Source: a virus. From it: DNA of 64,000 nt. Numbering within the stretch: position 1 is the first letter of the stretch; every line of letters begins with the position of its first letter. The position numbers were made by a program, and so were the translations under genes. The notes under the pieces are model-generated. The model did not search any database. It was not told the origin of the DNA and worked only from the letters and a program-made list of their open reading frames with translations. Below are positions 1 to 64,000 of this stretch, in pieces. Location of the stretch: positions 32,270 through 96,269 of the IMG/VR virus record IMGVR_UViG_3300022555_000027; one strand, given 5' to 3'.

Positions 1-75
1 AAGGCATTCCTGACCAACAGGGCTGCCGCCGCCGCCACGAAGGCTGCTGAGGTTGCCAAGGCCGCACTTGTAGCG

Positions 76-351
76 ATGATCATCCGGGGAGGCTACCCTG
101 ACTTCGAGATCGTTGTGGCCGGTGAGAATGGTGGCTTCAGGACTGTTGACATCACGATGGCCGCAAAGGAGACCGAGAAAATTGACATCGCGGCGCTGCA
201 ACGGCTGATCAGCAACGACGACTTCCTCAAGATCGTCACCGCTGCCAAGGCTACCACCGAAAAGGTCGCCGGCAAGAACGTCCTAGTGGCATCAACTAAA
301 GTTGTCAAAGGTGAAGCCACATTGTCGATGAAGGAGCGCAAGGATGGCTAA
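76..351 (+). CDS. Hypothetical phage protein (may start upstream of the window)
   Basis: ORF overlapping the start of the next gene (GGATGGCTAA); no recognisable motif. Confidence 0.6.
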   Translation: MIIRGGYPDFEIVVAGENGGFRTVDITMAAKETEKIDIAALQRLISNDDFLKIVTAAKATTEKVAGKNVLVASTKVVKGEATLSMKERKDG

Positions 352-832
352 GATACTCACCGGGAACTTCGGGGGCCAGTCTGCTCCCGTTACCCCAACC
401 GAACCAGAAGAGCCTGGGGTGAACCTCAGCGCCTTTCTCCCGGACTTACAACCTGGGGACACTGTGATCGGCGTCGTGACCGAAGCCGAAGTGCAGACGC
501 TGCTACAGTATCTGCACTCCCAGAAGATGATGCTGGAGATGACACACGCCTGCTACATCCGGGGAGTGACAGCAGCATCGCGGTACTTCCAGGAGAACTT
601 GGCAAAGCCGAACCTGAAGCCGATCAATGAAGTGATCAGCGAGGCGTCCGGTTTCCTAACCGATGCCGAAGCCAAGTTGTTCTGCAAGATCAGCAATCAG
701 GCAGACACCCTATCCGCCCTTCTGTTGTTTACCGTCAAGGAAAGGCTTGACGTACACCACTTGGTGCTTGCCTTCCGCACAAAGGGGCGTATCGTATGCG
801 TCGGCAAACGAGCGGCTCTGCCTGGAAAGTGA
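344..832 (+). CDS. Hypothetical protein
   Basis: 162-aa ORF with AAGGAG/AGGA upstream, coupled to the previous ORF. Confidence 0.65.
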   Translation: MAKILTGNFGGQSAPVTPTEPEEPGVNLSAFLPDLQPGDTVIGVVTEAEVQTLLQYLHSQKMMLEMTHACYIRGVTAASRYFQENLAKPNLKPINEVISEASGFLTDAEAKLFCKISNQADTLSALLLFTVKERLDVHHLVLAFRTKGRIVCVGKRAALPGK

Positions 833-931
833 GCCCGCTATGGATGGAACGCTCGACCTTTACTGCCTATACCATGTGCGCCGAAATCCTAATATGGCCG
901 TTCCTCGCGAACCACCGAATATGAGGGCACG

Positions 932-1972
932 ATGAAAGAGCGCGATGTCCATAACGTGCTTCGGGCCTTGAACATCCAGGCTCAAACACGGGTCGGGGCA
1001 AGTTGGGTGAATGCCCCTTGCCCCTTTGCGCCGTGGCGACACAAGCACGGGACTGATAGCAACCCCTCCTTCGGAGTCGTGTTCAACGACAACAAGATGT
1101 CACGCGGAAACTGCTTTTCCTGTCACTGGAAGGGTACTCTTGCCGATCTCGTGACCGAGCTTGAAAGCCTTCGGGGGGTCACATACCCGGAAGCCCTTCA
1201 CAAGCTGGTCGAAGACGAGATGCTGGGGATTTCGCTGCCGGAATGGGGGGACCACATTCATGACGATGAGCCCCTCCCGGAACCGTACCCGGACGAGCTA
1301 TTCGTCAACGCCTGGGACAACGCCTGGGACGTGCCGGCGGGCAGGGAATACCTGATCAATGGCCGTCCCATCGGACTTCACGAAGAGGCTGTCCGCAGCC
1401 TGGACCTTCGCTACGATCCCGACGAAAACCGCATCGTGTTTCAGGTTCGGGGGAGGGGAGGGGAGTTGTACGGGTTCTCAGGTCGGTCAATCTTTCCGAG
1501 GGCTCAGCCGAAGGTAAGAGACTACGTGGGCCTGCCAAAAAAGCATCTTATCCTTGGGTGCCATCGTTGGCAGCAAGGCAAGCCAGTGATAATGGTTGAA
1601 GGCTTGTTCGCCTATGCCCACCTTGTGTCCATTGGCACCGAACAGTTCGCCAACGTCGGGGCGGCTCTAGGCTCGGTGTTGACTGAGGAGAAGGCATCTA
1701 TACTTAGGATGTTCTTTCACCGCGTCCTTCTTTTGTTTGACCCAGATGAACCGGGGTATGCTGGCATTTGGGAGCCGACGAGGGACGGCAAGCGTGACAT
1801 GAAGCACGGGGCGGTCGGAAAGCTGCTCGGCCATGTCCCTGTCTCCGTCCCCCGCTACCCAGAAGGGTGCGATGACGTTGACAAGCTGCTGATCGACGAA
1901 GTTGAGGCTATGCTGGAAACGGACGACCTCATTCCACGGAAACCGGTTTCAAATCGCTTCCGGCGCACCTAG
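932..1972 (+). CDS. DNA primase (Zn-binding + TOPRIM)
   Basis: N-terminal CPF..H...CFSC zinc motif; RIVF...GFSGR; TOPRIM motifs MVEG and DPDEPG. Confidence 0.85.
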   Translation: MKERDVHNVLRALNIQAQTRVGASWVNAPCPFAPWRHKHGTDSNPSFGVVFNDNKMSRGNCFSCHWKGTLADLVTELESLRGVTYPEALHKLVEDEMLGISLPEWGDHIHDDEPLPEPYPDELFVNAWDNAWDVPAGREYLINGRPIGLHEEAVRSLDLRYDPDENRIVFQVRGRGGELYGFSGRSIFPRAQPKVRDYVGLPKKHLILGCHRWQQGKPVIMVEGLFAYAHLVSIGTEQFANVGAALGSVLTEEKASILRMFFHRVLLLFDPDEPGYAGIWEPTRDGKRDMKHGAVGKLLGHVPVSVPRYPEGCDDVDKLLIDEVEAMLETDDLIPRKPVSNRFRRT

Positions 1973-2363
1973 TTTTTGGACACCACCACTTGTAACTCTC
2001 AATGAGGATACATACATCGTGATCAGTCAAGAAGACGCGAAAATCTTGCATGAGCAACTGAAAACAAGCGGCGGCATCCGAATGCCAACGCCAACCGGGG
2101 ACCTCTTCCTAGTTGACGCCCGAGTATTTCAGAAGGCTGGCCTGCTGATCGCATCCTCAAACGGGGGTTGTTTCCTCTGGGATTACGACCGCCCTCTCAA
2201 TGCGTTTCGTCTACTGAGTGCAAAGTTCCCGCTCGGCATCGCCGAGACTGTATCCAACATCGCCAACGCTCTTGGCGCCCTGGAACAATCCTTGGAACAA
2301 TCGCTCGTAGAGCCACCCCTTTTGGAATACAAGGACCCACCCGATGGCTCAGGAACTCCGTAA
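1902..2363 (+). CDS. Hypothetical protein (start uncertain)
   Basis: ORF filling the primase-SSB gap. Confidence 0.5.
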   Translation: MRLCWKRTTSFHGNRFQIASGAPSFWTPPLVTLNEDTYIVISQEDAKILHEQLKTSGGIRMPTPTGDLFLVDARVFQKAGLLIASSNGGCFLWDYDRPLNAFRLLSAKFPLGIAETVSNIANALGALEQSLEQSLVEPPLLEYKDPPDGSGTP

Positions 2364-3381
2364 CCGCTCCTTCGGGGGCGCCGCGCGTCCCCAAGCTCAG
2401 ACACAGGCCGCACCGAAGGTTGACGACCTGTCTTGGACCGCTTCCGGCGACACCGCTCGCCAGCAGTCCGCTCAAGAGGCCGAAGCCGCCGCTGCCCGGC
2501 GTGCCCAAGCCTACCAGCCCCGGCGTTTCCGCTTGGGTGTTGGCCAGCAAGCCGACGTTATCGTCCTCGACTACAGCATCGTGCGTGTACCTGGGACTGA
2601 ACTCACCTTGCAGACGCAAGGCATCCCCTCCTATCACGAACATGACCTGACCTGGGAGCCGGCCTTTGCGCGCAATCGCACGGGCAGCAACTCCAAGCAG
2701 GACATCTTCGAGGCTTGCCCAAAGCTGCAAGAAACCTGCCCGATTTGCCGTTTCCTTGGCAAAGAAAGCGGCTTCATCATGTTGGTTTCCGTTCTGGACG
2801 CCCGTGCGATCACCAGCCAGAAGACTGGTATCACGACCCCGTTCCGCCGGAACATCCTGGCCGTCAAGAACGAGCAGCAAGCCGTCATCCATCGTATCTT
2901 CGACCGTGCCGGCGGCAACCCCCGTGGCGTTCACCTCCTGATGACCCGTGATGGTCAACGGGAAGCGGCCATCGGTAAGCCCGAGTACGTTGACACCCTG
3001 ACCGAGCAGCAGCTTCTGGAATACTTCAGCCACCCGGCCGAGCTTGCCGCCGATGGCAAGGTGCGGGTCGAGGCCAACGGTATGCTCCAGCCCTACCTGT
3101 ACGGCTCTTTCTTGCGCCGCCCGACCGCTGCTGACATTCACCGGAAGTACCCCTTCCTGCCCGCCGTGGCCGGTAGTGTGACTGCCAACGAACGCGGTAG
3201 CTACGAGGCCCCACACAACCCCGTGGGTGGCTTCAACCACTCGGCAGGCTTCCAGGGTGCTTCACAAGTTGCCGCTGCCCAGCAGGCTGCTACGGGCACC
3301 GGTGGCGGCTTCGCGGGTCGCGCTGCCAATGCTAAACCGCCGGCACAGCCTGACCTGGACGACGAAATTCCTTTTAACTAA
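2344..3381 (+). CDS. Single-stranded DNA-binding protein (gp32-like)
   Basis: HEH...C...CPIC zinc motif, Gly/Ala-rich linker, acidic tail DLDDEIPF; replication context. Confidence 0.75.
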   Translation: MAQELRNRSFGGAARPQAQTQAAPKVDDLSWTASGDTARQQSAQEAEAAAARRAQAYQPRRFRLGVGQQADVIVLDYSIVRVPGTELTLQTQGIPSYHEHDLTWEPAFARNRTGSNSKQDIFEACPKLQETCPICRFLGKESGFIMLVSVLDARAITSQKTGITTPFRRNILAVKNEQQAVIHRIFDRAGGNPRGVHLLMTRDGQREAAIGKPEYVDTLTEQQLLEYFSHPAELAADGKVRVEANGMLQPYLYGSFLRRPTAADIHRKYPFLPAVAGSVTANERGSYEAPHNPVGGFNHSAGFQGASQVAAAQQAATGTGGGFAGRAANAKPPAQPDLDDEIPFN

Positions 3382-3392
3382 GGGGACACGCC

Positions 3393-3794
3393 ATGACCAC
3401 CAGCGAAAGCTGGCGTGTTGTCCCCCGCTTGCCAGAGTATGAGGCGAGCAGCTTCGGAAGGGTTATGCGGACCCCCTATAGAGCGGAGATGCCTCACGGC
3501 GGATACCGCACTTATGGGGGTCAACCCCGGTACGGAGATTTAGAGGACGGCCGCTACCACATCATTTTCAAAGGCCACTGCTATAAGGTTCATCGACTGG
3601 TTTGCGAAGCCTTCAACGGCCCGAAGCCTTTCGATGGAGCGGTAGTGATGCGCCTTGACGAAGATGAGACCAATAACCGGCCGGAGAATTTAGCTTGGGG
3701 CACACAGAAGGAAAACCTGAATGCCCCTGGTTTCATCGCTTACTGCAAGGGTCGGACTGGCGAAAATAATCCTCGCACAAAAGGGTGTCGTTAG
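3393..3794 (+). CDS. NUMOD4/HNH-type homing endonuclease
   Basis: W....YEASSFGRV (NUMOD4); VHRLVCEAF...NNRPENLAWGT..EN; the usual first His appears replaced (VMRLD). Confidence 0.8.
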   Translation: MTTSESWRVVPRLPEYEASSFGRVMRTPYRAEMPHGGYRTYGGQPRYGDLEDGRYHIIFKGHCYKVHRLVCEAFNGPKPFDGAVVMRLDEDETNNRPENLAWGTQKENLNAPGFIAYCKGRTGENNPRTKGCR

Positions 3795-3820
3795 TTTGAA
3801 ACCGGTTTCAGGGGGCTATC

Positions 3821-5224
3821 ATGACCGCCATCTTGTCGAACTATCTCTATATCCCGGTGGGTCAGTTCACCCTCCGAAGCATCGCCGAATTGCGCTCGGA
3901 ACTCACCGTCGTACCACGGAACTTCGCGGCCAAGAAATTCAACCAACGCCAGCCGGTGATCAAGCTCTATGAGGACCGGATGCCCGGGTATATCGGCATT
4001 CCGAAGGCATGGGGCAGGGAGCACTTCCCAACGCTGATGGTCGAAGACCGCCGGTCGAACGGAAGTCCCATAGAATGCCCAAAGAGGCCCGATCCGAACC
4101 ATCCAAGGGTCAGAGAGCCGGCCAAGCAGGCCAAGTTTATGGCCGAGTTGCTTGACGCCGCCGGTGACGCTAAGAACTTCATTGCATCTGCCTCAACCGG
4201 GAGTGGGAAGACGGTTTGCGCCCTGAACATGATCGCCGAGCTAGGCCGCACAGCCCTGATCGTTGTCCACCTTGACCGGTTGCTCGATCAGTGGGTTAAG
4301 GAGATCAAGGACAAGCTGGGCCTCACTGACGACGAGATAGGTGTCGTGCAAGGTCAGAAGTGCGACTACAAAGGTAAGAAAATCGTTGTAGCGATGTTGC
4401 AGTCGCTTTCGATGAAAGAGGACTACCCGTCAGACCTTTGGAACTACTTCGGTACAGTGGTTTTCGACGAAGTTCACAAAATCGGAAGTGAAATTTTTTC
4501 CCGGGCTGTTACCAAATTTAACGTAAGGGTGAGCGTCGGCCTGAGTGCCACTGTTCGCCGCCGTGACGGGGCCGACAAGGTGTTTCTGTATCACCTCGGG
4601 CATGTGTCCGTGCGTAGCGAAGCCGAAGCCCTTCCGATGGACGTTTACGTCATCCCGTACACCTGTCGGAAGGAGGCACCACATGATAACGCCCACAAGT
4701 CAGAAAAGCTGGAATACCTCACCAGTGACAATTACCGCAACGGGATGATCCTCGACCAGATCCTCCGAATGCACAGGACAGGCCGGCAAGCCCTGGTGGT
4801 TGGTGACAACATCGACCACCTGCATCACCTCCGGGACAGGTGCGTGGCCTATCGCATTCCTGAAGAAGACCTCGGGATGTTCACCGGCCAACTCATTGTC
4901 GATGGGAAGAGAAAGAAGGCGTCTTCTGAGCACCTAGACCGGGTGATGAAGGACAGCCAGATACTCTTTGCCACCTACCAAATGATCACCGAGGGCATCG
5001 ACATCCCACGTCTCGACGCTGGTATCGATGTGACGCCACGGGCCGATGCCGAGCAGTTAATCGGCCGAACCCGTCGCCCGATGCCGGGAAAAAAGGACCC
5101 GATCTGGGTGACGTTTGAAGATAAGAGCGTCAAGAGCTTCGTCCGGGCCTTGGACTCACGCATCAAGGACTACCGGAACACAGGATGCCGTGTATTCACC
5201 ATGAAGGAGCGTGGCAATGTCTGA
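3821..5224 (+). CDS. Superfamily 2 DNA helicase (UvsW/Res-like)
   Basis: ASTGSGKT, DEVH, SAT, EGIDIP and QLIGR motifs. Confidence 0.9.
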   Translation: MTAILSNYLYIPVGQFTLRSIAELRSELTVVPRNFAAKKFNQRQPVIKLYEDRMPGYIGIPKAWGREHFPTLMVEDRRSNGSPIECPKRPDPNHPRVREPAKQAKFMAELLDAAGDAKNFIASASTGSGKTVCALNMIAELGRTALIVVHLDRLLDQWVKEIKDKLGLTDDEIGVVQGQKCDYKGKKIVVAMLQSLSMKEDYPSDLWNYFGTVVFDEVHKIGSEIFSRAVTKFNVRVSVGLSATVRRRDGADKVFLYHLGHVSVRSEAEALPMDVYVIPYTCRKEAPHDNAHKSEKLEYLTSDNYRNGMILDQILRMHRTGRQALVVGDNIDHLHHLRDRCVAYRIPEEDLGMFTGQLIVDGKRKKASSEHLDRVMKDSQILFATYQMITEGIDIPRLDAGIDVTPRADAEQLIGRTRRPMPGKKDPIWVTFEDKSVKSFVRALDSRIKDYRNTGCRVFTMKERGNV

Positions 5225-5346
5225 TTACTATTGGGGGCCTCTTTATAACCAAAGAAGACGAGACAAGTACAAGAACGACCTCGCCTTCCGTCTCAAAGAA
5301 CGCCGTCGCGCTAAGAGCGACCAAAGGAAAAGACGGGAGAAGCAAA

Positions 5347-5712
5347 ATGGCACTGCGGGAACGAAAAGCGCCGGTAAAAGCACCACCGGCTCGGATACTT
5401 GACGTTGAAGGGGCCGAGGGGTTCATTACCGTCAAGCGTGGTCGGTTTAACATGGGGAAACTGATCTTCGAGAAAGAAGACCTCGATACGATCACGGTCC
5501 CCTGGTTTAACGGCCCAATAGCCCGGGTTAAAATCAGCAGCAGCACTACTCGCAACCTGGGTGATTACAACTCTGTCAAGGTCGAAGTTAGCCTTGACTT
5601 ACCGTGCTACGCCGTACCCGGCGAAATTGAGCACACATACAATCAGGCCGCCGATTGGGTCTGCGCCAAAATCGAGAGCGAGCTTGACGATGGAGGACAG
5701 ACCAATGGCTGA
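5347..5712 (+). CDS. Hypothetical phage protein
   Basis: GGAG RBS; TRNLGDYNSVKVEV segment; overlaps the RecA start. Confidence 0.65.
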   Translation: MALRERKAPVKAPPARILDVEGAEGFITVKRGRFNMGKLIFEKEDLDTITVPWFNGPIARVKISSSTTRNLGDYNSVKVEVSLDLPCYAVPGEIEHTYNQAADWVCAKIESELDDGGQTNG

Positions 5713-6829
5713 GATCCGCCAGCGCACCGCACCCACAGAACCAGGACCCCTGGTCCTGCCCGATAGCCTGAAAAATCTCAAGGATGCCCTCGCCAAGCGT
5801 TGCGGTGATGGTGTCTTCGTGATGGCCGGCAACCTTCCACCCCGTAAGCACATTCCGACCGGCATTTTCGTTGCCGACATGGCGACCCTTGGCGGCATCC
5901 CGCGTGGCCTGATTACTCAGGTGCTAGGCATGCCCGCTGCTGGCAAAACCCTGCTCTCCATGCGGGCGGCAGCATCGGCACAGCGCATGTTCCCCGACAT
6001 GTATGTTGCCTGCGTTGAGCCTGAAGGCACTTGGGACACGGAGTGGGCCGCTTGTCACGGTGTTGACAACAGCCGCCTGATCCTCGTCCGCCCGCCTGAT
6101 GGCGAAGCCGGTGTGGATGCCACGGACGAGTTGCTGCGCTCCCGTGACGTGTCCCTGGTCATCCTTGATAGCTTGCCTGCCTTGGTTCCGAAAAAGGAAA
6201 TCGAACGCTCGGCTGGCAACGACAGTATGGGTGAGCAAGCCCGTCTGATGGGCCGGTTTATCGTCAAGGCGGTCAACGCCTGCAACGAAGGTCGCCGTGC
6301 GGGTTTCCTGCCCACCCTGCTGATGATCAATCAGTACCGCATGAAGGTCGGCTTGGTGTTCGGCGACCCCCGGTCAATCCCTGGTGGCAAGGCCAAGGAC
6401 TACGCCATTTCCCTGTCCCTTGAATTGAAAAAGTCCAAGGAAGTCATGGGTAAAGACAGCCAGGGCCGTGAGGTTGCTGATCACAACGATCACAGCATCG
6501 AAGTCAAGAAAACCAAAATCGGTGGCTCCATCACGGCTGGGGACTTCACCCTTTGCCGCAACCGCGATGGCAAGTTTGCAGCCGGTTTCATTGACGAAGG
6601 TGAGACCGTCAAGGGCTTCGCAAAGGACGCGGGCTTCCTGGGCGGCTCGGCCGGCAAGTACACGGTGGACGGTGCCATTGACCCGTCAACCGGTGAAGTG
6701 CTGATCTTCCGCACTCACCAGGACATCATCGACTGGTGGTATGCCAACCCGGTGGCGTTCGAGACCATGAAGACCGAATTGATCCGTCTCCAGCGGATCA
6801 AGTGCGGTTACACCAACCAATGGCTCTAA
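5705..6829 (+). CDS. recA: RecA/UvsX-like recombinase
   Basis: GGIPRG, Walker A GMPAAGKT, Walker B VILDS, QARLM, INQYR, FGDP..PGG. Confidence 0.9.
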   Translation: MAEIRQRTAPTEPGPLVLPDSLKNLKDALAKRCGDGVFVMAGNLPPRKHIPTGIFVADMATLGGIPRGLITQVLGMPAAGKTLLSMRAAASAQRMFPDMYVACVEPEGTWDTEWAACHGVDNSRLILVRPPDGEAGVDATDELLRSRDVSLVILDSLPALVPKKEIERSAGNDSMGEQARLMGRFIVKAVNACNEGRRAGFLPTLLMINQYRMKVGLVFGDPRSIPGGKAKDYAISLSLELKKSKEVMGKDSQGREVADHNDHSIEVKKTKIGGSITAGDFTLCRNRDGKFAAGFIDEGETVKGFAKDAGFLGGSAGKYTVDGAIDPSTGEVLIFRTHQDIIDWWYANPVAFETMKTELIRLQRIKCGYTNQWL

Positions 6830-7182
6830 AGGAGCCTAAGTGCCTGCAAGGCAACCTGTCACCATCGCACCTCCGAGCAAAGCAGCAGGAAAAGGAGATC
6901 GCGAAGAGGACAGGGGGCCGGCAGACACCCGGGTCCGGTAACAAAACGGTGAAGGGTGATGTTCGGGTTAAGGGCGTCATGAGAATTGAAGCCAAGACCA
7001 CGAAACACCTTTCATTTACCGTCACCACGGAACATATATCAAATATAACCAACGCGGTGGCTGGTACTCTTGAGATACCCTGTATGGCAATCGAATTTGG
7101 CGACGGTACTTCCTTTGTCATACTTCCGGAGAGCGCACTAGACACCATTCTTGAGATAGCGAGAACAAGATGTCCCTCCTGA
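6820..7182 (+). CDS. PD-(D/E)XK nuclease, Hjc-like Holliday junction resolvase
   Basis: QEKEIA...GSG...KGDV...IEAKTT. Confidence 0.7.
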   Translation: MALKEPKCLQGNLSPSHLRAKQQEKEIAKRTGGRQTPGSGNKTVKGDVRVKGVMRIEAKTTKHLSFTVTTEHISNITNAVAGTLEIPCMAIEFGDGTSFVILPESALDTILEIARTRCPS

Positions 7183-8075
7183 CCCGCGCAACTCAGAAGC
7201 TCGCTGCCGTTCAAGGGTTCGGGACCGGTCTGCCCCAGAGGGATGCCAACCGCATCCCCGAGGAGCTACTGACCAAGCTCCTGACAAAGAGCGACAACCT
7301 CCCAGAAGCCAAACGTGCGACCAATGCCGGGTCGAACATGCACGTCTCCAGCCTGATAGGGGTATGTGAACGGTCGGCGGTGCTGATGAGGCGGTTCAAC
7401 GACGGGGCGCCTGTCTACAATCAGGTGAGCGGCTTCGACCGCATCGTGTGGAAGATCGGGCGTGCGGTGGAAGCCCATATCCGGGACAATATCATCCGGG
7501 CGCACGGCCCGTCGAAGGTGCTTGGCAAGTGGACCTGCCCATGCGGAGCGGCCACCTTCGAGGGGACCTTCCCGATGGACCGCCCCATATGCCCGGTATG
7601 CAAAAAAGAACGAGACATCTATCAGGAATGGGATTTGATCGATGATGAATACGGCGTCCAAGGCCATCCTGACCTTCCTCTGATATGGAGCGATGGCAGC
7701 ATCATCGTTGTCGAGATCAAATCTATGAACGCGAAGGAGTGGAAGGAGTTGAAGAGCCCGAAGGGGGACCACCGGTTTCAGGCGTGCATGTATCGCCGCA
7801 TCCTCCAACGCAAGGGCTACCGGGTCAACGACAAGGTCATAGTCATTGTCGCGACCAAAGACTACCAGTTCACTCGCAAGGAAAGCCCTTATAAGGAATA
7901 CCAAATCGACGCGACTACCCCACAGCTTCAGGCAGAGCTAGACGGTGCGCTCGTGCTTGCTGGCCGGGTAAGGGATGCCGTTGCCAATGAGACTTTGCCA
8001 CATCGGACGTGTGCCAACCCTCAACTTTCAACAGCCAAAAGTTGCTCGCAGTGTGTGCGATGCTTTAACCTGTGA
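7170..8075 (+). CDS. Cas4-like / PD-(D/E)XK exonuclease
   Basis: GHPD...VEIKS, Q...Y motif, N-terminal Cys, C-terminal C..C..C, internal CPC/CPVC insert. Confidence 0.8.
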   Translation: MSLLTRATQKLAAVQGFGTGLPQRDANRIPEELLTKLLTKSDNLPEAKRATNAGSNMHVSSLIGVCERSAVLMRRFNDGAPVYNQVSGFDRIVWKIGRAVEAHIRDNIIRAHGPSKVLGKWTCPCGAATFEGTFPMDRPICPVCKKERDIYQEWDLIDDEYGVQGHPDLPLIWSDGSIIVVEIKSMNAKEWKELKSPKGDHRFQACMYRRILQRKGYRVNDKVIVIVATKDYQFTRKESPYKEYQIDATTPQLQAELDGALVLAGRVRDAVANETLPHRTCANPQLSTAKSCSQCVRCFNL

Positions 8076-8082
8076 GGGTACT

Positions 8083-8676
8083 ATGTCACGCGGGAATATG
8101 TGCAAGCTCGGGATCACGCTGCCGGATGGAGTTGTAATTATGGGCATCGACCCGTCCTTAACGGCCACTGGCCTCGCTTTACTCAAGGGCAGTGATCTTG
8201 TCACCATCACTGCGTCGCCCCCTATGCCGACCAAGACCTGTCCCCGGGGGGACTTTTGCCGCCTCGCGTGGTTTAAGGAGCGGATAGGGGCAGTGCTTCG
8301 CACAGGCAACCCCCTGGTGGTCGCAATTGAGGGCTATGCCTACGGGGCCAAGTCCCAGGCACACTCGCTTGGTGAGCTTGGTGGGGTTATCCGCGTATTG
8401 CTCTTCGAGAGTGTTATCCCCAACGCCGTTGTCGTTCCGCCGAACGTACTGAAGAAGTTTGCAACGGGCACCGGCAACGCAGATAAGGGTGCCGTAAGCA
8501 AGGGGCTGTTCAAACGATGGGGAGTTGACGTTGAAAACAACAACGAGGCCGACGCATCCGGTCTGGCCCTTTTAGGGGCTGCCCTTCATTTCCCAGACGT
8601 TTTCTCATTGAAATCCGAAGTCCATGAGGCTATCTCTAGGGCATGTGAACGCTTGCCAGTCAAGTCACCGGCCTGA
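8083..8676 (+). CDS. ruvC: RuvC-like Holliday junction resolvase
   Basis: MGIDPSLTATG, IEGY, LKKFATG.G.ADK, NEADA. Confidence 0.85.
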   Translation: MSRGNMCKLGITLPDGVVIMGIDPSLTATGLALLKGSDLVTITASPPMPTKTCPRGDFCRLAWFKERIGAVLRTGNPLVVAIEGYAYGAKSQAHSLGELGGVIRVLLFESVIPNAVVVPPNVLKKFATGTGNADKGAVSKGLFKRWGVDVENNNEADASGLALLGAALHFPDVFSLKSEVHEAISRACERLPVKSPA

Positions 8677-8714
8677 AACCGGTTTCAACTCGGGGCAACA
8701 AGGAGCAACCTATC

Positions 8715-10202
8715 ATGGCCGCTAAGAAACAGCCCGATCAGGACTTGATCGGCAAATACGTCCAGTTTACCGGGTACGTCGATCTGACGATGGACCCGTT
8801 GCTGGAAGTTGGTGAACGCCTCCGCATCTTCGGTTTTTACGAACCGAATGATCCCTCTCAACCAATGGGCTTCAAAGCGCACTCTGACCGCTTCGGACCC
8901 GACGAAAAAGGCGTCATCGAGCGCATTAGCGACCCAGTGTTCCCCAAGGAGTTCGTTCTCTCCAGCGATCAAACCCCGTTCGCGAGTGAGGAAGAGTTTC
9001 CAATTCAGATTGAGGGTGAGGATAAGGTCAAAAAGGCTGCCAAGCCCAAGGCTGAGAAGGTCAAAGCCGCTACCAAGCCCAAGGCTGGAAAGGCCAAAGC
9101 TGCCGAGCCGGTCGTCACCCCGGAGCCGGAACTTGCACTTGAAACCCCTGTGGCGGCTCCTGAGCCCGCAGTTACGGTCGAACCTGTTGCGGCCGAAGTA
9201 CCGGTTGCAGAACCGGAGGCCATCCCGGTACAGGAGATCAGTGAAGAGCCCACAGTTGACGCGGAAGTGGAAACCGTGAATACTCCCACCAATGTGATCG
9301 ACAACGAAAGTGAGCGGATGACAAACGGAAACAGCGAACCGAAAAGCACTTGGACCCTGGCCGACGTTGTCCTTGGTGAAGAGGCGGACATCCCGGTTGA
9401 AGTCCCGGAGCCCCCCGATACCACCGATGCGGTCAAGGATGAAGGCGGCGTTTACGTCCAGCCGATTGACGCAGTTCGTGCCGCACTGGAAAGCGGCGAT
9501 ATGCTCAACGCGGCGATCAAGACGCACCAAGACATCGAGTTGCAGTTCTACACGCTCGGCGGTATCCTGTACGAAATCGAGCGGACTGGCTCCTACAAGG
9601 AAGAGGATAAGTACAAGGGGGCGGAAGGCTTCGTCAAATTCTGTGACGAGGCAGTCGGTTGCAGCTACCGTAGGGCAATGTACCTGATCAAACTCTACAA
9701 GCGCATTCAGGTGCTCGGACTTGACTACACCAAGCTGGCTAAGGTCGGCTGGAGCAAGGCGACCAAGTTCCTCGACCTCAATGACGAGTTGCTCAAGCTG
9801 AACTATGATGAGTTGTGCGAGATCGGCGCCCAGCTTTCCCGCCCCAACTTGGTCGTTGAGATCGGAAGGATTAAGGCGGGCGGTGTCACAGAAGACGAAC
9901 AGGTTGCCAAGTTCAAGGTGGCCTTTACCGTCACGGGTGACGAGGCCGCACTGTTCAAGGGTGCCCTTGAGACCGCAGCGCCCAAGGCTGGGGTTGACGC
10001 CCTTGTTGAGAACTTCACTCGCGAGCAGATCGTCATGGTGTTCAAATACATCGTCAACGACTGGGCAAGCCTTGCCAATAGCGGCGTCGTCCGCCCGCTG
10101 GCTGATCAAATCCGTGAGATTGAACTGATCCACGACGTTCGCATCACGGCGGTCCCGATGTCCGAAGTTGAGGACGAAGATCAGGAAACCGTCAACGCAT
10201 GA
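8715..10202 (+). CDS. Hypothetical protein with Glu/Pro/Ala-rich linker and probable C-terminal helical DNA-binding domain
   Basis: AAGGAG RBS; LGGILYEI...F..FC...G.SYRRA.YLI..Y...L.KVGWSKA resembles DUF3102-type HTH domains. Confidence 0.65.
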   Translation: MAAKKQPDQDLIGKYVQFTGYVDLTMDPLLEVGERLRIFGFYEPNDPSQPMGFKAHSDRFGPDEKGVIERISDPVFPKEFVLSSDQTPFASEEEFPIQIEGEDKVKKAAKPKAEKVKAATKPKAGKAKAAEPVVTPEPELALETPVAAPEPAVTVEPVAAEVPVAEPEAIPVQEISEEPTVDAEVETVNTPTNVIDNESERMTNGNSEPKSTWTLADVVLGEEADIPVEVPEPPDTTDAVKDEGGVYVQPIDAVRAALESGDMLNAAIKTHQDIELQFYTLGGILYEIERTGSYKEEDKYKGAEGFVKFCDEAVGCSYRRAMYLIKLYKRIQVLGLDYTKLAKVGWSKATKFLDLNDELLKLNYDELCEIGAQLSRPNLVVEIGRIKAGGVTEDEQVAKFKVAFTVTGDEAALFKGALETAAPKAGVDALVENFTREQIVMVFKYIVNDWASLANSGVVRPLADQIREIELIHDVRITAVPMSEVEDEDQETVNA

Positions 10203-10224
10203 CGATGCCGCATCGAATGGGCAA

Positions 10225-10252
10225 GGGGAGGCTAACACCTCCCCTTTTTTTT
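10225..10252 (+). terminator. Rho-independent terminator
   Basis: GGGGAGG-ctaaca-CCTCCCC followed by T8. Confidence 0.85.
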
Positions 10253-10524
10253 GGAGGGTCCGATGGATGTCGTGCGTGTTCCGATCCACCTCACCAAGAA
10301 TTGTGAGCTATCCAAGGAAGCTCTGGTCGCTGCTGTGTTGAGACTTGACAAAGCAGTGGAGGGTGGGGCCTCCTCCCAGGAGTTGCAATCGATAAACAAC
10401 GATTTACGCCACGCGGTGCGGACGTACAAATTTCACATGTCGTCACTTTCAACGCCGCTGGACACAAGCCACTAAAGTGCCTATATACTATAGCTTGGGG
10501 CTTGGCACTCTGAGGGACCACAAC

Positions 10525-13500
10525 ATGAAGAAAAATAACATCCGGGACTTCGAGCCTGGAATGGGGAGAGCGGTGGCCGAGCGCACCATCCTCCGCAAGC
10601 GTCTCGACAACGATGAACTCACCGGGATGGGTGTGCAAGTCGTGATCAACCCCAAAGACCCCGACGCGCCAGCCTGGATTTCTGCTGCCGAAGCGGCTGA
10701 TCTCCTGGTCAAGACCGATTATGAAGCCGGTTTCAAAGGCCGGAAGCCGAAGACCCGGTGGGAGACCTGGGAAGAGGTTGCCAGGAGGGTGTCGTGGGGC
10801 AACACTATCCTCACTCAAGAGGGTGAAGACGACTACCTCAAGATGTACGAAGCTATGCTTGCCGGCACGGTGGTCATGAGTGGCCGCCATCTGCAACACG
10901 GGGACAGCCGCCAGCCAGGCCGACCGCAGGAAGTCTTTACTAATTGCAGCGTTTCTGCGACTACTTTCTTACTCTTTCGCCTTTTGCTTTCCGGCAGTGG
11001 TGTTGGGCGGGACTACAGCAGCCACATGATCGCCGTCAATTTTGACAATGCTCCACACCTCCGTTGCATCCTCAGCGAAGATCACCCTGATTATACCCCA
11101 GGCGCGGCCTATGATGGTCGGCGCGAAGCCATCCATAAATATGGGTCGCCGGGCACCAACCCCGACGTAATCTGGTTCCGCGTCCCTGACAGCCGTGAGG
11201 GCTGGGCGCAGGCAATCGAGACGTGGGAAGTGCTGGCCTTCACGAAGGCCGCCAAGAACAAGACCCTGATCCTCGACTTCTCAGACGTGCGCGAACGCAA
11301 CAAGCCCATCCGGGGAATGCAGTACCGCCCGTCCTCTGGCCCCATTCCCCTGATGAACGCCATAATCAAGGCCGCCAGCCTCAAGGGGGCCGGGATTACG
11401 CCCTGGAAACAGGCGATGCTGATCGACCATTTGGTCGCCGAGTGCGTCCTCGTTGGAGGCGCCCGTCGCTCGGCGCGTATGGCCACGATGTATTGGCGTG
11501 ACCCGGCCATCTTCGAGTTCATCCAATGCAAGCGGCCCATAGAATACATGGGTCTGACCGCCACTGAGGTTGCCCTTTACCGTGATCAGTTGGCTATCCT
11601 CGGTAAGCCGGCGCCAGGAACCTTCCTGTGGAGCGCCAACAACAGCGTCCTGTTTGACCAGGAAGCGTGGGGGCTGTTAGCCTTGCGGAAGGGCGAGAAG
11701 CTCTATCACAGTGCCAGCGCCCGGCACGCGCGCAAGGTATTCGACCTGATCATCTCGTGCTCCTACGGCGACGGAACCGGCGAGCCGGGTATCATCAACG
11801 TGGACAAGCTGGTGGAGAACTGGGCTGGGTGGGAGACCATCGCCAACGGTAGCTTTGCCGGGAACGACACCTACCCCATCGTCGGGGAAACCCTTCACCT
11901 GATGGCCGATCTTGCCCGCCGGGTGCGCCTCAGCCCCTACAGCATGATCGTGAACCCATGCCAGCCCGCTTGGGCGCCCGTGCTTACCCCTTATGGTATA
12001 AGCACCATGGGGGCAATCAAGATCGGGGACAAGGTTTGGTCCAAGGATGGGTGGGTGACGGTCGTGAATAAGCAGGCGACCGGCGTGAAACCTGTTTACT
12101 GGTATCGGACCAACGCGGGTGCTTTCGTCGGCACAGAAAATCACCGCGTCGTTTCTGGGGGCATCAAGATCGAGGCGGGGGAGGCGGATAGCATTGACGT
12201 GCTGGCCGGGCCTCTGGGTTCGGTTGAGCCCTTGGCCCAGTTTGTCATGGATGGTCTCATGATAGGAGACGGGACTGCACACCGGACAAGCCATGATAAG
12301 GTGTATCTCACCATCGGAGCGGGGGACCAGGACTACTTCGCTTCTGAGGTTGGGCACCTGATCATTGGTGACCATTCTGTCAAGAAAGGCAAAGCGTTCA
12401 AGGTCGAGACGACTATCGACCACGATGAGCTTCCCCACCTGCCAGAGCGTGTTATCCCGGATCGCTTTCTGTACGGAACGCCGTCTGAGGTGGCATCGTT
12501 CCTTCGTGGCCTCTTTTCAGCCAATGGATCAATCTGCGGAAGCCGGGTGACGCTCAAGACAACTTCTGCTGGTCTTGCGGCTCAGGTTCAGTGGATGCTC
12601 TCGTCTATTGGGATCGTTTCATACCGGACCACCAACAAGTCGTCGTCCGTTAAATGGGAGAATGGGGAGTACACCAGCCGCCAGTCCTACGACATCAACG
12701 TCAACGCCCATAATGCTCTGGTGTTCGCTGAGAAGATTGGCTTCATCCAGGGGTACAAAAACGAAAAGCTCGCGGCTCTTTCTCGCTGTGATGGGCCTCG
12801 CGGTCATCGGGTTAAGACCACGTTCGACATCGTTGAGCGCGATCTTATCGGTGAGGAAGAGGTATTTGACATCACGGTTGACGGACCATCGCACACCTAT
12901 TGGTCCGGCGGGCACGATGTGAGCAACTGTGGCGAGGTTACCCTTTCAGTCCTGGGTGGTTTCTGTGTGCTATGTGATGTCATCCCGTACCACGCAGAAA
13001 GTCTTGATGAGGCCGAGGAAGCATTCCGTGTCGCCACGCGGGCACTGATCCGGGTCAACACCATGGACAGCGTTTACAACAACGAAGTGAGGCGCACCAA
13101 CCGCATTGGTGTCGGGATGACCGGCATCTTTGAGTTCGCTGCCAAGTTTTTCAGGTGCGGCTTCATTGAGCTTATCAACCCTGATTTCACTAACCCGCAC
13201 TGCCGTTCGGCCCAGTTCTGGATCACCCTGAGCAGGTTCGCTCGGGCTGTTGAAGAAGAGGCCGAGAGCTATTCCAAGGTGCTCGGGATGGCTATTCCGC
13301 ACACCAACCGTACTATCAAGCCCAGTGGCACGATCAGCAAACTGTGGGGCCTTTCCGAAGGTGCCCATCTTCCTTGTCAGCGTCGGTATCTTCGCTGGGT
13401 TCAGTTCCGCTCTGATGACCCCTTGGTGGCCGAATACAAGGCCAAGGGCTACCCTGCGAAGGAACTGGTCACGTACACCGGCACGACAGTGATCGGCTTC

Positions 13501-13938
13501 CCAACAACCCCTGTGCTGACCACGCTGTTGCCCGACGACATGATCGTCACGGCGTCCGAGGCTACTCCGGCGCAACAGTATGCTTGGCTGCGTCTTCTTG
13601 AAAACCACTGGCTACGGGGTGGTGATCAACATGGAAACCAGTTTCAAACAGATCACTCGAACCAAATCAGCTACTCGCTAAAATACAACCCAGCCATCGT
13701 CTCCGCCGAAGACCTCAAGGAAATGCTGCTGGAGTACCAACCGGGCGTCAAAGCGTGCTCGGTCATGCCCCTCACCGAAGACCGATCGGCCTATGAATAT
13801 CTCCCCGAAACCCCTGTTACCAAATCGGAGTACGAGGCCATCTCCCGTCAGATCAGCGCCAAGCTGGCAGAGGATGTTGACCGTGTCCATTTAGATTGTG
13901 CCAGTGGTGCTTGCCCCATCGACTTCAACAAGAGCTAG
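10525..13938 (+). CDS. nrdJ: Class II (B12-dependent) ribonucleotide reductase, intein-containing
   Basis: TNC, GSGVG, DSREGW, GGARRSA, EPG, NP|CGE thiyl motif split by an intein, IKPSGTIS, C-terminal CASGACP. Confidence 0.9.
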   Translation: MKKNNIRDFEPGMGRAVAERTILRKRLDNDELTGMGVQVVINPKDPDAPAWISAAEAADLLVKTDYEAGFKGRKPKTRWETWEEVARRVSWGNTILTQEGEDDYLKMYEAMLAGTVVMSGRHLQHGDSRQPGRPQEVFTNCSVSATTFLLFRLLLSGSGVGRDYSSHMIAVNFDNAPHLRCILSEDHPDYTPGAAYDGRREAIHKYGSPGTNPDVIWFRVPDSREGWAQAIETWEVLAFTKAAKNKTLILDFSDVRERNKPIRGMQYRPSSGPIPLMNAIIKAASLKGAGITPWKQAMLIDHLVAECVLVGGARRSARMATMYWRDPAIFEFIQCKRPIEYMGLTATEVALYRDQLAILGKPAPGTFLWSANNSVLFDQEAWGLLALRKGEKLYHSASARHARKVFDLIISCSYGDGTGEPGIINVDKLVENWAGWETIANGSFAGNDTYPIVGETLHLMADLARRVRLSPYSMIVNPCQPAWAPVLTPYGISTMGAIKIGDKVWSKDGWVTVVNKQATGVKPVYWYRTNAGAFVGTENHRVVSGGIKIEAGEADSIDVLAGPLGSVEPLAQFVMDGLMIGDGTAHRTSHDKVYLTIGAGDQDYFASEVGHLIIGDHSVKKGKAFKVETTIDHDELPHLPERVIPDRFLYGTPSEVASFLRGLFSANGSICGSRVTLKTTSAGLAAQVQWMLSSIGIVSYRTTNKSSSVKWENGEYTSRQSYDINVNAHNALVFAEKIGFIQGYKNEKLAALSRCDGPRGHRVKTTFDIVERDLIGEEEVFDITVDGPSHTYWSGGHDVSNCGEVTLSVLGGFCVLCDVIPYHAESLDEAEEAFRVATRALIRVNTMDSVYNNEVRRTNRIGVGMTGIFEFAAKFFRCGFIELINPDFTNPHCRSAQFWITLSRFARAVEEEAESYSKVLGMAIPHTNRTIKPSGTISKLWGLSEGAHLPCQRRYLRWVQFRSDDPLVAEYKAKGYPAKELVTYTGTTVIGFPTTPVLTTLLPDDMIVTASEATPAQQYAWLRLLENHWLRGGDQHGNQFQTDHSNQISYSLKYNPAIVSAEDLKEMLLEYQPGVKACSVMPLTEDRSAYEYLPETPVTKSEYEAISRQISAKLAEDVDRVHLDCASGACPIDFNKS
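11959..12927 (+). mobile_element. LAGLIDADG intein (323 aa) in the RNR
   Basis: Starts CQPAWAP, block B GTENHRV, GLMIGDG and FLRGLFSANG motifs, ends DVSN|C; removal restores NPCGE. Confidence 0.9.
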
Positions 13939-13964
13939 ACATTGTTGACCAGAAGGCCTATACT
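13936..13964 (+). promoter_or_regulatory. Sigma70-like promoter
   Basis: TAGACA-N17-TATACT upstream of ORF 14001. Confidence 0.55.
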
Positions 13965-14000
13965 CCCGGGTAGGGGTAACACCATACCCGGGAGGGTCCG

Positions 14001-14234
14001 ATGGCTCGCAAGAAAGCTCCGGCGCCTCAACCGACAAAAGCTCGCCCAAGCCTTGTGGTAAAGTACATTGAGTTGTACGCATCGCGGGTGCGGGAGATGC
14101 AACGAACCATAGACGAGGAGGGTCTGGCAAATACACTACTACAAGAGCGGCGCCTAGCTTCAACGCTCACCGACGAGGAAGTATCTGGACGGATGTTCAA
14201 CCTCTTAAAATTCGGTGAAATGTATCAGGCGTAA
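14001..14234 (+). CDS. Hypothetical protein
   Basis: GGAGG RBS, 77 aa. Confidence 0.6.
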   Translation: MARKKAPAPQPTKARPSLVVKYIELYASRVREMQRTIDEEGLANTLLQERRLASTLTDEEVSGRMFNLLKFGEMYQA

Positions 14235-14245
14235 GGAGCAACCCC

Positions 14246-15034
14246 ATGAGCAGACGAGCAGACCGTTATCAGTCGGAACGTGGTCGCGGCCCCAACAGGC
14301 GCGGCGCACAGCAATCCCCCGGCAAGGGGGCTGAAGAGCCGACCGAGCCCCAAGCGAAGATCGCCCCCTTCAAGCCACGGGGGGAAAACCAGATCGAATA
14401 CGTCCGGTCCCTCTACGAATACCGTCTCACCTTCGCCCTTGGCCCAGCGGGTACAGGCAAATCCTACGTCGCAGCCAGCATCGCGGCGAAGCTCCTGGCA
14501 GATAAATCAGTGAAAAGCCTGATCCTCTGCCGTCCCGCCGTCGAAGCGGGGGAAGAGCACCTCGGCTTTCTGCCCGGCGATCTCAGTGAAAAGATGGCCC
14601 CCTGGACTGCACCCATCATTGACATCCTGTATCAGCGTCTCGGCAAACAGCGGGTCGATGGTATGGTGCGTGCCGGTGTTATCAAGACCATCCCATTCGC
14701 TTACATGCGCGGGTGGACACTTCAAGACGCCTTCGTGCTCCTTGACGAAGCCCAGAACACCACCCCGAGCCAGATGAAGCTCTTCCTGACCCGCATCGGT
14801 GAGGGGGCAACGGTGTCCGTCAACGGTGACACGAAGCAATCTGATATCCACTCCGAAGACAACGGCCTCGCAACGGCCATCTGGTTGGCCACTCGCTTCA
14901 ACATCCCCTGCGGCGTCATCAAGTTCACCCCTGAAGACTGCGTTCGTTCGGAGATGTGCCGGGCGTGGAGCATCGCCTTCGAGGAAGATGAAGACCATAT
15001 CGACAACTCACTCCCGTTCCTTCGGGCAAGTTGA
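14246..15034 (+). CDS. phoH: PhoH-family ATPase
   Basis: GPAGTGKS, RPAVEAGE.LGFLPG, YMRGWT, LDEAQN, LTRIG, GD..QSD. Confidence 0.93.
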   Translation: MSRRADRYQSERGRGPNRRGAQQSPGKGAEEPTEPQAKIAPFKPRGENQIEYVRSLYEYRLTFALGPAGTGKSYVAASIAAKLLADKSVKSLILCRPAVEAGEEHLGFLPGDLSEKMAPWTAPIIDILYQRLGKQRVDGMVRAGVIKTIPFAYMRGWTLQDAFVLLDEAQNTTPSQMKLFLTRIGEGATVSVNGDTKQSDIHSEDNGLATAIWLATRFNIPCGVIKFTPEDCVRSEMCRAWSIAFEEDEDHIDNSLPFLRAS

Positions 15035-15132
15035 AACCAGTTTCACTGAAACGACGGTTTCCGCTTGAAAAAGTCGGGATGGTGGTTACATAATGTGGGA
15101 ACCGGTTACCCTCGTTACAAGGATCACCATCC

Positions 15133-15510
15133 ATGGCTACCTTCACCATGCCTGCGGCCACTGGCGGCGGCACCATTCCCCACCCGGATGCCGTGGCTGC
15201 GCTGCCCATCGGTGGGGTCATCAATGCCGTTGTAGGTACGGCGAAGACTGTGCTGGTAGCCCCGAAGGGCGCCACCTTCCTCGTTCTCCAGTCCGACAGC
15301 GGAGACTTCCGCGTCCGACAGGGTGATCATTCCGGCGGTACGGGTTCCCTTGACAGCGCCATGCCGGCCGCCGCAATCCCGGCCGCGTCCGTCTCCGATG
15401 GTTCAGCGGGCTTCCGCATTGCCTCCGGCACCAAGCTGGTCCTTCCGGCCGCTACCGTCACCGTCGTCGGCTATGCCTCGGGTTCGGCCCTGAGCTACTA
15501 CTTCCTTTAG
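15133..15510 (+). CDS. Hypothetical, possibly virion-associated protein
   Basis: Ala/Gly/Thr-rich 125-aa ORF; possible TTGAAA..CATAAT promoter at 15065-15094. Confidence 0.55.
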   Translation: MATFTMPAATGGGTIPHPDAVAALPIGGVINAVVGTAKTVLVAPKGATFLVLQSDSGDFRVRQGDHSGGTGSLDSAMPAAAIPAASVSDGSAGFRIASGTKLVLPAATVTVVGYASGSALSYYFL

Positions 15511-15519
15511 GGTGCAATC

Positions 15520-16854
15520 ATGGCCCGCTTTAACAAACAGGCGCCCCGGCGCGCTACCGTACCGACCCCAGCAGGTCCCCGGCGCGGTGCTCACGAGATC
15601 GTGTGGCGGGCAACTTCAAGCCTCACCCCCTATCTTCGGAACAGCCGTACCCACACCCCTCAGCAGGTGGATAAAATCGTCAACTCGATCAACACGTTTG
15701 GGTTTAACAACCCCATCCTTATTGACGAGAAAGGCGAAATCATCGCCGGCCACGGGCGCCTAGCAGCCGCTCAACAGGCTGGATTGGCCGAAGTCCCAAC
15801 GGTAACGCTGGACCACCTGACCGATGCCCAGAAGCGTGCCTACGTGATCGCGGACAACCGCATCACCGACGACGCCGGATGGAACGAGGACTTGCTGTCC
15901 ATCGAGTTGAAGGCCCTCCGGGATGAGGACTTCGACTTGACCACAACCGGTTTCGAGGAAGATGAGCTTGCCGTGCTCCTTGAGGAAGACGGTCCCGGTG
16001 GTGATACCGATGCGGACGAAACCCCTGAGCCCCAGGCCGTGGTGATCTCCCGGATCGGCGAAGTGTGGCTGCTCGGGAACCACCGATTGATCTGCGGTGA
16101 CAGCACCGATGCTGCTACCGTATCCACCCTTTTGGGCACCGTGAAACCACACCTAATGGTCACGGACCCGCCCTACGGCGTCAAATATGACGCTACTTGG
16201 CGCGATCACCGGAACGGGGCCTTCGGAGACGGTAAGCCGGTCATGCGCGGTGTGGTTCAGAATGATGACCGGGCAGACTGGCGCGAAGCGTGGGCCTTGT
16301 TCCCGGGCGACACCGCGTATGTCTGGCATTCCGCTCTTCACGGCCATGAGGTTGCCGAGAGCCTTGTTGCAACCGGTTTCAAACTCCGCAGCCAGATCAT
16401 CTGGAAGAAACCGCACTTCACCTTGTCGCGGGGCGATTACCATTGGCAGCATGAGCCGTGTTGGTACGTCGTCCGCGAGGGGAAGAACGGGCACTACGGT
16501 GGCGACCGCACCCAATCAACCGTGTGGGACATCGCCGGCATGAACCCAGCCGGTCAGACCCGCAACGCCTGCGATGGCAAAACCAACCATAGCACTCAGA
16601 AGCCGGTCGAGTGCATGCGGAAGCCCATCGAGAACAACAGTTCACCAGGGCAAGCAATCTATGAGCCCTTCGCAGGCAGCGGTAGCACCATCATTGCTTG
16701 TGAGCAGACGGGGCGTATCTGCTTTGCCATCGAACTTGACCCGACGTATATCGATCTGATCATCCGCCGTTGGCAATCATTTAGCACCAAGGAAGCAACC
16801 CTCGAAAGCGATGGGCGCACCTTCGCTGAGGTAAGCGCCGAGCGGAGTGCGTAA
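15520..16854 (+). CDS. ParB-N domain fused to N6A/N4C DNA methyltransferase (beta type)
   Basis: PY.RNSRTH...FGF.NPILID...AGHGR...ADNR; DPPY; HSTQKP; EPFAGSGST. Confidence 0.92.
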   Translation: MARFNKQAPRRATVPTPAGPRRGAHEIVWRATSSLTPYLRNSRTHTPQQVDKIVNSINTFGFNNPILIDEKGEIIAGHGRLAAAQQAGLAEVPTVTLDHLTDAQKRAYVIADNRITDDAGWNEDLLSIELKALRDEDFDLTTTGFEEDELAVLLEEDGPGGDTDADETPEPQAVVISRIGEVWLLGNHRLICGDSTDAATVSTLLGTVKPHLMVTDPPYGVKYDATWRDHRNGAFGDGKPVMRGVVQNDDRADWREAWALFPGDTAYVWHSALHGHEVAESLVATGFKLRSQIIWKKPHFTLSRGDYHWQHEPCWYVVREGKNGHYGGDRTQSTVWDIAGMNPAGQTRNACDGKTNHSTQKPVECMRKPIENNSSPGQAIYEPFAGSGSTIIACEQTGRICFAIELDPTYIDLIIRRWQSFSTKEATLESDGRTFAEVSAERSA

Positions 16855-16855
16855 C

Positions 16856-17605
16856 ATGGGACGGTTCACGAACGCCTTGCAGGGCATCAAGGACAAGAAG
16901 AAGCGCGCAAAGCCCCCTGTAGCCGTTCAGGAAGGCACCAGTGGGTATGGGAAGGACACGCAGCCTTCCCTTATGGCACCCCCAACCCCGATGGAGGCTG
17001 GCACGGCCAAGACCGTGCTCGTCCTTCCGAAGACCACCATCCCAAAAAGCGATGACCAGACCCTATGGGAAGAGCAAATGGTCGCCAAAACCGAAGTTGC
17101 GATGCTCAAGGGCTACCGAGACCCCCGGATGATGGCTCAGTTGCTCCAGATCACCGTCCCCCAGGCCGAAAAGTTCATCAAGAGGGTGCTCGCTCGCTTT
17201 GAAATCGTCGGTACGGCCCATGATCTAAAGAGGGTGCGCGGCGAAGGCTTGGCCCGTATGGCCATGTTAGAGCGCAAGTATTGGCAGATCATTGAGACTT
17301 CCAAAGACCAGAGGGCCAAGATCGTTGCGTTGCAGTCGCTCCTTGAGATCAACAAACAGCGTGATCTTTACAACGGTGTTAGCCAGAAGACCATGGAGAG
17401 TGTGTCACAACGCACCGAAGGGTCTGAGGTTCAAGCCCGGCTCGCCAAGCAGGCCCGCCTCGGGGCGATGGCAAAACAGTTGGCCGAGATCATCGCCGAA
17501 CAACAACGTGACGCGACGGCAGAAAAAGTCACCGTCGTACCTGCCGATCAGAGTATCCCGCAGGATTTTGAGGAAGAAGACGATGGCTTTCAAGACGCCG
17601 ACTGA
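16856..17605 (+). CDS. Probable terminase small subunit
   Basis: Helical/HTH-like protein overlapping the TerL start; positional inference. Confidence 0.55.
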   Translation: MGRFTNALQGIKDKKKRAKPPVAVQEGTSGYGKDTQPSLMAPPTPMEAGTAKTVLVLPKTTIPKSDDQTLWEEQMVAKTEVAMLKGYRDPRMMAQLLQITVPQAEKFIKRVLARFEIVGTAHDLKRVRGEGLARMAMLERKYWQIIETSKDQRAKIVALQSLLEINKQRDLYNGVSQKTMESVSQRTEGSEVQARLAKQARLGAMAKQLAEIIAEQQRDATAEKVTVVPADQSIPQDFEEEDDGFQDAD

Positions 17606-20600
17606 CCAGTCCAAGGCGCTGTGGCGGCACCTCAGGAACCAAGTGCATGACGAGATCGGAGCATCGGCTCTCGCGGCCTTGGCCCACGAGTATGGTGACG
17701 ACCCCGATGCCCTGATGGAGTTCCTTGAAGCCCTTGGTGAGAGCGGGGGCGACATGGCCGCCCTCCTTACCAAGACCCATGAGCCGGTAAGCATCGACCA
17801 GTTTATCGAGGATGACTACTTCCTGGGCTACGATGCCGACCACATCTGGCCGGAGAACCGCCGGATCATTCGGGAGATCGTTGAGGACGGGTACGTGGAG
17901 GCACTGTTGATGGGGGCCATCGGTTACGGCAAGGCACAGCCTTTGTCTGCGAAGCTCCTTACCCCAAACGGGTGGATGCTTATGGCGAACATCCGTGTTG
18001 GCGACTTCGTGATTGGCAGAGACGGGAAGCCTACGGAGGTTATCGGTGTGTTCTTCCAAGGCGTCCGTAAAGTCTTCAAGGTTTCCTTTAACGACGGGGC
18101 TTCCACAAGATGCTGCGCCGAGCATTTGTGGTCTGTCCGAAGCCCTTCTGCCGCCCATACCGATGCGCCGTGGAAGACTGCATCCTTGAGCAGCTTTGTA
18201 GGTGGCGTCCGCAATAAGAACGGCCAACTCAAGTGGCATACGCCCGTAATGGACGCCGTAGAGTTCCAGGGCAATCAGTTGCCAATCGACCCTTATGTAC
18301 TCGGAGTCCTTATCGGTAATGGTTCATTGAAAGACGGGGTCCGCTTTTCCTCGAATGACCAGCCAACCATTGACCGTGTTTCAGAGGCCGTCCCAGCGCC
18401 CCTCTCTGTGAAATACGTCTCCCAGTATGATTATCGGATCACGGGTCCGATGTCTGGTGGTATTGCTGGAAGTAACGAAATGCTCGCCTCTCTTAGGTCT
18501 CTAGGGCTTTTAGGGAAGGGTTCAGATGATAAGTTCATACCGCAGGAATACCTTCTTAGTTCTATAGCGTCTCGCATCGACTTGCTCCACGGCCTTATGG
18601 ACACTGACGGGTGGGTTGAAGGTGCTGGAGGCTGCGGGATTCGGTATTCAAGCAATTCAAGTCGTCTAATCGACGATGTGACATTTCTTGTGCGATCTCT
18701 TGGCTGCACCACCAAGAGGACGGTGAAGGTCTCCGCGTCTGGAAAAGATCACCATCAGTTGGCCATCTGCCCTCCAGCGGGCTTCGATATGTTCTGGCTT
18801 CCTCGCAAGAAAGACGCAGTTCGTCGCTCCGGGAAGTACACGCCATCTCGAATGATCTCTTCTGTCGATCCAGACGGCTCGGAGGAGTGCATGTGCATCA
18901 AAGTAGCCGCCAAGGATCAACTATACGTCACGGATGACTTTGTTGTGACGCACAATACAACGGTCGCACAGGTCATCACGGCTTACCAGATTTACCTCCT
19001 TTCGACCGAGAAGTTCCCACAGGCCAAGTATGGCTTGCTGCCCACCTCCAGCATCGTGGTCGCGATGCTCAACAAAACGGATGACCTCTCTAAGTCAGTA
19101 ACTTTCGGCGAGTTCCGCCAGATGATGGAGCAAGTACCGTATTTCAAGGAAGAGTTCCCCTTTGACCGCACCGTCAAAAGCCAGATGCACTTCCCCAACA
19201 ACATTCTGGTCATGCCAAGCGCCGCTTATAGTAACAAGCTCCTCGGTATGAATATCATCGGGGGAATTATCGACGAAATGAACTTCATGGCTCAGGTTTT
19301 GAAGTCAAAACAGGCGCGTGACGGGGGGGAGTTTAACCAGGCGAAGGCCATTTATAGTACATTGGTTCGGCGCCGGAAATCCCGCTTCATGAAGACGGGC
19401 AAGGTCCCGGGATGCTTGCTGCTAGTTTCGTCAAAAGGTGGCCCAGACGACTTTCTTGAGCAACGCGCCCGCCAAGCATCGGATGAGGCCGACAAGCTGA
19501 CCTATGTGGTGGACAAGCCCATCTGGGAAATCAAGCCGGCGGAGAACTACTCCGGTAAGACGTTCCGCCTTGAACTGGGAAATGAACGGTTTCAGGCTCA
19601 GGTGCTTGAAGACAGCCAGGAGCCCCGTGAGGGCGCGTTGACCATGACAGTGCCCCTGGAATACAAGGGCGACTTCACCAACGACATGGAAGGCTCCTTG
19701 CGCGACCTAGCGGGTGTTTGCACGCTGGCCCGCCGCCCCTACTTCTGGGACCGGAGCGCCATTTGGCGGATGGCTGATGACTTCAAGGAAGCGGGCAACG
19801 AGAGCCCATTCGCCGGGTTCAAGTACGAGCTATCGAAGGGCATCCCGTTACCCATCGAAGGGTACAAATGCCGCGACCCGCACATGCCCCGTGTTTGCCA
19901 TATCGACTTGGGCCTGACCGGGGACTATTGCGGCCTTGCCGTGGGCTATGTCTCAGGCATTGAAATGCAAAAGGGTAGGGGTCGCAAAGGTGAGATCGTG
20001 ATTGAGGAAATGCCGATAGTCACCTATGACGTGGTATTAACTATTACTCCACCCCCAGGCGGCGAAATAGAGTTCTCTCAAGTCCGTGAAATCCTGTACC
20101 TCCTTCGCGATCAGCTTGGCATCCCCATTCAATATGTTTCGTTCGATCAGTTTCAGTCAGCGGATAGCCGTCAGATCCTTCAGCGCAAGCGGTTCGTCAC
20201 GTTCCACCGCTCAGTGGATGGTGAGAAGGGGCTTGAGTTCTATCGGATGTTCCGTTCGGCTGTCAATGGACACAGGGTACTCTGCCCTGACAACCCAATC
20301 GCCTTCAAGGAACTTGCGATGCTTGAGGAGGATCACGAGCATCGTTGCGTTGACCATCCAAGTAACGGCTCTAAGGATACCGCCGATGGTATGTGCGGAG
20401 TTTATGCCACCATTATGATGCGGCGCCACCTGTGGGAGCGGGGAGGGGCCAAAAATGTCACCGTCGTAACTGAGAATGCGAGTAGGAGCCAGCCGGAGGC
20501 TCTCGGCAACTCCTTTGAGGAGTTTCGGAAGGAGCTTATGCCCAACACCAAGCAGCGCCAAGAGCACCCAGCATCGAAGGAGAGGCCGAAGTCAGGCCGC

Positions 20601-20639
20601 CGTAGTGGTGGGCCACGGCCATCGTCAAATCGGAGATAG
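17583..20639 (+). CDS. Terminase large subunit, intein-containing
   Basis: Walker A GAIGYGK|TT split by an intein, Walker B IIDEMNF, nuclease motifs HIDLG, SFDQFQS, VDHP..GSKD..D. Confidence 0.9.
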   Translation: MAFKTPTDQSKALWRHLRNQVHDEIGASALAALAHEYGDDPDALMEFLEALGESGGDMAALLTKTHEPVSIDQFIEDDYFLGYDADHIWPENRRIIREIVEDGYVEALLMGAIGYGKAQPLSAKLLTPNGWMLMANIRVGDFVIGRDGKPTEVIGVFFQGVRKVFKVSFNDGASTRCCAEHLWSVRSPSAAHTDAPWKTASLSSFVGGVRNKNGQLKWHTPVMDAVEFQGNQLPIDPYVLGVLIGNGSLKDGVRFSSNDQPTIDRVSEAVPAPLSVKYVSQYDYRITGPMSGGIAGSNEMLASLRSLGLLGKGSDDKFIPQEYLLSSIASRIDLLHGLMDTDGWVEGAGGCGIRYSSNSSRLIDDVTFLVRSLGCTTKRTVKVSASGKDHHQLAICPPAGFDMFWLPRKKDAVRRSGKYTPSRMISSVDPDGSEECMCIKVAAKDQLYVTDDFVVTHNTTVAQVITAYQIYLLSTEKFPQAKYGLLPTSSIVVAMLNKTDDLSKSVTFGEFRQMMEQVPYFKEEFPFDRTVKSQMHFPNNILVMPSAAYSNKLLGMNIIGGIIDEMNFMAQVLKSKQARDGGEFNQAKAIYSTLVRRRKSRFMKTGKVPGCLLLVSSKGGPDDFLEQRARQASDEADKLTYVVDKPIWEIKPAENYSGKTFRLELGNERFQAQVLEDSQEPREGALTMTVPLEYKGDFTNDMEGSLRDLAGVCTLARRPYFWDRSAIWRMADDFKEAGNESPFAGFKYELSKGIPLPIEGYKCRDPHMPRVCHIDLGLTGDYCGLAVGYVSGIEMQKGRGRKGEIVIEEMPIVTYDVVLTITPPPGGEIEFSQVREILYLLRDQLGIPIQYVSFDQFQSADSRQILQRKRFVTFHRSVDGEKGLEFYRMFRSAVNGHRVLCPDNPIAFKELAMLEEDHEHRCVDHPSNGSKDTADGMCGVYATIMMRRHLWERGGAKNVTVVTENASRSQPEALGNSFEEFRKELMPNTKQRQEHPASKERPKSGRRSGGPRPSSNRR
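17934..18956 (+). mobile_element. Class-3 LAGLIDADG intein (341 aa) in the TerL P-loop
   Basis: Starts with Ala (AQPLSAK); W in block B (EHLW), C in block F (CMCIKV), T in block G (VTHN|T); GVLIGNG and GLMDTDG motifs. Confidence 0.88.
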
Positions 20640-20641
20640 TC

Positions 20642-21037
20642 ATGATCGTCCAAGAGCGAGTCATCGCAGCAGCATCGTTGCTACGCGCCGAGAAAACCTA
20701 CACGGTGCATGTGATCATCATCCTGATCGACGAGTTTGATGAAGACTTGTTTCTGTGCATCCCTTACGCAGTCGTGACGGATGCCCAAGGTCCGACCACC
20801 GCTGCGGTAACTGCGCTGCAAGCAGCATCCGAACACGCCGAGAATAACAGTGACAGGCCAACGCACCTCGTCGCCTTCACCCGTGTAGTGTCCATCTATC
20901 CCGGGAAGCAGGAGAGCATCCACGTCGATCTTGACTACGATGCAATCGAGACGAACCTATCTCGACTTCCCGAGATCGACCACATCTTCCCAAAAGAGGA
21001 AGTATCGAACCCATCCGAGTGGGCGACCACGCCGTGA
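20642..21037 (+). CDS. Hypothetical protein
   Basis: GGAG RBS, directly follows TerL. Confidence 0.6.
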   Translation: MIVQERVIAAASLLRAEKTYTVHVIIILIDEFDEDLFLCIPYAVVTDAQGPTTAAVTALQAASEHAENNSDRPTHLVAFTRVVSIYPGKQESIHVDLDYDAIETNLSRLPEIDHIFPKEEVSNPSEWATTP

Positions 21038-21133
21038 AAGTGCTTGTTAATTCCGTTGGAGGCCTCATATAGGTGCTACATCCAGCATAAACCGTTGCCG
21101 GAATGAAACCGGTTGCAAAATCAGGAGAGCACC

Positions 21134-21544
21134 ATGTCCTATCTCGCCGCCCGCTTCCAGGAGCGTGGTTCTATCGGAGCCCTGTTGATTGCCATTGCGG
21201 CCATCACGGTCTCCGTTCTTTTCGTTCTGGTCGGCCACGGCGATGCCTCGCTGGGCATTACCATCGCCGCCATCTCCGGGCTGTTCGCGGTCCTGGTTCT
21301 GTTGATCCCCGAAGCCGAAAACGTCGCCGAGGACCTTTTCGACGAAATGCACGAGGCTTTCGGCGAAGTCCATGAGGCCCTCGACAACCTCCACAGTCAC
21401 ATCGATTCCGTGACTGAGGAAGTCGAGGAGGATGTGGTCAAGGCGGTTGAACCTGCCCCCGTGGTTGCGTCGGTTGTGGTGCCGGCGACGGTGGTAGCGG
21501 AGCCGGACGCGCCCATTAGCGCGGTTCCTACCGCCACCCCGTAA
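21134..21544 (+). CDS. Membrane protein with two TM helices and an acidic tail
   Basis: Two hydrophobic stretches; AGGAG RBS. Confidence 0.65.
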   Translation: MSYLAARFQERGSIGALLIAIAAITVSVLFVLVGHGDASLGITIAAISGLFAVLVLLIPEAENVAEDLFDEMHEAFGEVHEALDNLHSHIDSVTEEVEEDVVKAVEPAPVVASVVVPATVVAEPDAPISAVPTATP

Positions 21545-21589
21545 TAGGTGGGTTTATCTTGAATACACTCTATCTGGCAAAATAAAGGG

Positions 21590-21614
21590 AAGGGGGGCTC
21601 GCGCCCCCCTTTTC
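21590..21614. terminator. Probable bidirectional terminator where the two transcription directions converge
   Basis: AAGGGGGGC-tcgc-GCCCCCCTTTT. Confidence 0.6.
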
Positions 21615-21833
21615 TGTATCAACGACCTCGGCGGTCCAGGTGTAGCGATAGATTTCCAGCCGCTGCTGGTGTTCGACCTTCCGGCTCACCTGCTTTCCTT
21701 CCAGGTAGGCACCCTTGCCCGCGATGCCACGGGCCTGGAGTATTACTTTGGCCTTGGCGATGCGTTCTCTCTCAACTTTTACCCTAACATCCTCCAAAGG
21801 AAAAGGGGGGGCAGGATCACCCCCCAGTAGTGG

Positions 21834-22946
21834 TTACGGCACCAGGGTGTAAACTCGGTGGCCTTCCGCGTTGCGAATGTTGGTGATGACTGGCCGATCA
21901 CCGGCTGCGTTGAAGTGGCTGATCATGCCCCGAACGGTGTGCGAAGCCAGCCCACCGAACATCTCTTGAAACTGGGCAACGCTGACCCCCGTTCCGTTGG
22001 CCTGCCGCAACGCCTCGTACACCTGCTCCTTGCGGGTAAGCCCCCGTTCCGCTGACCGAGGAGCCCGAGACGGGCGTTGTGAAACCGGTTGCCGTGACCG
22101 GGTGAATACCGCCGACGCCCAGGCATGAACGTCGAGACTTTCATCTGACGAGAGGCCAGGGACATTACCAAGGGCGAAAAGAGCCGCCACCAGGGCAGGG
22201 TTGCGACCGAACACGCTTGGTATACGAGGCGCAACTCCCGCGAGTGCCCCGGGGATGACCAAGGAAGGGCCTGCGGCCTCTGGCTGCGGTGAGCACACCG
22301 GCGCCTCGTTAGCCTCTCCAGCGGTCATCGTAGGGGCTTCCGGGGCAGGGTAGGTTTCCGCATCGACTTGAGCCCGCCAAGTGTCTATTTCCACGTCAGT
22401 GGGGAGCCCGTCAGTGGTGTCCTCGACACAAAGTACCGGGCCGAAGGCGTCTTCACCGTAGGGGGAACCGATCTCTTCATCGACCTCGGTAACGGTCGAT
22501 GTAAGGGTGGCCGGGTCGATGGTGGCCAGCAACTCGGCATCGGCCGGTTCTCCGTCGAACTGCTGGTCGTGCTCCAACTGGGCGATAAACGCCCAGTTCT
22601 CATCGGTCAACTCGGCCATCGCCTGCAAGACCTCAGTCGGGGTGCTGATTGAGACCAGGGTAAGCTCGCGGGCCTCACGGGCCAGGGCGTCCTCAAGAGA
22701 CACGCCTGGGGTACTTTCGATCTGGAGTGCTATGTCGGTAGGGAGAGAGAACCTGCCGCTCACGGCACGCTCGGCCATTGCGGCCTCCGCGATCAGGTCC
22801 CGAACGAGAAAAGAACCGTCGCACTCGTCGATGGCGTATTCCGTTCCGACACGCGCGCCGGAACCAAAATAGGCGCGGGCCGCGCGTGACGCCTGGAGAC
22901 GGCTTGAAAAGCTGGCGTCCATCGGTGTGTCAAGGGTGAGGGTCAT
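21834..22946 (-). CDS. Acidic protein with C-terminal DUF3489-like winged helix
   Basis: TRKEQVYEALRQANG..V.......G...HTVRGMISH...RVYTL; AAGGAG RBS. Confidence 0.7.
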   Translation of the reverse strand: MTLTLDTPMDASFSSRLQASRAARAYFGSGARVGTEYAIDECDGSFLVRDLIAEAAMAERAVSGRFSLPTDIALQIESTPGVSLEDALAREARELTLVSISTPTEVLQAMAELTDENWAFIAQLEHDQQFDGEPADAELLATIDPATLTSTVTEVDEEIGSPYGEDAFGPVLCVEDTTDGLPTDVEIDTWRAQVDAETYPAPEAPTMTAGEANEAPVCSPQPEAAGPSLVIPGALAGVAPRIPSVFGRNPALVAALFALGNVPGLSSDESLDVHAWASAVFTRSRQPVSQRPSRAPRSAERGLTRKEQVYEALRQANGTGVSVAQFQEMFGGLASHTVRGMISHFNAAGDRPVITNIRNAEGHRVYTLVP

Positions 22947-23250
22947 TGAGATAGCTCCTTAGTTTGAGACTGTGTACCTACCATGTTCGCATTAGACTAA
23001 ATGCGTGAGGCTCCCGTCAAGTCCAACATTCAAGCCTCGCAATCTTTTTTGAAACCGGTTTCACCGGATCACTGGGGCTCCCGCCGTATGAGCCAACCGG
23101 CAGTCCCGCATAGTTGACAGGGCCACCTTGAAGGGGCCAGCCCACGCGGTCAGGGCCTTTTCCGCTTTGCGCCGGGCACTCATTGCCGAGCGGGCGAAGA
23201 TGATACAGGTCCCGTGGGACGTATCAACAAGAAAGGGAGCAGTAACCTGA

Positions 23251-23964
23251 TCAGAGACTGCCACCGATGGTGCTTGACGGTTCCTCATTTTCGTTCCTCT
23301 TTACAACGCGCTCAAGTGCGCGATAATACCAAGTTGGACCACATGCTGCCGGGACCTTCCGCTTTGTAAAGTCTCGCAACACCGATGCTAGTGTTTCACC
23401 ACCTGTTACACGAGCGCGTGCTTCGATGATGATGGCCTGTTGAGCATCATCCTTGACGAGATTATCACCCTCACGACGCCATCCATAGGGGACCTTACCG
23501 TACACCTTGCCTGTGTGCTTTTTATGCTGTAGCACCGCCTTGGTACGCTCGCCGATGACCTCACGCTCCCACTGGGACACAGAAACCAGGAGATTTAGAC
23601 AAAGCCGTCCAGAGGCTGTACGGGTGTCAAGATGCTCGGTTACAGATACGAGAGACGGACCACCTTGGTCGGGGTTGAACTTTTCCAACAACGTGGCTAG
23701 GTCCCTCACCGAACGGGTAAGCCTATCGAGCTTCACCACAACAAGACAATCTGCTTGCCCGTCTTCAATCATACGCAGGGCCTTCAGAAACCCCGGTCGA
23801 TTGGTATCCTTAGCGGACAAGCCGGCGTCAACCACCGTCTCGATCAACATCATTTCGTATAGATTACAGTAGCCCGCGATGCGTGAAAGCTGGGCATCAA
23901 TTGATCCACCATTTTCGGCCTGCTCTGACGTTGAAACCCGTGCGTATCCGATGGCTTTGACCAT
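23251..23964 (-). CDS. Serine recombinase (resolvase catalytic domain plus short recombinase domain)
   Basis: GYARVST, D.G.SAK...RPG, KLDRLTRS, D.RT..GR, PYGW; GGAGG RBS before ATG 23964. Confidence 0.92.
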   Translation of the reverse strand: MVKAIGYARVSTSEQAENGGSIDAQLSRIAGYCNLYEMMLIETVVDAGLSAKDTNRPGFLKALRMIEDGQADCLVVVKLDRLTRSVRDLATLLEKFNPDQGGPSLVSVTEHLDTRTASGRLCLNLLVSVSQWEREVIGERTKAVLQHKKHTGKVYGKVPYGWRREGDNLVKDDAQQAIIIEARARVTGGETLASVLRDFTKRKVPAACGPTWYYRALERVVKRNENEEPSSTIGGSL

Positions 23965-23980
23965 TGTCACCTCCGTTGAG

Positions 23981-24352
23981 TTAAGCGGTCTTGCGCCGCG
24001 TCCTAGTAGCCTCCCGCGCTTCCTCTGCCTTACGCCGGGCCTGTTCAGCGTTATAACTCGCGATCCGGGCTTCCAGCAAGAGTTTTTCTTGCAGCTTGAT
24101 CTCGTGGGTCCGGGCAACCGCCGCGTTTGCTTCGGCATTCGGCTTGGTATACTCGATGGTCTCCAGGAGGGGATCATCGGACGATGCTACCCGAAACGTC
24201 GGAAGCAGTTCCCGGTATTCGATGGCATTATCGTGGGACATCCGTCCGTGGACTTCCATGAGATACCGCCCATCGGGGAGGGTATCAATGATCCGGCCAT
24301 AGTAGCAGGCCGTCTTTTCAGGGTTTACCCAGTGCTTTACGAGATTGTACAT
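23981..24352 (-). CDS. Hypothetical protein
   Basis: 123-aa ORF, AAGGA RBS. Confidence 0.6.
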   Translation of the reverse strand: MYNLVKHWVNPEKTACYYGRIIDTLPDGRYLMEVHGRMSHDNAIEYRELLPTFRVASSDDPLLETIEYTKPNAEANAAVARTHEIKLQEKLLLEARIASYNAEQARRKAEEAREATRTRRKTA

Positions 24353-24363
24353 AGTCTTGATCC

Positions 24364-24624
24364 TTACGCGGGAAGGTGCTTGTGAAGATAGATGTCAACA
24401 GCCTCCGGGATGTCCCCATCGTCTTCATCATGAAAGGCGTTAAGCCCAGTCGCATTCTGTAGCGAGCGAAGATGCCGCCTTATAGTCGCCTGTGACATGC
24501 CCGTTAGCTGCATGATGGTGTCACTTGTTGGCCACTCGTGGTACTTTTGGACCCACTCCTTGACCAGCCCGAAGATGCGGAGACGGGTGATCTGTCCCCG
24601 CATCGTTTGTTTCTTCGTTTTCAT
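24364..24624 (-). CDS. Small HTH protein (LexA-like DNA-binding fold)
   Basis: WPT...IMQLTGMSQATIRRHLRSL; ATGA overlap with the SNF2 stop. Confidence 0.6.
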   Translation of the reverse strand: MKTKKQTMRGQITRLRIFGLVKEWVQKYHEWPTSDTIMQLTGMSQATIRRHLRSLQNATGLNAFHDEDDGDIPEAVDIYLHKHLPA

Positions 24625-26627
24625 GCTGCACACTCCAACCGCCCGAGGATGTCGGCTCCGAGTTGCCGATGGTATTTCCGAAGGAGTGCAGCGGCGGCAG
24701 CTATCTGCTTCGGGGATAGTGTACGACCCTTGCTGATCTGTTCAGCAAGTGAGTTGCCGAACTTGGTGTCCAGCTTGTTGAAACCAGTTTCATTCTGCTG
24801 GCTTGCGTGGTCCGGGTCACACCCGGCCAGGGTCAGAATGCCTTGCACGACCGCCTCAGTGACCCCTGGGGCAACCACGATCTCGCGACCGCAACGCTGG
24901 GCCGCAATCTTAACCCGCTCATCTTCTGCGCGCGCTTTTGCGGCTTCAAGAGCGTCGGCACGTTCCTTACGCCCGGCTTCGATCTCGGCTTTGACCTCAC
25001 CCAATGAACCCGCATTTGCTTGCGTGTTCAGGGCGGCATCGATCTCCGCCTGCTTTTCAACGATGCGAACCGCCATCCGTGCGTCAAGGCTTCCTTCAAG
25101 GACCAGATGCTGTACCAGAACGCTGGACAACTGTCCGATGCGATGCGCCCGATCTTCCTCTTGAGACACGTTGCCGGGCACCCAATCAAGTTCAACCAGG
25201 ATGACGTGGCTTGAAGCGGTAAGGGTGACACCCTCACGCATTGCCGCGCTACCAATGATGACCTCGACCGCCGGGTCATTCTGGAACCGGTCAACGATCC
25301 CTTGCCGCTTTTCGGGGGGCGTGCTGCCGTCGATGACAACGCAACGCGTGCCGAAGTGCTTTGCAAGACCCTTCACCATGTCCTGGTGGTGGGCAAACAC
25401 GATGACCTTTTTCGACTGCTCGACCGCCTCGTCAATGAACTCGATGGCGATGGGCAGTTTCTTGATCGCAGTCTCATGACGCCGCTTGGACATTTCAGCG
25501 AACACGACCTTTTCAGCCTCACGCAACTCCGCGACCGCCGCTTTGTATTCAGGCTCGTCAGGATTTGCACCAGATACCTTACGGGCCTTGATCAGCCGTT
25601 GAAGTTCCTGGAGCCGCTCAAAGGTAGCCAGTTCCGCCCTGACCGCTGCCATCGCATCGGGTGATGCGGGCAGTTCAACGATCTGCCTGATCTTCGCCGG
25701 TAGCTCTGATAACACATCCTTTTTCAAGCGCCGGATCATAACCGTTTCGCGTAAGAGCAACTGCAACTCGTCCAGGTTTTGACCGCCTCCGTACTTAGAC
25801 TCAAATTTGCGGTAGGACCCGAACTGCCCGGGAGCGAGGAAATTGACCAGCCCATAAAGTTCTGTCGGTCGGTTAGGGGCAGGGGAGCCGGTTAAGAAGA
25901 GCTTGAACTTGCAAGGGATGGGGGCGATCAACTCACCAGCCTTGTCCTTGCCCATGACCTCAGCCGCACGCCCTGTCTTGTGATTTTTCAGGTAGTGGGC
26001 CTCGTCAACGATCAACAGGTCCCATTGAACCGCCCGGATGCTGTACCGGTGCTCTTTGAGCATGTCGAAATTGGTGATCACGATGTCCGTCGCCGGGAAG
26101 TTGCCACCGATTTGCACGCCGATGCTCAAGTCCTTGACGAGCCACCGCTTCAACTCACGTTCCCAGTTTCTCTTGATAGACGCGGGGCAAACGATCAGGA
26201 CCCGCTTGATCTCCGGTTTGTTGTCAATGACCCCAATCGCCTGGGGTGTTTTGCCTAGCCCCATGTCGTCAGCAAGCAACACGCCGTTGCCCTGGTCGAA
26301 CCTGTCGAGGGTCGAAGCAATGCCGCCGCCTTGGTAGGGAAAGAACTTTTTACCGTCCTTGGTGATGATTACCCGGTCAGTGCTGGTGGCCATAGAGCCT
26401 TCCAGGATAGCCTCTTGGCGGGCCGTGGTGGCCAGCAAATCCGCCCGAAGGGCAGGAGAGGCGTATTCAGCAAGGCGAGCCGCCTTGGTCTTGTCTTGGG
26501 TGAACCAGCCCTTTTGTCCGCACTTGGCACCCGTACCGTCCCAGGTAAACTCCGCCGTCTTGGGAATTGACCGGTCGGCATATTGGGTGATCGCGATGTA
26601 GAAACGTCCCTTTTGAAGTAGCTCCAT
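24621..26627 (-). CDS. SNF2-family helicase (SMARCAL1/HARP-like)
   Basis: DDMGLGKT, DEAH, LTGSP..N, MIRRLK, EGVTLT, W.P....Q.EDRAHRIGQ. Confidence 0.92.
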   Translation of the reverse strand: MELLQKGRFYIAITQYADRSIPKTAEFTWDGTGAKCGQKGWFTQDKTKAARLAEYASPALRADLLATTARQEAILEGSMATSTDRVIITKDGKKFFPYQGGGIASTLDRFDQGNGVLLADDMGLGKTPQAIGVIDNKPEIKRVLIVCPASIKRNWERELKRWLVKDLSIGVQIGGNFPATDIVITNFDMLKEHRYSIRAVQWDLLIVDEAHYLKNHKTGRAAEVMGKDKAGELIAPIPCKFKLFLTGSPAPNRPTELYGLVNFLAPGQFGSYRKFESKYGGGQNLDELQLLLRETVMIRRLKKDVLSELPAKIRQIVELPASPDAMAAVRAELATFERLQELQRLIKARKVSGANPDEPEYKAAVAELREAEKVVFAEMSKRRHETAIKKLPIAIEFIDEAVEQSKKVIVFAHHQDMVKGLAKHFGTRCVVIDGSTPPEKRQGIVDRFQNDPAVEVIIGSAAMREGVTLTASSHVILVELDWVPGNVSQEEDRAHRIGQLSSVLVQHLVLEGSLDARMAVRIVEKQAEIDAALNTQANAGSLGEVKAEIEAGRKERADALEAAKARAEDERVKIAAQRCGREIVVAPGVTEAVVQGILTLAGCDPDHASQQNETGFNKLDTKFGNSLAEQISKGRTLSPKQIAAAAALLRKYHRQLGADILGRLECAA

Positions 26628-27239
26628 CGTAGTCTCCATTGAGAATGTACAAAACGAAAGCATCACTTACATAATAAGCGCCCTTGCCCCTGTCAAGGGC
26701 TTTGAGGGTGCGTTGCAACACGCACCCCTTTGCCTCAGCCGGCCAACACTTGCCGGATAAATAGGGCCGTGGCAACCGCCTCGACCACCGCGTATGTCTC
26801 GTCCATCTTGGTCTTCACCCACGCCACCGCCTGAGCACGGGAGTGGAGGTGAGGGGCCGATGCCAAAAGGCTGTCCGCTACCTCGTCTGCTTCTGTGTGT
26901 CCCATCGTTGTTCCCCTAAAAAGTCGCCGTGAAACCGGCCATTTCGAGTTATGCCGCAACCCGCCTTGCGGTCACGCCCTGCATTGTGTAACCGCACCGC
27001 TTCAAGTTGATTGCGATACGCTCCCCATCGTCCAGCATAAGCCCGATGGTGTGGTTCAAGTGCATGATGACGATGCCCTCGTGCGCCACCTCCTTGGTGC
27101 TCCGATTGATCAGACGAACCCGATACCCTGCGACCATTTTGGCCTCCCGTTGAAAGAACCAAAGCGGGGGCCGGAGCCCCCAATGTTAAAGCGGAACCTC
27201 TCGAACGACCATCTTGTGAGTTGAAAGCCGTTCGTTGAC

Positions 27240-27339
27240 GTGACTTCTCTCGGCCCTAAAGGGCCGGGTTTGCGCGGCCAAAAAGGCTGGTGACTTCTCT
27301 CGGCCCTAAAGGGCCGGGTTTGCGCGGCCAAAAAGTCAG
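27240..27339 (-). mobile_element. Tandem dimer of a 50-bp minimal IS200/IS605 element (left end fused to right end)
   Basis: Two copies of GTGACTTCTCTCGGCCCTAAAGGGCCGGGTTTGCGCGGCCAAAAAG.., matching both ends of the element at 44640-45990; preceded by GTGAT on the minus strand. Confidence 0.88.
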
Positions 27340-27340
27340 A

Positions 27341-27553
27341 TCACCCGGTAGCAACCGACCGTAAAACCACCTTGCCTTCAATTTCGATCTCGAAGTCGCC
27401 GATCTCACGTTGGCCCATCGCCTGCCATGTAAGCCCCGAAATGATGGCGGCTTCCGAAGCGTTTCCAAAGTTGCCCTCGAAAGCGATCTCGCCAAACTCG
27501 ATGGCCTTTTCGTCTGTGCGCCGTACCAGTGCGCGCTTCACCGGCGCTGTCAT
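27341..27553 (-). CDS. Hypothetical protein
   Basis: GGAGG RBS; 70 aa; stop lies inside the GTGAT target motif of the mini-element. Confidence 0.55.
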   Translation of the reverse strand: MTAPVKRALVRRTDEKAIEFGEIAFEGNFGNASEAAIISGLTWQAMGQREIGDFEIEIEGKVVLRSVATG

Positions 27554-27562
27554 GTCATCCTC

Positions 27563-28048
27563 CTAACATTCCCATCCAAGTTCCCAGTCCCAATCCTCTT
27601 CAACGACCCTTGCCGCCTTGACCGGTAGTTTTCCCGTCATGGCAACGTCGATCATACCAAGAGGCAGCCCGCAGTCCTTATAGCCACTTCGGATGTGGTT
27701 CAGGTAGCTTTCACGGGGCCGACCATCTGTCTTGGCCGTCATCATATACGTAATCACCGTGGCCTCGTAGCCCTCCCAGTCAATAACCCGAACCGTTGCC
27801 CTCCGGTATACCTCAGGGGTGCCTTCAAAGCGGTCAAGTGCTATTCCGTCAAGTTCCGCCATGTCAAACACAGCCCCGACCACCACCCCGTGTGGGGCTT
27901 TCACGATCGTTGCCTTTGCGTCCTTTGGTCTGCCCCTAAAGACCAAGGTGTAACCGTGTAGCGTAGCGGTGCCGATGTACCGAGACGATGGGCAACGCTT
28001 GTATAAACGGTCGATGCTTAGATTGCTCCCATATGCGAAATAGAGCAT
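27563..28048 (-). CDS. Gamma-glutamylcyclotransferase (GGCT/AIG2-like) protein
   Basis: YFAYGSNL, L.FRG, LDRFEG...Y, P...Y...I..GY. Confidence 0.88.
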   Translation of the reverse strand: MLYFAYGSNLSIDRLYKRCPSSRYIGTATLHGYTLVFRGRPKDAKATIVKAPHGVVVGAVFDMAELDGIALDRFEGTPEVYRRATVRVIDWEGYEATVITYMMTAKTDGRPRESYLNHIRSGYKDCGLPLGMIDVAMTGKLPVKAARVVEEDWDWELGWEC

Positions 28049-28540
28049 GGCGCCTCCTGTCTGGTGAAACCGGTTTCACTTGGATCACCAAAGCGGGGGG
28101 CCGAAGCCCCCCAATAGGTCACGCCGTAGCCCGTTTGCCCTGGATGCGGGCCGTTCCCTTAGCAAAGCTTGCAACCAACCTCATCTGGCCAGCAGCCGGC
28201 CAGCTATCCCAAACACAACTCTTGTACCGGAAGTCGTCGGTAGCAAGAAACATCGCGATCTTGTTGGAAAGGGCTTCAAGGGCCTTGGTCAAAGGCTTGT
28301 CTTCAATGCCCTCCTCACACATCTGGTAGTGGAGGCATTGGATGCTCTTGAGCGCCTGATAATGATCGATCAGTGCCCAGGCCATCGGCCGGTAGTGAAA
28401 GATCGGGACCTCAAAGTCCTTGACCCCGTAACGCCCGTTGACCGCCATTGCATTGAGCCGGTACAGCTTCCGACCCAGGTCATCCAGGTTATCACTGGTG
28501 ACGGTGCTCACACCCCCGAAGGTGGTGGCCAGTTCCTTAT

Positions 28541-29849
28541 CCGAATCTCGCGCGAAAAACCCGGCCCTTCAGGGCGGGGATGGATAGCACGTTCGGCAAC
28601 GCCGAAAACGCTTGACAGTTAGACGCAGGCGTCATATATCTAAGCCATGTTGAGAGCCACCCGTATCCGCATCTACCCGACCGACAAGCAAGCCAAAAAC
28701 TTGGCCGTCCAGTTCGGGTGTGCGAGGTGGGCATGGAACAACGCACTTGCCGAGACCGGGGAACTCTACCGCGCCACTGGCAAGGGTCTTAACTATCACG
28801 CGATGGCAATCCGACTGCCGAAGCTTAAGCAAGAGTTTGAATGGCTTAAGGATGCTGACTCACAGGCGTTGCAGCAATCATTGCAAAACCTAGCCCGTGC
28901 GTTCGATAACTTCTTTGCCAAGCGTGGCCGTTATCCTCGGTTAAAGTCCAAACATGGGCGCCAGTCAATCCAGTATCCGCAGCGTGTCAAGATTAACGGG
29001 TCGCGTATCTATCTGCCGAAGGTCGGATGGGTCAAGTGTGTTGTTCATCGTCACATCTCTAGTAAGTTCAAGACTGTAACTGTGAGCCGTAACGCTTGCG
29101 GACAGTTCTACGCCTCAATCCTGACCGATGACGGCGAAGATATGCCGACTGTCGTGACAGAGGGTAAAGCTATCGGTATCGACGCTGGTCTAACGCACCT
29201 TGCTGTGACCAGTGACGGATCGAAGTACGAGAACCCCCGCCATATCAGGAAATCCGCAAGGAACCTGAAGCGTAAGCAGCAAGCCCTTAGTCGGAAGAAA
29301 AAAGGATCGAAGGGCCGGGATAAAGCTCGGCAGAAAGTAGCACGCGTACATGAGAGGGTGGCGTGCGCTCGGAAAGACTACCTTCATAAGCTGTCTCGAC
29401 GGATCGTGAACGAAAACCAAGCAATCGCCGTCGAAGACTTGAATGTGAAGGGAATGATGAAAAACCACTGCTTGGCGAAAGCTATCAGCGACGTGGGATG
29501 GAATATGCTAGTGAACTTCCTGGAATACAAAGCGGCGCGTGCTGGCAAGGCGTTTGTCAAGTGTGGTCGCTGGTATCCGAGTTCTAAGGCTTGCTCAGAG
29601 TGTGGTTCTATTTGCGACAAGATGCCGTTAGATGTTCGATCATGGACTTGCGCCCATTGTGGCGCGCACCATGATCGAGACATTAACGCGGCTCGAAATA
29701 TCCGTGACGAAGGTCTACGGATATTGGCCGGAGGGACTCCGGCTACTGCTAGTGGAGGGGACGTTAGTCGCCAGAGAAGCCGCAAGACTTCTGGACGCGC
29801 GGTCCCCAGTGAAGCTAGAAGCTTGGCCCTTTAGGGCCGAGTAGTTCAC
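28541..29849 (+). mobile_element. TnpB-only IS200/IS605-family element (IS1341-type)
   Basis: Subterminal hairpins (CCGGCCCTTCAGGGCGGG; GGCCCTTTAGGGCC); inserted after TTAT, ends TTCAC; no target duplication, no tnpA. Confidence 0.9.
28647..29834 (+). CDS. tnpB: RNA-guided endonuclease TnpB
   Basis: RIYPT HTH, RuvC GIDAG, VEDL, CSECG..CAHCG zinc finger, DRDINAARNI. Confidence 0.95.
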   Translation: MLRATRIRIYPTDKQAKNLAVQFGCARWAWNNALAETGELYRATGKGLNYHAMAIRLPKLKQEFEWLKDADSQALQQSLQNLARAFDNFFAKRGRYPRLKSKHGRQSIQYPQRVKINGSRIYLPKVGWVKCVVHRHISSKFKTVTVSRNACGQFYASILTDDGEDMPTVVTEGKAIGIDAGLTHLAVTSDGSKYENPRHIRKSARNLKRKQQALSRKKKGSKGRDKARQKVARVHERVACARKDYLHKLSRRIVNENQAIAVEDLNVKGMMKNHCLAKAISDVGWNMLVNFLEYKAARAGKAFVKCGRWYPSSKACSECGSICDKMPLDVRSWTCAHCGAHHDRDINAARNIRDEGLRILAGGTPATASGGDVSRQRSRKTSGRAVPSEARSLAL

Positions 29850-30037
29850 AGTGTTCGATGCTGTTTACTACGACCTGCATAGTCTCAAGAGACACAACGA
29901 AAGCAGACATAACGCCCTCCTTGGTTGGTATGATGTCTGGAATTCGGACGGCTTTATGGAGATAAGCCGCTTTTAAAGTCAAGGGGGAAAGGCGCGAGCC
30001 CTAAAAATCCCGCCGGTTTACCGGCGGGATGGAGTGT

Positions 30038-31433
30038 TCATACACGCCGAAGGGCCTCCGCAAGCATTCGCTTACGCCGTTCGATGATCGCATCCTCACT
30101 TTCAACCGAGCTTTCGACCTTGACCCAAACCATATCGCCGTTGGGAAGCCCGCCGGCCAAATATTCGCCCTCCCATCCCAGCTTGGTGCAAAGCTGTTGC
30201 ATCGCACGCCGATACCGGTCTTGATCATTATGTTCATCGCCGAACGGAACGATGATCCGGTTACGACCAGCCGTCACTGAAATGCGGGTCGGTCGTTGCG
30301 CGCTTCCACCCACGAACCGGGTAAAGATTGCCTGTGCCATGTTGGCCTCCTTCGTTGAAACTGGTTTCAAAATTGCCAAACAGGGCAGGGCAAGCCCCAC
30401 CCTAATTTCTCGCCGTATTATACCCACTATGGAGTGGCAATTTTGATGTCCAAGGTTTCCCGAAGGCAATCCATCCATACGTACAGGGCATTCTTGTTTT
30501 CGATGGTGTCTTCAATCTCCAAGTTCATCTCCAAAACCTGCTCGACCAGATCGGCGTTCGTCATCTCGAACATATCCGATGCTGAATTGCCGGTCGCATC
30601 GACATAGCTGTCGGCCAACTCACGGCATACCGCCCGCGCCCAATGATCGATGGTCGGGAACGTCTCGCCTTTGAACGTCTTCATGACGTCCTCCTATTGG
30701 CGATATGACCGGAAACACGGCAGTCCACAAAACTCACCCTTGAACCAAGACCTCTGGGGACCTCGGTAACTGTCACGCTCGGTGCCGTATATGAAGAGCG
30801 AAGCAACACGCCGACCGCCCGCCTTCAATTTCACGGTACGATGCTGGCCACACCAGTCGCACTTTCCATCTGACCCTGTGTCACGGCAAAGCCCCTCGCG
30901 CGCAAAGGCGTCGATGCTCAAAGTCATCATACCCATCGTCGTCTCCCTTGTTATGAACAAACAGGGGGGCGTTGCCACCCCCTAAATGCTTAGGCTACCG
31001 GTTGGCCGTCACTGTAAAGGCCGTCCTCTTGGTCGTCGTCTTCACCCCAAATCAGTGGCAAGGCATCTTCAAGGCCGCGTGAGACGAACGCCGATGCGGG
31101 TGCTTCCCAGGTCAGATTGCTTGCCCAGGCTTCGATCATACGGTCAACGACCGCCGCGTAAAAGTTGCTGTCAAGGCTTTCTTGGTTGTCCAGCACCTCA
31201 GCGTAACCGGGCAACAAGCGCACCGCCGCAATGAACACGGTGCGGGCCTCGCGGGTGGTTACGGCACCGCCGTTCAAGCGCAACACCCGTGACAACATGG
31301 CCGGGACGGCATTGAGTGAAAGAACACGAGCCAGGGCCTTGGCAGTTTGGCCACCACCCCGAACATAGAAGGTGGTCGGCAGTCCGGTAAGGCTGTCGTT
31401 CTGGTCGATGCGGAACAATTTGGATGCGGTCAT
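30038..31433 (-). CDS. Four small leftward hypothetical genes (about 30038-30340, 30427-30684, 30694-30936, 30990-31433)
   Basis: Each has a GGAG-type RBS; separated by hairpin motifs. Confidence 0.6.
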
Positions 31434-31996
31434 GATACTGTCCTCGTTGAAGGGTCAACCCCATGATTGAAATTGACAAAGGGCACCCCACGCCGTGCCT
31501 TTGAACAGGTCACGGTCCCTGTCAAAACAACAGGGTGGGAAGCCTTAAATTTCCCGCCGAATTACCGTCTATTTGGAGTATGGAAAACGAAAACGAGGCC
31601 GAACCCCCCAGTGGCCGATGGGACACACCCCCACCCCCCGGTCGATCCCGGCCTCGAACAGGGCCGGTTTCCACCGCTTTCGGTGGGACGATGGCCTCGG
31701 TTTGCATCGTGTGACGACCCGACACCTTCTGACCGCCGATGGCACGGACGGCCGATTAGAGCCGCCCGACGCATCCGAGCTTAAAGTGTCTAAAATTGTA
31801 TCTATTTGTCGGAGTGCGGCGTCTTGACCGGGATTTGGTCAAGGTGACGACCCGACACATGACAGGAAAGGCGATCACCGATCACGTCACTAAGGCGCGA
31901 CAGAGTGAAACCGGTTTCCCTGAAAAGGTGGTCGAGACGACCCGACACCTGAAATCACCAAAGCCCCTTGCCTTGACCGGGCAAGGGAATGAAACC

Positions 31997-32509
31997 CTAG
32001 TCGCCACGCGCGACCATTTGCGCCTTGGCTCGCGCAAGCGCCACAATGACATGGGCAACAGGGACCTTGTGTATTTTTAGACCTTCCTTGATCGTGGACA
32101 CGTAATCAGACTGGTATCCGTATTCACGCAACTCGCCACAATGGGCAAGCATTCTGTCTGTCTTCATTTGGTAAATCAGGGCTTTGCGGCCATCCGATAA
32201 GAGTATCACTCGACGGGAATAGAAGCCCTTGCTTACGCCTTCCCTTGCGTCAAGGCTACGCTCTGTCCGACTGTCAATTTCCCAGAGTATCATTCCGCAC
32301 TCGGCGGTTTCGTCTTGAACTATATCAGCACAACCACGAAAGGCCAACCGAATGCCCTTGACAATGACACCCTCGCCTTTGGTTTCCCGGAACATATTCC
32401 GTGGCGTGGTGTTCATACCATAAGCAACATATAAGCCGGTTTCGCCTTCCTTGATATGAGCGGGCACGTCTTGGGTGATGACACCTTGCAACGTCTTAAC
32501 CTTGGCCAT
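31997..32509 (-). CDS. Second GGCT-like protein
   Basis: LYVAYGMN, LAFRGCAD, LWEI, LDAREG...Y; GGAGG RBS. Confidence 0.82.
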   Translation of the reverse strand: MAKVKTLQGVITQDVPAHIKEGETGLYVAYGMNTTPRNMFRETKGEGVIVKGIRLAFRGCADIVQDETAECGMILWEIDSRTERSLDAREGVSKGFYSRRVILLSDGRKALIYQMKTDRMLAHCGELREYGYQSDYVSTIKEGLKIHKVPVAHVIVALARAKAQMVARGD

Positions 32510-33239
32510 TATGTCCTCCCGTGTCAAAATTGACAAAAGGGGCAAGCGTTGCCCCAATGAAACTGGTTTCACACATAGACCTGTTGCCCGCCCAATGACC
32601 GGGCAACGGTATGGGCAACGGCAAGGCTACGGTAGCAACCGACCAGCTTTTCCATCACCACGGCGTGGTGACAAGGCCAATGACCGGTAAGGGTTTCCGT
32701 CTTGACGTACACTCGCCACGCCGCTACCTCGGCACGTTCTATCTCGACCACCTGACATGATTTGCCCATGACACAACTCCTTGACAGGAAAGTTATAGAC
32801 AAAGCGGGGCAAGACACCTTGCCCCAATGATCACCCTTTCGCCTTCACAACATACCTCACCGCACCATAGATCGTGTCAAGACGATCTGCCTTGCTATAC
32901 GCACGTTTCATTGTTGAATACGTGCCTACTACCCTACCAGTCTGGTTGTCTATTACATTATACATGACGCCACCTCGTTGTCAGGAACATTACAGACACA
33001 ACGGAACATTGCGCACGACGAAGGCGAGGGCCGCTTCCTGTGTCAAGCAAATGCACGTCTTGCCTGGTGCCCTTGCCAGCCATTCGTGGCCACGACGGGT
33101 GATCTGACCGCGCACGTTGCCCTTAAACGTGACAACGCCGTCCTTTGAGATTGCCCATGAGAACATGACACGACCCTCCTACATTGAAACGAAACCAAAT
33201 CGACAAAGCGGGTGACAGTGTGACCTGTCACCCAATGAC

Positions 33240-34328
33240 CTATGCCGCACGCCGTTGGTCAAGACTGGCTATATAGCGTTGCCTGTTTTCCCAATAGGTA
33301 CGAAGGGCAACAGGAACACCACGCCAGAGCGTGTCAACCTCTCTGACCGCTACCGCTACCGGAACACTTGCCCCGTTGGGAAGCGGCACAGCCTTGTAAT
33401 ACTGAGTTGCCCCGATCTTGAACCGGGCAACGGTAAAGCCGGCCGGTTCAAGGATTTGCTGTTTGATATGCGTCACGTCACCTGACAGGCTGTGGCGTTG
33501 CCAACCAAGACGTTGACACATTGCCTCGGCGTCAATTCCACCCTCAGAGAACAGAGCATCAATGATCTGGCGCTTTTTGCCGCTATACAAAGCGGCGTTG
33601 AAACCGGTTTCAGGTTGGACCGGAGCTACAGAGGCAGCAGACTGCCTTGACGTGACCTGTCTTGCGCTTTCGTCACAGAACGCTAACAACAGGTCGATCC
33701 AGTTAATCACCTTTTCAGCGTCGAAGGTGCCGCTATGAACACGAACCTCGAAGGTGCCAAGTGCGCGTGGTGCGTTGTGACGAATAGCAAGCGGCGTCAC
33801 ATTAAGCTTGCGATACCGGTCTTGACCAAACACAAGCGCAAGCCCTTCGATGCAGTCCGCAGTGTTCAAGAGGTAACGGGCACGGCCATCAAGGCGTGAC
33901 GGTCGGCAAAAACTACCGTTTCGACGGTCATGGGTGACAAGGCCATCAATAACACTTTCATGATCGGACCATCGTTCGATGATCCTTTTGAGTATAGGCA
34001 GGTCAAGATGTGCAACTCCCAGGTGTACGTGAAACCCTGTCGTTGTGTTTACCCCGACGCCGCTATCAATGACGTTGCCCAGGGCAAGCCTGATTTCCTG
34101 TTGCCAGTTTTCGTTCGTCTTGAGAACACGAGACACTAACTCGAACGCATGACCGTGACCTGACACGCTACTGTCAGATACGATTTTCCAAGTTGGTTGC
34201 GTCGAACCGGTGATGCTATCAACGCTACAAGGCACCCCATTAAAGGTGATCATTTCAGCCAACGTCGAATGGCTGGCCGACGTTGCTACGCCTTCAAGCT
34301 CTATTCCAATCGTCTTGATGATCGACAT
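33240..34328 (-). CDS. Putative amidoligase (COOH-NH2 ligase) with C-terminal DUF3489-like winged helix
   Basis: GIELE, W....DSS, ELVS..L, TGFHVH, RY.KLN, T.EVR.H.GT; then KKRQIIDAL...GWQRHSL. Confidence 0.85.
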   Translation of the reverse strand: MSIIKTIGIELEGVATSASHSTLAEMITFNGVPCSVDSITGSTQPTWKIVSDSSVSGHGHAFELVSRVLKTNENWQQEIRLALGNVIDSGVGVNTTTGFHVHLGVAHLDLPILKRIIERWSDHESVIDGLVTHDRRNGSFCRPSRLDGRARYLLNTADCIEGLALVFGQDRYRKLNVTPLAIRHNAPRALGTFEVRVHSGTFDAEKVINWIDLLLAFCDESARQVTSRQSAASVAPVQPETGFNAALYSGKKRQIIDALFSEGGIDAEAMCQRLGWQRHSLSGDVTHIKQQILEPAGFTVARFKIGATQYYKAVPLPNGASVPVAVAVREVDTLWRGVPVALRTYWENRQRYIASLDQRRAA

Positions 34329-34470
34329 TATTGAACCGTCACCCGTAAGGGCAACGCCCCTATTGCAATCGACACAGTGTCAACGAAACCCCATAAGGGG
34401 CAACGTCACAGTGTCACCAAGTCACCCTTGAACGGATGATCAAATGGCCAAATCACCGGTCCCACTTTAA

Positions 34471-34826
34471 TCACCCTCCGCAAGCGCGTCGGGTAGTCAC
34501 CCTCCGCAAGCGTCGGGTCCTCACCCTCCGCTTGCACGTCGGGTAATCACCCTCCGCTTGCGCGTCGGGTCGTGAAACCGGTTTCAATTTCCTTCTCATT
34601 GCCCCTATTGCGTCACCCGTAACCAATGACACCAGCCAACCACCGTAAGCTATGAGAAACCGTATGAAGGGTTTCAAGCGTACCAGTCTATAGGGTGATG
34701 TCACCTGTTAGGGCATGACGCAAAGCGCAACGGAAACCGCCACGCCGTGTGGTCACCCTCCGCTTGCGCGTCGGGTAATCACACTCCGCAAGCGTCGTGT
34801 GGTCACCCTCCGCTTGCGCGTCGGGT
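34471..34826 (-). repeat. Seven 24-26 bp hairpin repeats in two clusters (4+3), candidate structured ncRNA
   Basis: Minus-strand unit ACCC-GA-CGC-loop-GCG-GA-GGGT-GA at 34471, 34497, 34521, 34547, 34753, 34779, 34803. Confidence 0.85.
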
Positions 34827-36089
34827 AAGGGCCAAATTGTTTGTTTTAACCAAAGACACCACCTGTATGTGACAGCCTATACAGCGTCACGGTGGTGGTG
34901 TCTCACTTGACAACGCTACCTGTCAGGATGTCCTACTCGTTGCCCCGTCGTTGCCCTTGGTTCATGTACGCTTATTATACAGCATTCATGACCAGTCTGG
35001 TTTTTCTCAAGTGGCCTTTCCCAGATGGCCGTTCCAGATTGGCTGGACCCTAATTCATTGGTTTTCCTCAGTCATTGGCAAATTGACGTTGGATCACCTG
35101 ATAAAAAACCGTGCGTTTGGTGTTTCAAGGCTTCAAGATCGCGTGTATCTGACACGTCAATTTGCCCTTGCGCCTTACCCCTCCCGCTTGCCTTGACCCT
35201 CGGCACCCCCTTTCCTCTGTCTTATTGATCACACTGTCACTGTGCTCGGTTTCACTATGAAGGTCGAGGGGTTTGATAGGGGCAACGGCACCAAGGTGCG
35301 ACGCTTTGGGCAAATAGCCCTGTGATCACAACAGCTTAGGGTGCGGCAACAAAAAATTTGTGTAGCCTTCGTTTTGGCGTGCCACTGCCTGTTGAAACGG
35401 GTTTCAGTGGTCGGATAGGGGCAACTCGGGCAAATCGGGTGTGACAGCCATCACAGTAGCGGCGTTGCCCAGGTGACATTGCCTTGCCTCTGTGTCACCC
35501 GCGCCTTGCCCCACAGCCTGTCACCCGTCACGCCTTGGCCTTACCTCCCTGTCAGGGTAGCGGGTGACGTTGCCCCGCGCCTTGCCCCGCGCCTTGCCCC
35601 GGATTTCAGGTCAGAGCACTCGTGATCTGAGGTTTTGCCGCACTCTGACCGACCGGTATGACGCAGCCAGGGTGACGAGACAACAGTCCTATGGCCGATG
35701 GCCCTGCTTTGCCGGGCTTTTCAGGAGCATCGCTGGTATTGCGTCGTCACATTGCCTCTGGCGATGGGGGCGTGTCGCCACATTCTGACCGCCATCGCGT
35801 GTTTCGGGTGACACTACCTTGCCGATGCGCCAGGCGGTCGCGGCCGGCGGCATCCGGGGTTCAGCGCCTTTCCGATCTCAGAAAATCCTGAAACGGTTCA
35901 GGATACGCCCACGCTCCTTCCCTCTCCAATTTATAGCATTTCTGGGAAATTTGACGTAAGGTTTCGCGCTAGTGGAGAGAAAGTGTCAGGATTTAACGAA
36001 ACATATACACGCCGATAGCAGGGGGCTAAAAATTTCCCCGGGGGTAGATTTGGTGGGGTTGAGGAGGCTGCTATTTCACACACTTATTT

Positions 36090-36190
36090 GGGTTGGGTGG
36101 GGGTAGGGGGCTGGTTGGTGACACCGGGTTGGGGGGTAGGGGGCTGGTTGGTTACACCGGGTTGGGGGTAGGGGACCAATAGGTTACACC
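36090..36190 (+). repeat. G-rich tandem repeat, about 33-bp period, three copies
   Basis: GGGTTGGG..GGTAGGGG..GGT(G/T)ACACC units. Confidence 0.85.
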
Positions 36191-36359
36191 GTAGCCACCG
36201 GGTAGGCAGCTACGATGCAACCGGTTTCAAATCATGCGCTACCGTAGACCGCACCGGTGAACACTTGGATGGTATCTGGGGAAGTTCCCCACGAGGACGG
36301 CGGGAGGGCTTGACTGTATCCGCGTATGGGGTTATGAGAAGGCAACGAAGGAGGTTTGG

Positions 36360-37007
36360 ATGAAAGTCGTTGGGGTAATCGCTCAGAAGGGTGGGGCCGG
36401 AAAAACCACCGTTGCTGTTCACCTCGCTGTTGCCGCTGCTCAAAAAGGTAAAGGGAAGGGCAGGGGGCGGGCGCCGCCCCTCAGAGTGCTTCTCATCGAT
36501 ACTGACGAACAGGGTTCTGCGCGGAAGTGGTGGAACCGCCGGTCGGCGACGAACGTGGACCTTGCTGCGACCCGCGCGCTCGGTCAGACGCTCAAGGATG
36601 CCGAAGCCTATGATCTGGTGGTCGTCGATACGGCGCCACGAGCTGTGGCTGAAACCCTTGCGACAATCAAGCTGTGTGACTTCGTGATTTGCCCCTGCCG
36701 TACAGGAAGGTTGGACCTTGATGCACTTGAGGACACCGCGAAAATCGTCAAGATGACCACCACGCCTGCTGCCGTGGTTTTCAACGCCGTGCCCACCATC
36801 GGGAAGGCAAAACTGGAAGAGGCCAAGGCCGAAGTCGCGTGTCTCGGGCTGGACATCGCGCCGGTCGAGATCGCTCACCGGGTCGCCTATACCCACGCCC
36901 TCAATGACGGGCTGGCGGTCACTGAGTTTGAGCCCTATGGTCGTGCATCGACGGAAATGACCACCCTCTGGAGGTTCCTTGAGGAGCGGCTATGTCTCAA
37001 ATCATGA
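36360..37007 (+). CDS. parA: ParA-family ATPase (short, type Ib/ParF-like)
   Basis: KGGAGKTT, IDTDEQGS, VVDTAP; possible TTGACT-N17-TATGAG promoter upstream. Confidence 0.92.
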   Translation: MKVVGVIAQKGGAGKTTVAVHLAVAAAQKGKGKGRGRAPPLRVLLIDTDEQGSARKWWNRRSATNVDLAATRALGQTLKDAEAYDLVVVDTAPRAVAETLATIKLCDFVICPCRTGRLDLDALEDTAKIVKMTTTPAAVVFNAVPTIGKAKLEEAKAEVACLGLDIAPVEIAHRVAYTHALNDGLAVTEFEPYGRASTEMTTLWRFLEERLCLKS

Positions 37008-37201
37008 CGAAGAGGGCAGGGGCTGCTGAAGCTCCTACAAAGCGTCTGCCCGACCGGGTTCAGATGACGATTTACCTCTCTCCCGAAGCACACAAGCAAC
37101 TCACCATCCTGGCAGCGGAAAAAGGTGTGAAGGCGCAGGTGTTGCTTCGGGAGGGCGTGAACCGGATGTTTGCGGAGAACGGGTTGCCCCGCATCGCATA
37201 A
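36992..37201 (+). CDS. Ribbon-helix-helix partner of ParA (ParG-like)
   Basis: VQMTIYLSPEAHKQL...A.E.G......LL.E; overlaps the parA stop; GAGGAG RBS. Confidence 0.8.
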   Translation: MSQIMTKRAGAAEAPTKRLPDRVQMTIYLSPEAHKQLTILAAEKGVKAQVLLREGVNRMFAENGLPRIA

Positions 37202-37223
37202 AAAACCCCTCCCGGGGAGGGGT
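37201..37223 (-). terminator. Terminator for the leftward gene block
   Basis: Minus strand ACCCCTC-hairpin-GAGGGGT-TTTTT. Confidence 0.7.
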
Positions 37224-37235
37224 GGGGCCATAACC

Positions 37236-40200
37236 TTAGTACGGAGGGGGGTCTGTTTCGGCCGTGCTATACGGGCCGTCCTTGACGCCAACCAGGACAT
37301 TCACCAGGGCCATCTTCGCTTCGTTTTCAACGAGCGCCTGCTTGATGCCGGCCAACTCGATGTAAGCCTCCTGGTATCCGAAGACATGGAGATTCAGGAT
37401 CGTAGAGGAGGTCATCTGCATGACATGACCGCTGTCTTGCGTCACCATGTAGAACAGCCGGGCGTCGTACTCGGCGTCGGGGTCGATGCTGGCGGTCTCG
37501 ACGAAATCACCTTCGGGGTCGGCGTCGTCGATCTGAGAAGGATTGATCTGCATCAACGCCCAGGCCCCGCGATCAAACGTCTCGCAAAGGCTGTTGATGG
37601 CCCGTACTTCTTTACCGGTGAGCGTGGTAAGGTAGGTCGTGTCGTAAGGATTGAGCGACATAGATTGTACTTTCTGTTTGGCGCCCGGTAGGGTATTCCA
37701 TCGGGGCGCCGGTGGTGTGAAGGCGTTTCCGCCGGCCGCGCCGCTTTCTCTCAGACGGTCCCGGAACAGGCGTCCATCTCGTTGAAGAAGTAGGGGACGT
37801 GCTCCTTGCGGTCGTTCAACCAAGTATCGATGTCGTGCCGGGTGAACTCCGAACTCAGGATGGCCGATGCCAAGTTCCAGCTATAGATGCTGGGGCCAGG
37901 GGCAATGTCGGCGGCGGCATAGATGTGCTCGGACCCCGGGATGGCATAAAGCTCTTCACGGGTCATCCCCAGAAGCTCGTTCCACCGGGCCTCGATCTGG
38001 CCCGCAGCGGCGGGAGTGAGGTTTGCATCGTGTGCTGTGCGTGCTGCACGCACAGTTTCCAAGGCGGCATACATTTTGGTAGCTCCTAGATGTTGAAGTA
38101 GTACAACTCGAAGGTGGTCCCATCGGCGCTGTTGTCGATGTAGGCTCGCTCGTCGGGCGTGAGGGCGTAGTGGAGGGGCCACGGCTTGACCGCTTCCAGC
38201 GGACAGACAAGGCCCGAGTACAGGATCAGGGCAGCAATCAAGCAGTTCATGTCAGCCTCCAAAGGGGTCGGCGTAGCACCGATGGGTGTGGCAGTGGCTC
38301 ATTCGATAGGAGCAGACAGCCAGGGCCGTCATGACCACCAGAAGGGCCACCAGGAGTGCGGTTGAGGCTTTGTCCATGTTGCACCTATAGTCCGAGGTAG
38401 CGAAGGAAGCGGTAGGGACCGCGAGCTTTGATCTCGTCCCACCAGTGGCGAAGCTGTCCGGGGAGAAGTTCGCCGCTCATGTCGATGATGTGTTCGATGG
38501 TGTCAGCATCGGTGATGACGAACGGATAGATCGTGCGACCCATCACGAATGCTTGGATGTCGATGAAGTACCTCTGCACCCCAACGTGGTCTTGACCTGC
38601 CTTGGTCTCAAGCAGTTCCTGGATGCTCAGGGCCTTGTAGATGCAAGCCCGGACCTTCCTCGTCTTGGAAAGGGTATCCATGGCCTGGGTGTCCAGTTCG
38701 ACCTTGACGACGGTGACGGGCTCGGAGGCTCCGTTCTCGCGGTAGACGGGGATCAGCATCTTTTCCTCCACTGCCTGATGGCATAGCCAATGAGGTCCGC
38801 GACGATGGTGGCCGCGCCGTCTAAGATCACGAGGGCACCCGCAAAACTGAGGACGTAAAGGAGCCCTTGGGTTGCACAGGCGGAAAAGTCTCCCATGACC
38901 ATTACTCCGAAAGGGCTCGGTCGAGCCGGATAAGCAGGGATACCCCGAGAATGTAGACGACCTTCCAGAAGATGGGGTACAGGTAGTCCGCGACGGCTAT
39001 CAGGGCGCCGATGACAGGGGCGACCAGTAGCAGGTGCTCAAGGTCGGTCATGGGGTCCCCGTCAGATAGCAGAGGTAAATCCCGGTCACGATGATCAGGC
39101 GCACGGCCCAAATCTCCCAGGCACCCATCTTCCTTGACGGGAAGGACGAAGCATCGATCCGAATGTGGCTACCCTTCACACACCCGAGGCACCGGTTGGT
39201 GATGTTCCGGCACATGACGCAGACTTCAGGATTGGTTTCGGCGTTCATCGCGCTCCCTCCTGGTTTTGGCACAGATGGCGTTCATGTCGGCGACCAGTTC
39301 GTTGTAGCTTTGCCGATGGGCTTCCCGCTGTTCCGGGGTCAAATCCTCGTAGGGCGGGAGGGACGTGTGAAGCTCACGAATAGCCTCGTAGTCGTCCCGA
39401 AGGGTCCTGCTCACTGGAAGTCCCACATGGCAGCGAAGACGAAGGCCGCGATGATCAGGGGGCGAGGCCCGAACCGGTCAATGAAGAGGGCCATCGCAAA
39501 CAGGATGCTTGCCACAACGCTTGCCAGCATCACGAGGCACAGCGCCGGGTAGGTGTGGATCACATGGTTGATCCAAAGGACGACGGTGGCGGTCATATCG
39601 TCACTCCCAGGAGGTTCAAGGTTTCTTCGATATCCGCGATCTGCTTGTTGACAGCCCCGAGGATGAACTCAGCCCCCAAGTGACACAGGATTTTTCCATA
39701 GCCGACCTCAACAACCGAAGGGGCTTCCTCGGTGAGCGCGTCCCGCAAACGGATCAACCGACCCCGTGTCTGCGCCAGCACGAAAACCTCGTCTGCGTGA
39801 ATGATTTTCATATCAGCCTCCCTGAAACCAGTTTCACAAACCCATGGCATCGCGCGCCCGCTGCTTTTTGGCCTGGACCTGTGGGTGTTCCAGTATCCAG
39901 TTGCGGGTCAGAAGATAGATTTGGTCCTTCAAGAACTGTTCGGTCGCTTTTTCGTTCTCAAGACTAACCGGGAAGGGAACCCAAAGAATAAAATAGAAGT
40001 CGAACTTGAAGTCCCAGATCGGGATATGGATGCTCCCCGTGACCGAATAGCGGGGCGGTTCGGCATCGGCCACGCTGATATTCGCCAGCGTGAAGGCAAA
40101 CAGGTCGAAATGAGGGTCGTCATCAGTCCTGGTCGGGTCGTCGAGGGTCTTCGCCACATCCACGGTGAATGACCGCTCAAGGAGCCTATTGGCGATGGTG

Positions 40201-50800: not shown

Positions 50801-52222
50801 CTATTTCACAAGAGGTAGTCGAAGCGAGAATACCGACCCCTTGCCCTGTGTCGAGGTTAGCTTGATGTCAGTTCCCAGAACTTGCGCCGTTTTCCGTGCT
50901 ATTACAAGTCCTAAACCAGACCCCTTCTCACCCTGGCGAGCTTTGTTATTCAACTGAACAAATGGGTCAAATATGGCGTCTAGCTTATCAGGGGCAATTC
51001 CGATGCCGTTGTCTAAAACTTGTATCTCAATCTCATTGCCCCGGTGACGGCACCCTACAAGAACTGTCCCACCCCGTGAGAATTTAATGGCATTTGATAC
51101 AAGATTTGAAAGAGTGCGGTATAGGATGTCTGCGTTCGTAACGATCGTTACACTTACGGGGATGACGATCTCAAGCCGGCAGTCGTTGGCACTGGCGTGC
51201 CGTGTGAACTGATCTGAGAGGCGGATGAAGATCATGGCGAGCGGGTGCGGTTCCCGGGGCCATAGGGCGCTTCCAAATTCATACCGGTTGATGTCGAGGA
51301 AGTCGTCAAGCAGCTTTGACATTCGATCTGATGATACCCTTGCCTCATTGAGCAGGTCGCCCACATTCTCCCCGTCTTGTTCAAGGTCAAGCTCTATTGC
51401 TGTAATGAGCAACCGGAGGGCGTGTGCAGGTTGGCGAAGGTCATGGGCACCAGCGGCAAAAAACTGACGGCGGTAGGTAGCCTCAAGGATGGCCTTTTCC
51501 TTTTCCTTGATAAGCTCTCCTGTTGCAGCTTTGATGCGGGAGAGAAGTCGGTCTTCTGTTGCCTCATTCAAAATTATGATCAGGGCCAGCGTTAAGATTA
51601 TGCGGCATATGGTAGTTAGTGCGTAATAGAAAGCCAAGACACCCCCTTGCTCGTAGTAGGATATGTCCGGTATGGGCACAAGTTGAACATAGACGCCACG
51701 AACAATAACGACTAGAGTAGTCAAAGTGACTGCAAGTATAATCATACTAAGTCCCACCCCATACGCCCCTCTTCTAATTCGAGTGGCAATCAAAAAGTAG
51801 TTTGCGGTGCCTAGAAAAAAGAAATGAGCGACGCATAAAATAGTGATACGAGTAGCTATGTCTTGTGGTTCAAATCCGAACTGGTAATAAAACGCCGCAA
51901 ACCACCCAATTACGATGGGATACATGACATAAAACATCCGCCGACCGCATAGCCACAAAACTCCTGCATGGAGAAACGCTGATGCGATAATAACTATGGT
52001 GTTCCCGACGAAGCCCTGGTTCACATGGTATATCGACCCCTTTGTAAGAACTATGATCAGGCCGACGCCATAAAGGAGGTCGTGCGCAGCAAACAGTAGA
52101 AAACCTTGTGCCCCCTTCTTATATGCACATAGGGTCAGGAGCACTAGACCGCAGGCTATAGCAACGATTGAAGAGGCAAGTCCGAAGGTACTCACATCGA
52201 GACGGATCATTTTACCCTCCAT
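50801..52222 (-). CDS. Multi-TM sensor histidine kinase
   Basis: About 7 hydrophobic helices; H-box HDLRQP, N-box NLVSNAIKF, DNGIGI, IFDPF, GSGLGL. Confidence 0.93.
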   Translation of the reverse strand: MEGKMIRLDVSTFGLASSIVAIACGLVLLTLCAYKKGAQGFLLFAAHDLLYGVGLIIVLTKGSIYHVNQGFVGNTIVIIASAFLHAGVLWLCGRRMFYVMYPIVIGWFAAFYYQFGFEPQDIATRITILCVAHFFFLGTANYFLIATRIRRGAYGVGLSMIILAVTLTTLVVIVRGVYVQLVPIPDISYYEQGGVLAFYYALTTICRIILTLALIIILNEATEDRLLSRIKAATGELIKEKEKAILEATYRRQFFAAGAHDLRQPAHALRLLITAIELDLEQDGENVGDLLNEARVSSDRMSKLLDDFLDINRYEFGSALWPREPHPLAMIFIRLSDQFTRHASANDCRLEIVIPVSVTIVTNADILYRTLSNLVSNAIKFSRGGTVLVGCRHRGNEIEIQVLDNGIGIAPDKLDAIFDPFVQLNNKARQGEKGSGLGLVIARKTAQVLGTDIKLTSTQGKGSVFSLRLPLVK

Positions 52223-52387
52223 GTTCCTAAAATTGTATCTTTCTTAACTATTTCGGTTAGGCGTCGTTAGGCGTATCAGGTGCCTCGGGACCGTGCCATA
52301 AGTAGGCTATCGAACGCCAGCTAAAAGGCGAGCCGCTCTTGAGAATAGGCGCGGCGCACGGAAACAAGGGCAAAAGGGGGTTAGGGT

Positions 52388-52633
52388 ATGGATAACGTGA
52401 CCGGAACACTCGCAGTCGTTGCCGCAGTCAGCTACCTCGTTGCGGGTCGCCAAACCATCATGCTCTACTTCCTTACGCGCCGGGGGAACGATGGGATGCT
52501 CTTGTGGGCAGAGTATCGCCGTGGCTGTATGTATGCCACGCTCCTGGTCTGGGTTCTCGCTTGTCTTTGGCCCGTCCTGCTGGTGGGTCAAGTTGTTGCC
52601 AAAACCGTCCAGTCCATGGAGCAACCCCAATGA
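52388..52633 (+). CDS. Small membrane protein
   Basis: Two hydrophobic segments; ATGA overlap with thyX. Confidence 0.55.
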   Translation: MDNVTGTLAVVAAVSYLVAGRQTIMLYFLTRRGNDGMLLWAEYRRGCMYATLLVWVLACLWPVLLVGQVVAKTVQSMEQPQ

Positions 52634-53628
52634 AGTTGGTTCAGCCGCGTGCGTTCATCATCGGGGAGACGACAATCGTCGTTCCCGGGATGCGTGACTT
52701 CCTTGACGAACTTGGAGCTTCCGCGTTCCCGATCAATCACAGCATCCCACCGGGCCAGTTTATGGCCGAGGTAGCTGGACGGACCTGTTACAAGTCCTTC
52801 CATGTTGGGCTCAATCCCAACGTAAAGTCCATCCGTGCGGACAGTTCCGAGTACATGGCCAACGTGATCGCTTCGGCTCACGGGTCAGTGCTTGAACACG
52901 CCACCGTGAACTTCGGGCTGGCGAACGTGTCTCGCATTCTCACACACGAACTGGTGCGTCATCGTCAAGGTGTGGCAATCAGTCAGGAGAGTATGAGGTT
53001 TGTCCGTCTGACCGACCTCGGGATGTACTATCCAAGCGCATTCGAGGTGGAGGAGATCGAACACTTGTACGACAGCATTCCACCACTTGAACTTCTAGCC
53101 CCCGGCGAGATTATGTTCGACACGGAAGGCAACCCGGTGTGGTATCGCCCAAGCGCGGAAGGGGGTGGCCACTTCGGCCCCGACGCCTTCAACAAGCTGA
53201 CCCCCGAAGAGATGAAGGTATGCTGGGTGTCCGAGCGCGTCCTGATGATGTTGACCATCTTCAATGACGAGGTTGCTGCCGCTGAGGACAATCAGTTGAC
53301 CATGGCTGGTCTGCTTCGGCTTGACCACTCGAAGTCGTTCACGGCCAAAAAAAAGGTGACCTCGGCAATGCGTCGGCTTGCCCCGGCTGGCGTTGCAACC
53401 TGCTTGGTGTGGACGGCAAACCACCGCACTATCCGGTTCGTTATCCAACAGCGGACCAGCCGTGGTGCTGAGGAAGAGATACGGGTGTTGTTCCACGACA
53501 TCTTCAAGCAGGTCCATAATCGGTTCCCGGACCTGTATGCTGATGCCCACTTTGAGTATGACGACGAGGAGGACGAGGCGAAGCTCAACGCCAACTACGC
53601 CGTCGTGTTCGAGCACCACAAGGTCTAA
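52630..53628 (+). CDS. thyX: Flavin-dependent thymidylate synthase
   Basis: GRTCY.S, HGSVLEH, SR..THELVRHR...SQESMRFV, N.R, R....AE.EIR. Confidence 0.92.
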   Translation: MKLVQPRAFIIGETTIVVPGMRDFLDELGASAFPINHSIPPGQFMAEVAGRTCYKSFHVGLNPNVKSIRADSSEYMANVIASAHGSVLEHATVNFGLANVSRILTHELVRHRQGVAISQESMRFVRLTDLGMYYPSAFEVEEIEHLYDSIPPLELLAPGEIMFDTEGNPVWYRPSAEGGGHFGPDAFNKLTPEEMKVCWVSERVLMMLTIFNDEVAAAEDNQLTMAGLLRLDHSKSFTAKKKVTSAMRRLAPAGVATCLVWTANHRTIRFVIQQRTSRGAEEEIRVLFHDIFKQVHNRFPDLYADAHFEYDDEEDEAKLNANYAVVFEHHKV

Positions 53629-53884
53629 CTGAAACCAGTTTCAAAACGAGGGATGCAATGAAATCGTTGAAGCACTCGGAAGTCCAGGCGTTCTCAAATT
53701 GGGTAGGCCGCGTTGGTACGATCCTGCCGAACGCCGGATACCACGATGTCCTCCGCGTCGAAGTCAACGGCCAGCTCGTTGTTTACAAGAAACGCAAGGG
53801 CAGCAGCCTCGAAACCTGCCAACGCGGGTCGCGGCTTGTCAATGAATGGCGGTCGTGTGAACAACAGATCGCAGCTTGACGGGG

Positions 53885-53904
53885 AGGGGGCTTCGGCCCC
53901 CTTT
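53885..53904 (+). terminator. Terminator hairpin
   Basis: AGGGGGC-TTCG-GCCCCCT-TT. Confidence 0.65.
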
Positions 53905-54439
53905 ACCCTTTGGAGGATACCATGAGAGACCGGCCAGCACCGTCCGCAAGTGCCAAGCCTTCTGTTTTTGTACCGGAACAGCCAACGCAATGGCCTGCCG
54001 GTTCCCTGGTATTCGCACACAACACGGCTCATTTGCGTGAGCCTGATGGCAGGTCCAGCTTCAAGGGCTTGTTGGGGTGTGTTTACAGAGACATAGCAAG
54101 TGGGCGGAAGGACTACGCAGTGTGGCGGTATAATAAGCAAGCGGCCTCATTTACGTTTGTGGGTCATTATGTAACATGGCATGAGGGAATGGGCCGTCTC
54201 GACTAACGGCGTGTTCGCTGAAATCAAAGTATACATTATGAACTACTTGGTGGACCCCAAGCAGGGCGCCCCCTATTCGTAAGGTTAGCGGGTGCGTGAT
54301 GTACTCAGGTGAGGCAAAATGCAACAGAATGCTACGAAAAGTGATTGACGAACCTCAAGGAAGTGGTATGGTTAGGCCGGATTTGGGGCGGCAAGCGCCC
54401 ATAGCCTGATCGACAAAACTCAATGAAGAGGACTTCCCG

Positions 54440-54898
54440 ATGCTCGAATATACTCCCGCTGGGCAATTGCAGCCACTGAAGCGGACACCTCCCGCCTCCA
54501 CATTCACGGTGGAGCACCTAACCGAACTTAAAGATGTGGAGAAAGATGTAATGCGTGACCGCGTTGCATATATCCACGTCACAGGGTGCAACCCATCCCA
54601 CCTTCGTAAGATCACCCAAGATTTCCTGGCCGTGATGACATCCTTCTTCAAAGGACCGCTGCCTGAGCCAAAGGTGGGTCCAATTGTCATCAACCCAGAC
54701 GTGCTTGAATTTCTTGACATCGAAGCACACCCGCTTGTGAAAAAGGTTAACGAGTTCTACCGTAGGGGATACCGGATTAATGTTCCCGGTGGTGAGCGGA
54801 GGCGGTATAGCGCGGTTCGTATGGAGGGCGCTATAAACGGAAAGCGGTCAAGGATCACTGTGCAGTCTGATGGCTCTGTTCTTGAGGGATGGGCCTGA
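54440..54898 (+). CDS. Hypothetical protein
   Basis: GAGGA RBS; 152 aa. Confidence 0.6.
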   Translation: MLEYTPAGQLQPLKRTPPASTFTVEHLTELKDVEKDVMRDRVAYIHVTGCNPSHLRKITQDFLAVMTSFFKGPLPEPKVGPIVINPDVLEFLDIEAHPLVKKVNEFYRRGYRINVPGGERRRYSAVRMEGAINGKRSRITVQSDGSVLEGWA

Positions 54899-55242
54899 AG
54901 GTGAATGATCTCGCAAAGTTCGCTCCCCCTAAAGGCACGAAAGGGCGCCTGCTCCTCAGACTTCTATTAATTGGGGATCAGGTTGGGCCAGTTGAGGCAT
55001 TCTATCGTCTCAACCTTCCCACCCTTGCTGCTAGGGTGAGCGAGCTTCGCAAACTGGGCTGGCCTGTACGAACTATCGAAATGCCCCATCCAACCCTTGC
55101 AAATGAAGATGTAACCTACTATCTTTTAGATCAGCACTTCCGATCGTGGCTGTCTGCCCACCCGGGCGCTTCTCCGAAGGATTATCCCGACAGTGATGGC
55201 CGGGGTAAGTTTACAGATAGGGGCGAAGTCACCCAGGTCTGA
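54889..55242 (+). CDS. Winged-HTH protein
   Basis: EA......LAARVSELRKLGWPV...YYL. Confidence 0.7.
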   Translation: MGLKVNDLAKFAPPKGTKGRLLLRLLLIGDQVGPVEAFYRLNLPTLAARVSELRKLGWPVRTIEMPHPTLANEDVTYYLLDQHFRSWLSAHPGASPKDYPDSDGRGKFTDRGEVTQV

Positions 55243-55293
55243 AACCAGTTGCAAAATCCTCAATGACCCACCTCTGGCCCATTGGGGATTGGT

Positions 55294-57054
55294 ATGTCTG
55301 TCACCATAAAAGCGCGTCCAGCGTCCAATCGTGCGACCACCGGCCGCAAGCGCCGGAAGGGTGTCCCCGAGACGACTGATGTCCATGTCAGGGCTCTGAA
55401 GGAGTTCGTGGCATCGCAAAGCATGGATGATCCTTTCGACCTTTACTACGCTGGCGGGCAGACGGGTGTCCCAGGTACTAAATGGGTTGTAAGGCAGCCG
55501 CCATACTCGTTTAACACGCTTATGCGTGTCCCCTACGAGAACTCCATCCTCTTGAGTTGTATTCGGGCTATCGTCACAAATTGCGACGGCCACGGTTACA
55601 CCATGGAGTACATCGGGCCGAGTGGTCAGCACTCCTGCCCGGCAGCAGTCAAGGAAAAGGCTGTCCTGCAAGACCTGCTCGACCACCCCACCTATGATAT
55701 GACCTTCCAGACCTTGCGTGAGCGTATCCGCGAGGACTATTGGACTGTCGGCAACGCATTCATCGAAATTGGCCGGGGTAAGGACGGGCGTATCGTCTCC
55801 GTCAATCACATTCCTGCCTACATGATGCGCGTCACCGGGCCGGACAAAGAGCACACCACCTTCACTTACCCGATGCCCCGTGACGGGAACCCCAAGGCTA
55901 CTGCGCGCTTGTCGCGTCGGTTCCATCGGTTCGTCCAGATGTACGGCATCGAGCGGGTGTTCTTTAAGGAGTTCAACGACCCGCGCAAGATCAACCCCCA
56001 AAATGGCATGCCCAATGATGGGTTGGCCCCGGAAGATTGCGCCACCGAGATCATCCACCTCAAGTTCTACACCCCGTTTAGCATGTATGGTGTCCCGCCT
56101 TGGGTTGCCAACATGCCTTCCGTGCTGGGCACCCGGCAGGCCGAACTGGTGAACCTGGACTTCTTCCAAGAGAACGCCATTCCGGCGATGGCCCTGCTGG
56201 TCAGTGGCGGCCAGTTGACCGACGAGACAGTTCAGGAAATTGAAGAGCACTTCAGCGTGGTGCGTGGGCGCGGCGCAATGAACCGGGTCCTCGTGTTGGA
56301 AGCCCTCGGGGACATGACCGGAGCGTCTGAGACCGGCACCGTGCCGACCCCGAAGGTTGAGTTGAAGATGCTGCAAGGTGAGCGACAACAGGACGCGATG
56401 TTCCAGGAGTTCGATAAAAATGGTCGGATGCGTATACGCTCTAGCTTTCGGCTTCCTCCTGTGCTGCTGGGTGAGGCAAATGACTACACCTATGCAACCG
56501 CCAAGGTCAGCTTCGAGATCGCCGAAAGTCAGGTGTTCGCCCCCGAGCGCACCAAAATGGATGACGTGTGGAACAACCAAATACTCACCACCTATCAGCC
56601 CCAGTTTTGGCGCTTCCGTTCCAATCCCCCTCGAATGGTTGATCCCGATGACGTAGTGAATGCCATCAACGTCTTCGACAAGGTTGGCGCCTTGACCCCC
56701 AACACTGCAATCAGGCTCTACAACGAGAGCTTTGATATGCACATCGACACCATCGACCAACCATGGGGCGACGTGCCGATGCAGTTGCTTGTCGAGTTTG
56801 CAACCAATGGCACGCTGATCGGCTTCGACGACGTGAACGACCCCGAGCTTGCCCAGCCCGATGCGGGCGGTGGCACGCCGGCTGATGCCAAGCAGCAACC
56901 CCGACCGTCCTCACCGAAGGAGGACACCACTCTCGACGCCCTTCACGCGATGCGGCGAACCATCCGTGAGTTTCGGGCAATAGCATCCAAGATGGACCGC
57001 CAGGGCCGTGATGCAAAGGGGCACGACAGTGGAAACCGCCCTCCTCAGTCTTGA
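55294..57054 (+). CDS. Portal protein (PBSX-like)
   Basis: D....GNAFIE, HIPA..MR, EIIH, YGVP, FF.....P, D..F, F.LPP.LLG; first gene of the head module. Confidence 0.9.
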   Translation: MSVTIKARPASNRATTGRKRRKGVPETTDVHVRALKEFVASQSMDDPFDLYYAGGQTGVPGTKWVVRQPPYSFNTLMRVPYENSILLSCIRAIVTNCDGHGYTMEYIGPSGQHSCPAAVKEKAVLQDLLDHPTYDMTFQTLRERIREDYWTVGNAFIEIGRGKDGRIVSVNHIPAYMMRVTGPDKEHTTFTYPMPRDGNPKATARLSRRFHRFVQMYGIERVFFKEFNDPRKINPQNGMPNDGLAPEDCATEIIHLKFYTPFSMYGVPPWVANMPSVLGTRQAELVNLDFFQENAIPAMALLVSGGQLTDETVQEIEEHFSVVRGRGAMNRVLVLEALGDMTGASETGTVPTPKVELKMLQGERQQDAMFQEFDKNGRMRIRSSFRLPPVLLGEANDYTYATAKVSFEIAESQVFAPERTKMDDVWNNQILTTYQPQFWRFRSNPPRMVDPDDVVNAINVFDKVGALTPNTAIRLYNESFDMHIDTIDQPWGDVPMQLLVEFATNGTLIGFDDVNDPELAQPDAGGGTPADAKQQPRPSSPKEDTTLDALHAMRRTIREFRAIASKMDRQGRDAKGHDSGNRPPQS

Positions 57055-58060
57055 GACGTTGGCCCTCCTACAGCCGTGGGGGGACCAGCACTCTTTTGAT
57101 GCTCTTCTGACCGAACTTGATTGCATCGGCATGCTGGCGCGTCTCGATACCCTGATCCGTCAGAAGGGTGGGGAAGTCCCGGATGAGGGGGAGATTGAGG
57201 AAGCTGCCAACACCCGGGATGAGCACGGTTCACCGTGGCTCCGGGGCTACGAGGCCGAACTAACTGCCATCTTCCTGCAAGACTACTGGGACCGGATGCA
57301 GACCTCCTTGGCGAAGTTTCGCTTCGAGATGAACTACAGTCGTCCAGATGTCACGCGCGCAATCAACGAATTGGATGCTGCCATTGATGGCATGAGGGTC
57401 TTAGACCAGGACGTGAAGAAGGAGACCAAGGCCCGGATAGCTGAGATCATGAAGGCAGGCTTCGACAAGGGGAGCAAGGGGCAGAACCTTGATAGCAGCT
57501 ACGTCGCGTCACATAGCCGCCTCATGGTTCAGGACGGCCTTTGGGAGAGCCTGGGGTTCTACCTCCGTGAGTTCTTTTACCGCTTTGTCGCCCCGAAGGT
57601 CCGCAAGGAGCTTGAGGTAGTGTTCGACGAAAAAATTGTCCAGAAGGTAACAGATACAAGAAAGGTGCTTGAACTTCTAGCCAATCCATCCTATGTTACA
57701 GCTTACATGGCGATCATGGCCAACGTGGCGGCCCAGCGCAGCTACAATTACGGCTTCCTGACAGCCATCCAGGCACGCGGTGTCCGGGTATTCCGGCTCG
57801 TCGCGGTCATCGACAACCGAACGAGCGACATCTGTCGCGCACTCAACGGCACAGAGTTTTTCGTCTCCGATGCCCTTCGGTTGATCGAAAGAGCTTCAAA
57901 CCCTCAAATCCCAACAGCGGCAACGACCGTAACACCCTGGCTCCGGGCTGAAACGCTTGAACCCATGTCGGTTCAGCAGCTTGTAGCCGCAGGGGTAATG
58001 GTCCCGCCGTTTCACGCAGATTGCCGCACCCACCTCGAAGAGGTTAAGGCGTCAATTTGA
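57008..58060 (+). CDS. Head morphogenesis protein (Mu gpF/SPP1 gp7-like)
   Basis: AVIDNRTSDICRALNG...PPFHADCR; start may be GTG 57029. Confidence 0.85.
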   Translation: MMQRGTTVETALLSLETLALLQPWGDQHSFDALLTELDCIGMLARLDTLIRQKGGEVPDEGEIEEAANTRDEHGSPWLRGYEAELTAIFLQDYWDRMQTSLAKFRFEMNYSRPDVTRAINELDAAIDGMRVLDQDVKKETKARIAEIMKAGFDKGSKGQNLDSSYVASHSRLMVQDGLWESLGFYLREFFYRFVAPKVRKELEVVFDEKIVQKVTDTRKVLELLANPSYVTAYMAIMANVAAQRSYNYGFLTAIQARGVRVFRLVAVIDNRTSDICRALNGTEFFVSDALRLIERASNPQIPTAATTVTPWLRAETLEPMSVQQLVAAGVMVPPFHADCRTHLEEVKASI

Positions 58061-58082
58061 AACTGGTTTCAGGGACGGGGCT

Positions 58083-58655
58083 ATGTCAGAGCGTCGGAAC
58101 ATCACGTTTGCAATCAAGTCAGTTGACCAAGCTAAACAGCTTGTCACTGGCATGGTGTATGCGCCGATGGTTATCGACACGACTGGCGAGTTCATGCTTC
58201 CCGAAGACCTTGAACTGGCCGCCCATCGCTTCCTACAGATCGACCTATCCAAGTGCGTTGATACCCAACACAACAATGTCCTCAACGGGTCCTACCCGGT
58301 CGAGAGCTACATCGCTCGCGGAAACCCGGAATACCCGGAAGGCTCGTGGGTGGTCACAATCAAGGTCCCGGACAAGGACCTCTGGAAGCAGATCGTCGAT
58401 GGTGAGATCAACGGTTTCTCATATGAATGCTACGTCACCCTAGTTCCACATGCCGTCGAATACCTCGTCACCCGGGATCATGTCGGGCTTACTGAGGAAA
58501 CTGATGGGCACGCTCATATCTTTTTCGCCCAGGTAAATGAGGCTGGAAAGATCGTCTATGGCAAGACCGAAATAGTCACCGAGCATGATCACCAGATCGT
58601 TTGCTCTTCGCGGACTACGACCGATTACGGTCATAGTCATCGTTTCTTCATCTGA
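58083..58655 (+). CDS. XkdF-like prohead serine protease
   Basis: V.G.VYAP...D..GE, DTQH, VESYIA, GSW, W..I..GEINGFS; His-rich C-terminus. Confidence 0.85.
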   Translation: MSERRNITFAIKSVDQAKQLVTGMVYAPMVIDTTGEFMLPEDLELAAHRFLQIDLSKCVDTQHNNVLNGSYPVESYIARGNPEYPEGSWVVTIKVPDKDLWKQIVDGEINGFSYECYVTLVPHAVEYLVTRDHVGLTEETDGHAHIFFAQVNEAGKIVYGKTEIVTEHDHQIVCSSRTTTDYGHSHRFFI

Positions 58656-58665
58656 GGACCATGTG

Positions 58666-60294
58666 ATGCGACCTATCCCCCGGACCTTTAAGGCAGTTGC
58701 AGTCGCTCAGACTGACCCGGACCCGCGTTTCATTTCGCTGGTCAAGGTCGGGGCGAACCAGACGCCGTTCCGTGCCCTCAAGTCTGCCGTGAAGGATGAA
58801 CTCGCCATGATCGTCTTGAAGGGGGAGGGGGCTTCCGTTGTGGGCTTTGCGTTCCCGGCCGCCAGCTTCACCACCGCGACAGTGAAGGCTTTCATGGATG
58901 ACGGTGGTTACTCCGACTATGCGATTATCGCTGGTGCGGATTACATCCGTGTGAAAGCAGCCGATGCTGTTGGTGGCAATGACCAGCCCGGTGAAGCCCC
59001 TGCGGGCTCCCGTGAGATTGCCTTGAGCGGTGGCGTGGTCGTGACCGTCATCACCAACAAAGCTCCCAACCCGGACATCGCGGGCAACACGCCCTCCATG
59101 ATCACGTCCGCAACACCCGTTCGTACCAAGGAAGATGAGCCCGCAGAGCGTGTGAAACGTGACTTCACGGCTGCCGAACGTGCAACCGACGCCAGTTCAG
59201 GCGCGGCTATGCCTGATGGCTCATTCCCCATCGAAAACGGTTCCGATCTCGAAAATGCTGTCCGGGCGATTGGCCGTGCCAAAAACCCGGCGGCGGCAAA
59301 GCGTCACATTATCTTGCGGGCACGGTCCCTCGGCCTGACCGCTAAACTCCCGGAGGACTGGAAAGTGAGCAAAAAGGACGAAGAGCAGGCCGCCGCAGCG
59401 AAAGCCGCTGGCAACAAGCTGCGTAACAAGCCCGCCGATGCTGACGCGGAGGCGGCTGAAATGGGTGTGCCGAATAGCGGTGGCGAAGCGGGTGCTGTTA
59501 CCCAATCGTCCAGCGACAACCCGGAAGACGGTACGGGCGAAGGCTTGCCGTCTGGTGCAAGTGTCCCCCACCCGGCCACGACTGGTAACGACGGAACGGG
59601 TGAGGGCATCGGTACTCGGGGCGGCCCGTCCGTGATTGCGACCCCCGGTTCAACCGGCCCGCAGGATGCTACCGGCGCTGCCATTCCTTCTCGGGGTGCC
59701 CCCTCGAAGATTGGCAAAAAGTTCGACGATTGGTCGGAAAGGATGGCCAAGCCAACTGCCTTCTCCGATGCGCTGGAAAGCAAAGCGGATGGTGCTCACC
59801 CGGACCTCCACGGTCTTACCCGCTCCCTTCATGATGTAACCAAGGCGTGTGTTGCCAAGGGTGATTATGAGGGCGTGAAGAAGGCAGCCGGCGAGTACGC
59901 CGATCTCGTGACCAAGATGGGTCAGGTGTTTGACGGTGCCCGTTCCGCCAAGCGTGCCAAGTCCGACCTCGACGCCTTCCAGAGCAAGGTTTTCAACGAC
60001 CAGTCGAACGACACCATTGTCGTTCTCAAGGCCGTTTCGGACCTGAGCGCCAAACTCGATACCGCTCTGCAACTGGTTTCAAGTCAGAAAGCCGACACCG
60101 ACGCCAAAATCCAGGAAGTCAAGGCGGCGGCTGAAGCTGTGAACGTCATCGTCCAGCGTGGCGCACAGGCTGGTGACGAGGCGGTTTCCGACAAAAAGGA
60201 AGATGCGCCTGCTTCTGCTTCGGACTTCGTTCGTGACCTCCGTATCCGTTCTCAGTTTGGGCAACCCCCGGCAACCCTCTCCCGCAAAAAGTAA
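58666..60294 (+). CDS. Scaffold-like head assembly protein
   Basis: FISLV..GAN at N-terminus, AMPDGSFPI...DL.NA..A.GRA module, disordered Gly/Pro region, coiled-coil C-terminus; precedes the capsid gene. Confidence 0.7.
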   Translation: MRPIPRTFKAVAVAQTDPDPRFISLVKVGANQTPFRALKSAVKDELAMIVLKGEGASVVGFAFPAASFTTATVKAFMDDGGYSDYAIIAGADYIRVKAADAVGGNDQPGEAPAGSREIALSGGVVVTVITNKAPNPDIAGNTPSMITSATPVRTKEDEPAERVKRDFTAAERATDASSGAAMPDGSFPIENGSDLENAVRAIGRAKNPAAAKRHIILRARSLGLTAKLPEDWKVSKKDEEQAAAAKAAGNKLRNKPADADAEAAEMGVPNSGGEAGAVTQSSSDNPEDGTGEGLPSGASVPHPATTGNDGTGEGIGTRGGPSVIATPGSTGPQDATGAAIPSRGAPSKIGKKFDDWSERMAKPTAFSDALESKADGAHPDLHGLTRSLHDVTKACVAKGDYEGVKKAAGEYADLVTKMGQVFDGARSAKRAKSDLDAFQSKVFNDQSNDTIVVLKAVSDLSAKLDTALQLVSSQKADTDAKIQEVKAAAEAVNVIVQRGAQAGDEAVSDKKEDAPASASDFVRDLRIRSQFGQPPATLSRKK

Positions 60295-60347
60295 CCGTGG
60301 TCCGAGCGTAGTTGCCGGATACACCACCTAACAAGGAGCATGTTAAA

Positions 60348-61313
60348 ATGGCCCGTGACCTCTCCCGTAAGGCGGATATCGCCCTCGCTGATCTGAACAG
60401 CCACGGTGGTATTCTGATGCCGGAACAGTCGGATACTTTCGTCCGTCTGTTGCTTGACACCCCGACCCTGTTGAACCAAGTGCGTTTCGTTCCGATGAAC
60501 GCCCCGATCATGTATGTCAACAAGATCGGTTTTGGTTCGCGCATCCTTACCGCTGCCAACGAACTCGGTGGCGCCGGTCTGAACTCTGACCTGTCTGTTG
60601 ACAGCAATGATGGCAACAACAGCCGTTATGTCGCTGCTAACCAGCGTGCAATCCCGACCCTGGAGCGCATCGAACTCCAGACTTCGGAAGTCATCGCCGA
60701 AATTCGTATCCCCTACGAGGTGATCGAGGACAACATCGAGCGTGGCGACATCACCAACACCTTGCTCCAGTTGATCGCCGAGCGTGCGGCGCTTGACCTG
60801 GAAGAGTTGCTGATCCTGGGCGGCACCAACAGCGCCGACCCCTACCTGTCGTTGCAGACAGGGGTCCTGACCCGTATCTCCTCGAACGTGGTGAACGCGA
60901 ACGGCCAGCCGATCTCTGTTGGCCTTTTCAACAACCTGAAGAAGAGCCTGCCCACCAAGTACCGCCGTAACCTCGGCGTCATGCGGTGGTTCTTCTCCAT
61001 GGACACCGAGAGCGATTACCGCGTCCAGGTTGCCTCCCGCATCGGTACGCTGGGCGACGACACCCTGACCGGCAATGCCCCGCTCAAGGTGCTCGGCGTC
61101 CCGCTGGTCGGCGCGGCCTTGATGCCTGTTACCCAGGGCATCCTGACCAACCCCCAGAACATCCTGTTTGGTATTCAGCGGGATGTGCGGATCGAAACTG
61201 ACCGCAACATTCGGTCGCGTGAAGTGGTCGTGGTTATGACCGCCCGTATCGCTCTGCAAATCGAGCAGGAAGATGCGTGTGCGATGGCCGTGAACATTGG
61301 TTCGGCCGTGTAA
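60348..61313 (+). CDS. Major capsid protein (HK97 fold)
   Basis: GG.L.PEQ...F, I..E..EDNIE, A.DLE.L...G, LP.KY, T.P.N...G; AAGGAG RBS. Confidence 0.92.
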   Translation: MARDLSRKADIALADLNSHGGILMPEQSDTFVRLLLDTPTLLNQVRFVPMNAPIMYVNKIGFGSRILTAANELGGAGLNSDLSVDSNDGNNSRYVAANQRAIPTLERIELQTSEVIAEIRIPYEVIEDNIERGDITNTLLQLIAERAALDLEELLILGGTNSADPYLSLQTGVLTRISSNVVNANGQPISVGLFNNLKKSLPTKYRRNLGVMRWFFSMDTESDYRVQVASRIGTLGDDTLTGNAPLKVLGVPLVGAALMPVTQGILTNPQNILFGIQRDVRIETDRNIRSREVVVVMTARIALQIEQEDACAMAVNIGSAV

Positions 61314-61384
61314 TCTGACCACCGGCACCACACATAGTGTAGCAGTCAGAAATGGCTGCTACACTACAGCCAGAGGATAGAGTG

Positions 61385-62674
61385 ATGAGCATCAAGTTCA
61401 CCAAGACCGACCAGATCGGTATGAACCAGAACGGAGAGCCGGCCAGCTTGCTTGCGGTGCGTGACGCCCAGCAACACGCCCGCGACGTTGCCCGTAACCT
61501 TTCTGCCCTTACCGACAGCAGCGGCGGCTCCGTGAGCTTCCCGCAGTCTGTCAATCTCCTGCCCACCTTTGCTGACTTCCTTGCTTCTGGATCCACCCTG
61601 GCCGACGCAACCGCTTTTGCGGCTTCCCTCGCGAAGCTCAAGAATGCGTTGGGTGAAGTCGCAACCAAGGCTCGTTCGGTTGCCCTGGCAGTCGGCGCTC
61701 CGGTTGAAGTTTGGGATGGCGGCGGCACTGCTACCGGCACCGTTCCCGCCCTCGACCTGACCGCTACCGCGATCTCCGGCGCGGCCCCCACGGCCTCTGG
61801 CCTTCTGACCGTCACCGCTGCGTACAATACTGCCTTCATCGGCCTTGTTGGTCTGGTGAATGGTATCGACGTTGCGACCGGCAACAGCCTTGTGAAGCCG
61901 GTTCCGACCTCGTTCGGTTCGCAGTACACCAGCATCCCGGGCGCCTCGCTTCCGGTTGCTGCGACGGCCACCAGTGCTACGGCGGGCTTGCGTCAGTCGG
62001 ATGTCACGACTTGGCTGGCTACTGCGGCCAACAACGTCGCGACCCTGGCTTACAACATCAATCAGGTCGTGGGACAGCTCACGGGTCTGACGGATAGCTC
62101 GGGCGGCACCGCCAGCGTCTATAGCACCATCGTCGCAAGCCCTGTGCTGCCCGCCGATGCCCTGTTGACCGCAACCACCAATGGTCCGACCGTCGCGACC
62201 CTGAACACCAAAATCGGTGTTGTGGTCAACGCCCTTGCTTCGTTGGATGCTGAAGCGGCCAAGCTGCTTGCCAAGTTTGACCTCAACCGTGCCGTTGCCT
62301 ACACGGGCGCCGGTTCGGTAAGTGTGACCCTGGCTTCGGTTGGCAACACTGGTTCCGGTGCGGCCACTGGCCCGACTGCTGCAACTGTTCAGCCGGTGGT
62401 TACGGCCATCGACGAGAGCTTTGCCGCCCTCGCCAAGAACTTGGACCTCGTCCTGCCGCTCGCAAACCTGAAGCCCCTGGCTTTTGAGTACACCGCGACC
62501 CCGGCTGCGACCGGTGCGATCACCGTCACCTTGTCGGGTGTGGCGACCGGCCAGTCCAAAGTGACCCTGGACGCCATCCTGGCGAACTGGGCCAACAACA
62601 TTGCCACTGTTGCTGCTGTCATCAACGCTGCTGTGGCCCGTGTGAACGGCCCGGTGGTCCTAATCAGCAAGTAA
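61385..62674 (+). CDS. Ala/Thr-rich virion protein (head decoration/fibre-like) with internal duplication
   Basis: Directly after the capsid gene; LTDSSGG and ANN(V/I)AT(L/V)A each occur twice. Confidence 0.65.
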   Translation: MSIKFTKTDQIGMNQNGEPASLLAVRDAQQHARDVARNLSALTDSSGGSVSFPQSVNLLPTFADFLASGSTLADATAFAASLAKLKNALGEVATKARSVALAVGAPVEVWDGGGTATGTVPALDLTATAISGAAPTASGLLTVTAAYNTAFIGLVGLVNGIDVATGNSLVKPVPTSFGSQYTSIPGASLPVAATATSATAGLRQSDVTTWLATAANNVATLAYNINQVVGQLTGLTDSSGGTASVYSTIVASPVLPADALLTATTNGPTVATLNTKIGVVVNALASLDAEAAKLLAKFDLNRAVAYTGAGSVSVTLASVGNTGSGAATGPTAATVQPVVTAIDESFAALAKNLDLVLPLANLKPLAFEYTATPAATGAITVTLSGVATGQSKVTLDAILANWANNIATVAAVINAAVARVNGPVVLISK

Positions 62675-62727
62675 ACACAACACTGGGGCCTTAAATCTTA
62701 ACCCCGGTAACTAGAAGGAAGTGTGTC

Positions 62728-62976
62728 ATGGCCGACGAAGCCGCTCCTCGCTACAAAGCGACCCTAGTCCGGGGGCAGGTCTACTACCTCGGAAACACCA
62801 TCTTTACCGTCGGAACCCCGAAGGAAGTCGATCAGGTGACGAAAGAGACGCTTGAACGGGATGCAATCGACATGATCAAGGTCGAGCGCAACCTCAAGCC
62901 AATCCAGAAGTTCACCTTTGGAGTCTTCGATCCCTCCGCTCCGGTAGTCCCGGCGCCCAAGGTTCGGAACCGGTAA
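62728..62976 (+). CDS. Small YqbF-like head-associated protein
   Basis: Y.A.L..G..Y......F..G....V......L pattern and position. Confidence 0.55.
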   Translation: MADEAAPRYKATLVRGQVYYLGNTIFTVGTPKEVDQVTKETLERDAIDMIKVERNLKPIQKFTFGVFDPSAPVVPAPKVRNR

Positions 62977-63020
62977 CACGCCCTGTGCGAGGCCCTCGGG
63001 CCAGCAGTAGGGACGTGTGG

Positions 63021-63053
63021 CGGGAGAAGGGATGCCCCTCCTTCTCCCGTTTT
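63021..63053 (+). terminator. Terminator after the capsid genes
   Basis: CGGGAGAAGG-loop-CCTTCTCCCG-TTTT. Confidence 0.8.
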
Positions 63054-63072
63054 ACTCTAAGGAGATCACGCT

Positions 63073-63822
63073 ATGTCTCAGCTTCCGTTCTGCCAGATGT
63101 CTGATGTGAAGCAATGGCTCCCGGTCCGGGACGGCGTGAGCACCTATGATGCCAAGATCATGTCCTTGATGCTGATCGCATCCAAGCAGATTGAAAGCTA
63201 TTGCCGTCGTGACTTTACTTACCAGTCGAATTTCGTTGAAGCCTTTGACACCAAGCAGACCATCCACCGGGTTCCCGACTTCGCCAGTAGCTGCATCCCT
63301 GCAACCGGTTTCATGTATGTCGGTCGGCCCCAGTCACTGTACCTGACCCTGACACCCATAGACATGACGCAACCAATCATCGTGAACTTTGACCCTTATT
63401 TCGTCTTTGGCACCCAGACCGTCCTAAATGGCGTTCCGGGAGCCAACGGTATTTGCATCCCGGACTATCAGATTGAGCCAGGGAAGGCCAACAAGTGGCC
63501 CAAGGTCATCCTCATGCGTGGCTTGCCCAAGACCAACAGGGCGCTCCAAGTGACCTACAGCGGCGGCTACCAGCCAGACCCGGCCAACACCTACCTCATG
63601 GTGGACAGCGACATCACGATGGCTACGGCCCTCCAGACGCTGTTCCTATGGACCCGCAACAACCCGGACAACATCGGTATCAGCCAAGACCGCACGATGG
63701 GCTCCCCAGGTAACAAGGGTTTCCACGCAGGTACAGCCGACTTCGAGAAAAATTCCGGGGTGTGCAATGAGGCCGCCATGCTTCTCAAGGACTACGCCAG
63801 GATTGCGAAGGGACGCGGCTAA
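63073..63822 (+). CDS. Head-tail adaptor/connector
   Basis: DVK.WL...D..I..L...AS..IE.YC.R.F; VTY.GGY; LL..Y. Confidence 0.8.
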   Translation: MSQLPFCQMSDVKQWLPVRDGVSTYDAKIMSLMLIASKQIESYCRRDFTYQSNFVEAFDTKQTIHRVPDFASSCIPATGFMYVGRPQSLYLTLTPIDMTQPIIVNFDPYFVFGTQTVLNGVPGANGICIPDYQIEPGKANKWPKVILMRGLPKTNRALQVTYSGGYQPDPANTYLMVDSDITMATALQTLFLWTRNNPDNIGISQDRTMGSPGNKGFHAGTADFEKNSGVCNEAAMLLKDYARIAKGRG

Positions 63823-64000
63823 TGTTCGTCTTCACCGTGAAGATCGGAAAGAAGGAATACGAGGACTTCGAGGACGCCTTTAACGGTGTTGATGAAGGGC
63901 TGATCTCAGCAATGGACAGCGCAGCATCGGGTATCAAAGCGGCCCTGGCTTCGGCCCTCCGTGAAGTTGCTGCCAAGATAGCCGCCCGGCACGGCGAGCA
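63822..64000 (+). CDS. Partial neck/tail gene running off the window
   Basis: TAATG overlap; frame MFVFTVKIGKK... open to the window end. Confidence 0.6.
   Translation, partial: MFVFTVKIGKKEYEDFEDAFNGVDEGLISAMDSAASGIKAALASALREVAAKIAARHGE

Follow-up and report, generated by a model that had tools for sequence, protein, structure and literature searches.

A 14-base palindrome with the core TGMAA-N4-TTKCA was shown to form a conserved, evenly spaced array in a large clade of siphophages of Proteobacteria with genomes of about 80-110 kb. The phage under study (IMGVR_UViG_3300022555_000027, hereafter the UViG phage) and its cultured relatives in the clade carry one copy per about 2-3 kb. The palindromes are very probably docking sites for a phage-encoded protein. 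The reading favoured here is that double-stranded DNA is bound at these sites by a symmetric dimer, most likely of p495, a 495-aa protein with a ParB/KorB/Noc-like HTH C-domain, and this reading is considered probable. No description of the array in these phages was found in the literature.

The array in the UViG phage

The window, that is the whole 64,000-nt stretch of DNA that was analysed, contained 22 copies of TGMAACYRGTTKCA in a pattern count, and matches were obtained in 0 of 100 dinucleotide shuffles. Nine further copies, starting at 1938, 6577, 10722, 13633, 22080, 31906, 35393, 46921 and 47503, were one mismatch away from this pattern. The recount agrees with the 22 strict and nine one-mismatch copies reported in the earlier note, and its description of the layout held as well. 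Every module and both orientations were occupied, the widest gap was 4,736 bp (16368 to 21104, counting copies with up to two mismatches) where about 4.7 kb had been given as the maximum, and 0 copies were located in the LAGLIDADG intein stretches of RNR and terminase or in the histidine-kinase cassette, both of which had been described as free of sites. In the full record of 96,269 bp, 31 strict copies were present and the reversed-pattern control gave 0. The genome-wide palindrome array in the UViG phage is confirmed as real.

Of 36 copies with at most one arm mismatch in the UViG phage, 26 were located at gene junctions, whereas a random 14-mer would be intragenic in 89% of cases (binomial p 1e-17). 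This junction preference was underplayed in the earlier note. The TGA of the intergenic sites often doubles as a stop codon, as for RuvC (8674..8687, a perfect site with the p495 start 27 nt on), the PhoH-like gene (15032..15045), the gene ending 40 nt before the portal start (55240..55253) and the gene ending at 58058..58071, 11 nt before a protease-like gene. A stop codon is also overlapped at 23050..23063 (perfect, between minus-strand genes), at 32558..32571 (a minus-strand stop at a junction) and at the junctions 39823..39836 and 42241..42254, which lie 11 and 14 nt upstream of minus-strand starts. Further junction sites precede the helicase start by 10 nt (3797..3810, perfect), a plus-strand start by 16 nt (21104..21117) and a minus-strand start by 20 nt (44437..44450), and minus-strand starts are likewise found 16 nt from the upstream perfect site 28065..28078 and 15 nt from the upstream site 30356..30369. 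At 49252..49265 a plus-strand stop lies 7 nt before the site, and at 53630..53643 the ThyX stop lies 1 nt before and the next start 14 nt after. Two copies, 34573..34586 (perfect) and 35393..35406 (one mismatch, centre GG), are located in a 2-kb stretch without called genes (34329-36359), and 36216..36229 lies 130 nt upstream of a ParA-like gene. The remaining intergenic copies are 31906..31919 and 46921..46934, with one mismatch each, and 47503..47516, one mismatch from the degenerate pattern.

About ten intragenic copies had been claimed, and ten were found within ORF calls. These are located in the primase 3' end (1938..1951, one mismatch, relative position 0.97), RecA (6577..6590, 1-2 mismatches), RNR (10722..10735, one mismatch, and 13633..13646, 1-2 mismatches), the ParB_N-methyltransferase (16368..16381, relative position 0.64), minus-strand ORFs of 370 aa (22080..22093, 1-2 mismatches), 668 aa (24779..24792) and 362 aa (33599..33612, perfect), and genes of 542 aa (60068..60081) and 249 aa (63300..63313).

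Conservation, placement and spacing in relatives

Conservation in relatives was checked, and the core was found in nine cultured relatives, at 9-68 copies each, and in about 45 of 58 metagenomic relatives (IMG/VR loci). The hosts of the cultured relatives are Rhizobium, Agrobacterium, Rhodobacter, Aeromonas, Vibrio and Pseudomonas. The six fully analysed phages contain 24-68 copies per genome, compared with 0.1-0.2 expected. The inner bases are lineage-specific and shift in concert over all copies of a genome: the variant is TGAAAC in the UViG phage, TGCAAC in Rhizobium phages L338C and I4 and Aeromonas phage HJ05, TGCAAA in Agrobacterium phage JP1, TGCAAT in Rhodobacter phage RcTiptonus and TGCAAR-CG-YTTGCA in Pseudomonas phage SM1. 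Copies are also present in Vibrio phage SIO-2, RcZahn and RHph_Y1_11, and the sites of L338C and I4 lack the central CG. Several positions are orthologous between phages with about 44% portal identity. The copy in the primase has equivalents in L338C and I4 at a matching relative position (0.94), the copy upstream of the helicase is also present in these two phages, the copy in the ParB_N-methyltransferase has a counterpart in HJ05 at 0.65, and the junction before the protease-like gene is occupied in L338C, I4 and JP1. In 101 bacterial genomes (about 370 Mb), 30 strict copies were found, with a maximum of three each, so that the phage is about 4000-fold denser. The array is a trait of the clade and not a host operator. 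The portal-related Bacillus phage BMBtp14 has neither the palindromes nor p495.

Intergenic enrichment was observed in all six fully analysed genomes (p 4e-6 to 5e-19). About two thirds of the copies lie in short intergenic gaps and the remainder is spread uniformly along genes, the intragenic share per genome being 30-50%. Only about one fifth of the junctions carry a copy. Within long genes, mostly one reading frame is used, giving (L/V)Q-x-(V/I/F)A, and the encoded peptide tracks the DNA motif of each phage. The copies are thus placed where their cost is lowest, in short intergenic gaps or mostly in one frame of long genes.

The regular spacing claimed in the earlier note was borne out by a spacing test, in which the CV of the UViG phage was 0.69 and that of a junction-aware null 0.98 (p 0.008). 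Spacing was also more even than this null in the other five fully analysed phages (p <= 0.004), the CV across the six genomes being 0.43-0.71 against 0.98 (all p <= 0.008). Against a uniform null, SM1 had a CV of 0.55 (p 0.001), and spacing in SIO-2 was also more even. Perfect copies with an N1 spacer were found in L338C (12) and I4 (seven). Those of L338C lie mostly in long genes, and their inclusion reduced its largest gap from 7.1 to 3.9 kb. Isolated half-sites were not enriched, which indicates that the full dyad is the unit.

The geometry of the sites relative to promoters and start codons varies among the phages. In L338C and I4, the sites precede the -35 element by 7-9 bp, and those of JP1 are located approximately at the transcript start; many copies of L338C and HJ05 are preceded by an intrinsic terminator and followed by the next promoter. 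The start codon follows after about 65 nt in L338C and I4 and, for many copies of the UViG phage and JP1, after 10-27 nt. No one regulatory mechanism therefore covers all copies.

p495 as candidate binding protein

The gene for p495 (8715..10202, plus strand) was the first candidate named in the earlier note, and by fold matches, homodimer prediction and the site upstream it is the best candidate binder. That p495 is the protein docking on the palindromes is slightly more likely than not. Its gene belongs to a set of 14 deep-core genes that the UViG phage has in common with two or more of SM1, SIO-2 and RcZahn; the remaining non-structural members are DnaB, PolA, primase, helicase, RecA, a Cas4-like exonuclease, RuvC, an AAA+ ATPase and a 121-aa protein (5347-5712), which may be another candidate binder. 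The DUF3489-like, RHH and small HTH proteins were absent from the genes common to at least four of the six phages.

The domain analysis of p495 gave an SH3-like N-domain, a basic stretch rich in Lys, Ala and Pro with an acidic disordered linker, and a helical C-domain (residues 245-480). The N-terminal CTPase domain of ParB is lacking, and a Pfam search of p495 found no domain. With VIA-align, the helical domain matched Spo0J (1vz0, Z 8.5 over 107 residues, rmsd 3.1), ParB-parS (6s6h, Z 8.3) and the DNA-binding domain of KorB (1r71, Z 7.3), followed by KorB (8qa8), SopB and P1 ParB. A model of the domain only (pLDDT 87) retrieved the same families, a comparable score being obtained only from Raf1. 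These matches are middling (Z 6-8.5, a range that helical models often reach by chance), and the Foldseek E-values were above 0.7. A homodimer was predicted with an ipSAE of 0.71, the best control giving 0.00; at least 93% of the contacts agreed between runs and the partner pLDDT was at least 80. Of 30 solved homodimers, 20 attained the mark used, as did one of 23 single chains; these counts are only rough because an own alignment was used.

The copy at the RuvC/p495 junction was present in six of six analysed phages, in RcZahn and RHph_Y1_11 and, given an inferred gene start, probably in SM1. A site upstream of the p495 gene was found in about nine of ten cultured phages, and 22 of 31 non-redundant metagenomic loci had one no more than 200 nt ahead of the p495 ORF (2.8 expected, p 1e-16). 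This conserved copy is equally a copy after RuvC, and the co-occurrence of p495 and the palindrome is confounded by shared ancestry. The most conserved helix of p495 (YRKAMYLI) is constant while the inner bases of the site change, and covariation of specificity was thus not found for this helix. The N1-spaced copies of L338C and I4 sit awkwardly with a rigid dimer.

In the proposed mechanism, the p495 dimer would fill all sites in lytic growth and may autoregulate its own gene through the upstream copy. The basic tail and the SH3-like N-domain could modulate nearby promoters in a KorB-like manner, and p495 could, additionally or alternatively, serve to mark or organise the phage chromosome in the manner of Noc and ParB. 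The chances are roughly even that transcription, and not a structural or self-marking function, is the main output. Precedents for dispersed operators located away from promoters, not used in the earlier note, are the OB sites of KorB, the Cluster O palindromes and mycobacteriophage stoperators. Coating of the genome for compaction, segregation or silencing, as proposed in that note, is conceivable. Across the clade, segregation is an unlikely role, since the genes conserved in relatives do not include the ParA-like gene.

Alternative explanations

The palindromes conform to the generic LacI/GalR pattern TGNAANCGNTTNCA. The LacI-type resemblance pointed out in the earlier note is close, the perfect copy being identical in every base to the PtxS operator published for Pseudomonas (PMC3402500); Pseudomonas may not be the host of the UViG phage. 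Mimicry of a host LacI-family operator, recruiting or titrating a host repressor such as PtxS, is nevertheless very unlikely: the 96,269-bp record encodes no LacI-type HTH, the central CG is missing in L338C and I4, and the inner bases are not tied to the host, TGCAAC being common to Rhizobium and Aeromonas phages and the variants of Rhizobium and Agrobacterium phages being different. In copy number and mostly intergenic spread, the sites recall the stoperators of Cluster A mycobacteriophages (PMC9283540), at which an immunity repressor would silence the prophage. Those sites are asymmetric and oriented with transcription, unlike the palindromes. The clade also appears to be lytic. A p495 profile against 185,579 species genomes gave four matches, all on 3-5-kb MAG contigs, and no integrated relatives were found, which makes a lysogeny repressor unlikely; the annotation of JP1 contains no integrase or repressor and places 164 of 165 genes on one strand. 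A stoperator role is accordingly given hardly any weight. The ParB_N-methyltransferase fusion (15520-16854), another binder named in the earlier note, is common to the six closest phages and contains a copy whose relative position within the gene matches between the UViG phage and HJ05. This candidate did not stand up: it falls outside the deep core, being undetected by tblastn in the palindrome-bearing SM1, SIO-2 and RcZahn, the annotation of its JP1 homologue names only a ParB-like nuclease and no methyltransferase, and no HTH domain was detected in it with Pfam. There is little chance that the palindromes are its targets.

A short junction hairpin controlling mRNA processing, mRNA stability or downstream translation would suit the many copies of the UViG phage and JP1 directly 5' of a Shine-Dalgarno sequence, the two spacers (N1 and N2) of L338C, which are compatible with variation in loop length, and a weak enrichment of A at the first base 3' of the site in the direction of transcription. 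The hairpin of the UViG phage site is no better than shuffles (-1.7 kcal/mol, z -0.03), and the arms are invariant, without covariation. Together with the sparse occupation of junctions, the uniform intragenic copies, the terminator-to-promoter copies of L338C and HJ05 and the start-codon distance that differs by phage, this makes an RNA element improbable. An orientation-free, strand-symmetric signal of Chi-like, priming or resolvase type, recognised by the machinery of replication or recombination, is unlikely, though less so than the explanations above. It would mark the phage genome as self during recombination-dependent replication or degradation of host DNA. A palindrome reads as the identical word on either strand, and even spacing, with copies forced into long genes, caps the travel of an enzyme before the next site. 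The variable geometry, the apparently lytic lifestyle, a non-structural deep core of mostly replication and recombination enzymes and a best-conserved copy adjoining the RuvC stop would fit as well. Chi-type signals known so far are, however, short and asymmetric, the whole dyad is the unit here, and no enzyme with a predicted 14-bp specificity is present in the UViG phage. The conserved copy upstream of the ParB-like, dimer-forming p495 is better explained by autoregulation than by a Chi-like signal.

Copies and placement in the present phage

The degenerate pattern TGMAACYRGTTKCA was matched 22 times in the window, compared with no match in 100 dinucleotide-preserving shuffles. When mismatches to the perfect 14-mer were allowed, nine further copies appeared in the window, each a single step away from the degenerate pattern. 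The copy counts and coordinates of the earlier note, together with its largest gap of 4.7 kb, were found to be correct on a recount with the pattern. In the whole record (the 96,269-bp IMG/VR entry, with an estimated completeness of 89%) 31 strict copies were observed, and none of a reversed control pattern. The sites were dispersed rather than clustered, and in the record and its relatives their length falls within a class of 13-16-bp palindromes with many copies per replicon.

Genes were called with a simple codon-score caller, which gave 128 genes and 91% coding sequence. Among the 36 copies with one arm mismatch or none, 26 were non-coding, compared with 89% intragenic positions for random 14-mers (p 1e-17), and a copy was present at only about one fifth of the gene junctions. 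Fourteen copies finished 10-27 nt upstream of a start codon, with the Shine-Dalgarno sequence lying between, start positions from this caller being possibly off. Nine sites, read on one strand or the other, supply with their TGA the stop codon of the upstream gene (window 8674, 15032, 23050, 32558, 39823, 42241, 55240 and 58058; record 26075). This reuse is unique to the present phage, because its half-site starts with TGA and that of the relatives with TGC. Positions 3 and 12 of the site showed one double change (16777 in the record). A compensatory change was rejected as its explanation, since it was judged, without a formal test, to lie near the expectation for independent changes.

The longest site-free stretches (window 49252-53630 and 16368-21104) match likely insertions, namely a histidine-kinase cassette and the LAGLIDADG intein of the terminase gene, consistent with an ancient origin of the sites in the phage backbone. 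A stretch of 2 kb without a called gene (window 34329-36359) holds three copies, at 34573, 35393 and 36216, and lies directly upstream of a small ParA-like ATPase gene (36360-37007) and a 69-aa ORF.

The array in related phages and in bacterial genomes

A Megablast search of GenBank phages with 20 kb of the window gave no match, and a portal-based scan of IMG/VR gave nothing beyond a fragment of the same phage. The portal protein (window 55294-57054) has 44% identity to that of Rhizobium phage vB_RleS_L338C and is more distantly related to those of Aeromonas phage HJ05, Agrobacterium phage JP1 and Rhodobacter RcF phages. An unbiased count of all 6-N(0-4)-6 palindromes in six genomes revealed one dominant dispersed palindrome in each of them. 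With at most one mismatch allowed, the half-site was TGAAAC in the present record (36 copies), TGCAAC in L338C and RHph_I4 (54 copies each) and in HJ05 (24 copies), TGCAAA in JP1 (37 copies) and TGCAAT in RcTiptonus (48 copies), where 0.1-0.2 copies per genome were expected. The core TGMAA-N4-TTKCA was found in 30 copies in both Pseudomonas phage SM1 and RHph_Y1_11, 14 copies in Vibrio phage SIO-2 and nine in RcZahn. Bacillus phage BMBtp14, which is related through its portal, had one copy, as had the control. At least two core copies were present in about 45 of 58 IMG/VR loci fetched through a homologue of p495, a 495-aa protein encoded at window 8715-10202 (+), at an expectation of no more than 0.2; a few of the loci carried other half-sites, such as TGAACC, TGACAT or TGCAGA. 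A second spacing class, TGCAAC-N1-GTTGCA, occurred in L338C and RHph_I4 (12 and 7 perfect copies, mostly intragenic) and was absent from the remaining four of the six phages. These copies fill gaps in the N2 array, for example at positions 8269, 16755, 26500 and 27175 of the L338C record.

Among the cultured relatives, the inner bases of the site do not track host taxonomy, and a host factor is therefore unlikely as the reader of the sites. Isolates of the clade grow on Pseudomonas aeruginosa, Vibrio, Aeromonas, Rhizobium, Agrobacterium and Rhodobacter. As culturable phages carry the natural variants TGAAAC, TGCAAC, TGCAAA, TGCAAT and TGCAAR, both the recognition rule and the function are directly testable. 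TGMAA-N4-TTKCA at every ~2-3 kb would also be a simple signature for spotting the clade in metagenomes.

The palindrome array is not a bacterial feature. In 101 genomes of one bacterial phylum (~370 Mb) the strict pattern occurred 30 times, with at most three occurrences per genome, compared with 31 copies in the 0.096 Mb of the phage. In three metagenome-assembled genomes (MAGs) the loose pattern was concentrated on a few small contigs. Small binned contigs with p495 homologues or palindrome clusters were seen in MAGs of Thioalkalivibrio, Sulfuricella, Rhizobacter and Campbellbacteria (loci L108-L111; contigs C450, C24 and C486 of genome G001; contigs C381, C428 and C459 of genome G003), and such contigs are probably mis-binned phage DNA. 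A p495 profile searched against 185,579 prokaryotic species, each represented by one genome, gave four matches, all on MAG contigs of 3-5 kb.

The regular intervals proposed in the earlier note were borne out in all six genomes, where the coefficient of variation (CV) of the gaps was 0.43-0.71 compared with about 0.98 under a null with fixed numbers of junction and intragenic copies (p <= 0.008). Close pairs of sites were avoided. Under a uniform null, spacing CVs of 0.55 for SM1 (p 0.001) and 0.58 for SIO-2 (p 0.03) were obtained. The copies with a 1-bp spacer in L338C, located mostly within long genes, shrink its largest gap from 7.1 to 3.9 kb. Copy positions recurred at orthologous places in phages with only 30-45% protein identity. 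A copy was present at the junction of the RuvC and p495 genes in all six phages, and at the junction preceding a protease-like gene in four of five. The present phage, L338C and RHph_I4 share three such positions, one in the 3' end of the primase gene, one ahead of the helicase gene and one following PolA, and the gene for a ParB_N-methyltransferase fusion (ParB-MTase, window 15520-16854) has a copy at an equal relative position in the present phage and HJ05. Even spacing and orthologous positions together indicate that the sites are old and maintained, and the inner bases of all copies in a genome have changed together.

The site as duplex DNA and its relation to expression signals

In the six genomes the intragenic copies were uniformly distributed along their host genes and lay mostly in one reading frame, encoding (L/V)Q-x-(V/I/F)A. 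The encoded peptide follows the DNA motif of each phage, being LQTFA in JP1, LQSIA in RcTiptonus and ETGF in the present phage. A peptide that changes with the DNA motif argues for selection on the nucleic acid and not on the protein.

The position of the sites relative to expression signals differed between the phages. In L338C and RHph_I4 about 20 copies precede a conserved promoter cassette of sigma-70-like type by 7-9 bp, frequently with an intrinsic terminator immediately before them, and the spacer containing these sites need not be transcribed. HJ05 showed the order terminator-site-promoter or terminator-site-Shine-Dalgarno, the site of JP1 begins 2-12 nt past a -10-like hexamer, and the site of the present phage adjoins a Shine-Dalgarno sequence or a stop codon. 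A role as promoter element was rejected as the general explanation, as this geometry varies among the phages and the intragenic copies are uniform along genes. The resemblance to an ECF-sigma -35 element or a sigma-54 promoter was ruled out by reasoning from the spacing to start codons. An intrinsic terminator or structured RNA element could likewise be dismissed: the potential RNA hairpin of the site in the present phage (-1.7 kcal/mol, z -0.03) was no better than that of shuffled sequences, and its flanks showed no consistent T-run of the kind that gives a terminator its U-run. The arms of the site were invariant and without covariation, and isolated half-sites were not enriched. From the varied geometry, the weak hairpin, the invariant arms and the lack of half-site enrichment we conclude that the functional unit is the full dyad in duplex DNA.

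The promoter cassettes of L338C (loci L013-L016) are some 20 near-identical early-promoter units that follow the palindrome, for example at 42307-42400, 61232-61320 and 71933-77400. Each consists of TTGMCA, a conserved spacer AAGGAWCGGTTC with a dyad of its own (GGAWC-G-GTTCC) and then GTTAGATT. The dyad within the spacer has the appearance of an operator for a second regulator. In the window, the extended -10-like words CATATAAGG, CATATAGG and ACATGTAGC recur near gene starts (e.g. record 10560, 32050, 53340 and 22660) at varying positions relative to the palindrome, and may be the promoter signature of the present phage itself.

p495 as candidate binder and comparison with known systems

Genes common to the six phages were identified by iterative profile searches, and a deep core was defined by tblastn as those present in at least two of SM1, SIO-2 and RcZahn. 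The deep core comprised an AAA+ ATPase, DnaB, PolA, primase, helicase, a 121-aa protein, RecA, a Cas4-like exonuclease, RuvC, p495, terminase, portal, protease and capsid; the ParB_N-MTase fell outside it. An Atlas search with the 121-aa protein of unknown function returned viral hypotheticals only. The AAA+ gene belongs to a five-gene module (record 22701-26077: AAA+ ATPase, 216-aa ORF, DUF1257, DUF2997 and 112-aa ORF) found in all six phages, and is present also in SM1, SIO-2 and RcZahn.

p495 consists of an SH3-like N-domain, a basic stretch of the KAAKPKA type, an acidic disordered linker and a helical domain (residues 245-480), and long AAKP/KPAA repeats are seen at either end of its homologues. 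Pfam and PHROGs gave no DNA-binding family for p495 or the other small core proteins. The ParB N-terminal CTPase domain (PF02195) was not matched by Pfam in p495 and its 14 homologues, ParB_N being located only on the separate MTase fusion. Two models of p495, of the whole protein and of the domain only (pLDDT 87), were compared with known folds using VIA-align, and ParB-superfamily DNA-binding domains ranked top for both. The Z-scores for the whole-protein and domain-only models, respectively, were 8.5 and 7.2 for Spo0J (1vz0), 8.3 and 8.2 for ParB-parS (6s6h), 7.3 and 6.7 for KorB (1r71) and 6.5 and 6.2 for KorB (8qa8); a range of 6.2-8.5 is middling for a helical domain. SopB and P1 ParB were in both match lists and VirB in the domain-only list. 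Among the families listed only Raf1 scored comparably, the others having Z <= 5.5. Neither model had a significant Foldseek match in the PDB, and Noc appeared in a PDB profile search at a non-significant E of 7-8. On these models the C-domain of p495 probably has a ParB-type DNA-binding fold. A symmetric homodimer was predicted in silico for the domain (ipSAE 0.71, best control 0.00), with 93% contact agreement and pLDDT of at least 80. Among 30 homodimers of known structure 20 passed the mark used for dimers, as did one of 23 single chains, counts that are rough (own alignment).

The strongest link between p495 and the palindrome is positional. Of 31 non-redundant metagenomic loci, 22 had a site in the 200 nt preceding the p495 ORF, compared with 2.8 expected (p 1e-16), and so had about nine in ten of the cultured phages. 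Such placement is what an autoregulated DNA-binding protein shows, a reading tempered by shared ancestry and by the adjoining RuvC stop codon. No covariation was observed between p495 helices and half-site bases, a conserved YRKAMYLI helix being constant whatever the inner bases. The homologues in RHph_Y1_11 (L102, 31344-32561) and RHph_TM16 are annotated as 'putative ribonuclease E/G family protein', a label that is probably artefactual and due to low-complexity tails rich in Lys, Ala, Pro and Glu. Should p495 dock on the sites, a role would be given to a conserved core gene annotated 'hypothetical' or 'RNase E/G', and a large phage group would have a genome-wide protein-DNA array undescribed in the literature searched. 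That search, on L338C, RcTiptonus, SIO-2 and the 14-mers and with subscription journals mostly outside its coverage, gave no description of the palindrome for this clade.

As the tiling is even and extends to copies forced into long genes, it seems important that the entire molecule is covered, which points to organisation or self-marking. p495 dimers would occupy every palindrome on the replicating phage chromosome. The site preceding the gene of p495 would provide feedback, and where a site stands against a promoter, bound p495 would modulate initiation with the geometry of the 'proximal' operators of KorB (PMC11790492). A further explanation, tentative and rather unlikely, could be the marking of a lytic-phage chromosome, in which evenly spaced sites and a protein with only the DNA-binding domain of ParB would label self DNA. 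Such marking might organise or protect the DNA during recombination-dependent replication, host-DNA degradation or packaging, and site and binder would have co-evolved in specificity across a clade infecting Alpha- and Gammaproteobacteria. As the main rival, the sites could be a signal, equal on both strands, that is read by the conserved enzymes of replication and recombination; such enzymes stand in the deep core together with p495.

The nearest mechanistic analogues of p495 and its putative sites are KorB-OB on the IncP plasmid RK2 and Noc-NBS. The 14-16-bp palindromes of Noc-NBS and ParB-parS are bound by a dimer with a ParB-type helix-turn-helix, as is predicted for the phage sites. NBS sites are scattered along the chromosome, within genes too. 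The DNA-binding domains of Spo0J, ParB-parS and Noc recur among the fold matches of the p495 models; p495 differs from these systems in that it has neither a CTPase domain nor a membrane-targeting helix. A ParABS partition system is unlikely, as the ParA-like gene (36360-37007) is not among the genes common to the relatives, leaving no conserved ParA partner, and the sites form no clustered centromere. In KorB, also of the ParB superfamily, a palindromic operator of similar length is spread over the whole replicon as in the phage, and an OB site is either remote from any promoter or precedes one by 4-10 bp (PMC11790492). The proximal OB spacing is close to the 7-9 bp between palindrome and -35 element in L338C and RHph_I4, the p495 domain models resemble the KorB DNA-binding domain, and in both a site precedes the binder's gene, p495 being the candidate binder of the phage. 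Unlike KorB, p495 is by Pfam without the CTPase domain, so that clamp loading and sliding are not expected, and has in its place the SH3-like N-domain and tails rich in Lys, Ala and Pro; a partner resembling KorA was not identified, the sites number 24-68 per genome and the replicon is an apparently lytic phage and not a plasmid. The array resembles those of plasmid KorB and chromosomal Noc/ParB. It differs from them in that p495 has no CTPase clamp domain, a defining feature of ParB, and in that the carrier is an apparently lytic virus.

Among phages, the nearest analogue in phenomenon is the 17-bp palindrome TGTTCGG-N3-CCGAACA of Cluster O mycobacteriophages, with more than 30 invariant dyad copies per genome, many of them intergenic, about one third coding and untied to start codons (PMC4351075). 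In the available part of that 2015 paper its function is called unknown, no binder or cross-clade specificity shift is named, and the phages are reported to be without integrase or stable lysogens. The Cluster O palindrome has no relation to the present one in sequence, and the phages bearing it belong to an unrelated lineage and infect hosts of an unrelated phylum. Cluster A stoperators are many repressor sites spread genome-wide, mostly in short intergenic gaps; they are asymmetric, oriented with transcription and bound by a monomeric immunity repressor in lysogeny, whereas the present sites are palindromes of an apparently lytic clade (PMC9283540). Identity with stoperators is unlikely, as the sites are palindromic, the 185,579 species genomes searched yielded no integrated relative and the JP1 annotation contains no integrase or repressor. 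In JP1, 164 of the 165 genes are on one strand. From the p495 profile scan and the JP1 annotation the clade looks lytic, which argues against stoperator-like silencing of a prophage.

The site fits the LacI/GalR operator pattern TGNAANCGNTTNCA, and the 14-bp operator of PtxS, a LacI-family regulator of Pseudomonas, is identical to the perfect copies (PMC3402500). PtxS has a few operators per bacterial genome, at specific promoters, compared with 31 copies in 96 kb here. A LacI/GalR operator is unlikely because the record encodes no LacI-type protein (PF00356, the LacI helix-turn-helix, gave no match over the cut-off), the relatives use other inner bases in a specificity that is not host-linked, and the centre in L338C and RHph_I4 is not CG. 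The identity with the PtxS operator is attributed to convergence, the TGNAA...TTNCA dyad being a common one; at the very most it hints at the host.

Follow-up and report, generated by a model that had tools for sequence, protein, structure and literature searches.

The CsrB/RsmY/RsmZ sponge RNAs are built from many short hairpin modules in a non-coding stretch, each with a GGA in an exposed loop, and by analogy with them the multivalency of a hairpin array suggests titration of a dimeric binder. The lambda boxB/nut elements are small GC hairpins with GNRA-type loops, which lie in the early leader and are read by a phage arginine-rich antiterminator. The repeat units of ToxI are ~34-45 nt long (about 36). 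Type III antitoxin arrays of the ToxI kind consist of head-to-tail structured RNA repeats, and phages carry mimics of them (PMC8860590). Racr and other solitary repeat units are small hairpin RNAs of phages, often close to a promoter, whose mode of action is mimicry; Racr copies a full CRISPR repeat and usually occurs singly (PMC10651486). The STAB-SD 5' mRNA stabiliser is a single, accessible Shine-Dalgarno look-alike in a leader without a start codon (PMC4113751). Among DNA sites, parH of TP228 and the centromeres of other ParA/ribbon-helix-helix (RHH) systems comprise repeated boxes, sometimes in two clusters, in a replicon with ParA and an RHH protein, and a two-cluster arrangement of sites is usual for plasmid centromeres and iterons (PMC3130281).

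Analysis of the window, a stretch of 64,000 nucleotides at the end of a virus record of 96,269 bp from an uncultured phage, revealed seven hairpin units on the minus strand. These units are a real, selected and pair-preserving repeat in a lineage-specific accessory region, and they match no known family. As in the sponge RNAs, many short hairpins with a GGA lie in a non-coding stretch. Unlike in the sponge RNAs, the GGA spans the last G of the inner stem and the GA of the internal loop, and the array is without an Rfam match and, in the consensus scan, without a defined promoter or terminator. A CsrA/RsmA-like nature of the GGAGG in each unit, which the original prediction had proposed from the letters of the DNA, thus fails on the defining feature, the GGA being unexposed in stem and internal loop. 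In comparison with ToxI, the period is only 24-26 nt, no toxin endoribonuclease gene follows the array and the array is split in two; the analogy with antitoxin mimics fails on the length of the unit and on the neighbouring gene, which encodes an Amidoligase_2 enzyme. The unit is also shorter than the repeat copied by Racr, and it is multi-copy. In boxB/nut the loop is recognised and conserved and there is one element per operon, whereas here the loop varies, the internal loop is conserved and seven copies are present. In contrast to the single accessible STAB-SD, each of the seven copies is predicted to be sequestered in a hairpin. The boxes of known ParA/RHH centromeres are short and adjoin the operon; the array lies 1.5 kb off, the promoter has a 33-bp repeat distinct from the array, and the changes in the units keep hairpin pairing.

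Organization and variation of the hairpin units

The seven units follow the pattern ACCC-GA-CGC-loop-GCG-GA-GGGT on the minus strand between positions 34473 and 34826, and comprise six exact units and one variant. They are arranged as two blocks of three and four units, ~180 nt apart, with a period of 24-26 nt within each block. Sub-array A (34755-34828, minus strand) contains u1 (34805-34826), u2 (34781-34800), which is an ACAC/GTGT variant, and u3 (34755-34776), with start-to-start spacings of 26 and 24 nt. Sub-array B (34471-34572, minus strand) contains u4 (34549-34570), u5 (34523-34544), which carries a C>T change, u6 (34499-34518) and u7 (34473-34494). The pattern search of the minus strand returned all units except u2 as exact-unit matches, six against 0.00 expected in shuffles. 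A three-unit block of 76 nt is present in duplicate at 89% identity. A possible decayed eighth unit (34731-34750, minus strand), in phase after u3 and starting with ACAC-GG-CG, was recognised by eye only and was missed by a covariance model built from the units.

The covariance model found only the seven units in the 64-kb window (E 5e-13 to 6e-5), the next match having an E value of 0.11, and the exact-unit pattern is confined to one locus of the 96,269-bp genome. Pattern search and covariance model together recover all seven of the tandem-GA hairpin units that the original prediction had placed on the minus strand; what had been described as a single run of seven is in fact divided into the two blocks. 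Generic GA-loop hairpins outside the array are weakly above expectation in the genome (23 versus ~15.5 expected from shuffles). Dispersed hairpins of the REP/BIME or MITE-like type were ruled out, as the units occur at one locus only in the genome. The direct repeat of 11 bp found on either side of the array region, at 34443 and 34827, was judged to be at chance level.

Comparison of the units revealed departures from the consensus at three of 140 core positions (20 core positions in each of seven units), the other 137 being unchanged. Two of the departures are in u2, where C>A and G>T occur at partner positions and form a double compensatory change that keeps the stem. The third, C>T in u5, corresponds to a G-U pair in the minus strand and to C-A in the plus strand. 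Both kinds of change had been pointed out originally and were confirmed in the units at 34781-34800 and 34523, respectively; the pairs of the stems are preserved throughout. When three core changes were placed at random in a simulation, every pair and every GA loop stayed intact in 0.3% of trials (P = 0.003), the covariation evidence consisting of three changes among paralogous units of one genome.

Four units have a GCAA loop, one has GCTT and two have TT. Folding of the latter two produces a CUUG tetraloop closed by G-C, and across the units the loop varies in sequence and by 2 nt in length, giving units of 20 and 22 nt. The GA/GA internal loop is invariant in all seven units, consistent with the contrast between varying loops and fixed GA/GA drawn in the earlier description, and the trailing GA is invariant as well. 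The two-base spacers after the trailing GA occur in four forms over the seven units (CC, TT, CC, TT, GG, CT, TT). Since spacers and loop have diverged while the cores are kept, the cores are under selection and are not recent copies. The double change in u2 keeps its own stem and adds a mismatch to any pairing with u1 or u3, and hence favours folding within the unit. Judged from the sequence of the seven units, selection on the cores respects pairing.

These results bear on the view that a hairpin-prone unit without function has been multiplied into a minisatellite by slippage and block duplication. The block duplication described above is clear, and the array is found at one locus in one lineage. 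The covariance-model search advised in the original prediction found no array in five relatives identified by their portal protein, which gave single weak matches only (E 0.06-0.34). However, the spacers are fully diverged while the cores are almost unchanged and the three changes keep pairing, and palindrome-templated repair would have erased the GA/GA mismatch. A functionless minisatellite is hence regarded as improbable.

Predicted folding and the favoured reading

Each unit alone folds identically in prediction, with an outer stem of four pairs, a 2x2 GA/GA loop, an inner stem of two or three pairs and the tetraloop. The predicted folding energies are -5.6 to -12.5 kcal/mol for minus-strand RNA, -2.7 to -8.8 kcal/mol for plus-strand RNA and -1.9 to -5.8 kcal/mol for single-stranded DNA. 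The minus strand is favoured, its RNA hairpins being 3-5 kcal/mol more stable than those of the plus strand. Tandem sheared G-A is a stable RNA motif, and GNRA and CUUG are extra-stable classes of RNA tetraloop. The GCAA and CUUG loops of the units belong to these classes, as the claim of stable loops in the earlier description implied.

Any 5' arm can pair with any 3' arm, so that neighbouring units compete, a point that the original prediction had overlooked. In minimum-energy folds the blocks form long nested hairpins, and in the equilibrium fold of the 657-nt leader the own-pair probability is 0.00-0.61 per unit because units pair with their neighbours, separate hairpins being the minority. 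When pairing is limited to 30 nt, which would mimic the folding of each unit during transcription, the own-pair probability is 0.6-1.0 and separate hairpins dominate. The units u5 and u6 are especially prone to pair with each other because their AA and UU loop bases are complementary.

The best reading of these data, held with somewhat less than even confidence, is that the units are hairpins that act as a single strand, most likely as RNA in the leader of the amidoligase operon. The seven selected hairpins, each composed of stem, GA-GA internal loop, stem and tetraloop, would act as a minus-sense single strand, and the array would sit in a long untranslated leader of the leftward amidoligase operon. 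The arms, GA/GA and trailing GA are exact while loop and spacer drift, which argues for a sequence-specific reader of the hairpin body, and the presence of seven copies argues for multivalent binding. The array would probably be a multivalent landing platform for a sequence-specific hairpin-binding factor, and the bound factor would set the stability, read-through or translation of the amidoligase operon in cis. We infer transcription, a binding factor and cis action of the array from its form and position. An RNA function is likely on sequence grounds. No RNA-binding protein candidate was identified for the units, and against the favoured reading stand the competing pairings in the leader, the lack of a convincing promoter or terminator around the array, and the exact conservation of both arms, which binding to duplex DNA would explain equally well. 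Should the array be a protein-binding RNA, the few multivalent RNAs known from phages would be joined by a new module without relatives, in which a tandem G-A loop separates two stems and a tetraloop caps the inner one, and its seven identical baits would be a simple handle for fishing out the partner.

The GGAGG of the units allows a different RNA-level explanation. Each unit ends with GGAGG-G-TGA, and the strong starts of the phage read GGAGG-n-TGA-n-ATG, a match that extends up to the ATG. GGAGG is present in all seven units without a following ATG, as in STAB-SD leaders, and the array may thus be pictured as a leader of STAB-SD-like ribosome-binding-site look-alikes that docks 30S for protection from decay or for standby. 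The predicted duplex with a generic 16S 3' tail has an energy of -11 to -13 kcal/mol versus -19.8 kcal/mol for a perfect site. In every unit, however, this GGAGG is predicted to be paired, as it belongs to the 3' arm of the hairpin, whose folding energy is -8 to -12 kcal/mol; moreover, conservation of the 5' arm and of the GA/GA loop would be left unexplained by docking of ribosomes. Ribosome docking is accordingly given a low probability. A private ribosome-site tag complementary to the units, as an anti-leader would have, was sought and none was found.

The gene-free stretch, the amidoligase side and the ParA cassette

The array is part of a ~2-kb stretch (34329-36359) without a convincing gene. 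Ten ORFs of 50-81 aa are found at 34.2-36.1 kb and none of them matches any phage protein family; the region is non-coding, as had been stated when it was first described. The Rfam check proposed at that time was run on positions 33500-36000 at E values up to 10 and gave no family match, only two noise matches.

Downstream of the array, the first gene (33240-34328, minus strand) is that of an Amidoligase_2 enzyme, which has a DUF3489-like domain at its C terminus (residues ~248-322). The start of the gene lies 145 nt after u7, which agrees with the earlier placement of the array upstream of this gene, and the 145-nt gap contains no ORF. Leftward after the amidoligase gene there is an AIG2/gamma-glutamyl-cyclotransferase-like gene, followed by more small genes. 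A PDB sequence search for the amidoligase gave no significant match, and its single-sequence AlphaFold model has a pLDDT of 33. One further protein in the database, P0242, combines amidoligase and DUF3489-like domain in the same way, with 40% identity in the tail. Two longer proteins contain the motif of the DUF3489-like tail in 5-10 repeats.

The minus strand is G-rich from the amidoligase gene to ~35250 and the plus strand is G-rich from ~35950. The G-richness of the minus strand matches the sense strand of the leftward genes, and this strand pattern fits divergent transcription from the middle of the gap. A TATAAT hexamer is present on the minus strand (34974-34979), as the original prediction had reported; it is without a matching -35, and the promoter scan, which left it uncalled on the minus strand, did call this AT-rich hexamer in the plus-strand direction. 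The consensus scan found no convincing promoter or terminator bracketing the array, and a hunt for promoter motifs gave no robust phage-specific promoter consensus. A long hairpin lies between the TATAAT and sub-array A (34854-34903, minus strand); its arms are perfect over 10 nt, a GTGAC/GTCAC pair is nested in it, and a short U-rich run comes after it. This hairpin is a candidate attenuator or terminator. The position of the array, 145 nt before the amidoligase start and downstream of the long hairpin and the AT-rich hexamer, suggests a leader acting in cis.

On the other side of the gene-free stretch lies a partition cassette composed of a ParA ATPase gene (36360-37007, plus strand) and the gene of a 69-aa RHH protein (36992-37201, plus strand), which overlaps the ParA gene and is followed by a hairpin terminator; cassette and repeats together occupy 36098-37228. 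Three 33-bp direct repeats (36098-36196, plus strand) are located 165-260 bp upstream of parA, and the array is located 1534-1887 bp upstream. Two homologous alphaproteobacterial plasmid cassettes (~41% ParA identity) have repeat clusters within ~150 bp of parA and directly after the cassette. The 33-bp repeats are a better candidate than the hairpin array for a partition site or operator. The complete ParA/RHH cassette suggests that the phage can persist as a plasmid, and the array marks a 2-kb regulatory hub where control of the accessory operon and partition meet in this seemingly plasmid-like phage.

The main rival to the hairpin reading is that a dimeric protein recognises the units as sites in duplex DNA, be they operators, iterons or a partition site. 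As expected of sites for a dimer, the units are imperfect palindromes in which the arms are conserved while centre and spacer are free; they also come in two clusters, and the hub in which the array lies contains several repeat families beside the ParA/RHH cassette. The directly downstream gene has the DUF3489-like domain, which is likely nucleic-acid-binding and whose fusion recurs. The cassette 1.5 kb to the right and this domain, neither of which the original prediction had mentioned, both sustain the DNA-site reading. Candidates for the binding protein are the amidoligase, through its DUF3489-like domain of probable winged-helix type (as autoregulation), and the RHH protein of the ParA cassette. 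However, units of 20 and 22 nt differ by 2 bp in the distance between their arms, none of the seven has lost the GA/GA asymmetry, and the double change of u2 and the G-T-compatible change of u5 are left without explanation in a duplex site. The par cassette also has its own 33-bp repeat in three copies nearby, and the array is badly placed as a centromere at 1.5-1.9 kb from parA. With respect to an iteron origin, no Rep-like family was found among the neighbouring genes examined, there is no DnaA box within 4 kb of the array, and an AT-rich unwinding stretch is lacking, the lowest 100-bp GC content (0.42) being away from the array. Duplex sites are possible, with a probability that we place well below even. 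If the array is of this kind, it would show how closely a duplex site can imitate RNA covariation within one genome.

Other repeats were observed in and around the gene-free stretch. A copy of a 14-bp palindrome of the TGAAAC-CG-GTTTCA family is located at 34573-34586, 2 nt upstream (minus sense) of u4. This palindrome occurs 31 times in the window, against 0.17 expected, and 40 times in the genome; the copies include those at 3797, 8674, 23050, 28065, 33599, 34573 and 36216, and three are in the 2-kb gene-free stretch. Most copies, whichever the strand, precede a start codon by 8-25 nt and recall the start-associated sequences or stoperators of mycobacteriophages. An eight-codon mini-ORF (36234-36260) without an obvious ribosome site begins 4 nt after the palindrome copy upstream of parA. 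GTGAC-R-TTGCC words number 12 in the window versus 2.7 expected and are clustered at 33.5-35.8 kb, among others at 35379-35819, and a 12-bp tandem repeat in 2.7 copies is present in the gene-free stretch at 35570-35601. A word of 13-17 nt, GACGACCCGACAC, is found in three copies on the plus strand (31713-31952), within a second gene-free stretch (~560 bp) inside the leftward operon. It has ACCCGAC in common with the 5' arm of the hairpin, but on the opposite strand.

Decoy readings and relatives of the phage

Titration of a host protein in trans is a stronger, putative version of the hairpin reading, which the data allow. As an early-transcribed multivalent decoy RNA, the seven GA-loop hairpins would soak up a host RNA-binding component, and the targets may include a defence-system nuclease, a processing enzyme or the anti-Shine-Dalgarno tail of 30S. 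This version is considered unlikely. If it is true, the array would represent a new class of RNA, without sequence relatives, by which a phage counters defence or takes over its host.

A narrower proposal is that the array is a decoy for an RNA-binding protein of host defence, either as a Racr-like mimic of a CRISPR repeat or as a pseudo-ToxI. Tandem hairpin repeats in an accessory region of a phage fit the theme of decoys (PMC10651486; PMC8860590). On the other hand, the unit of 20-22 nt and the period of 24-26 nt are too short for a CRISPR repeat or a ToxI-type repeat, and the gene downstream is an amidoligase and not an endoribonuclease. Searching 185,579 species genomes revealed at least 120 loci that match the unit pattern, and none among the matches listed holds a CRISPR-like array. 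The scan for likeness to CRISPR repeats used the exact pattern, by which diverged repeats would be missed, and gave isolated matches among those listed. The analogy with Cas decoys made in the original prediction is weakened by the unit length, the neighbouring gene and the lack of a CRISPR-like array among the matches listed, and a defence decoy of this kind is assigned very little probability.

Across IMG/VR, species genomes and JGI metagenomes, the unit pattern gave chance singles among the matches listed. Two multi-copy loci among the species-genome matches listed were rejected, one as a coding 57-nt (19-codon) repeat in an actinomycete and the other as a duplicated segment. A blastn search of the phage collection found no related DNA, and searches of IMG/VR with the ParA, amidoligase and portal proteins recovered only another piece of the same phage. 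A portal profile identified ten phages of 80-110 kb at 36-47% identity, none of which has ParA or the amidoligase. An identical ParA is found on 18 contigs; one ParA relative has 65% identity and a portal relative 83%. No array is present upstream in L336, an amidoligase relative.

A contig of 13.6 kb from a different sample (L196) joins the end of the record to its start (G000) at 99.9% identity with ~170 bp of overlap, and this bridging contig indicates that the genome is circular or circularly permuted. Two IS605-type TnpB genes are present in the window, at 28647-29834 and 44656-45888. The former has its nearest DNA relatives on plasmids of alphaproteobacteria (Skermanella, Methylovirgula) and cyanobacterial neighbours in the atlas.
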